A DNA stretch of 64,000 nucleotides from Octopus sinensis (GCF_006345805.1 NC_043025.1:13702001-13766000); one strand, 5' to 3'; numbered from the stretch's first letter, positions 1 to 64,000 are shown. Notes: generated from the letters alone by a model not told the origin. Translations and numbers: made by a program.

Positions 1-244
1 CCAAACTCCTCGCCCCATCCTTCACTTGTTTCCTCCGTTGATGATGACCAGCACAACTGACCTCCCACACACCTTCAACAATGGACTAAATGGTGATTGG
101 AGCAACAAATATCTTCGGATGTGTAATTTATCAAAAGCTTGGCCCATTTGTCATCAACAGAGCTACAAGCATAAAGTAGAATGGTCAGTGATGGTCATAA
201 GTGGACAAACATGATGGATGTTCTCATCTTTCGTTTTTAATCAT

Positions 245-672
245 GTCAAGTGAAATCGTGGTCACGACCGATGCTGGGGATCATGTCATTGGAACCTGTC
301 GGTGGCACATAAAAATCACTTTTTGAGCGTGGAGCTTCATGGAATCAAGGTGGCCAATGCCGGTGGCACGTTGGGCCTGATGGAGACAATCACAAATGAC
401 CGAGACCTTTGGCATTACGCCATGCTCGAGAAGGAGACCCGTCAAAACAAGCAAAATCACAGACATGGCAGATACAGGTGTCACACAAATCTCACCTGTG
501 CCTGTGACACATAAAAGACCCCGTTACACTCTTGGAGTGGTTGGCGCTTAGGAAGGGCATCCAGCCAAAGAAACCATGCCAAATCAGACAGGAGTCTGGT
601 GCAGCCTTCTAGGTGGCCAGCCCTGGTCAAGTCATTCAAACCATGCCAGCACGGACATTAAATGATGATGAT
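245..672 (+). mobile_element. RTE-type LINE or LINE-tailed SINE 3' end
   Basis: Degenerate ORF2 end (METITNDRDLWHYAMLEK), then the family tail ttaggaagggcatccagc...ggacattaaatgatgatg ending in (GAT)n. Confidence 0.7.
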
Positions 673-1060
673 TAAATTTTGACAGGCCTCTTACTTGGTA
701 CCAAGGTTGTGAAGGAAAGCATCTTGGAAGGGTGAAATTCCATTCACAGCTATAAGCTGATCTCGCCAACACATCAAGGCAATGGGGCCAGAGACAATGT
801 ATCTCTCTTTTAGTGCCTCATAATTTAACACACTCACTGGTAAGATTTCCACTCATTTATTTTTCTTAAATGTATCAATTGATATCGATCAATAGACCTC
901 GACAACAAGGTAGCGATCAATACAGCCATTCGATATTTTCAATACTAAAGAACAACATGTTGCATAGAGTATATGGTGCTATGCGATCCATGTAGCCATG
1001 TTCTACAAGAGTCAAATTCTACTTCAGTGTGCGATCTACAGGTTTCACTTATTTATTATG

Positions 1061-1384
1061 GTGCAGGAGTGGCTGTGTGGTAAGGAGCTTGCTTACAAAC
1101 CACATGGCTCTGGGTTCAGTCCCACCAAAGCCTTGTGAGTGGATTTGGTAGATGGAAACTGAAAGAAGCCCGTCACATATATATATATATGTGTGTTTGT
1201 TCCCCCCAACATTGCTTGACGACTGATGCTGGTGTGTCTACTTCCCCATAACTTAGTGGTTCAGCAAAAAGAGACCGATAGAATAAGTACTAGGCTTACG
1301 AAGAATAAGCCCTGGGGTCGATTTGATCAACTAAAGGCGGTGCTCCAGCATGGCCACAGTCAAATGACTGAAACAAGTAAAAGA

Positions 1385-1386
<2 letters not shown>
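1061..1386 (+). mobile_element. SINE family A, internally deleted copy
   Basis: Head gcaggagtggctgtgtggtaag...gggttcagtccc and tail ccagcatggccacagtcaaatgactgaaacaagtaaaagag, followed by about 22 AT units. Confidence 0.85.
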
Positions 1387-1432
<46 letters not shown>

Positions 1433-1954
1433 CTACTGTCTGCAGTTAAGTGCAATCAAATCTTGAGTAAATATATTTGGTTTCCGCAGTAAAACGTTTA
1501 AGAAACTTGCTTTGCTGCCACACAGCTTGGGAACTCAGTGCCACTGTGAGGCACCTTGGGCAATGAGAACCTTGTGAGTGGATTTGATAGAAGGAAATTG
1601 TGTAAGCTCTTACTTGTCTTAGTCATTGGACTGTGGCCATGCTGGGGCACTGCCTTGAAGAAGTCATTTTTAGTTGGATGACTCAATCCCAGTACTTATT
1701 TTATCAGTGTTTTTTATTGAACTGCTAAGTTACAGGGATATAAACACACCAACGCCATTGTCAAGCAGTGGTGAGGGGCAAACATAGACACGCACACATA
1801 TATATGTACTACAGGCTTCTTTCAGTTTCCATCTAACAAATCCACTCACAAGGCTTTCATCGGCCCAGGGCTATAGCAGAAGACACTTGCCCAAGGTGCC
1901 ACGCAGTGGGGCTGAACCTGGAACCATGTGGTTGGGAAGCAAGATTCTTATTTT

Positions 1955-2125
1955 AGAATTTTTTTACTGCCCACAAGGGGCTACACACAGAGGGGCCAAA
2001 CAAACATGTTAAGTCGATTATATCATCCCCAGTGTGTAACTGGTACTTATTTAATCGACCTTGACGGAATTTGAACTCGGAACGTAAAGACAGACGAAAT
2101 GCCACGCTAACATTTCTGCCAGCTT
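1955..2125 (-). mobile_element. SINE family B fragment
   Basis: Matches the reverse complement of 34571-34786 (cccacaagggg...aactggtacttatttaatcgacc...ttctgccagc). Confidence 0.7.
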
Positions 2126-2789
2126 CTTACCACAGAGACATGCCCGCACACGCGTGTGTATATGTACAAGGGGCTTCTTTCAGTTTCCGTCTACCAAATC
2201 CACCCACAAGGCTTTGGTCAGCCTGAGGTTGTGCTAGAAGATACTTGTCCAAAGTGCCACACAGTGGGATTGAACCCGGAACCATGTGGTTAGGAAGCAC
2301 ACTTCTTATCGCACAGCCATATATGTATATGACAGGCTTCTTTCAGTTTCCATTTACCAAATCCACTCCAAAGGCTATAACAGAAGACACTTGCCCAAGG
2401 TACCATGCAGCGGGAACACATCAAAGACTTCTTCCAATTTTTCTGAATATAAACCTAAGACGTGCAGTTTGTAATTCTTTCCCCCGTGTCTTGAGTTTTC
2501 CTTATTTTTATCTCAGGACTCTGTGTAAGTCTTTGATCACTCCACCAAAATGACAACCAGTGCAGGTTTATTTCTGTCCCTGTAACTTAACGGTACAGCA
2601 AAAAGAGACTAACATCTGCTACCCATGTTGTGTACACACAACCAACATGGTCCCTATATTACAGACAGACCTTTTGTTTCAATTCATTCTGAAAATAACA
2701 AAGAATTTATTGAAATAATTTTGTTGTTAATTAATCTGGATGCTTGTTGCCTCTGGCCCCGATTTCACTCATAGGGTACTCTTAGCGCT

Positions 2790-3540
2790 CCACTGGCAAC
2801 GGATGCCGAGGATTCTAATCCTATGACTGGCAGATGACTTAGGGCTCGGCAAAAAATGAGATGGTTGGATATTACTCATAGTCCCTGTTGGTCATGTTTG
2901 GGAATCGAGCCAGAAAGTGTAAAGATGGCTGTTTCTGATAGGACCCAATTCAAGAGGTGCCTGAACTCTAACCCTTGTGATCCTCATGGATTGATGGAAA
3001 TATCACAGATTCTTCAAGCTGAGCCACCCTGCAGGAAGTCTCAGGGTAGACGAAGAATGAAATGGTTGGATAATATCCATTGTCTGCGTTGGTCATGTTT
3101 AGGAATCCAGCCGGACAGTGTAAGGAGGGTTGCTTCTGATAAGACCCTATGGAAGAGGTGCCTGAGGACCCTCTGCTCACCATCAAAAGCCCAAGAATAG
3201 TGGGCAGAGAAGAGATGGATGGAAAGATCACAGGTTCTTCAAGCCGGACCAACCAGCAGGAGGCCTAGGGGTGGACCAAGAACTAGAGGTCTGGATAATA
3301 TCCATTGCCACAGCTGGTCGTGCTTGGGAATCCAGCAGCAAAAGGTAATGATTGTTGTTTGAGACGGGACCCTAGGGGGGGGAGGATTCTAACCCCATGA
3401 CTTAGGCCAATAACGAGATGGTTGGACATGCATGGGATTCCAACCTGGAACATTTCATGGCAGTTGCTTCTGACAGGACCTTATGGAGGAGAAGCTTGAA
3501 GGGTCTACCTCCATGACCCTCCCAGGAACCGTGGGGAGAG
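2790..3540 (+). mobile_element. Tandemly repeated, diverged RTE-clade ORF2 C-terminal fragments (about 4 units)
   Basis: Repeated peptide GRRRMKWLDNIHCLRWSCLGIQPDSVRRVASDKTLWKRCLR. Units start near 2856, 3057, 3283 and 3414. Resembles the RTE C-terminus GRPRTRW..Y...LAW..LGI.P. Confidence 0.65.
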
Positions 3541-3572
3541 AAGCTGGCTGGCTGGATTTTGCAACAGGTAGA

Positions 3573-3756
3573 TTTCTTTATTGCCCATAAGGGACAGACA
3601 AAGGAATTAAATCGGTTACATTGACCCCAGTGCGTAACTGGTACTTAATTTATCGACCCCGAAAGAATAAGTTGACCTAGGCAGAATGCAACAGCAGATG
3701 AAATACCGCTAAGCATTTCACCTGGCATGCTAACGTTTCTGCCAGCTCGCCGCCTT
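3573..3756 (-). mobile_element. SINE family B copy
   Basis: tttctttattgccc...ccccagtgcgtaactggtacttaatttatcgacccc...ttctgccagctcgccgcct. Confidence 0.8.
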
Positions 3757-3863
3757 CTAGTTGCCAACCCTCCCCCATTTCAAAGCCAGGTGCCATTTCT
3801 CATGGCCAGACATGCTTCTGAGGAAATATTACAAAAACCCATAGCATTGCTTGTGTGATGGGA

Positions 3864-4276
3864 TGATTGCATGTTGTGCCCACAGTCGAACCAATTCTAC
3901 TATATGGCTCAGAAACCTGGACGTTATCAAAGAAGCTTGAGAGGCGGTTGGATGGAACCTACACTCGCCTCCTTATGAGAGCTCAAAATCTCGTGGAAGC
4001 GCCATCCAACCAAAATGCAAATATCTGGGAAACTACTACCTGTATCATCTCTTGGAAAGGTAGGAGAGTCCAGTTTGCTGGACATTGTTGTAGAGCTGGA
4101 AAAGAGGTAATTTCTACTCTTCTCCTCTGGAAGCCATCTACTCGCAATACCAGAGGGCGCACACTCTCCTACCCTGATGTAATCTCCAGGGATACAGGAC
4201 CTCCATAATGCCATGATGGACCGTGAAGTCTGGCGTACCATGGTAAATTCCATTGTCTCGAACAATGATGATGATG
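3864..4276 (+). mobile_element. RTE/RTEX-like LINE 3' fragment with frameshifted ORF2
   Basis: VEPILLYGSETWTLSKKLERRLDGTYTRLLMRAQN ... RRVQFAGHCCRAGKEVISTLLLWKP ... LSYPDVISRDTG ... AMMDREVWRTMVNSIVS, ending in a (GAT)n tail. Confidence 0.85.
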
Positions 4277-5466
4277 TTGTGCCCAACAATGTCAAAACAA
4301 GGAGACACGCATATGTAAAGAAGAAAGAAATATTCTGTGTCCCTATTACATTATGTCATTTGACACAATGCTTAGTTGAGCTACATATATTCAGGGTGGC
4401 CCAAAAGCCACGAAGGGGTCATTTATGTTTTATTTTAAATTTACAATACCTTTGCACCATATACAGTATGTGTACCAGATTTTAACATGTATAAGGAACC
4501 CTCTATTACTTGTTTCACTCATTTGACTGTGGCCATGCTGGAGCACTGCCACTAGTCGAGCAAATCAACCCCAGGACTTATTCTTTGTAATACTAGTACT
4601 TATTCTATCAGTCTCTTTTGCCAAACTGCTAAATTTCGTGGAAGTAAACATACCAGCATCGGTTGTCAAGCAATGTTGGGGGAACAAACACAAACACATA
4701 TATATGTATATTTACCAAGAAAGTTAGGGGTTGTGGGTCTTGTATGTTATTACGGTTGTCATTTTGATAAATAAGTCAACATTTTAATGTCCTAAAGTTG
4801 ATGAACCAACTAATGTGTTTCTCCAGTTTCTTATTTGCTATATATATATATACGACGGGCTTCTTACAGTTTCCGTCTACCAAATCCACTTACAAGACTT
4901 TGGTCGGCCCGACTTATTCTTTGTAAGCCTAGTACTTATTCTATCAGTCTCTTTTGCTGAACCGCTAAGTAACAGGGACGTAAACACTCCAACATCGGTT
5001 GTCAAGGGGACAAACACAGACACACATATATATATACATATACATATATACGACAGGCTTCTTTCAGTTTCCGCCTACCAAATCTACTCACAAGGCATTG
5101 GTCTGTCTGAGGCTATAGTAGAAGACACTTGCCCAAGATGCCACGCAGTGGGACTGAACCCGGAACCATGTGGTTGGTTAGCAAGCTACTTACCATACAG
5201 CCACTCCTGCACCTATATATATATATACGACGGGCTTCTTACAGTTTCCATCTACCAAATCCACTCACAAGGCTTTGGTCAACCCAAGGCTATAGTAGAA
5301 GACACTTGCCCAAGGTGCCACGCAGTGGGAATGAACCCAGAACCATGTGATTGATAAGCAAGCTACTTACCACACAGCCACTCCTGCGCTAAATAATGAT
5401 GATGATGAAAAGGTTTTAAGAATTTCAAATTTCTGAAAACCCGAATGAAACGGTAAATGTACTTAC

Positions 5467-5560
5467 AGTGAGAGTTTCCCGTTTGCGTCCGCTCGTTACA
5501 AATGTAAATCCCTGAGTTTCAATAGCAACTCCAGTTCGTTGGATATGTTCCTCGACATAC
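5467..5560 (-). CDS. Next coding exon (94 nt, phase 2 to phase 0) of the same NTPase, G2/switch I region
   Basis: Acceptor ttctctcacctgtccacag and perfect donor ACT|gtaagt. Translates G-YVEEHIQRTGVAIETQGFTFVTSGRKRETLT. The leading G completes TG|G (Trp) from the upstream exon. Spacing of G1 to the Thr in IETQGF parallels EHD proteins (GQYSTGKT...PEPTTDSF). Confidence 0.88.
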
Positions 5561-5795
5561 CTGTGGACAGGTGAGAGAAGAAGGACAATTAAACAACCAG
5601 CATACTGATAGGAGGTACGTTTATTTCTTATACTGAAAAACTGTAATTAAGTACTGGGGTCAATGTAATCGTTAGCTAAGAAACGAAGTCAGCAACGGAG
5701 GAGGATACTCTGCGAGACTAAGAATAGATTTTCTTTCTGCTTTTTTTACAACAGGAAAAATTTCTGGCTTTGAGCCTATTTTAGGAACTGTATTA

Positions 5796-5937
5796 TTAAC
5801 CCTTTCATGACCAACCTGGCTGAAACCAGCTCTGGCTCTGTAGTACAAATGTTTTGAATTAAAATCTTCCACCAAACCTTAGTCACAATTTATGTTCCTA
5901 ACACTAGCTGAATGATAACTAAGTTATTTTACTAAAT
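5796..5937 (-). mobile_element. Solo truncated copy of the TTAA-CCCTTT piggyBac-type MITE that forms the 36 kb and 53 kb arrays
   Basis: ttaaccctttcatgaccaacctggctgaaacc...ccaaaccttagtcacaatttatgttcctaacactagctg is the reverse complement of the right half of the array unit. Confidence 0.75.
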
Positions 5938-6300
5938 GCATCAAGGACTACATTATCTAATGTGCCCTTCCTTGTTGTTGTTTAGCCCCACGTCAGTTCT
6001 GATCCAGCAGACCAATGATCAAAGATGTTCCAGCTGTGACCATCCTGTCTTTTATTCAGAAATAGTGCATCAAAAACTTCATTATCTAATATGCCCTTCC
6101 TTGAGGCTGTTGTTTAGCCCCAGGCCAGGTCCATTCCAACAGTGACCATCCTGCCTTATTTAGAAACAGTGTACCTAGGTCTACATTATCTAATGTGACC
6201 TTCCCTTTTTTTTGTTAAGACTACTGTAGGCTGTGATTTGAAGGAGGGAGATTCGGCTGCTATTTCAACCAGATTTAGCAACAGAGCTGTGTAGAGGCCT
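5935..6300. repeat. Dispersed element family D (gaccatcctgtcttttattcag and ggctgctatttc modules joined)
   Basis: Contains both the ttagcccc...gaccatcctg...ctacattatctaatg module and the gtgatttga..ggagatt.ggctgctatttc module that are amplified separately in the arrays. Confidence 0.7.
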
Positions 6301-7724
6301 TCTCGTATGGGCTTGGGTCAGCTCAGTCCTATGCGGCTTGGTCATAGCTGCTCCGAGAGACCATTGACCGAAATATATTCATCAAACTATAGTGGAAGGA
6401 GGTAGAGTTGGTATGATAGAACTAGGATGGACAGGTATGTTCACATATTTCCAGTCTGTCTGTCTGTGTGACTGCACCCAGCAGCAGCAGGTGTCCACAT
6501 TCCAAAGTCTGTCAACCTGTTTCTGTTGGCTTTTTGTGGCATTTTACCAAATAACTTCCATTGGTAGACATCTGCTAACACACACACACACACACACACA
6601 TAGGAGGGGAAAAAGAGATAACATGCAGATAGGGAGTGGCTGTGTGGTAGGAAGCTTCGTTCCCAAGCACACGGTTTCAGGTTCAGTCCCACCGCGTGGC
6701 ACCTTGGGCAGGTGTCTCATACCATAGCCTCACACTGACCAAAGCCTTGGGAGTGGATTTCATAGACAGAAACTGAAAGAAGCCCATCATATATATAGTA
6801 AAGTGTCTTGCTCAAGAACACAACACAGCCTGGTCGGGGAATCGAACTTACTACCTCACGATTGGGAGCCTGATACTCTAACCACTGAGCCACGCACCTT
6901 CAGATAGACAGGAAGAGATAGATATATTTCTTTATCAGCCACACAGGGGACAAATTACAAAATAGAGCTTTTCTTTTTGGGGAGAAAAAAATAAAAAGGG
7001 ATCGCGTATCACAGAAATGTAATGATGTAAAGGGGGAAACAGATAAGGTTTATCCGTGAAAAGAAAAGCCTACAGAAAAGATCACAGTAACCTTGGTCAA
7101 TTATGTCACATGTTAGCACATTTATTTGCAAGTAACTCTCTGTTTTAACTTTTTCCAGGTTCATAGGATCATGCTCAAGGTGGCTTCGTCATTCATATGT
7201 GCCATCCTTGCTACATTCACCCATTTTTTTTTTAAAACATTCGCTAGACAAAACTTGCCTCTCTACTCTCACTTTCCTTTTCAAGTGATACTTGAAGAAG
7301 TTGATGAGAGATTGACCAGAGAGGAAAGTGTTTGTCTCCAATCCTTTCAGACGCATCCACCAGAAAGATAGATAGATGGATGGATGGATAGGGAAAGAGA
7401 TGATGGTGGTGGTGGTATTTGAAAATTACGTGGTTGATGATGGGAACATCTAAAATGAATTCTTTGGAGGAAGTCAGGTCTGCGTTAAAAGATGAGACTT
7501 TCCCATGGCCATCGCCGGCTCAGATCTCTTTATGCATATTCATGGTTTTTTTCTTTTCTTTTCTCAGAACTGAGATGACAAGAAATTGGGAGTTTCTCAT
7601 GCAACGATAAATATCCACCCCACCTTCCTGTACAACAGGTTTGTGTTTTGCTTCACTGACCCCTTTTACTTATTTGACTGTGGCCATGCTGGAGCACCTC
7701 AACATTACCTCCTTTTACTCTTTT

Positions 7725-8283
7725 AATTGTTTCAGTCATTTGACTGCGGCCATGCTGGAGCACCACCTTTAATCGAGCAACTCGACCCCAGGACTTATTC
7801 TTTTTGTAAGCCCGGTACTTATTCTATCGGTCTCTTTTGCTGAACCGCTAAGTTACGGGGGACATAAACTCACCACCATCGGTTGTCAAGCGATGTTGGG
7901 GGGATAAATACACACACACACACACACATACATATGTATATATACGACGGGCTTCTTTCAGTTTCCGTCTACCAAATCCACTCACAAGGCTTTGGTCGAC
8001 CCGAGGCTTTAGTAGAAGACACGTACCCAAGGTGCCACGCAGTGGGACTGAACCCGGGACCATGTGGTTGGTAAGCAAGCTACTTACCACACAACCACTC
8101 CTGGGCCTATACACATATACGACGGGCTTCTTTCAGTTTCCGTCTACCAAATCCACTCACAAGGCTTTGATCGACCCGAGGCTATAGTAGAAGACACTTG
8201 CCCGAGGTTCCACACAGTGGGACTGAACCCGGAACCATGTGGTTCATAAGCAAGCTACTTACCACACAGCCACTCCTGTGCCT
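7725..8283 (-). mobile_element. SINE family A copy with tandemly duplicated 5' half
   Basis: Near-full copy 7725-8103 followed by a second 5' half at 8118-8283. Confidence 0.85.
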
Positions 8284-8439
8284 ATGTTTTTAATTAACCA
8301 TGCATTATCTCATAGCTTTGAAATTTCAACGATGTGATTGTTTAGTTTTAGAAGGACATTGTAGGGTCGGTGTGAGAGGCTGGATCTGGCCAGTTTGAAC
8401 ATAAAACAGGTAGAATATAAGGGGAATTTAAATGCCGAA

Positions 8440-8513
8440 AAGATATATATCAATGAGGCAGACCTATGCTTGGTAACCACCAAGCATAGGTCTGCCTCAT
8501 TGATATATATCTT
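8440..8513. repeat. Perfect 35-bp inverted repeat with 4-nt loop
   Basis: aagatatatatcaatgaggcagacctatgcttggt - aacc - accaagcataggtctgcctcattgatatatatctt. Confidence 0.95.
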
Positions 8514-9129
8514 CTAGTCCCGTTAGAAATAGCAACCAAATCTTCCTCAAACCACACCCTGTGTTTTATCTATCTTTAGCATTCAGATTATTCTGTCAAG
8601 TGTAATATCAAGTCTTCCTGTGCATAAAACCCACCGCAATTCTGGGTCAGTTGTTGTCATCATTTAACGTCCATTTTCCCGTTCCTGCATGGGTCAGACG
8701 GAATTTGTCGAGGCAGTGTGAATGATAGAATGTGAGGGAGAATGTAAATGTGTGTGTGTGTATGAATGAAAGAACGTGTGTGTGTGTGTGTGTGTCGCGA
8801 GTAAAGAAAGAAAAAGAAAAAAAAAAACAATCAACGAACGGCCGTGTGTACGTGTATGGGAGAACGAAAGAGTAAGAATGAGCGAATGTGTGCGTGAGAG
8901 CGAGCACGTACGAGTCAGTGCCAAAATGTGTACATAAATATCTATATGTAAGAGTGAGTGAGTGTGTGTGTGTGTGTGTGTGTGTGTATAGTAGGGTTGA
9001 CATTGAAGACTGCTAAACAATGAGGAAGACACGAAAATTAGAATGAATACATTAACACAACACATAACATTACATTACACACGCTTCGACAGAGTGAATA
9101 CATTAAGAGAGTCGGGTCCGTCTCGTCTT

Positions 9130-10370
9130 CCATAATATATTTAAAAGCTCTCACTCCTTCACTATCTATCTCCCTATATAAATGTCTATCTCTCTCTTCC
9201 CTATCTATATATATGTCTATCTATCTCCCAATCTGTCTTCCAAAAATAAATACAGCCACTTTCATTCATTCTCTCCCCAAAAATAAATACGACAGTCACT
9301 CAATCTTTTGTCTTTCTTTCTGCAAAATAAATACATTATGGCACCCAGCCCCTCTCTCTCTCTCTCTCCCCTTATTCCTCTTCATAGAATCGATTCGTTA
9401 ATACCTCCTCGTTTCAGAAGCAACATAAGATTCTCTCCAAGCACCGTCTGTCTGTCAGTCTATCTATATCCATATCCATATAAATCTGTCTATCCATTCA
9501 TCAATCTATCGACGAAATGAATAAAATATTAAAACTACTTCTCTCTCTACACAAGAAATATAGGACACAAACACACACACACGCAGGCTTTCTCTCCTCT
9601 CCATCTTCATACAAAATGAATATATTAAGATTGTACTCCCTCTATCTCTCTACTCAATGAATTTGGGACACGTTCTCTCTCAATCTATCTTATAGTCGAA
9701 TACATCAAGACTCCACCACCTCTCTCTCATATGTGTATCCATCTAACTGCCTGTCTCTCTACTCAGTCTATTTAATGAATTTGGGACACACACTCTCTCT
9801 CTGTATCATTCTATCTACCTTCCCAATAGAACGAATACACACAGACACACACACACACACTCTCTCCCTACAGAATGAATACACACATGCTCTATCTTTC
9901 TACAAATTGAATATATTATAACCACCTCTTCCTTCTCTATCTATCAGTCTATCTATCTCTACTCATCAATTCCGGACGCCTTTTCCTTTCATCCACCTAC
10001 CCACCTGCAGACTAAATATACAAATACTACACCTATCTATCTATATATATCTATATACACGTCTCTCTCTCTCTCTCCTCATGAATATAATAGTCTTTCT
10101 CTTCATCCCTCCATCTACCTACCTACCAAATGAATATATAAAGACTATCTTTCTCTCGTTCTCTCTCCAGAACACATATATTAAGACACACACTCTCTCT
10201 CACTTCCCCTCCACAATAACCACATTATTAAGACACACACTCTCTCTCTCTTTGTTCCCCTCGCCCCCCCTCCACAATAACCACATTATTAAGACACACT
10301 GTCCTTTTCTATAAAATGAACACATTAACACACACACACTCGTCATCCCCCCATCGCTCTCCTCTCCACA
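9130..10370. repeat. CT/CA-rich low-complexity tract
   Basis: Interleaved (CT)n, (CTAT)n and (CA)n runs with recurrent aatgaata(c/t)a motifs. Confidence 0.7.
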
Positions 10371-11130
10371 GAAGAATTTGCAGGAAGAAGACTGAGCAAT
10401 GTCTGTCTGTATGTCACTGAATGTGTGTGTGGCTGCCTTTGCCTAATGTATTGGTGCCTCTGGTCTGAATTTGTGTGCATCTATTCATGTCTATGCGTGT
10501 GTCTGTTCACGTCTCCTCTTCATGTGTGTCTGTATGCATGTGTTCATATACGTGTGTGTACTTGTCTTCTGCTTGTGTTGTGTTGGTGAGCATATATCTG
10601 TCTTCATGTGTGCACTGTACTGTTATTTCGCTTCAGGTATGCGAAGATCCAAAAGACCTAGGATCAAACACAGTCCAACCATGACAATCCCATCTTTTAT
10701 TCATATTATACAGTAGCCAAGGTCAATCATCACTTTCTGCTGCCTCTCTCCACGCTTGCATGGTTTCGATTAATGGCAATCCTACATTCTTTAATAAAGG
10801 CAGTAAGGTGTGTGACGCGAAAATTTGGCTGTTATTTCTAGATCTTATGATCACATAAAGGCTCTCACATTCAGTCAATTTCTTTATTAAACATGAGGTT
10901 GAGAAAAAGAGGGGACAATATGAGGACAGACAAAACACATTGGGGTCAGGGTATCGAAATGGCTGTTGAATGATAGACACACAAAAATGCATAATGGATA
11001 TATACACACATACAGTATGTATATGTGAAGCTGTTTTTATACATATATATATACACACACACCTGTATACAGCCATACACAATCATATATAGTGAAAAAG
11101 AATTTACAGCATGAAGTCATAAATAATATA

Positions 11131-11498
11131 CTCTTTTACTTGTTTCAGTCATTTGACTGGTCATGCTGGAGCACCGCCTTTAGTCGAGCAAATCGACCCC
11201 AGGACTTATTCTTTGTAAGCCTAGTACTTATTCTATTGGGGTCTTTTGCCGAACCGCTAAGTTACGGGGATGTAAACACACCTGCATCGGTTGTCAAGCT
11301 ATATTGGGGGCACAAACACAGACACACAAACTTATACTCACACATACATATATACGACAGGCTTCTTTCAGTTTCCGTCTACCAAATCCACTCACAAGGC
11401 TATAGTATAAGAGAGTTGACCAAGGTGCCACGCAGTGGGACTGAACCTGGAACCATGTGGTTGGTAAGCAAGCTACTTACCACACAGCCACTCCTGCA
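11131..11498 (-). mobile_element. SINE family A, near full length
   Basis: ctcttttacttgtttcagtcatttgactg ... cacacagccactcctgc. Confidence 0.88.
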
Positions 11499-12015
11499 TA
11501 TATATATATTAAACATACATTCAACACACACACATGCACAGGGTATTTATGTTTATATAAAATGGAGAAAATTAACAGAAATAAGCAAGCAAACACACAT
11601 ACGCATTGGTGTTATTGTTTAGCCCTGCCGAAGCAAACCTATTGCCAAAGGTATCCCACCCATGACTCTCAAGTCTCAATTGTATACATAAAACAACATA
11701 TATATGTCCTTTCCGGGCAGATGATACAAAGTGATCCTAAAGAATTTAGCTATTATTTCTAGTAGGTAAAATGACCAACAAATGGTTCCCTCATTGGTTC
11801 GATTATATATACATTGTGTGGGTGGGTGTATATAGTATGTGAGAGAGAAAACGGAGGCATATAAAATTATATATATACATTACGTGGGTGGGTGTATAAA
11901 TTTGTTATGTGAGATACAACGATATAGATTATAAAATACAAACACACACACATATATATATATATTATACATATAGGTAGAAAGGAAAAGAAATTAGACA
12001 TAAAGGTATACATAG

Positions 12016-12352
12016 GTGTAGGAGTGGCTGTGTGGTAAGTAGCTTGCTTACCAACCACATGGTTCCGGGTTCAGTCCCACTGCATGGCATCTTGGGCAAG
12101 TGTCTTCTACTATAGCCTCGGGCCGACCAAAGCCTTGTGAGTGGATTTGATAGACGGAAACTGAAAGAAGCCTGTCGTATATATGTATGTGTTTGTCCCC
12201 CCCAACATCGCTTGACAACCGATGCTGGTGTGTTTACATCCCTGTAACTTAGCGGTTCGACAAAAGACGCTGATAGAATAAGTCCTGGGGTCGATTTGCT
12301 CGACTAAAGGCAGTGCTCCAGCATGGCCGCAGTCAAATGACTGAAACAAACA
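12016..12352 (+). mobile_element. SINE family A, near full length
   Basis: ggtgtaggagtggctgtgtggtaagtagc ... aatgactgaaacaaac. Confidence 0.88.
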
Positions 12353-12389
12353 GAAGAATAACTAAATCATTTAGTTGTTTTGACATCTA

Positions 12390-12466
12390 TTGCCCCCTCT
12401 TTGGAAACCCCATTATCGCCCCCACATCCCTGGAGGGGCAGTACCACTCATTTTGGGAACCACTGA
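12390..12466 (-). mobile_element. hAT/Charlie-like DNA transposon terminus
   Basis: ttttgggaaccactg is the reverse complement of CAGTGGTTCCCAAAA, a typical hAT-Charlie end. Confidence 0.45.
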
Positions 12467-12904
12467 TCTAATGTATCCTTCCTTGTCGTTGTTGTTGTTT
12501 AAGACCTCAAATTAGTTTTGATCTAACCAACCTATATGATTAACGCTGATTGCATAATTAAACTTCATGGCCGTTCCCATAACGATGCTAATTATTGACC
12601 AGAGCATGCAATTAATATCTCTTCCTGCTTCTGCCATACTTTCTCATTACCTCCAGGAGGAAATACCGTTTCCACAACTAAAAGTATTTGGTTCTTTGTC
12701 TGCAGAGAGATATCTTAAGAGGTACATCGAAAAAAGTTAGGAAAAATCTAAATGGGTCCAGGTGTGGCTATGTGGTAAGAAGCTTGCTTCCCAACCACAT
12801 GGTTCCATGTTCAATCCTACTGTGTGACACCGAGGCCAAATGTCTTCTACTGAAAGAAGCCATCATATATATATAGTGTGATAAGAAGCTTGCTTCCCAA
12901 CCAC

Positions 12905-13090
12905 ATTGGCCTCGGCAGCGGGGTGGCTGGCTGGCGATTCCTGTTGTACTCTTTCGCCCCAACTTTCTCTCTCTTCCTGTTTCTTGGGTAACGCTGCGAT
13001 GGACTGGCGTCCCGTCCAGCTGGGGGGAACACATACGCCACAGAAACTGGGAAGCCGGGCCCATGAGCCTGGCTAGGCTTGAAAAGGGTG
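12905..13090 (+). mobile_element. Body of SINE family C (V-domain-like) nested in a family A copy
   Basis: gcgatggactggcgtcccgtccag resembles the V-SINE central domain as I recall it (GCGATGGACTGGCG.CCTGTCCAGG). Homologous to 29090-29358 on the minus strand. Confidence 0.55.
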
Positions 13091-13789
13091 ACACCTTGAC
13101 CAAGTGTCTTCCAATATAGCCTTACGCTGACCAAAGCCTTGTGAGGGGATTTGGTAGATGGAAACTGAAAGAAGCCCGTTGTATAAATATATATATTTGT
13201 GTGTCTGTGTTTGTCCCCGTAACTTAGCGGTTCAGCAAAAGCGGCTGATAGAATAAGTGACAGGCTTACAAAGACTAAGTGCTGGGGTAAAGGTGGTGCT
13301 CCAGCATGGCCACAGTCAAATGAGTGAAACAAGTGTCCTTTGTAGTAAGTGTAAACTAGGGATGTCTGCATAACGAGAGGGTTTTTATTTTCAAAGCCAC
13401 GGGGTAAAACTGCTTTCCGCAGTTAACAGGAATAAAATTCTGAGCAGACGTATCCGGTTTCAGCATTCAAAGGTTTAATGAGGATTTCATCAAGTGGAGA
13501 AAAAAATAAAAACAGTAAGAATTAACAGCAACTGGTGTCACTTAATTGTATATGTGTGGTTAGGTGAAAATGAGGTGTGGTCTAACGACAGGAAATCATT
13601 TTAAATGATCCACCGTGTCTAAAAGAAAAAAAAAATAACTGTTTTTATTTTTCTTGAGAAAGTCTTGCCTTGAGAGATTCTTGTAAACATCCACATCATC
13701 TATGGAAACTTATCTATGACACAACCTGAATTGTATAAAGCAGTGGCTCTCAACTATTTTTGAGAAGACCCAGCAAGCCAAATGAGACC

Positions 13790-14270
13790 ATAACCTCATG
13801 GCCTATGCCAGGGGCGCAACCAGCCCACTTATGCGTAACCTTTCCTTCATTGGACACTAAACTCTGCTTGTGAAGACCTGTTGAGGCAAGTGAAATCAAA
13901 ATCGAAATTTGATGACTGGCATCCATGCTAGCGAGGTGCAAAGAGCACCATACGAGTGTGATCGTTGACAGAGCGGCTAACCGGCTTCCGTGCCAGTAGC
14001 ACATAAAAGTCACCAGCATCACCTTACTGGCACTCGAGCCCCGTGCTAGTAGGGTGCCATGAGCACTATCCAAGGGTGATTGTTACCAGCATCGCCTTAC
14101 TGGCACGTGTAAAAAGATTCGAACGAGGTCGTTGCCAGTACTGCCTGACTGGCCCCCATGCTGGTGGCACGTAAAAAACACCCACTACACTCTCAGAGTG
14201 GTTGGTGTTAGGAAGGGCATCCAGCTGCAGAAACTCTGCCAGATCAAGATTGGAGCCTGGTGCAGCCATC
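13790..14270 (+). mobile_element. RTE-tail element (aggaagggcatccagc family)
   Basis: Repeated ggcacgtaaaa modules and cactacactctcagagtggttggtgttaggaagggcatccagctg. Confidence 0.7.
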
Positions 14271-14490
14271 CTTAAACAACCCTTATTCAGGGACCTTTTG
14301 AGCAGGATGGGTTACTCGACCAGAAGAAAATTCTAACTGGGCCCCACCTGCAAGGTCATGTGCTGTTTATCTTGATATGGGATCACCACGTCACACATAT
14401 ATGGTTGTGTCTGGTGTACCCTTATCAGACAGGTAGTCATTATGGGTATACTGGGCTTCCTATATTTAACCCCAGTGTCATACACTGCTC
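14270..14490 (-). mobile_element. Interspersed repeat E, inverted relative to 16912-17130
   Basis: cttaaacaacccttattcagggacc...ctgggccccacctgcaagg...gggtatactgggcttc. Confidence 0.75.
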
Positions 14491-16911
14491 TCTCACTCAA
14501 TAATAATAATCCTTTTTCCTAGGGCACAAGACCTAAAATTTTGGGCAGGGGGATAAGCTGATTACATTGACCCTGGTGTTCAACTAGTACTTATTTCATT
14601 GACCTCGGCAGCATTTGAACTCGGAACATAAAGATGGATAAAATGCCGCTAAGTACTTTGCCCGGCGTGCAAACTATTCTGCCAGCTCACCGGTTTAATA
14701 ATAATAACAATGGTTTCCTTCATTTGTCACCAGTACAATACAAAAAGAAAATAATAAAACCAAAAAATAAAAATGCCATTGTGAAATTGAGGCTAATAAG
14801 AATTCTCAAATTACAACGATGATGGCTACGATACTAACAGTGAAATAACAAGAACAACAAGAACGGAAGGTTCCTTCATTAGCTACAAGAGGGCACAAAT
14901 AATTTGCCAGCCATTCATTAATATCCAATGAGCAAAAAACAAAAAAGAAAGATAAAAATACAGGAAAAGAATAAAAAAAAAAAGCAACTTATGCTTCTAT
15001 TATAAATCTTTAATTTTTAATGCAACGCATTGTATCAGCAAACACATGAATTATTGACAAACTGCATAATAACAATAATAATAATGAATAAAAATAATAA
15101 TTATGATGACAATGACAAAACTATAATGATGGTATAGTGGTTTTCTATTTCGCTAGGCGCAACAGCAGCCCCTGTAGCAATGACAGCAGCACTAGCATTA
15201 GTAGTAGTACTAGCAGTAACACTACCACAACAATGGCTTCTGCTGCTGCTGCCACAACAGCATTTAATCATTAAAGACACAGTCTGTTGTTTTTCTAATT
15301 CATATACAGAAAATTTCCTACATAGTAGTAGTAGCAGTAGTAGTTGCTATTTAGCCCCCCCCCCCCCCAACGAGTTAGTTCTGATCGGAGACATTCCAGC
15401 CATGATCATCCAGTATGTCTTTTATGTGGTTTTGCTCTCGATGTCTACCCTGCACCGAATCCACCCTCCCTCTATGGCTACACCGGAAAAAAAAATGTGT
15501 CTTTTTCTGTAATTAAAAAGACGAAATGTTAAGGTGCAATAATGAGGACCAACACTAGGCTGCTATTTCTAGCGAACTTGAGTGACCATACAAAAGCAAC
15601 ACCACCAACACTTTTCAAAAACATGCTTGTATTGTAATGGAATGTTTCACTTGACCTTGTGTCAAGATTAACAACAACAACAATAATAATAATAACAACC
15701 CTTTGTACAAAAACGGGAGGATGAAAAACAAAAAATAATAACCTTTTCTACTGAAGGCACAAGGCCTGGTCGATTACATTGACCCCAGTACACAACTGGT
15801 ACTTAATTTAACAACACCAAAAGGATGAAAGACAAAGTGGACCCTGGTGGAATTTGAACTCAGAACATAGCGACAGGCAAAATACCTATTTCTTTACTAC
15901 CCACAAGGACAGACAAATGGATTAAGTCGATTATATCGACCCCAGTATGTAACTGGTACTTATTTAATCGCCCCTGAAAGAATGAAAGGCAAAGTTGACC
16001 TCACAATCACAAGGTTGTAAGTTCAATTCGCAAACCAGGCAGTGTGCTATGTTCTTGAGCAAGACACTTTATTTTCATGTTGCTCCAGCTAACTCAGCTG
16101 TAGGAATGAAATGCAATGTCACAGATGCCAAGCTGTATCGGCCCCTTTGCCTTGGACATCAGCGGAGGCTGGTATTCCAGAAACAACCCTGCACACACTT
16201 GTGCCTTGTATAGGAACTTTCTAGGTGCAATCCCATGGTCATTCATAACCAAAGAGGGTCTCTACCCTACCCTTTTACCACATGGACCATCACCAACAGA
16301 TTTGGTACCTTTTTTTTAATGAGGCTGGAGAGACTACAAAAGCTGCTCAAAAACACAGAACAAGGATCATTTCAAAGGTTCTCGACATCTAAGGAACTAA
16401 GTCCTGACTTGGTAACCCGGCCCTTAATTCCGAATGTAATACACCTGTCCATACAGTTAAATAGCAATAATCCTTTCCAACTTTGGCACAAGGCCAGCAA
16501 TATAAGGGGAAGGCAGTCAGTTGATTATACTGACCCCAGGGTTCAACTAGTGCTTAATTTATCGACCCTGAGAGAGTGAACCACAAAGCTGACCGTGGTT
16601 GGATTTGAACTAAGAATGCAAAGAACTGGTAAAAAGTGTTGCAAGTATTTTATCCAACAATCTAACATTTCTGCCAGCTCAACACTATAATAATAATGCC
16701 AGTACTGCCTAACCGTCCTCTGTGCAGGTGGCACGTAAAAAGCACCCACTACATTCTCAGAGCGGTTGGCGTTAGGAAGGGCATCCAGCTGTAGAAACTC
16801 TGCCAGATCAGATGGGATGTTGGGTGCAGCCTTCTGGTTCGCCAGCCCTCAGTCAAAATTGTTCAACCCATGCTAGTATAGAAAGCAGACGTTAAATGAT
16901 GATGGCCATCA

Positions 16912-17410
16912 AAGTGACACTAGGGTACAAATATATGAAGCCCAGTATACCCATCATGACTACCCGTCTGATAAGGGTACACCAGGCACATGCATCACAA
17001 CCATATGTGCACCACATGGTGATCCCATATCAGGATAAACAGCGCATGACCTTGCAGGTGGGGCCCAGTTAGAATTTTCTTCTGGTCGAGTAACCCATCC
17101 CACTCAAAAGGTCCCTGAATAAGGGTTGTTTAAGGTTGTTGAACGAACCACCCATGTTTCCAGAGGTGAATTATCCAAACCCCCAAAGAATCCCTTTCAA
17201 CACATGGCTATGATGCTCCCCCACTACTTCTGCTCGTGATCAGAGATGCATATATCGTCAGTCACTAAAGGACATGCTCAACTGGTTAAGGTCAAACAAC
17301 TGACAAGCAAATCTGTGGTATTGAGCAGAATATTTGCTGTAGCCCATCTTTTATACCAAGACAAAACAATGTACATGATAACACTTCCAATCAGAAGCCA
17401 CTGTCTGGTA
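16912..17410 (+). mobile_element. Interspersed repeat E, longer copy
   Basis: gaagcccagtatacccatcatgactacc...ggggcccagttagaattttcttctggtcgagtaaccc...aagggttgtttaagg. Confidence 0.7.
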
Positions 17411-17607
17411 CAGCATAATAATAATGATGATGATTTCAAATTTTTGCCACAAGGGCAGCAATCTTGGGGGAGGGGATAATTCGATTATATCAATCCCAGT
17501 ATTCAACTGGTACTTATTTTATTGACCTCAAAAGGATATGTTGACCATGGCGGAATTTGAACTCAGATCATAGCTATGGGTGAAATGCCGCAATAATAAT
17601 ACAGTTC

Positions 17608-17822
17608 TATATGGCGTTGTGGTTAAGAGCGCAGTCTGCTAACTCCAAGATTCCGAGCATTGACCTGAATACAAATAATAATAAATTACCTTAGGAATGA
17701 GAACCCAGGTTCGAAATTTCCCCCAAGACACCTGATGAAGGCTGGAGGGTATATCAGCTGAAATGTTGTGTTAACAACAAACAAGATGAGGACAAATATC
17801 CGTCGAATGTAAATAATGTACA
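17608..17822 (+). mobile_element. tRNA-headed short element with a Penelope/retrozyme-like hammerhead tail
   Basis: A-box-like TGGCGTTGTGGTTAAGAGCGC head with an eroded B box, an (AAT)n linker, then the hammerhead fold at 17727-17772. Confidence 0.55.
17727..17772 (+). ncRNA. Minimal type I hammerhead ribozyme motif (CpG-decayed copy)
   Basis: Helix I GACAC/GTGTT; core CTGATGA plus an extra A; helix II GGCTG/CAGCT with a 10-nt loop; GAAA; then T-G-T-T (an intact version would read CGTT, giving the palindrome AACGTT). Predicted cleavage after GUU at 17767. Confidence 0.7.
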
Positions 17823-18234
17823 TACTTCCCCATCACCATCATTGTTTAATGTCCACTTTCCATGCTAGCATGGGTTGGATGATTTGACTGAGGTCTGGCA
17901 AACCAGACTCCAATCTGGTCTGGCAGACTTTCTACAGCTGGATGCCCTTCCTAGCGTCAACCACTCTGAGAGTGTAGTGGGTGCTTTTATGTGCCACCAG
18001 CACAAGGGCCAGTCAAACGGTACTGGCAATAGCCATGCTCAGATGGTGCTTTTTATGTGCCACCTAAAAATCCCCTGTGTATTATACTCGAGGATTTACA
18101 GTACTTATTCTATCAGACCATTTTGCCGAACTGCTAAGTTTCAGGGACATAAACACACCAACATTGGTTGTCAAGCAATGGTGGAGGGACAAACACATAA
18201 ATATATATGATATTGGGCTCTCTTGTCATTAGAA

Positions 18235-18480
18235 CAACCACACAGATGATTTGTTTATAGAGGTTAAATGCTTGTGTAGACATAAGCTCACTCGCTCCAT
18301 CTGATCGATATCACGTGTACAGGGAGCAACTGGGTGGCACATGTCAGAGGTTGAAATGATTGCAAAGCAAAGTGAAATGAAGTGCTTTGCTCAAAAACAC
18401 AACATAACGCCCTGTCTGGGTATCGAACACACGATCTTGTAATCGTGAGTGTAACACCTTAACCACTAAGCCATGCGCCT
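18235..18480 (-). mobile_element. tRNA-headed SINE (family F)
   Basis: The reverse complement begins aggcgcatggcttagtggttaaggtg...gtgttcgatacccag (A and B boxes). Confidence 0.7.
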
Positions 18481-19534
18481 TTTTTCAGTTTCCGCCTACC
18501 AAATCCATTCGCAAGGCTTTGGTCGGCCCGAGGCTATAGTAGAAGAAAATTTGAACTCACAGTCTATAGATAGAAGTCTTGTACTATAGCCTATTATTTG
18601 TGTGGTAAGTAGCTTGTTTACCAACCACATGGTTCCGGGTTCAGTCCCACTGCATGGCACCTTGGGCAAGTGTCTTCTACTATAACCTCGGGCCGACCAA
18701 AGCCTTGTGATTGGATTTGGTAGACGGAAACTGAAAGAAGCCCATCATATCTACGTATATATATATATATATTTGTCGCCCCTAACATCACTTGACAATC
18801 AATGCCGGTGTGTTTACGTCCCAGTAACTTAGCAGTTTGGCAAAAAGGAACCAATAGAATAAGTACTAGGCTTACAAAGAATAAGTCCTAGGGTCAATTT
18901 GCTCGACTAAAATGCGGTGCTCCAGCATGGCCACAGTCAAATGACTGGAACAAGTAAAAGAGAGTATATATAGGTGCAGGTATGGCTGTGTGATAAGAAG
19001 CTTGTCCAAGGTGCCATGCAGTGGGACTGAACCCGGAACCATGTGGTTGGGAAGCAAGCTTCTTACCACACAGCCATGCCTGCGTTTAAGGTTTTTTTTT
19101 GTGGGGAGGGTGTTTCAGTCATTGGACTGTGACTAGGCTTTTGTGTACATATTTTATCAATCTCTATTTATCGAACTACTAAGTTACAGGAGATGAGGGT
19201 ACAGAGCCCGAAGAACAATACCAGATACTGGAGCAGAGTAAATAAACACACGCCATAATATACACTCACACACAGTGTGTGTGTGTATATACACAAAATA
19301 TATATATGATGCTTTTGCAATTTCTCTTCATACATTGTCAGCCAATGCATATAAATACAATATATACACCTTATTTGGATACATAAAACATATACACACA
19401 TTACATGTGAGTATGTGTGTGTATCAGACATCCTCTTTCTCTCTCTATGTGTATGTGGTTATCTGCATATAGACACACAGCAGATGTGAAAATGAGGACA
19501 TCAACAAACATATATATATATGTATGTATGTATG

Positions 19535-19652
19535 TATCTGTAAATGTAATATATGACAATTATTCGGTAGCCAAGATAAAACTCTGAGTTTCGGATACTG
19601 AGGAGTTTTATCATGGCTACCAAATAATTGTCATATATTAGATTTACAGATA
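19535..19652. repeat. 50-bp inverted repeat, 3 mismatches, 18-nt loop
   Basis: tatctgtaaatgtaatatatgacaattattcggtagccaagataaaactc versus gagttttatcatggctaccaaataattgtcatatattagatttacagata. Confidence 0.9.
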
Positions 19653-19849
19653 AATTCCTCTATTTTCATAATATCGAGGTCTCCTTCATTCTTTTGTTGT
19701 CTTACCATTTCCATCAATATATATATATATATACGCACACAGACAGACGTACATGTATATACTCGGCACTCTCGATACATAGATAGCATGGAGAATCACC
19801 CATTCATAGATGCAGACAAAATGCTTCTAAACTGAATGAGAAGAAGCTG

Positions 19850-20680
19850 TTACAACTACTACTACTGATGCTGCTGCTGCTGCCAGGAGGTCAATGAATC
19901 TATGAGAAACAACTAGAAGAGAGGATGGTGAGAGTGGCGGTGGTGGTTGAGGAGATGTCGATGAAGGTGGCGAAGACAGTGGTGGTGATATTGGGGGTAA
20001 TGTTGATGATGATTATGATGGTGTCGCTGGTGGCTTATGGTACCGATGATGATGATGGCAATTGGTTGTCATCCTGGTATTGACGATGATGACAGCAGCG
20101 ACTACGACGATGCTGTTACTGCTGATGATGATGATGATGCTGGCAGAGCTAACGATTATGATGGTGGTGGAGGCAGAAATCTCAGGCCAGCAGGTATATA
20201 ACAACATCAACAACAACAGCATGAACAAGGAAGCCATTGAATAAATGGCAAGAAACATCTCGAAGAATAAAGATGATGGCGGTGGCGACAAGGAGGACGG
20301 AGTTGGCAGGTAAATACACACACACATACATAAATATATACATACACACACACATATATATATATACATACACACACATATACACATATATATATACATA
20401 CACACACATATACACATATATATATAAATATATACATACACACATATATATATAAATATATACATACACACACATATATATATAAATATATACATACACA
20501 CACATATATATATATAAATATATACATACACACATATATACATACACACACATATACACATATATATATAAATATATACATACACACATAAACATATATA
20601 TGTATATACATACACACATAAACATATATATGTATATACATACACACATATATATGTATATACAAACACATATATGATAG
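19850..20680. repeat. Trinucleotide mosaic (GAT/GGT/AAC) followed by a compound (TA)(CA) microsatellite
   Basis: Direct inspection; + strand frames are interrupted by stops. Confidence 0.75.
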
Positions 20681-21139
20681 TGAGAAAGGAGAGGAGAGGG
20701 GTATTTCACAATTGCTTCAAGGAGAACAGTAAATATGGAAATATGAAGAAGAGAGAGAGAGAGAGAAGGAAACAGAGAGGGGGAGGGGGGCAAGTAATTT
20801 AAAATGCAGAAAATTCTCAACAAAAGAATTGTCTTAGGGTCGGAATAAAGAAAATGGTACAGACACAGTATACATACATATATATGTATGTATCCAAGTG
20901 TGTGTGTATATATATATATAACTCAGATATATATTCATTCAAAGAGAACAAGCCACTATATTACAAATATATATATATACACATGTTCTGCACAATTAAT
21001 TTAATAGTCATCATCATCATCAGGTGCCAGTTGAGATCTGGGTTCAATGTAGTCGAATTTACCCCAAAAACGATGGCCTTCTATCAACATATAAAATTAT
21101 CAATATTAATATATAATCAGTATTGTATCTATAATGTAA

Positions 21140-21560
21140 AAATATAATTATATGTGTGTATATATACATACATATATAATGTATATACACACACTTGTAT
21201 GTGTGTGTATATATACATACATATATAATGTATATACACACACTTGTATGTGTGTGTATATATATATACATACATATATAATGTATATACACACACTTGT
21301 ATGTGTGTGTGTATATATACATACATATATAATGTATATACACACACTTGTATGTGTGTGTATATATATACATACATATATAATGTATATACACACACTT
21401 GTATGTGTGTGTATATATACATACATATATAATGTATATACACACACTTGTATGTGTGTGTATATATACATACATATATAATGTATATACACACACTTGT
21501 ATGTGTGTGTGTATATATACATACATATATAATGTATATACACACATACATGGATGAATA
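21140..21560. repeat. Minisatellite, 49-53 bp unit, about 8 copies
   Basis: Unit tatatacatacatatataatgtatatacacacacttgtatgtgtgtg. The cttgtatg anchor recurs at 21194, 21243, 21296, 21347, 21398, 21447 and 21496. Confidence 0.92.
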
Positions 21561-22794
21561 TAAACATTTATACATATATTAAACACAGTCACATCATTTA
21601 TATAATATATACATGCTCACATACACATACATGTGTATAAACATATTTATACATCACACAGTACATATATTAAACACAATCCCGATAGATATATACACAT
21701 GTACAGAGGCATGCATATACACACACACATACCTTGCTCACTGGAATAGGAATCACGTGGGGGTGGGGTATGGAAGTGAGGGGGATCAACAGCAATGGAA
21801 GAAGGGTATTCACATAATTTATCACCTTCTTCCTAAATTGATAGAGAGAGATAGATAGACAGGTAGATAGAGAATAGGTACAGCGAAAGTGATAGACAGC
21901 AGATATGCATATATAGAGATAGCTTAATATGAAGTATATTTTATAGACTGACACACATAAATATGGATGTATAATATATATATGTGTGTGTGAGTGCATT
22001 CATGACAGAGCAGAACACGAGATGCCTGATAAAAATACTCCTGTTTCAGTTCTATACTCCATGAAATGTACTGAGTTCTTGCCTCATTTGGTCAATGTAT
22101 TCACAGGTGTACATAGACATATATACATACACACACACACATACATATATATTCACAGCTATACATAGATATATACATAAATAGAACACACACACACAAA
22201 GTGTATAAACAAGATATAATCAATTCATCATGGAGATTGTGTATATATTAAGTGAGTGTGTGTACAAGTCCATAAATATATATATGCATGTATGTGTATA
22301 TATATGTAAATGTGTTTGTATGTGTATATATATGTAAATGTGTTTGTATATATATATGTGTGTGTGCTAGTATGTATATAGTTAAGCATTTAATAATTCC
22401 CATTCACAACTGAGATTTATATACACACACACACACACAGAGAGGCACGTGCTTTATCTTTCAGACAACCATAATATTATACATACATTCATAAATATAT
22501 ATTATGCGCATAAATATATAACAGACAATATTATATACATTATGTATAATACATACAATATATATACATAAATATATATATATATATACATATTTATGTA
22601 TATATATGCACACACACACACATGTTGTATGGCATTTTAAATGAAAATTAGAAGAATGGAAAGAAACGGCTAAGGCATTGGGGGGGGGGGTCATTTTCAA
22701 GAATTCCATTTCAGCATTTTATCAGAAATATTTTTATATATAATTATTATTATTATTATTATTATCAATTTACATTAAAGTCACAAGCTTACCT

Positions 22795-23575
22795 CTTCTT
22801 GTTGTTATTTAGCCCAGGGTCAGTCCTAATCCAGCAGGCCTGTGTCCAAAATATCTTACTCCCATGACCATCCTGTCTTTTATTCAGACACAGTATACCT
22901 AAGACTACATCATCTAATGTGTCCTTCCCACTCTGGGTTTTTTTAGCCCCAGGTCAATCCTGATCCAGCAGACCTATGATCAAAGACGTTCCAGCTGTGA
23001 CCATCCTGTCTTTTATTCAGACATAATACACAGTATATCTAGGACTACATTATCCAATGTCTCCTTCCTCTGGTGTTGTTTAGCCCAGGGTCAACCCTGA
23101 TCCAGCAGAGTTATAGTCAAAATATTCTCGTTTTATGACCATCTTGTATTCCTAGATATACATAGGCTATCTAGGAATACATTATCCAATGTGTCCTTCT
23201 TCCTTGATGTTGTTTAGCCCTAGGTCAGTCCTGATCCAGTAGACCTATGATCAAAGATGTTCCAGCTGTGACCATCCTGTCTTTTATTCAGGCATAGTGT
23301 ATCTAGGACTACATTATCCAATGTGTCCTTCTTGTTGTTTAGCCCCAGGTCAGTCCTGATCCAGCAGGCCTATGATCAAAGATGTTCCAGCAATGACCAT
23401 CCTGTCTTTTATTCAGGCATAGTGTATCTAGGACTACATTATCTAATACATCCTCCCATGTCATTAAGCTGTAGGGCAGTCTTGATCCAGCAAGCCTATA
23501 ATTAAAGACGTTCCAGACATGACGATCCCATCTTACATTCAGACACGGTCTATCTTGGACTACATTATCTAATGT
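22795..23575. repeat. Diverged tandem array of a family D module, about 125-138 bp, about 6 copies
   Basis: Unit gttgtttagccccaggtcagtcctgatccagcagacctatgatcaaagatgttccagctgtgaccatcctgtcttttattcag...ctacattatccaatgtgtcc. Confidence 0.88.
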
Positions 23576-24394
23576 AACATTTCTTTTCTTAAAAAAGAAA
23601 GAGCAAGGTGTAATTTGAGAGTGACGCGAGTGCTATTTCTAGCAGGCCTGGCTGCCATGTAGAGGCAGATGTCTGCGAGGAATGCAGATAGGTGTGTGTT
23701 CAGAGTAATCTTGCTCCGTACTGGACTGACGTGACTTGGAGTGGAGTGAGAGTGAGAGGAGGGGGAGGAGGAGATAGGCATGAGTGGGAGTAAGAGTGAA
23801 TTAATATGAGCAGAAAGAGATGGTAGGAGAGAGAGAGAGAAACGGGGAGGGGGTGAACGGAGAGAGCTTGCAGAAGGTAAGGAGAGAGAAGAGTAATAGT
23901 GGAGATAGGTAGAGAGAGAGAGAGAGAAATACAATCAGGAGAGATAGTGTATGTGTCTGTGAGTGTGTATATATACACACACGTATACACATATAGAGAG
24001 AAAAGCAAAAAGAGAGACAGGTGTAGAGAAAGAAGTCGAGACAAAGAGAGAGAGAAACAAAATCAGGAGAGATAGTGTGTGTGTGTATGTGAGTGTGTAT
24101 ATATACACACATTTACATATATGTATATATACGGAGAAGAGCAAAAAGAGAGACAGAAGTAGGGAGAGAAACAAAATCAGGAGAGATAGTCTATATATAC
24201 ACACATATATATGTATGTATATATAGAGAGAAGAGCAAAAATAGAGACAGGTGTAGAGAAAGAAGTAGGGACAAAGAGAGACAGACAGACATATGCATAT
24301 ATAGATATATATATTAATATTTAGCAGAAGCAACAAAGTGACTCAAGGGCCAACAGTTTCGTGCATTGGCACTTTGTGTGTATATATATATATA

Positions 24395-24666
24395 TATCAC
24401 GTGACCGACCAGACCATCAGACGTTGTTACACATCGCTGGTCACAATGCACTTCGCATGACGCCACCCCGCTGGCTAAGCGAGCAGGCCAACAGAAGAAG
24501 GAGTACAGCAGGGATCACCACCCACCCACCCCCGCCCTGCCAGAGCCTCGTGGAGCTTTTAGGTGTTTTCGCTCAATAAACACTCACAACGCCCGGTCTG
24601 GGAATCGAAACCGTGATCCTACAACTGTGAGTCCGCTGCCCTAACCACTGGGCCATTGCGCCTCCA
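24395..24666 (-). mobile_element. tRNA-headed SINE (family C-related head)
   Basis: The reverse complement begins gtggaggcgcaatggcccagtggttagggcagcggactc...ggtttcgattcccagacc. Confidence 0.8.
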
Positions 24667-25844
24667 CATATACATAAGTAAATAGGTGTAAAACAATGGA
24701 CACAGTATATCTAAGGCTACATTATCTAACATGTCCTTCCCACTCTGGTGTTGTTTAGCCCCAGGTCAGTCCTGATCCAGCAGACCCTATGATCAAAGAC
24801 GTTCCAGCTGTGGCCACCCTGTCTTTTATTCAGACATAATACACAGTCTATCTAGGATTACATTATCTAATAAGTGTATGTGTAGTTCTCACTACATATA
24901 TATATATACATGTATGTATGTATATTTATGGAGAGAGAGAGGAGGAAGATATTGATAGTAGTATGTTTTTGTTTGGAATGAAACAAAGGAATGAGTGTGT
25001 GTGTGTATATATATTCATATATATACACATATGTGTGTATATACTTTTTAGTTGTTTCAGTCATGTGACTGTGACCATGCTGGAGCAGTGCCTTTCGTCG
25101 AGCAAATCAACCCCGGGACTTATTCTTTTGTAAGCCAAGTACTTATTCTATCGGTCTCTTTTGCCGAACCGCTAAGTTACGGGAACATAAACACACCAGC
25201 ATTGGTTGTCAAGCGATGTTGGGGGGGGACAAACACATATACATATATACGACAGGCTTCTTTCAGTTTCCATCTACCAAATCCACTCACAAGGCTTTGA
25301 TCGGCCCAAGACTATAGTAGAAGACATTTGCCCAAGGTGCCACGCAGTGGGATTGAACCCGGAACCATGTGGTTGGTAAGAAAGCTACTTGCCACACCAA
25401 CGCCTCAAGCAGAATCTATGAGCAAATACCTTCCAGCAATGACCATCCAGCCAGGTTTTTAGGGTGTTCTAAGACCCTTTTCTCTAAAAGGTCCTTCCAA
25501 TTTTTAAGACTGTTGAATATGATTCGAGACAGAATTGACTGCTGTTTCTAACAGGTCAAATGACAACATACTAACTCCCTCTTCACTGGTGGTGGAGTGA
25601 CTGACATTCCAGCTGTGACCATCCCATCATAACAGACTAAATCAAAGCTAATTAACTAAATTCAAAGACATTCCAGTTGCGACAACCCCATCTTCACAGA
25701 CCTGTGACCATCCCATTTTAGCAGGCCTATGAATAAGGACAATCCACCTGTGAGCATCCAATCTCAGTAGATCCTCCCCATCTTAACAGACCTAACAACA
25801 ACAATCCAGTTATGACCATCCAGTTTTAACAGGCTTATGAATAT

Positions 25845-26195
25845 AGGTGCAGGAGTGGCTGTGTGGTAAGTAGCTTGCTTACCAACCACATGGTTCCAAG
25901 TTCAATCCCACTGTCTGGCACGTGTCTTCTACAATAGTCTTGGGCCAAGGGGATTTGGTAGGCGGAAACTGAAAGAAGCTTGTCGTATATGTATGTGTTT
26001 GTCTCCGCTCCATTGCTTGACAACCAATGTTGGTGCGTTTACATCCCTGTAACTTACCGGTTTGGCAAAGGAGACTGACAGAATAATAAATACTAGGCTT
26101 ACAAAGAAAAAGTCCTGGAGTTGATTTGTTTGACTAAAAAGGCAGTGCTCCAGCATGGCCGCAGTCAAATGACTGAAACAGGTGAAAGAATAAAA
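25845..26195 (+). mobile_element. SINE family A copy
   Basis: ggtgcaggagtggctgtgtggtaagtagc ... aatgactgaaacagg. Confidence 0.85.
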
Positions 26196-29089
26196 GCAAA
26201 AAGATGTCCCCATCTTCGCTCGTGGTATCGAACATGGCCCCTTTTTAAGGCAGTAGTATGTAATGAGAGGGTGATTTAGCTGCTATTTTTTTGTCAGGTT
26301 GCACAACAGCCTATTAACTGGTGAGTGCAACCTCTCACTCCCAGTAGCCCACACACTGACATTGTCATACACAAAGCCACACAAACACACACGTGTGTAT
26401 ATATATATATATACATAGACACACACAAACACGTAAAAATAGACAGTCACACATATATATATATATATATAAATAAACACATATATATATACAAACAAAT
26501 ACATATATACATACAAATATTTACACATATACACACAGTCGTACACATTGACCAGGTAGTTTGGAACAGCAGCAGCAGCTGATGTAAAGACCATTGAAAT
26601 GTGGTCAGACATGTAACCTAGGAACTGGTCAGTGTGACAGAAAGGGGGAGAGGGGGAAGAACAAAGAGACAGAAGTGAAGAAAGGGAGGCGATGTGTATG
26701 CCTGGGATGGTGAAGGAAGAGGTAGAGACAAAGAGGTGGTAGGTGAGAGAGAGACAGATAACAAAGGTGTAGGCAGTCCATGGTGGTTGTAGTGGGAGGA
26801 AGAGAGAGAGAGAAAGAAAACAATGGAAAACACAGACACACAGTTGATCAGTGGAGGGGAGAGAGAGACAGGAGGGCAGTATTGGACAGGTGGTTATGAT
26901 GATGTTGGCAGTGTAGGAAGAACACACACACAAAGTACATTCCCAGCTGGTCACTGGAAGACCAGAATGAGAGAGGGAGATGAAGAACAGAAGAGGGAGA
27001 GGAACATGTCACAGAGGTGAGAGTGATGAGCTAAGAAGACAGACACACACACCTGTGCATATACTCCTTTCAGTCATTTGACTATGGCCATGCTGGAGCC
27101 CCACCTTTAATCGACCCCAGGACTTATTCAATCGATCCGTCTTGCCGAATCACTAAACACACCAGCATCAGTTGTCAAGCGATGTTGGGGGAACAAACAG
27201 ACACATAAACATATACACACACATACATATATATGATGGGCTTCTTTCAGTTTCCTTCTACCAAATCCACTCACAAGGCTTTGGTTGGCCCGTGGCTATA
27301 GTAGAAGACACTTACCCAAGGTGCCACGCAACCCGGAACCATGTGGTTCGTAAGCAAGCTACTTACCACACAGCCGCTCCTGCAGTCTTTCTTTTCCCAA
27401 CATTTGTCTATTTATTAGCAACATCTCACGTAAAATAATTTTTTGTTTTAATCTCAGAATTAAATGGGTTTTGATTTACTATCAGGTGACTTTTGGCCAA
27501 CCCTGATTTGGTAGAAGGAAACTGAAAGAAGCCCGTCACACAAACATAAGTATATGACATTTTTTTCCTTTCCTGTCAAAGAGCATAGGCTCAAAACATC
27601 AGCAACTTCTTTCATTCTCCCTGAGCGTCAGACTAATACACCTGCTCGTTTCCTCACCTGCCTTTGTCTTTTGTTTGCTGTAGATTTGAACTATATAAGC
27701 ACAGACACAAACACAGGAGTCAAGCAGCTGGTCAGTGAAGGCCAGACACTAAGAGCAGAGATTAACGAGAGAGAGAGAGGACAAGACAAAGTCCTTTGCA
27801 CCGGTCACTCTTTCCTTTATGCAGACCAACACCACTACACACAGACAGACACACGAACCTTAGAAGAGAGTGACAAAATGAATAAAAAGTCAAAACAATA
27901 AATAAGATGAAATATATATATATGTTTGAATATAGAGTTAACAGATGAGATCTTTCCTTTTTTTCAGTCATTTGACTGCGGCCATGCTGGAGCACCGCCT
28001 TCAGTCGAACAAATCGACCCCCAGTACTTATTCTATTGGACTCTTTTGCCAAACCGCTAATTTATGGTGACGTGAACACACCAACATTGGTAGGGAGACA
28101 AACACATACACACAAACAAACGCATATATACGACAGGCTTCTTTCAGTTTCTGCCTACCAAATCCACTCACAAGGCATTGGTCGGCCCAAGGCTATAGTA
28201 GAAGACACTTGCCCAAGATGCCACACAGTGGTATTGAGCCCAGAACCATGTGGTTGGTAAGCAAGCTGCTTACCACACAGCCACTCCTGCGCCTATAGAA
28301 AGACGTGTGTGTTTGTCCCCGCACAGGAGCCAGTCCAGTGGCACTAGCAATGACCTTGCTCAAATTTTTTTTACATGCCACCGGCACAAGTGCCAGTAAG
28401 GCGACACTGGTAACGATCATCCAACAAGTACACTCACGTCATAACACTTATGCAACCCAAAATGCCTTGTGAGTGGATTTGGTAGACAGAAACTGAAAGA
28501 AGCCCGTTGTGTATACGTATATATATGTGTGTGTTTGTTTGGCCCTCCTAACATCGTTTGACAACCGATGCTGGTGTGCATACGTCCCCCGTAACTTAGC
28601 AGTTCGGCAAAAGTGACTGATAGAATAAGTCCTGGGGTCGGTGTGCTCCAGCATGGCCACAGTCAAATGACCGAAACAAGTAAAAGAGTATACAAAAGCT
28701 TTGTGAGTGGATTTGGTAGGCGGAAACTGAAAGAAGCTCCTTATCTTAGTGAAGAGGCATGGCTTAGTGGCTAGGGGTACTCGGCTCATGACCAGAGGAT
28801 TATGAGTTCAGTTCCCAGCAGTGTGCTTGAGCAAGACACTTTATTGCTCCAGTCCACTCAGCTGGCAAAAATGAGTAGTACCTGTATTTCAAAAGGGGCC
28901 AGCCTTGTCACACTCTGTGCCCTGCTGAATCTCGCCGGGAACTACGATAAGGGTATGCATGTCTGTGGAGTACTCAGCCACATGCAAATTAATTTCACAA
29001 GCAGGTTGTTCTGGAACCAACAGAGTACCAATTACATATATATCGGCATGGGTGAGCACAAGAGCACGCACGTGTGTGTGTGTAAGTTT

Positions 29090-29358
29090 GTTCCTTCTCT
29101 AGCCCTGCCTGGCTCATAAGGGCCGGCTTTCCCGGGCATATAGGTTCCCCACCTGGACGGGACGCCGGTGAGCTGCAAGATGCAGGAGGAAAGATTGAGA
29201 GAAAGAGTCAGCAGAAGTTTCGCCATTACCTTCTGCCGGAGCCGCGTGGAGCTTAGGTGTTTTCACTCATAAACACACACATCACCCGGTCTGAGATTCG
29301 AACCTGCGATCCCGTGACTGTGAGTCTGCTGCTCTAACCACTAGGCCATGTGCCTCCA
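29090..29358 (-). mobile_element. SINE family C: tRNA head plus V-domain-like body
   Basis: Reverse complement: tggaggcacatggcctagtggttagagc...ggttcgaatctcagacc...ggcgtcccgtccaggtgggg...gagccaggcagggctag. Confidence 0.75.
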
Positions 29359-29739
29359 TATACATGTGTGCACGCCTTCAAGTCCACGTGCGCATACATT
29401 GCGTGAGTGCAAGTACATGTACGAATATCTGCACGCATACATGTGTGTGTGGGTGCAAGTGTGCATATGCCTGTGTGAATGAGTACAAACGTGTGTATTC
29501 CGAAACTGTAAGCGTCTACAAGTTTCCATGTGTGTGTATGTGGGTGCGTGTGTGAGAGTGTATGTGTGTGCTTGACAGAAGATTCTAGTAGCTAGACCAG
29601 ACAAGACAACACTGAAGTAGAACTAGAAGAAGGAAAGAAAGAAAGAGAGAGAGAGAGAGAGAAGGAGGGAAAGAGAGAGGAAGCTGGTTGGCATTCACAG
29701 AGTGTTACCTTCCAGACAGATACAGATCAATATTGAAAC

Positions 29740-30223
29740 AGTAATGATAATAATAATAAGGTTGATGGTGGTGGTGGTGGTGGTGGTAGAGTTAGTAGTG
29801 GTGACAATTGGAACTACAGTGGTGTTGGCGGCGGCAGAGACTGTGATGCGATAATGGTAATGGTGGTGATAATGATGATGATGACAAAAGTCGTGGTGGT
29901 GGTGATGGAGATGATGGTAAACAATAATTGCTGATGCTGAGGAGGAGGAAGATGGTTTCTTTATTTGCCACAAGGACCACGGAGAGAAAGAAGCGGTGGA
30001 GATGTTGATAGTGGGGCAGGACAGGAGACGGGGGGGGGGAACACATTGCAAGGATGAAACACTAAACACAAAAGATGGTGATGATGATGGGGAGGGATGA
30101 GGAGCCGAAGGTATGATGGTGAAAGTAGAAGCAGTAATAGTGGTGGTGGTCATGATGAGGAAAACTACCATTATTATTATTAGTAGTAGTAGTAGTCATG
30201 AGTGTAGGAGGAGGTTGTGATTG

Positions 30224-30262
<39 letters not shown>

Positions 30263-30470
30263 CAATGCTCCACAAATAGCAGCAGCAGCCATGCCACCAT
30301 TTTCCTCTTTGGTTCCCTTCACTTCAGGTCAGTCAGCAGTTTGTGGAAGACAAACCCCGGCCAACCAACCAGGCAGCCAGGCCGGCTGGCCAAGCAGCAG
30401 CCATTCATCCACTTGTGGTGATAGTGATAGTAGAAGTGGTAGGCGGAGGAGGAGGAGAGATAACAGAGAA
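29740..30470. repeat. Trinucleotide mosaic including (GGT)n, (AGT)n and a run of about 12 GAT
   Basis: Direct inspection. Confidence 0.8.
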
Positions 30471-31631
30471 ATAGAGGGAGATATATACACACACACACAC
30501 ACACACTAATAAAGAGAGCTAATGACAATATATATATATGTATATATATACACACACACACAGAAATACATCAATATTTGTTGAGCATCTTTGGTGCAAA
30601 ATACCTTGCTATAACTAGTTGTGCTGCACTCTGTGACGTATGCTCATGTCTTAATAAGGATATATATATATAGATATAGATAGATGGATGGATATAGAGA
30701 GGCAGAGAGATACGTATGGATAGATCTTCACAGACAGATGGATATAGTTCACCAATAGATCCCAGAAGACACTAAAAATAGTGTAGAGTAAAAGACAAAC
30801 ATACAGACACATATATTTATATATATATATATATATACATACACACAGACACATGAGAGACACACAGACATAAATATATTAACTCTCCGTCTTTCTCCTT
30901 CTTTGTCACCCCATCTCAGAGAGAGAGGAAGAGAAAGAGAAGTGAAAGAGAGAGAGACACAGGGATTTCAATATTTGTTAGAGAGAATATCTATGAAAGA
31001 GAGGGAAGTGTAGAAAACATTACATCAGAAACAGAGAGAGGGAAAAAGAGACGTAGATGGAGTGAGAGAGAGAGAGGAGCAATATGCTAATACCGCTGGC
31101 ATACATAGACAATACATATATCGAAGAGATAGTTTGGGGGGGGGAGGTATGGTAGTAAGCCAGTTCTGTGAATGTATATATATATATGGCTAAATATATA
31201 CAGGAGGTACCATACATACAACTGATGCAAAAATATACACACACACACACATAAATAAATATATACATACATTCGCAGACAGGTGTATATCGAGAGAGAC
31301 ATACACCCACATATAATATATGAACATACATTTATGCAATACATAATGGCAGGTGTGTGCGTGTGTATATGTATATATATATATCATATCAAAAGGGAAA
31401 TGGAATTTAAAATATTTAATCAAAATTTACATTTCCAGTGGTCCAACGTGCAAAGAATTTGTCAAAAAGACTATATATTAATTATACGATAGTGTATATT
31501 TATATACACACAAGGAATCTACACATAGGGTGAAGATTCAGCATATTAGAGAGCCACAAAAATAATGGATAAGATTCGACAGGAACAAAAATTTGAAAAT
31601 ATATGTGTGTGTGTGTGTGTATAAATATATA

Positions 31632-32010
31632 CAGGAGTGGCTGTGTGGTAAGTAGCTTGCTAACCAACCACATGGTTCCGGGTTCAGTCCCACTGCGTGG
31701 CACCTTGGGCAAGTGTCTTCTGCTATAGCCTCGGGCCGACCAAAGCCTTGTGAGTGGATTTGGTAGGCGGAAACTGAAAGAAGCCCATCGTATATATGTA
31801 TATATGCGTGTGTGTCTGTGTTTGTCCCCCTAGCATTGCTTGACAACCGATGCTGGTGTGTTTATGTCCCCGTCACTTAGCGGTTCAGCAAAAGAGACCA
31901 ATAGAATAAGTACTGGGCTTACAAAAGAATAAGTCCCGGGGTCAAGTTGCTCGATTAAAGGCGGTGCTCCAGCATGGCCGCAGTCAAATGACTGAAACAA
32001 GTAAAAGAGT
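31632..32010 (+). mobile_element. SINE family A, full length, young subfamily
   Basis: Carries the diagnostic ttgctaaccaacc, cttctgctatagcc, ccctagcattgc and gtactgggcttacaaaag variants. Confidence 0.92.
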
Positions 32011-32399
32011 AAAGAGAGTATATATATATATAAGTGTGTGTCTGTGGATACGGTCATCATTTTGTGGTAAGAAGCTTGCATCCTGAACACATGGTTCTGG
32101 GTTCAGTCCCACTGCATAGCACCGTGGTCAAGTGTGTTCTAATACAGTCTCGGGCCAGCTAAAGCCATGTCAGTGGATTTGGTAGAATATGGATGTGTGC
32201 GTGTTTGTTCTACCCACTCCATCAGTGCTTGACAAATGGTGTGTTTCTGTGTTTATAACTTAGCACTTCAGCAAAAGAGCCTGACAAAATAGGTACCAGG
32301 CTTAGCAAAAACAATTAAGTACTTGGCTTGATTCATTCGACTACTCATTCTTCTTCAAGGTGATGGCCACAGCCTAATTACTGTAAAAAGACAATATAT

Positions 32400-32560
32400 T
32401 CAGGCATTCGCCACTACACATTCTTTACTTTCTCTCTGTTGAAGAGCATAGGCTCGAAACGTTAAAGACTTTTTCAATTCCTGAGCGTTAAACTAATACA
32501 TCAGTTTGTTTTCTACACCACCTGTCTTCATCTTTTGTGAATTCTCCCCCTATATATATA
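32400..32560 (+). mobile_element. Penelope-like terminal fragment with a hammerhead-like variant motif
   Basis: CTGTTGA-A-GAGC-ATAG-GCTC-GAAA-CGTT-AAAGA at 32436-32468. Homologous decayed copies at 27555-27700 and 56560-56715. Confidence 0.5.
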
Positions 32561-34024
32561 TACACACACACATATATATATACGTATATAAAAAGCACCC
32601 ACTACACTCTCGGAGTGGTTGGCATTAGGAAGGGCATCAAGCTGTAGAAATACTGCCAGATTTGACTGGGCCTGGTGCAGCCTTCTGGCTTCCCAGACCC
32701 CAGTTGAACCGTCCAACCCATGCCAGCATGGAAAGCGGACGTTAAACGATGATGATAACACACACAGAAGTGTATGTTATCTGCTGATATAAATGTGTAA
32801 GGACATGTATGTATGGATAGATATATGTGTGCGTGTGTGTGTATATATATATATATATAAAGAGAGAGACAGATGCACACATATTTATACACCCTGATAC
32901 ACATATAATTTTGTAACTCCTATCCTGTAATGAAACACATATATATACATATATGAACATACATACATGGAGACATATAAATAAATGTGCATTTATCCAC
33001 ACACCACTTTGGTTTTACAAATGAGTGAACAAAACAACACACGTGGGTGTATATAATCATCATGCATGTGTGTGTGTATATATTGATAAGCTGGAACAAC
33101 ACTGTAGTGAGGCAGGGGCTCCTACCATCACCCGCTTGAATCCGAAGTCAATGAACTGCACAAAACGTGTTACGTTTTTATTAGTACATTCGTCTGGAAG
33201 TACTACAGCTACTAGTGTGTCTCTCTTTGTGTGCATATAGACTCTTTACTCTTTTACTTGTTTCAGTCATGTGACTGTGGCCATGCTGGGGCACCACCTT
33301 TAGTCAAGCAAAGCGACCCCCCAGGACTTATTCTTTGTAAAGCCTAGTACTCATTCTATCGGTCTCTTTTGCCAAACCACTAAGTTATGGGGACATAAAC
33401 ACACAAGCATCAGTTGTGGGAACAAACACACACACATATATACGATGGGCTTCTTTCAGTTTCCGTCTACCAAATCCACTCACAAGACTTTGGTTGGCCC
33501 GAGGCTATAGAATAAGACACTTTCCCAAGGTGCCACGCAGTGGGACTGAGCCCAGAACCATGTGGTTGGTAAGCAAGCTACTTACCACACAGCCACCCCT
33601 AAGCCTGTATATATTTAGTCTTTTATTCTTTTACTCGTTTCAGTCATGTGTCTGTGGCCATGCTGGGGTACCGCCTTTAGTTGAACAAATCGACTCCAGG
33701 ACTTATTCTATCGGTCTCTTTTGCCGAACCACTAAGTTATGGGGAATGTAAACATGCCAACATCAGTTATCAAGCGATGATGGGTGGATAAATACAGACA
33801 CACATACATACAAGCTGAAGAAAAAACAACAAAAAAAAAGACACGTACTCAGATTGACTTGTTCAAATAAAACCCTTCAAAGCAGTGCCCTAGCATGGCC
33901 ACACTCCAGTGATTGAAACAAGAAAAGGGTGACCTCCTTCTCCACAACTCTGAACTTGGCAGCAACAAGCTGAGAATTTGAGGTGGGATGAAGTAGAGCA
34001 GGGACCTGGTCTGTTGCTTCATGG

Positions 34025-34560
34025 TTTGCGACCCCATAAGACATGGGATGAGGTGGTGAAGCGTGATCTTTGAATGTCGTGCCTCACAGAGGCAATGACT
34101 AGTGACCGAGACCTTTGGCAATATGCTGTGCTTGAGAAGACTCATCAAGTCAAGTGAAACTGTGGTTGTGGCCGATGCCAGTGCTGCCTATCTGACATTC
34201 ATGCCGGTGGCACATAAAAGGCACCACCTGAGCATTAGGCCTCACAGAGGCAATGTGGCCCCGTGCTGGCGTCATGTAAAAAGCACCATTCAAGTGTCAG
34301 GCCTCATGGAGGCAATGTAGCTGATACCAGTGGCACACAAAAACTACCCTTCAAGCATTAGGGCTCACTAAAGCAATGTAGCCGATACTAGTGTCACCTA
34401 ACTGGCACGTAAAAACACCTATTACACTCTCGGAGTGGTTGGTATTTGGAAGGGCATCCAGCCGTAGAAACCCTGCCAGATCAGACTGGAGCAGCCCCCT
34501 CAGCTTACCAGCCCTGGTCAAACCATGCCAGCATGGACAACAGACATTAAATGATAGTCA
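34025..34560 (+). mobile_element. RTE LINE 3' end with expanded ggcac(a/g)taaaa modules and tail
   Basis: RPHKTWDEVVKRDL*MSCLTEAMTSDRDLWQYAVLEKT, then the aggaagggcatccagcc...cattaaatgatag tail. Confidence 0.75.
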
Positions 34561-34570
34561 CCATATCATA

Positions 34571-34786
34571 AGGTGGCGAGCTGGCAGAACCGTTAGTACG
34601 CCGGGCGAAATGCGTAGCCATATTTCATCTGCCGTTACGTTCTAAGTTCAAATTCCGCCAAGGTCGACTTTGCCTTTCATCCTTTCGGGGTCGATAAATT
34701 AAGTACCAGTTATGCACTGGGGTCGATGTAATCGACTTAATACCTTTGTCCCCTCTGTGTTTAGCCCCTTGTGGGCAATAAAGAAA
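34571..34786 (+). mobile_element. SINE family B, full length
   Basis: ggtggcgagctggcagaaccgttag...gttcaaattccgccaaggtcgactttgcctttcatcctttcggggtcgataaattaagtaccag...gggcaataaagaaa. Confidence 0.85.
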
Positions 34787-35095
34787 CAGAGAGTCACCAT
34801 ATTAGATGACAGTACAAGGCCAGGAGACCACTTCAGGGGTTTTGACAATCTCTGGTATTCTTCAACAAGCCCAGTTTGTCTTACGACTGAGGTATATTGC
34901 ATAAGAATGAGCAAATGAGTGGTCTGCATGCGTGCATGCACATCTTTCGCATGATGCAAAATCATTGCAGAGTGCCACAAAACACACACATCGCCCGGTC
35001 TGAGATTCGAACCCGTAATGTTTCGATTGCGAGTCCACTGCTCTAACCACTAGGCCATGGGCCTCCACAGAGAGAAGTTAGACATAAGAGGAAAT

Positions 35096-35345
35096 AGAGG
35101 CTGCACTGGTTTGGTCGTGTGATATGGATAGATGCTGACAGCTCTATAAATAAGTGCTGATCTCTCAAAGTAGACGGAACATATGGATGTGGGAGACCCA
35201 TGAAGACATGGGACGAAGTGCTGAAGAACAACCTCAGGGCGCTGAACCTTCCAGATGAGTTGACAAAGGGCTGAGCTACCTGGCATTTTACTGTGCTCAT
35301 GAAGACTCGTATTCCACAGAAGTGTTAAGGCAGCTCCTCCTGGTG
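35096..35345 (+). mobile_element. RTE LINE ORF2 C-terminal fragment
   Basis: RLHWFGRVIWIDADSSINKC*SLKVDGTYGCGRPMKTWDEVLKNNLRALNLPDELTKG. Confidence 0.75.
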
Positions 35346-36037
35346 AAGAGAACTGGCCTACAAGAGTCATGTGCTGGTGCGGGGCTAAAAGCACCCAGCA
35401 CACACTGTAGCCGTTCAAGAATTTGGACCTGGAGATCTCTATTTCCAGTGACTTCAAGGTCCACCTCCCAGTGGTGTCGGGCGTCAACGAAGAGCCCTCC
35501 ACTACAACAAGACGACCAAAGTTTTTCTTCTTTTTTTCAAGGACTGGGGTCTCCCGCTCCTAAGCCCTAGGCCATCACCTAATCACCCTTACCCGTCTTG
35601 TTGCTTAACAACAACAACAACACTACACACTGTAAAGTGGTTGGCATTAGGAAGGGCATCTAGCTGTAGAATCCATGTCAAATCAGACTGGAGTGTGGTG
35701 CAGCTTGCCATGGCAACATGGAAGTTAAATGGTGATGATGATATTTTCCAACATACAGGCTAAATGGAAAGGTAAATTTGGCAGGATGGTCATTCGCCCG
35801 CTACATCAAAGAAACTAAAGGCCAAAGGAGAAAGAAAAAAAGAACGCACTCAATACCAGAGCTGAAGACACCTCTGAAAGGGGAGGGACCCTGCCATGTT
35901 GAAAACGGTAGAGGAGCAGGAGCTGAAACTGGACATGGTTCCTCCTGACAATGTCTTTAGCCACTGGACCCTATAAAGGAGCTGTTGAGATAGCGAACCA
36001 CAAAACATGATAGGAATTCCTTCCTATAGTGTGAACA

Positions 36038-36966
36038 TTAACCCTTTCATTACCGTATTTATTTTAAATATAACAAAGAATTTAGTAAAATAACTTAGTT
36101 ATCATTCAGCTAGTGTTAGGAACATAAATTGTGACTAAGGTTTGGTGGAAGATTTTAATTCAGAACTTATGGAAACAAGACATTTGTACTACAGAGCCAG
36201 AGATGGTTTCAACCAGGTTGGTATCAAAAGGATTAAGAATTGTTTCTCTATTATATATCTTAACCCTTTTGTTACCATATTTCTTCTGTTGAGATGCTCT
36301 GTGTTTCTTTCAATTAATTTTAGATATAACAAAGAATTTAGTAAAATAACTTAGTTATCATTCAGCTAGTGTTAGGAACATAAATTGTGACTAAGGTTTG
36401 GTGGAAGATTTTAATTCAGAACTTATGCAAACAAGACATTTGTACTACAGAGCCAGAGGTGGTTTCAGCCAGGTTGGTATCAAAAGGATTAAGAATTGTT
36501 TCTCTATTATATATCTTAACCCTTTTGTTACCATATTTCTTCTGTTGAGATGCTCTGTGTTTCTTTCAATTAATTTTAGATATAACAAAGAATTTAGTAA
36601 AATAACTTAGTTATCATTCAGCTAGTGTTAGGAACATAAATTGTGACTAAGGTTTGGTGGAAGATTTTAATTCAGAACTTATGCAAACAAGACATTTGTA
36701 CTACAGAGCCAGAGGTGGTTTCAGCCAGGTTGGTATCAAAAGGATAAGAATTGTTTCTCTATTATATATCTTAACCCTTTTGTTACCATATTTCTTCTGT
36801 TGAGATGCTCTGTGTTTCTTTCAATTAATTTTAGATATAACAAAGAATTTAGTAAAATAACTTAGTTATCATTCAGCTAGTGTTAGGAACATAAATTGTG
36901 ACTAAGGTTTGGTGGAAGATTTTAATTCAGAACTTACATAAACAAGACATTTGTACTACAGTGCCA
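36038..36966. repeat. Tandem array of piggyBac-type MITE plus 23-bp spacer, 256-bp period, about 3.7 copies
   Basis: The ttggtggaag anchor recurs at 36142, 36398, 36654 and 36909. Truncated on the right by a family A SINE. Confidence 0.92.
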
Positions 36967-37719
36967 GTCATTTGACTTCAGCCATGCTGGAGCACCACCT
37001 TTAGTCGACCAAATCGACCCCAGGACTTATTTTTGTAAGCCTAATACTTATTCTATCGGTTGTTTTTGCCGAACCACTAAGTTACAGGGACGTAAACAAA
37101 CTAACATCAGTTGCCGAGCGATGGTAGGGGGATAAACACAGACACACAAGCATACATATATATATATATATATATATACATACAACGGGCTTCTTTCAGT
37201 TTCCATGTACCAACTCCACTCACAAGGCTTTGGTCAACCCAAAGCTATAGCAGACGACACTTGCCCAAGGTGCCACACAGTGGGACTGAACCTGGAACCA
37301 AGCTTCTTAGCGCACAGCCACTCCTGCACCTATTTGGAAAAGAAATGCCCATGGCATACAAGTGGAATTGTTCATTTCCAACACTTTTGCAAGAAAAAAA
37401 GTCTGGCCACAGAGAAAATATTAGGATGCCTAGAAACAGGTCAAGGCTGGCAACAGGAAGGGAGTTGAGCTGCAGAAAACCAACCTTGAAGAATTTCATC
37501 TCACTCATGTAACCATGGAGACGTAAACATTACAATAATGATGATTCATATGAATGTGTGGGTGTGTGTATAGCTGTATATACTTTATTTGCTAGCAAAA
37601 ACTGTCCGACGAACAGGTTTTGTGGAATTTTCTGCTGCTTTAAATAAAACACATTACTCTACCCCTGGTATTTGAGTACTCTTTTTTCCACATTTATGTG
37701 TTTACTCCGGTGTACAGAT

Positions 37720-37892
37720 GTATATATATACGACGGGCTTCTTTCAGTTTCCGCCTACCAAATCCACTCACAAGGCTTTGGTCGGCCCAAGGTTACAGTA
37801 GAAGACATTTGCCCTCGGTGCCACGCAGTGGGACTGAACCCGGAACCATGTGGTTGGTAAGCAAGCTACTTACCACACAGCCACTCCTGCGC

Positions 37893-37931
<39 letters not shown>

Positions 37932-38110
37932 TATATATACAATGGGCTTCTTTCTGTTTCCATCTACCAAATCCACTCACAAGGCTTTGGTCGGCCCAAG
38001 GCTACAGTAGAAGACATTTGCCCTCGGTGCCACGCAGTGGGACTGAACCCGGAACCATGTGGTTGGTAAGCAAGCTACTTACCACACAGCCACTCCTGCG
38101 CCTATATATA

Positions 38111-38143
<33 letters not shown>

Positions 38144-38300
38144 TATATACAATGGGCTTCTTTCTGTTTCCATCTACCAAATCCACTCACAAGGCTTTGG
38201 TCGGCCCAAGGCTACAGTAGAAGACATTTGCCCTCGGTGCCACGCAGTGGGACTGAACCCGGAACCATGTGCTTAGGAAGCCAAGTTTCTTACCACACAG
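37720..38300 (-). repeat. Head-to-tail trimer of the SINE A 5' half, about 210-bp period
   Basis: The gggcttctttc anchor recurs at 37735, 37944 and 38154; all copies share the ttgccctcggtgcc variant. Confidence 0.9.
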
Positions 38301-38714
38301 CCACTCTTGCACTAAAAAGAAAAAAAAACCCAGTAGGTCTCACAGGTACTTTATTTTGTCAACCCCGAAAAGATCAAAAGGCGAAGCTGACCTCAGGAGG
38401 ATTTGAACTCAGGACCATACAAAGAGCCAGAGCAGAAAAAAGAAAATTGCCGCCAAGCATTTTGTGAGAAGCTCTTTCAATGTTTCTGATTTCCAAAGCC
38501 ATAATAGTAAAAACAATGGCTTCTTGCACAGATGCATGATGGGATAGGTCTATGTGGGTGTAGAGGCTGAGGGTGGAAGCGGTGGTGAGTGTAAGGATGA
38601 TGACAGCGGTGGAGAAACGATGGTGTAGCAGTTCTTCAACTTTGATCATTTCCTAATTTACTGCATTCACAGCAATAAACAGACACAATTATATTTAATG
38701 ACCGAGATAAAGAG

Positions 38715-39815
38715 ACAGACCTCTACGTGGCAGCCAGAGATGGTAGAAATAGCAGTCAAATCTCCCTCAATTCACACCGTCCTGTGTATGTCTGTATGTA
38801 TGAGCCAATGAGGGAAACCTTTTACATGGTAGCTATACTTACTAGAAATAGCAACCAAATCTCCCTCATATCACACCCTACTGTCTTATGTATGAGCCAA
38901 TGAGGGAGACCTCTACATGATAGCTAGACCTAGTAGAAAAAGTGGCTAAATCTCCCTCAAATCACACCCTACAGTCTTGTGTGTATATATGTATGTATGA
39001 ACCAATGAGGGAGATCTCTACATAGTAGAAATAGCAACCAAATCTCCCTCATATCACACACTACTGTCTTATGTATGAGCCAATGAGGGAGACCTCTACA
39101 TGATAGCTAGACCTAGTAGAAAAAGTGGCTAAATCTCCCTCAAATCACACCCTACAGTCTTGTGTGTGTATATGTATGTATGAACCAATGAGGGAGATCT
39201 CTACATAGTAGAAATAGCAACCAAATCTCCCTCATATCACACACTACTGTCTTATGTATGAGCCAATGAGGGAGACCTCTACATGATAGCTAGACCTTGT
39301 AGAAAAAGTGGCTAAATCTCCCTCAAATCACACCCTACAGTCTTGTGTGTGTATGTATGTATGAACCAATGAGGGAGATCTCTACATAGTAGAAATAGCA
39401 ACCAAATCTCCCTCATATCACACACTACTGTCTTATGTATGAGCCAATGAGGGAGACCTCTACATGATAGCTAGACCTAGTAGAAAAAGTGGCTAAATCT
39501 CCCTCAAATCACACCCTACAGTCTTGTGTGTGTATATGTATGTATGAACCAATGAGGGAGATCTCTACATAGTAGAAATAGCAACCAAATCTCCCTCATA
39601 TCACACACTACTGTCTTATGTATGAGCCAATGAGGGAGACCTCTACATGATAGCTAGACCTAGTAGAAAAAGTGGCTAAATCTCCCTCAAATCACACCCT
39701 ACAGTCTTGTGTGTGTATGTATGTATGAACCAATGAGGGAGATCTCTACATAGTAGCTTAGACATGGCAGAAATAGCAGCCAAATTTCTCTCAAATCATA
39801 CCCTACTGTCTGATG
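38715..39815. repeat. Tandem array, 181-183 bp dimeric unit (about 105 + 78 bp), about 5.5 copies
   Basis: The ccaatgagggagacc anchor recurs at 38897, 39080, 39263, 39444 and 39627. Confidence 0.95.
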
Positions 39816-40239
39816 TATGTATTACATCATTGAGATTTCAAAGATGTGATTGTTTAATTTCAGAATGACATTGTAGGGCAGGTGTGAGATGTTGGATCTG
39901 GCAAGTTTCAACATGAAACAGGCAGAATACTTGGATCAGATATGCCCGGGTTAAACCTTTTCAATCCAATCCACCTGAGACCACCCCCACTGATTCTATG
40001 ATACAAACTTCCTCTTTTAAAGTGATCTTAGTCTTTTTCCCTTTAAATACCTGCTGCTAGGCTCCAGCAAGTTGTCACATGACACTGTCTCAACTTTAAC
40101 TGACCAATGAAGGGGCATAGTCTCAGCCCAGGCATTCTCTAAATGAGACATTCACCTGTCAATCAGCGAAGCTAATTCAGTGTCAGCCTGTCTCACCTAG
40201 TGATGTTATTTTCCAATGGCATATGACTTTCAAGCCATT

Positions 40240-40680
40240 TTTGGCAGGATGGTCACAGCCAGAACATCTTTGATTATAGGTCTGCTGGATCAGGACTGAT
40301 CTGGGACTAAACAACTACAAGGAGAGACACATTAGATAATGTAGTCCTAGGTACACTATGTCTGAATAAAAGGCAGGATGGTCACATCTTTGATCATAGG
40401 TCAGTGTGGATCATGATTAGCTTGAGATTAAATAACACTGAGGAAGGACACATAAGACAACATACTCCTAGATACACTGTCTACATAAAAGGTAAAATGA
40501 TAACAGTTTGAATAGTTTTTATCATAAAGCTGCTGGATCAAGGGTAAACAACAAAGAGGGACAGATCAGATTATGTAGTCCTTGATAAACTTATATCTAA
40601 ATAAATGTCAGGAGCCCCTCTGATCATAGGTCTATTGGATCAAGACTGACCTGGGGCTAAACAGTAACATCTGTCCCCAT
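40240..40680. repeat. Diverged family D modules in the orientation opposite to the 22.8 kb array
   Basis: ggatggtcacagc...gatcataggtctgctggatcaggactgatctgggactaaacaac...cattagataatgtagtcctag. Confidence 0.75.
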
Positions 40681-40689
40681 TTCTACAGA

Positions 40690-42437
40690 CCAATGAGGGA
40701 GCCTCTGAGTAGGCTTCAGTCTTCTACTATAATTCCATTCACATCTAGGATTTTTGATAGGAATATCAAATCAACGACAGGACTTAACTGCTACTAATAC
40801 AAACCAATGAGGGAGCCTCTAGGTAGCCTTAGTCTTCTATTATAATTCCATTCGTATCCAGGATGTTTTTGTAGGAATACTAAATTGCTCTCCCCCACTA
40901 GCACTTAACTGCTACTTATATAAACCAATGAGGGAGCCTCTAGGTAGCCTTAATCCTCTTTCATAATTCCATTCACATCTAGAATGTTTTATAGCAGGCG
41001 TCAGTAAAATGGAATAAATTACCGCAAGTGGGGTCAAAATGAAATTCTAGGGGGTAAAAAGGACACATTAGTAAAATTATATTAAAAAAAAAAAAACTTC
41101 TTGAATTCAAAGAATCTGTGATTTTCTTCCTTTCAAACCAAAGGGGCAACATTGGCATAAATAAATATATTTTGGGGTAATTGGTTTACAAGTTCCCTGC
41201 ATCTATTTTATAAGAACATTAAATCAACCCCAGAACTTAACTGCTACTAATATAACCAATGAGGGAGCCCTAGGTAGCCTTAGTCTTCTATTGTAATTCA
41301 CTTACATCTAGGAATATTAAATCAACCTAGAACTTAACTGCTACTAATAAGCCAATGAGGAGCCCCTAGGTAGCCTTAGTCTTCTATTGTAATTCCACTT
41401 ACATCTAGGAATATTAAATCAACCCTAGTACTTAACTGCTACTAATATAAACCAATGAGGGAGCCCCTAGGTAGCCTCAGTCTTCTATTGTAATTCCACT
41501 TACATCTAGGAATATTAAATCAACCCTAGTACTTAACTGCTACTAATATAAACCAATGAGGGAGCCCCTAGGTAGCCTCAGTCTTCTATTGTAATTCCAC
41601 TTACATCTAGGGTGTTTTATAGGAATATTAAATCAACCCTAGTACTTAACTGCTACTAATATAACCAATGAGGGAGCCCCTTGGTAGCCTTAGTCTTCTA
41701 TTGTAATTCCACTTACATCTAGGGTGTTTTATAGGAATATCAAATCAACCCTAGTACTTAACTGCTACTAATATAAACCAATGAGGGAGCCCCTAGGTAG
41801 CCTTAGTCTTCTATTGTAATTCCACTTACATCTAGGGTGTTTTATAGGAATATCAAATCAACCCTAGTACTTAACTGCTACTAATATAAACCAATGAGGG
41901 AGCCCCTAGGTAGCCTTAGTCTTCTATTGTAATTCCACTTACATCTAGGGTGTTTTATAGGAATATCAAATCAACCCTAGTACTTAACTGCTACTAATAT
42001 AAACCAATGAGGGAGCCCCTAGGTAGCCTTAGTCTTCTATGTAATTCCACTTACATCTAGGGTGTTTTATAGGAATATCAAATCAACCCTAGTACTTAAC
42101 TGCTACTAATATAAACAATGAGGGAGCCCCTAGGTAGCCTTAGTCTTCTATTGTAATTCCACTTACATCTAGGGTGTTTTATAGGAATATCAAATCAACC
42201 CTAGTACTTAACTGCTACTAATATAAGCCAATGAGGGAGCCCCTAGGTAGCCTTAGTCTTCTATTGTAATTCCACTTACATCTAGGGTGTTTTATAGGAA
42301 TATCAAATCAACCCTAGTACTTAACTGCTACTAATATAAACCAATGAGGGAGCCCCTAGGTAGCCTTAGTTTTCTATTGTAATTCCACTTACATCTAGGA
42401 ATATCAAATCAACCCTAGTACTTAACTGCTACTAATA
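40690..42437. repeat. Tandem array, 113-bp unit (96-101 bp variants), about 14 copies
   Basis: The ccaatgagggagc anchor recurs at 41256, 41352, 41452, 41553, 41665, 41778, 41891, 42004, 42116, 42228 and 42341. Three diverged units lie at 40691-40990. Confidence 0.95.
40990..41200. mobile_element. About 210-bp insertion in the 113-bp array with hAT-MITE-like ends
   Basis: Begins gcaggcgtcagtaaa and ends tttacaagttccctgc (imperfect TIR); no clean TSD seen. Confidence 0.4.
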
Positions 42438-42684
42438 AAACATATCTGGGATGTTTTATGTGCAATCTATTTCCACAAAGACAAAGTTCACCTCGGATGA
42501 ACTTGATCTCAGAACAAAAAGGTTTGCAGCTAAATATTTCAAACAGCTAGAAATAGCAGCCAAAATCTCAAATCGAATCTGACTCATAAAATGCAGTAAA
42601 GACAAGCTGGATAGGGATAAAAAAAAGATAAATAATAAATGAAAACAGACGTTCCAGTAATGACCATCATGTCTTTTTATAGTC

Positions 42685-43045
42685 ATCTAGGGCTAAACAT
42701 CATCCAAAGTTTCCTTGTGGTCGCTCGAGAAGCTAGAAGTAACAGCCAGATCGCCCTCAAATCACAGATCTGGTTGATCAGGGCTGACCTAGGGCTAAAC
42801 ATCATCCAATGTTTCCTTGTGGTCGCTCGAGAAGCTAGAAGTAACAGCCAAATCGCCCTCAAATCACAACCGATCTCACAAACACAGATCTGGTTGATCA
42901 GGGCTGACCTAGGGCTAAACATCATCCAATGTTTCCTTGTGGTCGCTCGAGAAGCTAGAAGTAACAGCCAGATCGCCCTCAAATCACAACCGATCTCTCA
43001 CAAAGACAGATCTGGTTGATCAGGGCTGACCTGGGGCTAAACACT
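42685..43045. repeat. Tandem array, 102-120 bp unit, 3 copies, chimeric family D unit
   Basis: The ggtcgctcgagaagctagaag anchor recurs at 42719, 42821 and 42941. Confidence 0.92.
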
Positions 43046-43479
43046 CAAAGGGAGGTAATTAAATAGAAGGCTTTTGAGGGGTTTCTTTTTTTAAATCTTC
43101 TCCGATCCTCCACGGATTTCACAACATTAAAAGAACAGCAAATGCTTCAGATGCTGGTGGTGGTGGAGGTGGCGAAAAAAGGCAGGACGCGATGAGGGAG
43201 GCGGAGGAGAGAGAGAATTCTTTATATTAAAGATGACGAAATATTTGTGTGAAAGTGTCTGGGGGAGGGATGCCTGCGCGCGTGCTTGTGTGTGTGTGTA
43301 CCCGTATGGGATCAGCAACGGGGTATATTCACAGGAGATTGTTTCTCCATGATATATATATCCGTTCACATACAGGTGCGCATACATTATACACACACAC
43401 TAATTCTATCTGCATGCGCGTACACAGATGCCTGCGTACAAATAATTATATATGTATACATGTACTGTCATATACACAC

Positions 43480-43797
43480 ACACACACACATATACATACC
43501 TTCATTATATATACACATATACATACCTTCAGTATATATATTTATACATACCTTCAGTATATATATATATATATACACACACACATATACATACCTTCAG
43601 TATATATATATATATACATACCTTCAGTATATATACACACACACACATATACATACCTTCAGTATATATATATACACACACACACATATACATACCTTCA
43701 GTATATATATATATATACATACACACACACACATACATACCTTCACACACACACATCTATACATACCGTCAGTATATACACACACACATACCTTCAG

Positions 43798-43829
<32 letters not shown>

Positions 43830-43880
43830 AACACATCTATACATACCCTCAGTATATATATGCATATACACACACACACA
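43480..43880. repeat. Compound minisatellite with a catacataccttcagtata core
   Basis: About 10 recurrences separated by variable (TA)n(CA)n. Confidence 0.85.
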
Positions 43881-44122
43881 CAGATACTTTTACGATGTAT
43901 CCCGACGCCCGGGCTCACACCCCCAACTAACCAGCTGGTCCCTCCAATCCAATCTGTTGCCGGCAGTGAGGGCCAGATCTGTGGAGTGAGAAAATCCCCG
44001 CTTCCTTCTACTCCTAAGGCACAGAGGACCCTATAAGGGGCCATGGGAAAGTTTCCCTATCCTTCCTTGCCATAATGTATGCGTGTGTGCACTGTTTCCC
44101 AAATATTCTATTATATATATAC

Positions 44123-44321
44123 AAAATTAAAAGGAATGACCCCTAAAGTGGACACCCTGTATGCTAAACATAGACGTCAAATCGCCATCACCACGAAGAA
44201 TGTGTTCTCAAGAAAGAAATCTCAGCAAAACTCTGACAACACATTCTTCGTGGTGATGGCGATTTGACGTCTATGTTTAGCATCTAGGGTGTCCACTTTA
44301 GGGGTCATTCCTCTTAATTTT
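44123..44321. repeat. 84-bp inverted repeat, 3 mismatches, 31-nt loop
   Basis: Arms 44123-44206 and 44238-44321. Confidence 0.95.
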
Positions 44322-44559
44322 CGGATTTTTTCTAATTATGCTAAAACCACTGGTTTTAATTGATCAGCATCAATTTTCTACCCTTATTATCTAATTTTAT
44401 ATATATGTGTGTATATATATATATATAAGTGCGTGTACATTGCTGAAATCCAGAAAAGCACAACTTCAAATAAATAATGTATATACACATATGAGTAATT
44501 GTGTGTGTATGATAGAGAGGTATGCGAGTGCGCGCGCCTCCAAATATTTCAGATTGTCT

Positions 44560-44906
44560 ATATATTTATGTGCGTGCATACGCATATATATACACATACA
44601 TACATACATATATATATATATACATACATACATATATATACACATACATACATACATATATATACACATACATACATACATATATATACACATACATACA
44701 TACATATATATATATATACACATACATACATATATATACACACATACATACATATATATACACGTACATATATATATACACATACATACATATATATACA
44801 CATACATACATATATATACACATACATACATATATATACACATACATACATATATATACACATACATACATACATATATATATATATACATACATATATA
44901 TACACA

Positions 44907-44938
<32 letters not shown>

Positions 44939-45034
44939 CACACACACACATATATATATATACACATATATATATATGCTAGCATAAAAAACGGACGTTA
45001 AACGATGATGATGATTGATATATAATATATGTGG

Positions 45035-45075
<41 letters not shown>

Positions 45076-45350
45076 TGTTGGCATATATATATATACATAC
45101 ATGCATACATATATATACACATACATATATATATATATATACATACATACATATATATACACACACATACATACATATACACATACATATATACATACAC
45201 ACATACATATACACATATATACATACATATATATATACATACACATACACACATATATATACACATATATACATACACACATACATATAAATATACACAA
45301 ACACACATATATACACATATATATATATATACACACACACACACATATAT

Positions 45351-45384
<34 letters not shown>

Positions 45385-45480
45385 GCTAGCATGAAAAACG
45401 GACGTTAAACGATGATGATGATTGATATATAATATATGTGGGTGTGTATATATATATATATATGCGTGTTGGCATATATA
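44560..45480. repeat. (TACA/TA/CA)n block with a 408-bp-spaced duplicated RTE-tail remnant
   Basis: gctagcat(a/g)aaaaacggacgttaaacgatgatgatgattgatatataatatatgtgggtgtg occurs at about 44978 and 45386. Confidence 0.85.
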
Positions 45481-45894
45481 TATACATGCGTCAGTGGATG
45501 TGTGTGTGCACGGGTATATATGTCTGCGTATAGCATAGTAGTTGTTACAGGTCAGCAGGCAACATATCTACGTGCGTGTATATATATATATATATACACT
45601 CACAAAAAGAGAGAGAGTGGGGGAGGAGATCTATATACACCCTACAACATATATATACATAGATACACACATATATATATATATATATACACAGTACCGT
45701 GGTGCTGTAGCCGTATAGGTGGTGGTGGTGGTGGTGGTTGGTGTTGTGGTGTGGTGCCTGGTCGGTCGGTCGGTCAACTAGTTATTACCATCCTGGGGCC
45801 GTGGCGGTGGCTGGAAGCGATGTGAGGTCGTCTTTCCGACGATATTTCCCTGTAGCCATAACAGAACCGTATGACTTGTGTAATTGGGTGGTGC

Positions 45895-47520
45895 GAAGGG
45901 GAGGAATGACAGACGGGGGGAGAGAGAGAGACAGAGTAGCGAGAGGGTGAGAGAAGAGTAGCGGGCGAGGGAGAAGAATAAGAGAGGGTGAGACAAGGCG
46001 GTAGTGGAAGAGAGGGAGAAAGAATAAGAGGGAATAGCGAGAGAAAGAATAATAGGGAATAGCGAGAGGGTGAGAGAAGGAGGAATGACAGACGGAGAGA
46101 GGGGAGAGAAGAGTAGCGGGCGAGGGGGAAAGAATAAGAGGGAATAACGAGAGGGTGAGACAAGGAGGTAGTTTAAGAAAGAGAGAGGGGGGAAAGGCGA
46201 GGGAGAGAGAATGATAGGGAATAGCGAGAGGGTGAGACAAGGCGGTCGGTAGTGGTGGAGAGGGAGAAAGGATAAGAGGGAATAGCGAGAGGGTGAGAGA
46301 AGGAGGTAGTGGAGAGAGGAGTAGCGAGGCAGAAAGAGTAAGAGGGAATAGCGAGAGGGTGAGAGAAGGAGGTAGTGGAAGAGAGTGGAGAGAGAAAGAG
46401 AGAGGGGGAGAAAGAATAATAGGGAATAGCGAGAGGGTGAGAGGAGGTAGTGGAAGAGAGTGGAGAGAGAAAGAAAGAGAGAGGGGGTGACGAGGGAGAA
46501 AGAATAATAGGAAATAGCGAGAGGGTGAGAGAAGGAGGTAGTGTAATAGCGAGAAGGTAAGAGTGACAACGGTAGAGGGAGAGACAGAAGAATAGAGAAA
46601 GATAGCGATAGTGTAAGAGAGGGAGAGAAAGGGAAGAAATAACGGTAGTGAGAGAGAGAATAGAGTGTTAGGGTGCGTGAAAGTGAGAGAAAAGGGAATA
46701 GAGATAGTGGAAAGGGGACAAGAAAGAGATAGCGGTAGCGTGTGAGAGAGAGGAAGAGAGATATGACAGAAGTACGAGAGAGGGGGAGAATGACAGAGAA
46801 GGGGTGGGAATAGCGTGCGAGGGAGAATGAGATAGAGAGACAGAAAGAAGAAGAAAATGGGAGAGAGAGACAGACAGATGTGAGGAGAGAAAGAATGGGA
46901 AATGTATGGAAGTAGTAGGAGAGAAAAAAATGACAGATGGAGATTGAGGGATAGAGGGAGGAGAGAGAGATATAAAGACCGAAGGGAAGAATGAAAAAGA
47001 GAGATAGTGATAAGGAGTGAGAGAGGGGCGAATAAAAAAGTGAAAGAAGGAAGATAAGGGTGTAGAGAGCGTGATAGGATAGAAGGAGGGGGATGTAGGA
47101 AGATATAGAGAAGGGAAGAGGGTGTAAAAATGATAGAAGTAGTAAAAGAGAGGGGAAGAAAGTGAGAAGGAGATGAGGAAGATAGGGAGTGTCAGTGATA
47201 GGGGAAAGAGAGAGAGATGAGAAGGGGACGGTAATGAGAGAGAGAGAACAAGAGAAAGAGTAGCAGCACAACGTAGACGCAGACGATCGACGTGGAAGGA
47301 AAGGGGAGGAGAAGGAGGACGAGAAAGAAAAGGAAGTTTCAGTAATAGAGGGCGGGGGGGAGGAAGAGTAAGACAGTGACAGAGAGAGAGAGAGAGAGAG
47401 AAGGGACAGTAGTAAAAGACAGAGTGGAAACAAGAGAGAGAGAGTGAGAGAAAGAAAGAGTAGAAGTAGCAGCGAAACGTAGGCAGGGTGAAGTCGAAGG
47501 AAGGGGAGGAGGAAGAAGGT
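45895..47520. repeat. 1.6-kb polypurine (GA) tract with a degenerate gggaatagcgagagggtgaga minisatellite
   Basis: The + strand is overwhelmingly A/G; this is the source of the 603-aa L/S/P/F artefact ORF. Confidence 0.88.
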
Positions 47521-47675
47521 CTTGAGGAAAATTCTTAAAACTGCTGTAGTGTGTGTGAAAGGCAACGAGCACCGTCCTGGCTTCTTCACTCAGGAATATT
47601 GTTTCTTCCATACACAACACACCCATTTCCATTACTACCAATACAAGTCACATACCAGCATTATATATATACTCC

Positions 47676-47880
47676 TTTACTACCCACAAGAGACTAAACA
47701 CAGAGGGGACAAATAAGGACAGACAAACGGATTACGTCGACCCCAGTGCGTAACTGGTACTTAATTTATCGGCCCCCGAAAGGATGAAAGGCAAAGTCGA
47801 CCTCGGCGGAATTTGAACTCAGAACGTAACGGCTACACATTTCGCCCAGCGTGCTAACGTTTCTGCCAGCTCGCCACCTT
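47676..47880 (-). mobile_element. SINE family B, full length
   Basis: Reverse complement of 34571-34786. Confidence 0.85.
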
Positions 47881-47900
47881 TACCAGCATATATATATATA

Positions 47901-48700
47901 CTCTTTTACTTGTTTCAGTCATTTGACTGTGTGGCCATGCTGGAGCACCGCCTTTTAGTCGACCAAATCGACCCCGGGACTTATTCTTTGCAAGCCTAGT
48001 ACTTATTCTATCGGTCTCTTTTTGCCGAACCGCTAAGTAACGGGGACGTAAACACACCAGCATCGGTTGTCAAGCAATGCTAGGGGACAAACACATACAT
48101 ATATACGACGGGCTTCTTTCAGTTTCCGTCTACCAAATCCACTCACAAGGCTTTGGTCGGCCCGAGGCTACAGTAGAAGACACTCGCCCAAGGTGCCACG
48201 CAGTGGGACTGAACCCGGAACCATGTATATACGTATACTCTTTTACTTCTTTCAGTCATTTGACTGTGTGGCCGTGCTGGAGCACTGCCTTTTAGTCGAC
48301 AAAATCGACCCCGGGACTTATTCTTTGTAAGCCTACTACTTATTCTATCGGTCTCTTTTTGCTGAACCGCTATGTTACAGGGACGTAAACACACCAACAT
48401 CGGTTGTCAAGCGATGTCGGGGGGACAGACACAGATATACACACATATCTTCTGTGCCGGTGGCACATAAAAAGCACCAACCGATCATGGCCGATGCCAG
48501 CTAGCATGGAAAAATGGACATTAAATGATGATGATATATATGACGGGCTTCTTTCAGTTTCCGTCTACCAAATCCACTCATAAGGCTTTGGTCGGCCCGG
48601 GGCTATAGTAGAAGACACTTGCCCAAGGTGCCATGCAGTGGGACTGAACCCGGAACCATGTGGTTGGTAAGCAAGCTACTTACCACACAGCCACTCCTGT
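47901..48700 (-). mobile_element. Cluster of SINE family A copies with an RTE-tail piece
   Basis: Copies at about 47901-48225, 48237-48430 and 48540-48700. Confidence 0.85.
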
Positions 48701-49026
48701 GTTTTAACAATTCTGCAGGCTCGCTGCTTAACAATAATCTACTATAATAACACTCATGTGTATTTCTCCATCACAACATATGACTGAGAAAGGAAGGGGT
48801 GATGGCAAACTTGGTAGTGGGACAATGGAAGTTCTGTGGTGAAAAGAAAATCAAACAGCGTTTCAACTCTGATTAAGTATATATGTGTGTATGTAAAAGG
48901 GAGTCATGTGAATGTGTGTGTGTGCAATGGAAGTGATATGGTGAATATTCAATGCCGAAAAGAAAAACCAAACAGCGTTTCAACTCTGTGTGAGTGTATG
49001 TGTACAATGGAAGCATGTGAATGTTT

Positions 49027-49388
49027 GTGGCAAGTAGCTTGCTTACCAACCACATGGTTCCAGGTTCAGTCCCACTGCGTGGAACCTTGGGCAAGTGTCT
49101 TCTTCTATAGCCTCGGGCCGACCAATGCCTTGTGAGTGGATTTGGTAGAGGGAAACTGAAAGAAGCCTGTCGTATATATATATATGTATGTGAGTGTGTG
49201 TTTGTCCCCCCAACATGGCTTGACAACCGATGATGGTGTATTTACGTCCCCGTAACTTAGCGGTTCGGCAAAAGAGACCGATAGAATAAGTACTCGGCTT
49301 ACAAAGAATAAGTCCTGGGGTCGATTTGCTCGACTAAAGGCGGTGCTCCAGCATGGCCACAGTCACATGAATGAAACAAGTAAAAGAA
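49027..49388 (+). mobile_element. SINE family A, near full length
   Basis: gtggcaagtagcttgcttaccaacc ... gaaacaagtaaaaga. Confidence 0.88.
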
Positions 49389-49397
49389 TTTTGTACC

Positions 49398-49620
49398 TTA
49401 TTACCCCCGCCTTAGCAAAGGTGGAGGTATTGTTTTCAGTTGCATCTGTTTGTTTGTCCGTGGACAAGATATCACAAGAACCGCTGGATGGATTTAGATG
49501 AAACTTTCAGGAATATTTGGACTCGTGACTGGCACGAGCCGATTAGATTTTGGGTTCAATCCTGTACCAGACCAAGATTCTAGATTATTTTTCCTGTTTT
49601 TTTACTTAATTTTTGAAAGC
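49398..49620 (+). mobile_element. Helentron-associated (HINE/DINE-like) non-autonomous element
   Basis: ttattacccccgccttagcaaaggtggaggtattgttttc...gtttgtttgtcc...ccgctggatggatttagatgaaacttt matches my recollection of that family's architecture; not verified. Confidence 0.45.
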
Positions 49621-50689
49621 AGTCAGGTTCATTTTTAGGCTTTGGTTGGTCCAAGATTATAGAAGACATTTGCCCAAGGTGCCACACAGTGGAACTGAAC
49701 CTGGAACCCTGTGATTGGGAAGCAAGCTTCTTACCACACAGCCATGCCTGCACCTACATATATTCTATGCTTGCAAAACAACAAATGAAACAGAGTACAG
49801 GACGTACTTTGCTGTAACAACCATTGCACGTCCAAGTACGACACAGCTTTCTGCTTCGCCACCCCATATGCATAGAGTGCTAGACATTCGTCTCCACATC
49901 CAGCGCCACAACTGTTATCACCACCATCACAATATAGAAGAGGCAAATGACATTCTTCTTCACTGCAACCACCCCCATCACCACACACACCCTTCTTCTA
50001 CTCTTCCCCCCAATAGCTATTAAACATCTGACTCACAACCTGACAGCATGTACCACAACTGGCATTGCAAGAGACACACACAAAATACCAGAGTACACAT
50101 ACGCACATTCACAGCACTACACACACACACACACACAGACTACAAGCTTACAGAAACCAATTTATCAGCCATGTGTCTCTGAAATCATATCCTACTCTCT
50201 TAAAGAACACATTAGATAATGTAGTCCTAGATACACTATGTCTAAATAAAAGACAGGGATGGTCACAGCTGGAACAGGACTGACCTGGGGCTAAACAACA
50301 ACAAGGAAGGACACATTTGATAATGTAGTCCTAGATACACTATGTCTAAATAAAAGACAGGGTGGTCACAAATGGAACATTTTTGATGGATTGAGGCTGA
50401 CCTGGGGCTAAACACCATACCATGTACACACACACAACAAGTTACAGTAACATACAAAGCCAGATAGACACACACACAAGCAAATGCAAAGACATATACA
50501 GAGAGACAGAGGATTAGATGCACATACATACGCAAACAAGACTAAACAAACACATACACAGATATAGACTCATGTACACTCCCACACACAGACAGAAGAC
50601 CAGATATACATACACAAACACACAGAGGTGTATGTGGATATAGAAACAGACAAAGGCTGGCAGTACAAAGAACAACAGGAAGGTGAGAC

Positions 50690-52760
50690 AAGATGTTCTG
50701 AAGGAAATCATCAGAAGATCGGAGCAGGATGGAATAGGAATGGTTTCGTAATGGAGAAGAAAGGCAAAGAGAGAGAGAAAGGTGACGTTTAGGAGAATTA
50801 AACGATAATTGATGGAGCGAAAGAGATGAAAATTGGCGATAAGAAGGGATTAGGGGAAGGAAAAAAACCGAAGAAAGTTACTGAAATGGATAAAAATTGA
50901 TGGGAAAAATGGACGGACGATAATGGATAGGGAAGAAGAGTTAATGGGAAAATGGGGGAGAGTTTAGGTGGAAGGGAGGGAAATGAAGGAAAATGGGTGA
51001 AAATTAAATGAGAAGGTCAATGCATTCGTGAAAATCCATAAAAAATGAATGCAAAATCAATAGAAAATGGATGAAAGTTAATGAAGATGACAAAATATTT
51101 GGGGAAAAGAATGTAAATTGAATGAAAAAGACAAAACATTAAGAAAAAATCTATAAAAAATGAGTGAAAATCAACGAAAAAATATTCATGAATGAAAATT
51201 GAATGACAGAGAGGGGATTAGATGAAGAAAAAGTGATGAAAATATTGAAATTGGATGAAAAGTGATAAAAACATTGGATGGATGATAATGGCTGGAGAAG
51301 GAAAGTTATTGAGAAAATAGGGGGAAACTGGAAAAACGTGGCAGTATTTCGGATGAGAGGAGGGAAATGAAAGACGAAGGAATGAAAAGCGAATGAAATT
51401 GACAAAATATTCATTAAAATCTACGAAAAAATAAATGGAAATTGAATGAAAATTTATTAAAATCCAAGAAAGACGGAGGAAAATGACAAAATCGGTCTCC
51501 TCAATCACAACTGACCACGGGCTAAACAACAGCAACAGGGGAGGATGTATTAGATAATGTAGAACTCTTTTACTTGTTTCAGTCATTTGACTGTGGCCAT
51601 GCTGGAGCACCGCCTTTAGTTGAGCAAATCGACCCCAGGACTTATTCTTTGTAAGCCTATACTTATTCTATCGGTCTCTTTTGCCAAACTGCTAGATGAC
51701 AGGGACGTAAACATACCAGCATCAGTTGTCAAGCGATATTGAGGGGGACAAACACATATAAATGATGGGGCTTCTTTCAGTTTCCATCTACCAAATCCAC
51801 TCACAAGGCTTTGGTCAGCCTGAGGCTATAGCAGAAGACACTTGGCCAAAGTGCCACACAGAGGGACTGAACCCAGAACCATGTGGTTGGTAAGCAAGCT
51901 TCTTACCACACAGCCACTCCTACGCCTATATATACACACATACATAGTAATGAACTTAATGTATATAGTGCTCAGGTGCACAACTCATCAAAAAAGGTAG
52001 TCAAAAGTGCAAAGAACATGCACGTGAAGAGAAAAGTGAATGAGTTGTTAAAAAAAGGTGGGGTAGAGGACATCAGGTGTGCTATTGTCATATTTCAGGA
52101 AGCATGTAAGTTTTCAACAAAGTAGTCATGAAAATTCATTCAAAATGAATGAAATTCATTGGAAATTGAATGAAAATGACAAGATTATTTGTAAAAATGA
52201 GGGAAAAAAATTAACAAAACTGTAATCAAACGACTGAAAATGGCAAAGAATTTGTGAGAAACCATTAAAAATTTATGAAAAGCACAAACATACACACACA
52301 CAGATATAAATATGCACACATACATACACATATACAAAGATTTAGACAAACACACACATGCAGACGTGCACATACAAAAATTGATGGAAATAAGAAAATA
52401 TTTGTGAAAATTGAATGAGACTGATAAAATATTCAAGAAAATCTATGAAAAAATGAATGAAAATTGATGAAACCAACAAAGTATTCATAAAAAACTGTAA
52501 AAAAATGCATGAATATTTGATGGAAATTGAATAAAACAACAATATATTCATGGAAAGTTAATATAATTTGATGAAAATGACAAATTAATCAAGAAGATTT
52601 ATGGAAATGGATAAAAACAGCAAAATATTCATGAAAATTGGATGTTGATTTGATGGAAATTTATGCAAATGACAAATTATTCATGTAAATTTATGAAGAA
52701 TGTTATTAAAATACATTCAAAAATGGTTACAAGAAGAGAAGAGAAAGAAATGGATGCAAA
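50690..52760. repeat. About 2-kb A/G-rich, C-poor low-complexity tract interrupted by a SINE A (51563-51925)
   Basis: Recurrent gaaaatt/aatgaa motifs and strong strand skew. Confidence 0.75.
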
Positions 52761-52978
52761 TTGAGTATGAGAATAATTGAAAGGTTTAAGGATGGCGGCA
52801 GAGGTTAATAAGTACAGCAAATCCATCAGGAATAACTATAAGAGTAGAAATAGGGACTGTCATAGGAGAATTCTGGACACTCCCATGTGGCTGAACATGG
52901 ACTAACCGATTATAATCAAAAAGAACTGAGTGAACCATCAAGTGGGGGAGTTGACCATGTTGGTTTAACTATGTTCGT

Positions 52979-55200
52979 TTAACCCTTTCGTTACTGTATT
53001 TATTTTGAGATGCTCTGTGTTTCTTTGAATTACTTTAAATATAACAAAGAATTTAGTGAAATAACTTAGTTATCATTCAGCCAGTGTTAGGAACATAAAT
53101 TGTGACTAAGGTTTGGTGGAGGATTTTAATTCAAAACTTATGAAAACAAGACATTTGTACTACAGATCCAGAGGTGGTTTCAACCAGGTTGGTATCAAAA
53201 GGGTTAAGAATTGTTTCTCTATTATATATCTTAACCCTTTTGTTACCATATTTTTGTTGAGATGCTCTGTGTTTCTTTCAATTACTTTCAATATAACAAA
53301 GAATTTGGTAAAATAACTTCGTTATCATTAAGCTAGTGTTAGGAACATAAATTGTGACTAAGGTTTGGTGGAAGATTTTAATTCAAAACTTATGAAAACA
53401 AGACATTTGTACTACAGAGCGAGAGGTGGTTTCAGCCAGGTTGGTATCAAAAGGGTTAAGAATTGTTTCTCTATTATATATCTTAACCCTTTTGTTACCA
53501 TATTTTTGTTGAGATGCTCTGTGTTTCTTTCAATTACTTTAAATATAACAAAGAATTTAGTAAAACAACTTAGTTATCATTCAGCTAGTGTTAGGAACAT
53601 AATTGTGACTAAGGTTTCGTGGAAGATTTTAATTCAGAACTTACGAAAACAAGACATTTGTACTACAGAGCCAGAGGTGGTTTCAACCAGGTTGGTAACG
53701 AAAGGGTTAAGAATTGTTTCTCTATTATATATCTTAACCCTTTTGTTACCATATTTCTTCTGCTGAGTTGCTCTGTGTTTCTTTGAATAAATTTTAAATA
53801 TAACAAAGAATTTAGTCAAATAACATAAATTGTGACTAAGGTTTGGTGGAAGATTTTAATTCAGAACTTATGGAAACAAGACATTTGTACTACAGAGCCA
53901 GAGGTGGTTTCAGCCAGGTTGGTATCAAAAGGGTTAAGAATTGTTTCTCTATTATATATCTTAACCCTTTTGTTACCATATTTCTGTTGAGATGTTCTGT
54001 GTTTCTTTCAATTAATTTTAGATATAACAAAGAATTTAGTAAAATAACTTAGTTATCATTCAGCTAGTGTTAGGAACATAAATTGTGACTAAGGTTTCGT
54101 GGAAGATTTTAATTCAGAACTTACGAAAACAAGACATTTGTACTACAGAGCCAGAGGTGGTTTCAACCAGGATGGTATCAAAAGGGTTAAGAATTGTTTC
54201 TCTATTATATATCTTAACCCTTTTGTTACCATATTTCTTCTGAGATGCTCTGTGTTTCTTTGAATAAATTTTAAATATAACAAAGAATTTAGTCAAATAA
54301 CATAAATTGTGACTAAGGTTTGGTGGAAGATTTTAATTCAGAACTTATGGAAACAAGACATTTGTACTACAGAGCCAGAGGTGGTTTCAGCCAGGTTGGT
54401 ATCAAAAGGGTTAAGAATTGTTTCTCTATTATATATCTTAACCCTTTTGTTACCATATTTCTTCTGCTGAGTTGCTCTGTGTTTCTTTCAATTAATTTTA
54501 GATATAACAAAGAATTTAGTAAAATAACTTAGTTATCATTCAGCTAGTGTTAGGAACATAAATTGTGACTAAGGTTTGGTGGAAGATTTTAATTCAGAAC
54601 TTATGAAAACAAGACATTTGTACTACAGTGCCAGAGGTGGTTTCAACCAGGTTGGTATCAAAAGGGTTAAGAATTGTTTCTCTATTATATATCTTAACCC
54701 TTTTGTTACCAGATTTCTTCTGCTGAGATGCTCTGTGTTTCTTTGAATAAATTTTAAATATAACAAAGAATTTAGTCAAATAACATAAATTGTGACTAAG
54801 GTTTGGTGGAAGGTTTTAATCCAAAACTTTTGAAAACAAGACATTTGTTCTAAAGAGCCAGAGGTGGTTTCAACCAGGTTGGTATCAAAAGGGTTAAGAA
54901 TTGTTTCTCTATTATATATCTTAACCCTTTTGTTACCATATTTCTGTTGAGGTGTTCTGTGTTTCTTTCAATTACTTTAAATATACCAAAGAATTTAGTA
55001 AAATAACTTAGTTATCATTCAGCTAGTGTTAGGAACATAAATTGTGACTAAGGTTTGGTGGAAGATTTTAATTCAGAACTTACGAAAACAAGACATTTGT
55101 ACTACAGAGCCAGAGGTGGTTTCAGCCGGGTTGGTCACGAAAGGGTTAACCCTTTCGTTACTGTATTTGTTTTGAGATGCTTTGTGTTTCTTTCAATTAA
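52979..55200. repeat. Tandem array of piggyBac-type MITE plus spacer, 9 full units, alternating long/short higher-order repeat
   Basis: ttaacccttt starts at about 52979, 53231, 53483, 53734, 53961, 54214, 54438, 54694, 54921 and 55146. Units end aaagggttaa; the spacer is gaattgtttctctattatatatc. Confidence 0.95.
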
Positions 55201-56097
55201 TTACATGTTTGTTCCCCTACCACCACCACTTGACAACCAATGCTGGTGTGTTTATGTCCCCGAAACTTAGTGGTTCAGCAAAAGAGACCAAATAGAATAA
55301 GTACCAGGCTTACAAAGAATAAGCCCTGGGATCAGTTAGTTCGACTAACGGCGGTGCTCCAGCATGGCCGCAGCCAAACGACTGGAACCAGTCACAGAAT
55401 AAAATAACAAAAAAATAAATGTATAGGAAAACAAACAAATAAAGAGATAAAATAACTAAATAAACGGTAAAACGAAATGACTCTAGGCTACGATACTTAC
55501 CTCGTCCACCCTCCAACTACAAACTTCATACATTGCACAAAGAAAAGTTTATATGAAAGGCAGAAGAAAAAAAAAAGAAATATTAAAAAAAACCTTGAAA
55601 AAAAATCTAAAAGAAATAAATTTACGCAAGAGGAAACACACAGGATTGAAAGTAAATTTGATACATCAAGGATAACAATGGCGACATTGACATCCACACC
55701 ATCGTTATCTAACCTGGTGTTTCTTAACCTTTTGACCCTTGCGTAACCCTTAAAATAAATTACATGCATCAAGGAACCCCAGCACAAAGGGAAAATTAGA
55801 TACGATATCTTGCTCTGTTGAGATGTTTTGGAAGAATAACATGTGATAACCCCTAACGATATGTCTTTTTTTTTTACTCCTTTGACTAGATTTTGCCTGA
55901 TAAAATGTTTTAATTACTGGAATTTAATTCTTTTTGGAGCAAAATCGAAACAGCTGTAAGAAAACATGTTTAATTTTTGCAGGTAATAAATTATATTAAT
56001 GCTTCTTCTCCAATTTCTGGATTTTAATTTGAATATTTATACTTAAACCTATTATTTTAGGAATACTACAATTCACAACAAAATAAAAACTAACAAA

Positions 56098-56471
56098 TAT
56101 GCAGGAGCGGCTGTGTGGTAAGTAGCTTGTTTACTAACCACATGGTTCCAGGTTCAGTCCCACTGCGTGGCATCTTGGGCAAGTGTCTTCTACTATAGCC
56201 TCGGGCCGACCAAAGCCTTGTGAGTGGATTTGGTAGACGGAAACTGAAAGAAGCCCGTCGTATATATATATGCGTGTCTGTGTTTGTCCCCCTAGCATTG
56301 CTTGACAACCAATGCTGGTGTGTTTATGTCCCCGTCACTTAGCGGTTCAGCAAAAAGAGACCGATAAAATAAGTACTGGGCTTACAAAGAATAAGTCCCA
56401 GGGTCGAGTTGCTCGATTAAAGGCGGTGCTCCAGCATGGCCGCAGCCAAATGACTGCAACAAGTAAAAGAG
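56098..56471 (+). mobile_element. Full-length SINE A flanked by a 54-bp direct repeat
   Basis: 56044-56097 equals 56472-56525 with one mismatch. Confidence 0.92.
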
Positions 56472-57019
56472 TAAACCTATTATTTTAGGTATACTACAAT
56501 TCACAACAAAATAAAAACTAACAAACAAATAAATATATATATCATTCGCCATCCACTACACATCCTTTTTTTCTCTCCTTGTTCCTTTCTGTGGAAGAGC
56601 GTACGCGCGAAACGTTACAAACATTTTCACTTCCTGAGTGTTATACTAATACATCTGTTTGTTGTCTACACCACCTGTCTTTGTCTTTGGTATTTTTTTG
56701 TGAATTCTCCCCCTATATGTAAATATAGGGTGTCCATAGATTACAGAGATCACTAAATACATTCCCAATGGTTGTTATATTTTTTGATAACATAATAAGT
56801 TAGATAGGAAGATTACAATAACCGTGGCACGTAAAAAGCACCAACCAATCGTGGCTGCTGCCAGAAAAGACTGGAGCCTGGTGCCGCCTCCTGGTTTCCT
56901 AGACCCCGGTCGAACTGTCCAACCCATGCTAGCATGGAAAACGGGCCTTAAACAATGATGAGTATGTTGTGCATGCTTAGTAATATTACGATCATGAAAT
57001 TAGCATTAGCTTATCTCAC

Positions 57020-57078
57020 GGAACCCCTAGGAACCTTTTGCAGAACCCTAGGGTTCCAAGGAACCCTGGTTGAGAAAC
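57020..57078 (-). mobile_element. hAT-like MITE terminus
   Basis: Reverse complement gtttctcaaccagggttccttggaaccctagggttc. Confidence 0.4.
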
Positions 57079-57776
57079 GTTGATCTAATCAGAGGGAATC
57101 TATTTTGGCAGATTTTTCAACAGCTGGATGCACTTCCTGTCAACAACCTTCAAGCAAGCAAGGTAATATTTCCCCATGACCGGACATGTCTTTCAGGGAA
57201 GACAGGGCAACAAACAAGACTGCTAGACATGGAGACATACAAACACACACAAGCATATATACATATATAGTTTTTTTTATTCTCTTACTTGTTTTAGTCA
57301 ACTGACTGCAGCCATGCTGGAGCACTGCATTAAAGGATTTTAATCGAACAAATAGTACTTCTTCTATCGGTCTCTTTTGCTGAACTGCTAAGTTACAGGG
57401 ATGTAAACACGCCAACACCAGTTGTCAAGCAGTCATTGGGGGACAAACAAAGACACACGCGATGGGCTTCTTTCAGTTTCCGTCTACCAAATCCATGAAC
57501 ATTTTAACAGTGCTTTTTATGTGACACCAACACCAGCACTGATTCTCTTTACATGCCATGAAATATGGTAAAGAGCTGGAACAAATAGCCCCAGACCTAT
57601 CTTACCGATGCTCTGGCGAATCTACTAATTGAATCCCCTTATTGTTTTTGCCCCAAGGATGGGGCGAAACAGTGTATGAAGAAAATAATAAATTGGAAAG
57701 CGAACATATTTTGAAATTGAAGCAGAGTAAAAAAAAAAAGACAAAATGGGGAACTGCAAAATATGTCGGTACCTAC

Positions 57777-57891
57777 CAGTTGATGAAAGAACTTTTTCCA
57801 GCTGAATGGTTGCCAATTAAAAGAATGCTGATTTTCTTCCGCGGTGCCAATAATGGCAAGTTGAGCTGCTGCTCGGCTATCTTCACCAACC
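57777..57891 (-). CDS. Coding exon (115 nt, phase 1 to phase 2) containing the P-loop/G1 motif of an EHD/sarcalumenin-like dynamin-superfamily NTPase
   Basis: Minus-strand acceptor tctcttggtttcttctttcag and donor TG|gtaggt. Translates (G)LVKIAEQQLNLPLLAPRKKISILLIGNHSAGKSSFIN-TG, with a GxxxxGKS Walker A after a hydrophobic strand. Not shown in this frame in the ORF track. Confidence 0.9.
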
Positions 57892-58849
57892 CTGAAAGAA
57901 GAAACCAAGAGATTCTTTAGAAACAGGTGCAGGAATGGCATGCTTACCAACCACATGGTTCTGGGTTCAGTCCCACTGCGTGGCACCTTGGGAGTGGATT
58001 TGGTAGAGGGAAACTGAAAGAGGCCTGTCGTATATATATGTGTATGTGGAGGTGCAATGGCCCAGTGGTTAGGGCAGCGGACTCGTTGCCCTAATTAAAA
58101 ATAAATGTCTGTGTGTCTGCATTTGTCCCTCCAACATCGCTTGACCACCGATGTTGGTGTGTTTACATCCCAATAACTTAGCGGTTCAGCATAAGAGACT
58201 GATAGAATAAGTACAAGGCTTACAAAAAAATAAGTTCTGAGGTCGATTAAAAGGCGGTGCTCCAGCATGGCCACGGTCAAATGACTCTCCCTGACCTGCC
58301 TCTGACACTTCTTTGCTTTCCAACCCTTCCTGTTTTCTCCCTTTCACCTTCTCTTCTCTCTCTCTGGCTACATTTACCCTAGATGAGGGATGGGCTCTGC
58401 TAGCCGGTCTTCAAATGCCCAAACCCCCACAATATATATCACAGTGGCACCAGTTGACTACCTCAGGAATTGAAGATTCTCCCAACAGGGTAAGGATCAT
58501 AAATGCATGTGTATGAATATAAATGCATATAAATACACAAACACACAGTGGTGCTCCAGCTACAAGGCTGAAATGAATAAAAATATGTGTTTGTGTGTGG
58601 TGTATATATATAGCTACTTGTGTGTATGTATATGTAAACGGCCTTAAATTTTGATTATATAGTATACAATATTTTTAATTCCTTCTTTCTTCTCTGCTGG
58701 CATGGGTGGGTTGCTCTAGTTTACATGACAAAGTAAATAATTATATTTTTACAGCTGGGTGGCTCTCTTTCCCTGCCACTCACCCCCCTCATCCAACAGC
58801 AGAGACGTGTTTTTACGTTAATTGGGTCATCTGGTACAAGAAGATAAGT

Positions 58850-58927
58850 AGCGACGATGGGTGGCGCAGGGGTAGGAACATACTCCACAGCGACGAAGGG
58901 TGGCGCAGGGGTAGGAACATACTCCAC
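58850..58927. repeat. 39-bp GC-rich tandem duplication
   Basis: Two copies of agcgacga(t/a)gggtggcgcaggggtaggaacatactccac. Confidence 0.9.
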
Positions 58928-60148
58928 GTTAACGAGCATCAGCAATAGCCTCATCATTGACATAATCAGTCATTTTCATCACCGTTGTCATCAGAACAAT
59001 GGTTTTTCTCTGACAGCAGTTTTACATTTTCCAGATGCCTTTAGCTAAGCCGAAATATTGTCTTCACCACTTGACCCTTTCTAACCTCTTCTACTTCACC
59101 AAAAGCTAGAATAGAGATAACAAGACCAACAACTAAATCTATTGTTCTCAATGATATATCTATCCTTCTGGATAGTTATATAAGCAAGCACACCCAAAGC
59201 AGTTAGTCACAGTCGTGCCGACTCAATGGAGTTAGTCACAGTCAGTGACGAATCAACAAGGTCTGGCTGACCGACCTTGGTGAGAGGGAGAAATGAAGTT
59301 TACTGTCAGACAACACCCTACAACTCTCACTAGCTCTAATTCTGTCCTCTTACAACATCATTCTATCTCTCTCTGTATTTACTACTACTAAACAATGAAG
59401 AGGTCACAAACACAAACTTTACTTTGGATGTATCAAAACCTGCCCGTCAAGGCAAGGTATTTGTAACGTAACGGTAAATAAATACTTTCCTAAAACTTCA
59501 TGCCTTGTCTATCATTCACATCTTACAACTTGCCGTCATAACACCAGCTGACTCCGGACATATCATATTAATGTTTAGGAGTGGCTGTGTGGTAAGTAGC
59601 TTGCTAACCAACCACACAGTTGCGGGTTCAGTCCCACTGCGTGGCATCTTGGGCAAGTGTCTTCTGCTATAGCCCCGGGCCGACCAATGCCTTGTGAGTG
59701 GATTTGGTAGACGGAAACTGAAAGAAGCCTGTCATATATATGTATGTGTGTGTCTGTCCCCCTAGCATTGCTTGACAACCGATGCTGGTGTGTTTACGTC
59801 CCTGTTACTTAGCGGTTCGGCAAAAAGAGACCGATAGAATAAGTACTAAAAGGTGGTGCTCCAGCATGGCCGAAACAAGTAAAAGAGTAAAGAGAGTAAC
59901 CAATTTCTGCCGTTACATATACATTGTAAAGATGACTAGTTGAAATCCAGTCTGAGACCACGTATACATCCAAGAATAGGACTTGTAGTGTAGATATATA
60001 AATACTGTATATATACATTGTAAAGAAGACTAGTTCTAATCCAGTCTAGGATCATTACAATAATCCCTTGCCATATCACAGTTTATTATCTAAGCTTCCG
60101 TTGATTCTTCCATGGTGGTGTTTTGCAATTATGACAAAATAAATATAT

Positions 60149-60521
60149 ACTCTCTTTTACTTGTTTCAGTCATTTGACTGCGGCCATGCTGGAGCACCGC
60201 CTTTAATTGAGCAACTCGACCCCGGGACTTATTCTTTTGTAAGCCCAGTACTTATTCTATCGGTCTCTTTTGCCGAACCGCTAAGTAACAGGGACGTAAA
60301 CACACCAGCATCGGTTGTCAAGCAATGCTGGGGGGACAAACACAGACACACATATATATGACGGGCTTCTTTCAGTTTCCGTCTACCAAATCCACTCACA
60401 AGGCATTGGTCGGCCCAAGGCTATAGCAGAAGACACTTGCCCAAGATGCCACGCAGTGGGACTGAACCCGGAACCATGTGGTTGGTTAGCAAGCTACTTA
60501 CCACACAGCCACTCCTGCACC
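60149..60521 (-). mobile_element. SINE family A, full length, young subfamily
   Basis: Shares diagnostic variants with the 31632 and 62271 copies. Confidence 0.92.
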
Positions 60522-62270
60522 TATTAAAAAAATATACAGAACTGTGCTGTTTCTACTTTGCGGATTTTCACCTGACGCAGGGGCTTTTGGAACGTAACAC
60601 CCACGATAGTCAACGGATTATTCTATGTACTGTAAAGATGACTGATTCTAATCCTGTCTGGGACCATGTAGACATCCAAGAATATAGTGTAGATATACAA
60701 ATATTGTGCGCGTGTATATATATAAATTCCTCTATTTACATAATATCGAGGTGTCTTTCTTTTGTTATCTTACCATTTTTATCAATATATATATATTGCA
60801 AAGATGATTAATTTTAATCCAGTCTGGGTCTATCCTCTTACAGATAAGAACGTGTGAGAGAGAGAGAGAGGATGAGTGACTGACAGAGACAGAAGGAGGG
60901 AGGTCAGAGAGATGGGGGGAAAGAGAAATGGTTTGTTGTATTCAAAGATCTGTGAATGTAGAAAGCATCACAGCTTCCGCTACCATTTTATTTCCTGCAT
61001 CTGCCAGGGAGCAGCAGCAGAAGAAGAAACGAGATCTTCTTTACTCACCACTACCACTACAACCAACACCACAACCACTGCCATTACTACCACCTGTACA
61101 ACTATTACAACCCCCACCACCTGTACAACTACTACTACAGCACAACCACCTATACAACTAGTACTACAACTAACAACAAGAGAGACAATACATGCTGCCT
61201 CTTCACCATGCTAGAAACAGCAGCCATACACCTGCCCTCCAACATAAAGAAGGACAGCCTGGTATTGACATAACTCAGATAAACAAAAGGTGGATGGGAG
61301 GATCAGGATTGGAGTGGATTTGATCATAGGGCTACTGGGTCAAAGCTGACCTAGGGCTAAACAACACAACCACATACATATATGCGATGGGCTTCCTTCA
61401 GTTTCCGTCTACCAAATCCACTCACAAGGCTTTGGTCAGCCCGAAGCTATAGAAGAAGATACTTGCCCAAGGTGCCATGCAGTGGGACAGAACCCAGAAC
61501 CATGAGGTTGGTAAGCAAGCTACTTACCACACAGCCACTCCTATTTATATATACATACACACACACTCATACCTATCTGAATAGAGGTTTGAATAACTGC
61601 ATGCCAATGCAGTGGGTGCACCAAGGAAGACAGGAAATGAACAGAGCAGATCGTTAATTAATAACAGTCGCATAATAGCTGTTGATGATGATAATAGCAA
61701 TTAATGCAATCATAAGAACCAGTTCTTTTTTCGGCAATCATATTCTTGAGTAAAAGAAAAATGTATTTAGCTGGCTGTCTCTCATATTCATGTGTGTATT
61801 TGGCTGACCAAACTACTATATATCCTTGGGCCAACCAAAGCTTTGTGAGTAGATTTGGTACATGGAAACTGAAAGAAGCCCATCGTATGTATATAAATAA
61901 ATAAATGGAGTTTAACGCAGGTGTAATCCAAATACTTTTACTTCCGACACACGTTTCGAAGATATCACTAATATCATTCCAAAGGAATAAAATGGTGTAA
62001 AACAATGTAATCTTCTCTTCAGGGAAGTGAAGAAATGAAACTCATCAATAAGACATTTTAACAGAAAATGATGGATTTGTATAGTGATTAACTAAGCACA
62101 ATATTGTTTGAAAAAACATTATTTATTTATTTATATATCATACAAAAAATTTCCACATGAGCCTGAAGTTTCTACCTTTAAAAACAAGGAGTTACAACCT
62201 CTTTACTTGTGTGAGTTTTTGCAACCCTGGTAACTATTTATCTATTTTTTCCGTGTTAATTGTTAACAAA

Positions 62271-62646
62271 GGAGGCGCAGGAGTGGCTATGTGGTAAGTA
62301 GCTTGCTAACCAACCACATGATTCCGGGTTCAGTCCCACTGCATGGCATCTTGGGCAAGTGTCTTCTGCTATAGCCTCGGGCCGACCAAAGCCTTGTGAG
62401 TGGATTTGGTAGACGGAAACTGAAAGAAGCCTGTCGTATATATGTATGTGTGTGTCTGTCCCCCTAGCATTGCTTGACAACCGATACTGGTGTGTTTACG
62501 TCCCCGTCACTTAGTGGTTCGGCAAAAAGAGACCGATAGAATATGTACTGGGCTTACAAAAGAATAAGTCCCGGGGTCGATTTGCTCAACTAAAGGCGGT
62601 GCTCCAGCATGGCCGCAGTCAAATGACTGAAACAAGTAAAAGAGTA
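62271..62646 (+). mobile_element. SINE family A, full length, young subfamily
   Basis: ggaggcgcaggagtggctatgtggtaag ... caagtaaaagagta. Confidence 0.92.
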
Positions 62647-62859
62647 AGGAGAGAGAGAGTAACCCTGCATAAGCTTGTTACCTGTTCAAATAATGCTTGA
62701 GACGTATCTGGAACCAGAATAAAGCCATTCTCTGTATTTTGTCACAGAGAAAATTTCACACCTGAGACAGACAGGTGTCAATGCATCAAGTGAACGGACA
62801 GTAATCACTGACCAGACAGTTGGATGCTTGCATTTCAGAGTGATTATCTCCTACTTGTA

Positions 62860-64000
62860 CTAGACCTGGTTGAAATAATAGCCAAATGTCCCCCATTGGC
62901 TCATACATACTTAAGACAGTGGGATGTGATTTGAGGGAGATTTTCTACCAGGTCTAGCTACCATGTAGAGGTCTCATACATATATATAAAAGATAGGGAC
63001 ATTTGGCTGCTATTTCTACCAGGTCTAGCTACCATGTAGAGGCCTCATACATATATATAAAAGATAGGGACATTTGGCTGCTATTTCTACAAGCTCTAGC
63101 TACCATGTAGAAGTCTCCCTCTTTGGCTCATACATACATAAGACAGTAGGTCGAGATTTGGCTGCTATTTCAACCAGGTCTAGTTACATATAGACGTCTG
63201 CCGGGTTGGCTCATATTTATATACAAGAGAATAGGGCGTGACCTGGTTGAAATAACAGCCAAATGTCCCTCATTGGCTCATAACGTATATAGGACAGTAG
63301 GGTGTGATTTGAGGGAGATTTGGCTGCTATTTCTACCAGGTCTAGCTACCATGTAGAGGCCTCATACATATATATAAAAGATAGTGTGATTTGAGGGACA
63401 TTTGGCTGCTATTTCTACCATATAGAGGCCTCATACATATATATAAAAGATAGTGTGATTTGAGGGACATTTGGCTGCTATTTCTACCATATAGAGGCCT
63501 CATACATATATATAAAAGATAGTGTGATTTGAAGGACATTTGGCTGCTATTTCTACCATATAGAGGCCTCATACATATATAAAAGATAGTGTGATTTGAG
63601 GGACATTTGGCTGCTATTTCTACCATATAGAGGCCTCATACATATATATAAAAGATAGTGTGATTTGAAGGACATTTGGCTGCTATTTCTACCATATAGA
63701 GGCCTCATACATATATATAAAAGATAGTGTGATTTGAGGGACATTTGGCTGCTATTTCTACCATATAGAGGCCTCATACATATATAAAAGATAGTGTGAT
63801 TTGAGGGACATTTGGCTGCTATTTCTACCATATAGAGGCCTCATACATATATAAAAGATAGTGTGATTTGAAGGACATTTGGCTGCTATTTCTACCATAT
63901 AGAGGCCTCATACATATATATAAAAGATAGTGTGATTTGAGGGACATTTGGCTGCTATTTCTACCATATAGAGCCTCATACATATATATAAAAGATAGTG
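62860..64000. repeat. Family D-derived array: diverged lead-in, then a homogeneous 69-bp unit (about 9 copies, running off the window)
   Basis: The ctcatacatat anchor recurs at 63361, 63430 and 63499. Reverse-complement homologous to the 38.7 kb array unit. Confidence 0.95.

Follow-up and report, generated by a model that had tools for sequence, protein, structure and literature searches.

Two exons of a conserved EHD-like gene of the dynamin superfamily on either side of a 52-kb repeat-filled interval in Octopus sinensis

EHD proteins bind NPF motifs through an EH domain, which lies at the C-terminus in animals. In sarcalumenin, the G domain is preceded by a signal peptide and by an acidic, luminal N-terminal region that binds Ca. 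Sarcalumenin falls in the EHD/sarcalumenin branch of the dynamin superfamily, and in the bacterial proteins most closely related to EHD and sarcalumenin, the GTPase domain is followed by two transmembrane helices (PMC7016017). In EHD2, the N-terminal helices contribute to the helical bundle; Ser41 of dynamin binds a cation, and atlastin, mitofusin, and BDLP harbor transmembrane sequences at the stalk tip (PMC5084822).

The locus described here lies in a window of 64,000 nucleotides, the whole stretch of Octopus sinensis DNA that was analyzed. Very probably, this window sits inside a single protein-coding gene of an animal whose genome is rich in repeats, and contains exons 2 and 3 of an EHD-branch family member, separated by a repeat-inflated intron. 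An earlier note, made from the sequence of the window, had proposed two exons 52 kb apart with canonical splice sites and a TG/G junction. This proposal held, as the exons, named A and B (Table 1), are bordered by AG and GT on the minus strand (exon A, ttctttcag/GGTTGGTG...ATCAACTG/gtaggt; exon B, ctgtccacag/GTATGTCGAG...CTCACT/gtaagt), and joining them gives a stop-free frame 3 of 69 residues (LVKIAEQQLNLPLLAPRKKISILLIGNHSAGKSSFINWYVEEHIQRTGVAIETQGFTFVTSGRKRETLT), identical to the peptide given in the note.

Exon A starts with the bases GG, which finish a Gly codon opened in an upstream exon beyond the window. It codes for (G)LVKIAEQQLNLPLLAPRKKISILLIGNHSAGKSSFINW, with the P-loop/G1 motif GNHSAGKS, and its last two bases, TG, open a split Trp codon. 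The base G at the start of exon B closes this codon; the exon then codes for YVEEHIQRTGVAIETQGFTFVTSGRKRETLT, holds the switch I/G2 segment AIETQGF, and ends at a codon boundary (phase 0). The dynamin/EHD layout of the G domain, also proposed earlier, was borne out by alignment to EHD2, with G1 in exon A and the switch I/G2 Thr in exon B. Both exons had been described as missing in their frame from the ORF track. That was right for exon B, which has no in-frame start and is unlisted, but exon A is present as a 38-aa, TTG-started ORF among the short ORFs.

Table 1. Coordinates of the exons and introns in the 64,000-nucleotide window, with their supporting data.
Feature	Coordinates	Strand	Basis or properties
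Exon A (family exon 2)	57777..57891	-	Sequence, splice sites, joined translation, tblastn with 80 homologues, zebrafish exon 2 borders
Exon B (family exon 3)	5467..5560	-	Sequence, splice sites, translation, tblastn, zebrafish exon 3 borders, EHD2 switch I alignment
Intron A-B	5561..57776	-	52,216 bp, phase 2, GT..AG
Upstream intron, part (at least 6.1 kb)	57892..64000	-	tblastn: no match; SINE map
Downstream intron, part (at least 5.4 kb)	1..5466	-	tblastn: no match

The protein search with the joined 69-aa peptide, suggested in the earlier note, resulted in 294 proteins at E<=1e-3 (best 4e-30), and the peptide passed the gathering threshold of Pfam Dynamin_N (PF00350) with 28.1 bits against 27. 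The matches of this initial search were fragments of at most 121 aa, and the full-length members came from an exhaustive search of representatives, which returned 641 cluster representatives (best 1.7e-30). The best-matching animal was a bivalve, and similarity of this extent lies well beyond chance. The P-loop region GNHSAGKSSFINWY and the switch I segment AIETQGF of the peptide fit the family of si:ch211-11k18.4-like proteins. The homologues are continuous over the A/B junction (...SSFINWYVEEH...), and read-through ORFs on other contigs have the same acceptor (…R/YVEEH) and the same donors (…INW/ and …SLT/V). Had the two peptides matched different proteins or non-adjacent parts of one protein, the pairing of the exons would have failed. 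Instead, when the window was searched by tblastn with about 80 full-length homologues, matches occurred in exons A and B only, and 80 homologues matched both exons with adjacent and colinear residues; in one of them (P0123), residues 39-76 correspond to exon A and residues 75-108 to exon B.

The gene structure was then compared with that of zebrafish si:ch211-11k18.4 (locus L001), in which all four borders and their phases are the same as in exons A and B. In this shared structure, exon 2 runs from G/LV.. to ..INW (TG/G) and exon 3 from YVEEH.. to ..SLT/. The identity to si:ch211-11k18.4 and its orthologues is about 80% over the 69 residues, and all conserved residues are retained in the octopus. 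As judged from this comparison of sequences, the octopus gene and zebrafish si:ch211-11k18.4 are orthologues, and A and B are consecutive exons of one protein; the support for splicing across 52 kb is likewise comparative. The two exons are the part of this Octopus sinensis gene that lies in the window, and the rest of the protein is seen in the orthologues.

The intron between exons 2 and 3 measures 118 bp in zebrafish, whereas its octopus counterpart of 52,216 bp contains SINE-like copies, satellites, and microsatellites. Repeats have very probably swollen an ancient intron to 52 kb, making the interval a case of a 118-bp-class intron grown about 440-fold. A search for nested genes within it gave no recognizable coding sequence: its long ORFs either are of low complexity or derive from SINEs, and ten of the best had no Pfam match. 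An intron so rich in repeats may be misassembled, although the whole window is without N.

When 120 fragments (at E<=10) and the 80 full-length homologues served as tblastn queries, no further family exon was found in the window. The N-terminal exon (M...NERILKECHxLYT...), the next downstream exon (GNATLHLYPHFKPL...), and the G3/G4 exons had no match in the same tblastn searches of the window. These results bear on a reading in which exons A and B come from two gene copies, tandem or partly assembled, and the 52 kb are not one intron. Such a reading is consistent with the great length and repeat content of the interval and with the paralogues that exist in some fish species, e.g., the Silurus LOC124396408 cluster. 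However, no other family exon was found between or beside A and B, not even the N-terminal exon or the G3 exon, a 45-residue exon that is easy to detect. The window is gap-free, and A and B match the consecutive zebrafish exons 2 and 3 exactly in order, strand, and phases. We consider two copies very unlikely.

The rest of the gene lies beyond the window, and the exons could accordingly be viewed as relics of a pseudogene that has lost splicing and translation. This is again highly improbable, as both exons are open and 4/4 splice sites are canonical. Moreover, among the alignment columns of this region with family conservation of 80% or more, the 69-aa peptide has the majority residue at 24/24, and its identity reaches 88% with a bivalve protein and about 80% with fish proteins; this residue conservation and high identity would be unexpected if constraint had been lost. 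Both exons and their assignment to the family are thus genuine, and the huge intron is repeat-filled DNA.

The family to which exons 2 and 3 belong comprises proteins of about 450 residues from animals, choanoflagellates, amoebozoans, oomycetes, green algae, and Hemimastix. It is pan-eukaryotic and belongs to the EHD branch of the dynamin superfamily. No viral relatives were found in IMG/VR. A second protein search used the fish protein as query, and its best 120 matches listed comprised the query (a Logan contig), other contigs, and teleost proteins. Teleosts were the sole named source among these 120, which included no mollusc orthologue. The database names are 'uncharacterized protein si:ch211-11k18.4', 'Dynamin N-terminal domain-containing protein', and 'G domain-containing protein'. 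Some entries are labeled as EHD ('EHD1'; 'EH domain-containing protein 1/3/4'), and the 'EHD1' label on family entries is a mislabel. These names and a 2026 EHD review, whose proteins do not include si:ch211-11k18.4, agree with the earlier view of a poorly studied family. Our literature search, which included EHD-like names and dynamin-superfamily surveys, found no characterized or experimentally examined family member and, among the papers searched, one that mentions si:ch211-11k18.4, in an expression table.

The family motifs are G1 GNHSAGKSS, switch I AIE[T/S], G3 D[T/S]PGLVDG, and G4 [S/T]KAD, together with FFDPxGQALC; the switch I/G2 position is Thr in 39/45 and Ser in 6/45 family members. 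G3, FFDPxGQALC, G4, the stalk, and the C-terminal helices are known from the orthologues and are coded beyond the window. Full-length orthologues scored 32-39 bits against Dynamin_N, and the Pfam matches of the family were restricted to Dynamin_N and MMR_HSR1; in five full-length members, there was no match to the EH/EF-hand-type, EHD_N, or EHD helical-domain models. Most of the 41 members inspected have two C-terminal hydrophobic segments of 19 residues, with a Kyte-Doolittle mean of 1.6-2.9. The N-termini before the G domain are short (about 40-60 residues), and a signal peptide is unlikely in the family on the basis of hydropathy, because an N-terminal hydrophobic segment occurs in only 1/41 members (P0195). 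The AlphaFold2 model of a fish orthologue (pLDDT 91.9, pTM 0.83) has N-terminal helices (residues 22-47) ahead of a large G domain, which is followed by a long helical stalk, the two hydrophobic helices, and a short C-terminal helix.

Among solved structures, EHD2 and EHD4 come closest to the family in both sequence profile and predicted fold. The family profile matched EHD2 at 2e-16 and EHD4 at 9e-14, and the next dynamin-type structures followed at 5e-4 or worse (Mfn1, E=0.16; dynamin, E=0.23). Structure prediction, which the earlier note had recommended, was run on the fish orthologue, and the top Foldseek matches of this model were EHD4 and EHD2 (about 4e-15), followed by mitofusins and bacterial DLPs (about 1e-10); altogether, its matches take in EHD, mitofusin, BDLP, and dynamin. 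The closest solved G domains are thus found in EHD1-4/RME-1 (PDB 2QPT, 4CID, 5MTV, 5MVF, 7SOX). EHD and the family both have Ser at the third variable P-loop position, and the switch I Thr of the family aligns with the 'PEptTD' threonine region of EHD2 in the profile alignment. Helices precede the G domain in EHD2 and in the family model alike, their packing being known for the EHD2 side.

The differences from EHD are equally clear. The P-loop reads GQYSTGKT in EHD2 and GNHSAGKS in the family, and G4 is [S/T]KAD in the family versus NKAD in the single aligned EHD2 sequence. Unlike EHD, the family has neither a C-terminal EH domain nor the EHD-specific Pfam domains, and it harbors two hydrophobic, transmembrane-like helices where EHD has a polybasic lipid-binding helix. 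The identity between the two is about 16-17% in the structural alignment. Among human proteins, the zebrafish member is best matched by sarcalumenin (PMC3530609), which is from the same EHD/sarcalumenin branch, but the match is weak (E=2e-05), and sarcalumenin is set apart by this published E-value and by the N-terminal hydropathy. The earlier proposal of a protein related to EHD and sarcalumenin without being either was thus upheld. A reading of the gene as a true orthologue of EHD (RME-1/Past1-type) or of sarcalumenin, which the EHD names on several entries and the closeness of the EHD2 and EHD4 structures might suggest, is scarcely credible against these differences, and membership in either group was rejected due to the missing EH domain, the absence of a signal-peptide-like N-terminus, and the weak sarcalumenin match.

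Relatives of the family also occur in bacteria, as uncharacterized proteins of 475-492 aa from Planctomycetota and Granulosicoccaceae (Gammaproteobacteria), found in metagenome bins only. They matched residues 40-376 of the fish protein in BLASTP at 3e-14 with 25% identity. The bacterial relatives have the same layout as the family, sharing the GKSSF[IV]NW P-loop region, the DSPG type of G3 (DSPGFD), a coiled-coil region, and a C-terminal pair of hydrophobic segments, but they differ in G4 (NQxD) and switch I (GNQAVDD). These Planctomycetota and Granulosicoccaceae proteins fit the 'closest bacterial homologs' of PMC7016017.

In overall layout, the family model resembles mitofusin/Fzo1, atlastin, and the bacterial dynamin-like proteins (BDLP, Campylobacter DLP1/2). 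An N-terminal large G domain leads into a helical stalk that bears hydrophobic or transmembrane helices at its tip, and the chain returns towards the G domain in a C-terminal helix. However, the sequence likeness to these proteins is marginal, and the family, at some 450 residues, is far smaller. By analogy with mitofusin, atlastin, and BDLP, the helical hairpin at the stalk tip would hold the protein in the membrane, and the NTPase domain would presumably face the cytosol. Nucleotide-dependent dimerization of its G domains would then tether, fuse, or reshape membranes. The invariant Ser at the third variable P-loop position, equivalent to dynamin Ser41, suggests dynamin-type, monovalent-cation-assisted catalysis. 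From these analogies, we infer that the protein would be a membrane-anchored, nucleotide-driven remodelling or tethering enzyme. The C-terminal hydrophobic helices could, instead of being transmembrane, form a monotopic paddle.

For the window itself, the result is one of annotation, i.e., two real exons of a conserved gene, which adds a member to a catalogued but unstudied family. Within the dynamin superfamily, this family has members as far apart as green algae, Hemimastix, fish, and molluscs, and its catalytic motifs hardly vary. Its proteins are predicted with high confidence to be EHD-like NTPases anchored in a membrane, and bacteria have counterparts of identical architecture. A wider proposal, tentative and on balance doubtful, is that the family represents a third ancient eukaryotic EHD/sarcalumenin lineage, probably as old as LECA, which kept the bacterial G domain, stalk, and transmembrane hairpin and serves as a small NTPase for the tethering or fusion of organelle membranes (a 'mini-mitofusin/atlastin'). 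The family may have been overlooked because the standard models appear to be without a member, as suggested by the weak human sarcalumenin match. To our knowledge, the membrane fusion and fission enzymes of the superfamily are few and each is important, so an unstudied and widely conserved family is a reasonable target for localization and knockout in zebrafish or a tractable protist.

The repeats were mapped over the whole window, and about 45 SINE-like copies were located. The Rfam and tRNA (ARAGORN) scans of the window gave no match, the SINE being recognized by neither, and a literature search with the SINE core sequence gave no match. One SINE-like fragment, at 57938-58035, stops 47 nt short of the exon A acceptor.

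Exons A and B (family exons 2 and 3) were located on the minus strand, and their joining resulted in a single open frame, LVKIAEQQLNLPLLAPRKKISILLIGNHSAGKSSFINWYVEEHIQRTGVAIETQGFTFVTSGRKRETLT, in which the Trp codon is split TG/G exactly as the earlier note had written. The whole window has zero N. The same note stated that neither exon was present in this frame in the ORF track; this held for exon B, which has no in-frame start codon and is not listed, whereas exon A is present among the short ORFs as a 38-aa ORF started by TTG.

Coordinates of the exons, the zebrafish counterparts and the repeats of the window
Feature	Coordinates	Strand	Details
Exon A	57891..57777	minus	ttctttcag/GGTTGGTGAAG...ATCAACTG/gtaggt
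Exon B	5560..5467	minus	ctgtccacag/GTATGTCGAGGAA...CTCACT/gtaagt
Intron between exons A and B	5561..57776	minus	
Zebrafish exon 2	residues 40-77		ttgtag/GACTAATAAAA...ATCAATTG/gtacgc
Zebrafish exon 3	residues 78-108		ttgcag/GTATGTGGAGGAG...CTCACT/gtaaat
SINE-like element, reference copy	7940-8115		
SINE-like element, example copies	5046-5389; 37726-38309; 57938-58035		
Satellite, 252-256 bp unit	36057-36967; 52979-55149		inside intron
Satellite, 183/364 bp	38836-39756		inside intron; 97-98% matches
Sequence grouped with the 183/364-bp satellite	62942-63117		
69-bp array	63346-64000		extends past window end; sequence looks related to 183/364-bp satellite
Satellite, 113 bp	41206-42441		~8 copies, 98% matches; plus 450-bp higher-order period; 113-bp unit at 41.5-42.4 kb
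(ATAC/ATAT/ACAC)n-type microsatellite/minisatellite blocks, long	20314-21546; 43506-45384		
Purine-rich GA block, low-complexity, strand-asymmetric	45778-47589 (44-48 kb generally)		GC skew +0.33, AT skew +0.26

A homology search of the joined 69-residue peptide had been proposed as a check. The peptide matched the Pfam domain Dynamin_N with 28.1 bits, over the curated threshold of 27, and retrieved 294 proteins from a collection of 5.8 billion, the best being a hypothetical protein of Mya arenaria (88% identity, E=4e-30); an exhaustive search matched 641 cluster representatives. Homologues from transcriptomes and from genomes without this intron cross the junction uninterrupted (…GKSSFINWYVEEHVQRTGVAIETQGF…). 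When 80 full-length homologues were submitted to tblastn against the window, the matches were confined to exons A and B, with residues always adjacent and colinear (in the homologue P0123, residues 39-76 fell in exon A and 75-108 in exon B). Even with the cutoff relaxed to E<=10, the window showed no further family exon, so it is internal to the gene. In an alignment of 45 diverse family members, 24 columns of this region are conserved at 80% or more, and the peptide has the majority residue at each of them. The observation of two partner exons was confirmed, and the interpretation of the earlier note is supported.

For the gene structure, the exons of the zebrafish orthologue si:ch211-11k18.4 (P0370) were mapped onto their own locus (L001). 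All four exon borders had identical codon positions and phases in the window and in zebrafish: a Gly codon split 1+2 opens exon 2, the Trp codon is divided TG/G between the exons, and phase 0 follows ...SLT. The intron measures 52,216 bp in the window versus 118 bp in zebrafish, about 440 times longer; in an animal genome rich in repeats, an intron of 52 kb is nothing unusual. The position is widespread, because gene-caller ORFs on other contigs run into the same borders, such as ...R/YVEEH, ...INW/SV and ...SLT/VS (P0106, P0111, P0112, P0113, P0116, P0117, and P0119). The Trp-splitting intron is missing in some taxa (P0002, P0121, and P0028). The intron after ...SLT looks even commoner across taxa, as in Ephydatia (P0010).

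The window's gene is an orthologue within a family already predicted by databases in many genomes, under the names 'uncharacterized protein si:ch211-11k18.4', 'Dynamin N-terminal domain-containing protein' and 'G domain-containing protein'. Full-length relatives have about 430-510 residues. Named members were found in teleosts, gar, and hagfish; in mite, planthopper, leafhopper, and springtail; in bivalve, sponge, and Oikopleura; in the filasterean Pigoraptor and the choanoflagellate Hartaetosiga; and in the amoebozoan Clastostelium, the oomycete Aphanomyces, the green algae Tetraselmis and Chlorokybus, Rhodomonas, and Hemimastix. Several public entries (P0122, P0125, P0147, P0157, P0291, P0327, and P0343) are named 'EH domain-containing protein 1/2/3/4'; the members have no EH domain, and the names, judged wrong here, look like a propagated misannotation. 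In full-length members, Pfam detected only Dynamin_N and MMR_HSR1, and neither the EH domain nor EHD-specific domains were found.

In the 45-sequence family alignment (A1), G1 reads G-N-H-S-A-G-K-S-S (G, S, G, K, and S in 45/45), switch I A-I-E-[T/S]-Q-G-F (T in 39, S in 6), G3 D-[T/S]-P-G-L-V-D-G (D 44, P 45, G 44, L 41, D 43, and G 41 of 45), and G4 [S/T]-K-A-D (S in 32, T in 12), with a family signature FFDPxGQALCxR. The profile alignment sets the family AIE--TQGF opposite GPEptTDCF of EHD2, and thereby assigns the G2/switch I threonine to exon B and the P-loop to exon A; the split of G1 and G2 between the exons was as described in the earlier note.

Structure prediction of the full protein, also proposed earlier, was run with AlphaFold2 on the fish member using A1 and gave a confident model (mean pLDDT 91.9, pTM 0.83). 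Two N-terminal helices precede a G domain at about residues 59-240. The 77-residue helix that follows (268-344) has the first hydrophobic segment at its end; next come helix 347-374, helix 378-402, which is the second such segment, and at the C-terminus helix 411-443. Against PDB, the family profile and Foldseek gave, respectively, 2e-16 and 5.9e-15 for EHD2, 9e-14 and 3.9e-15 for EHD4, 5e-4 and about 1e-10 for Campylobacter DLP, 0.16 and about 1e-10 for Mitofusin 1, and 0.23 and 1e-9 to 1e-8 for dynamin. Mitofusin 2 and BDLP were not among the profile matches listed at E<=1, and for them Foldseek gave about 1e-10 and about 1e-9, respectively. The proposal of an EHD-like protein that is neither EHD nor sarcalumenin was borne out: EHD2 and EHD4 are the closest of the solved structures, and identity with EHD or sarcalumenin was rejected since the EH domain and a luminal-type N-terminus are absent.

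Our results place the family in the EHD branch of the dynamin superfamily, as an NTPase whose nucleotide-binding motifs are intact and near-invariant and which has a helical stalk and a pair of hydrophobic helices; everything past the 69 residues of the window's protein is taken from orthologues. The dynamin G4 motif is TKxD, which the family [S/T]KAD resembles, and this might favour GTP, in contrast to the ATP-using EHDs. At the third variable position of the P-loop the family has an invariant Ser, equivalent to dynamin Ser41, the residue that binds the catalytic monovalent cation (PMC5084822); this suggests dynamin-like catalysis. [quoted passage not shown] The G domain would be cytosolic, because a hydrophobic segment at the N-terminus was seen in only 1 of the 41 members scanned. 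Nucleotide-dependent dimerisation of G domains could tether, fuse, or shape the host membrane.

In a survey of one genome per prokaryotic species, 14 loci (L002-L015) were found in Planctomycetota and Granulosicoccaceae MAGs, such as L008 2860-4287 (+) and L015 2818-4296 (+). Their proteins (475-492 aa) contain GTFSxGKSSF[IV]NW, DSPGFD, FFDARHPEP, LNQxDT, and two C-terminal hydrophobic segments. As in the eukaryotic family, an EHD-like G domain occurs together with a coiled coil and a pair of hydrophobic helices, and the P-loop region is near-identical (GKSSF[IV]NW). The fish protein aligned with one of them over residues 40-376 (E=3e-14), and EHD4 matched the fish protein at 4e-10 versus 6e-4 for that bacterial protein. 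Their layout agrees with a published statement that, in the bacterial proteins closest to EHD and sarcalumenin, the GTPase domain is followed by a transmembrane helix pair (PMC7016017); no eukaryotic family with this layout is described there. The eukaryotic family probably has its bacterial counterparts in these MAG proteins. No viral relatives were found among IMG/VR viral contigs.

The family is poorly studied, as the earlier note had supposed. The only literature mention found for the zebrafish gene is an eye-expression table, with sarcalumenin as best human match (E=2e-05; PMC3530609). A 2026 EHD review counts five zebrafish EHDs, si:ch211-11k18.4 not among them (PMC13282721), and no functional study of any member was found in the literature. 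The finding is ordinary as a feature of this genome, yet it leads to a widespread, unstudied family worth follow-up.

Regarding the intron, nothing points to a nested gene: the long ORFs consist of low-complexity or SINE-derived sequence, ten from among the least repetitive had no Pfam match, and no Rfam family or tRNA was found in the window. The (ATAC/ATAT/ACAC)n-type blocks yield many spurious overlapping ORFs of 150-270 aa, and the purine-rich block a spurious minus-strand ORF of 603 aa, rich in Ser, Leu, and Pro. A SINE-like element of about 170 bp, unrecognised by ARAGORN and Rfam, occurs about 45 times, as copies or fragments in either orientation, over 1064-62441. Identity is 77-97%, some copies form tandem pairs, and one fragment ends 47 nt upstream of the exon A acceptor. 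The 252-256-bp unit is common to two arrays about 16 kb apart, the first with 98% matches and the second with an additional 480-bp higher-order period. The 183/364-bp satellite and the 69-bp array may belong to a single repeat family, read in opposite directions.
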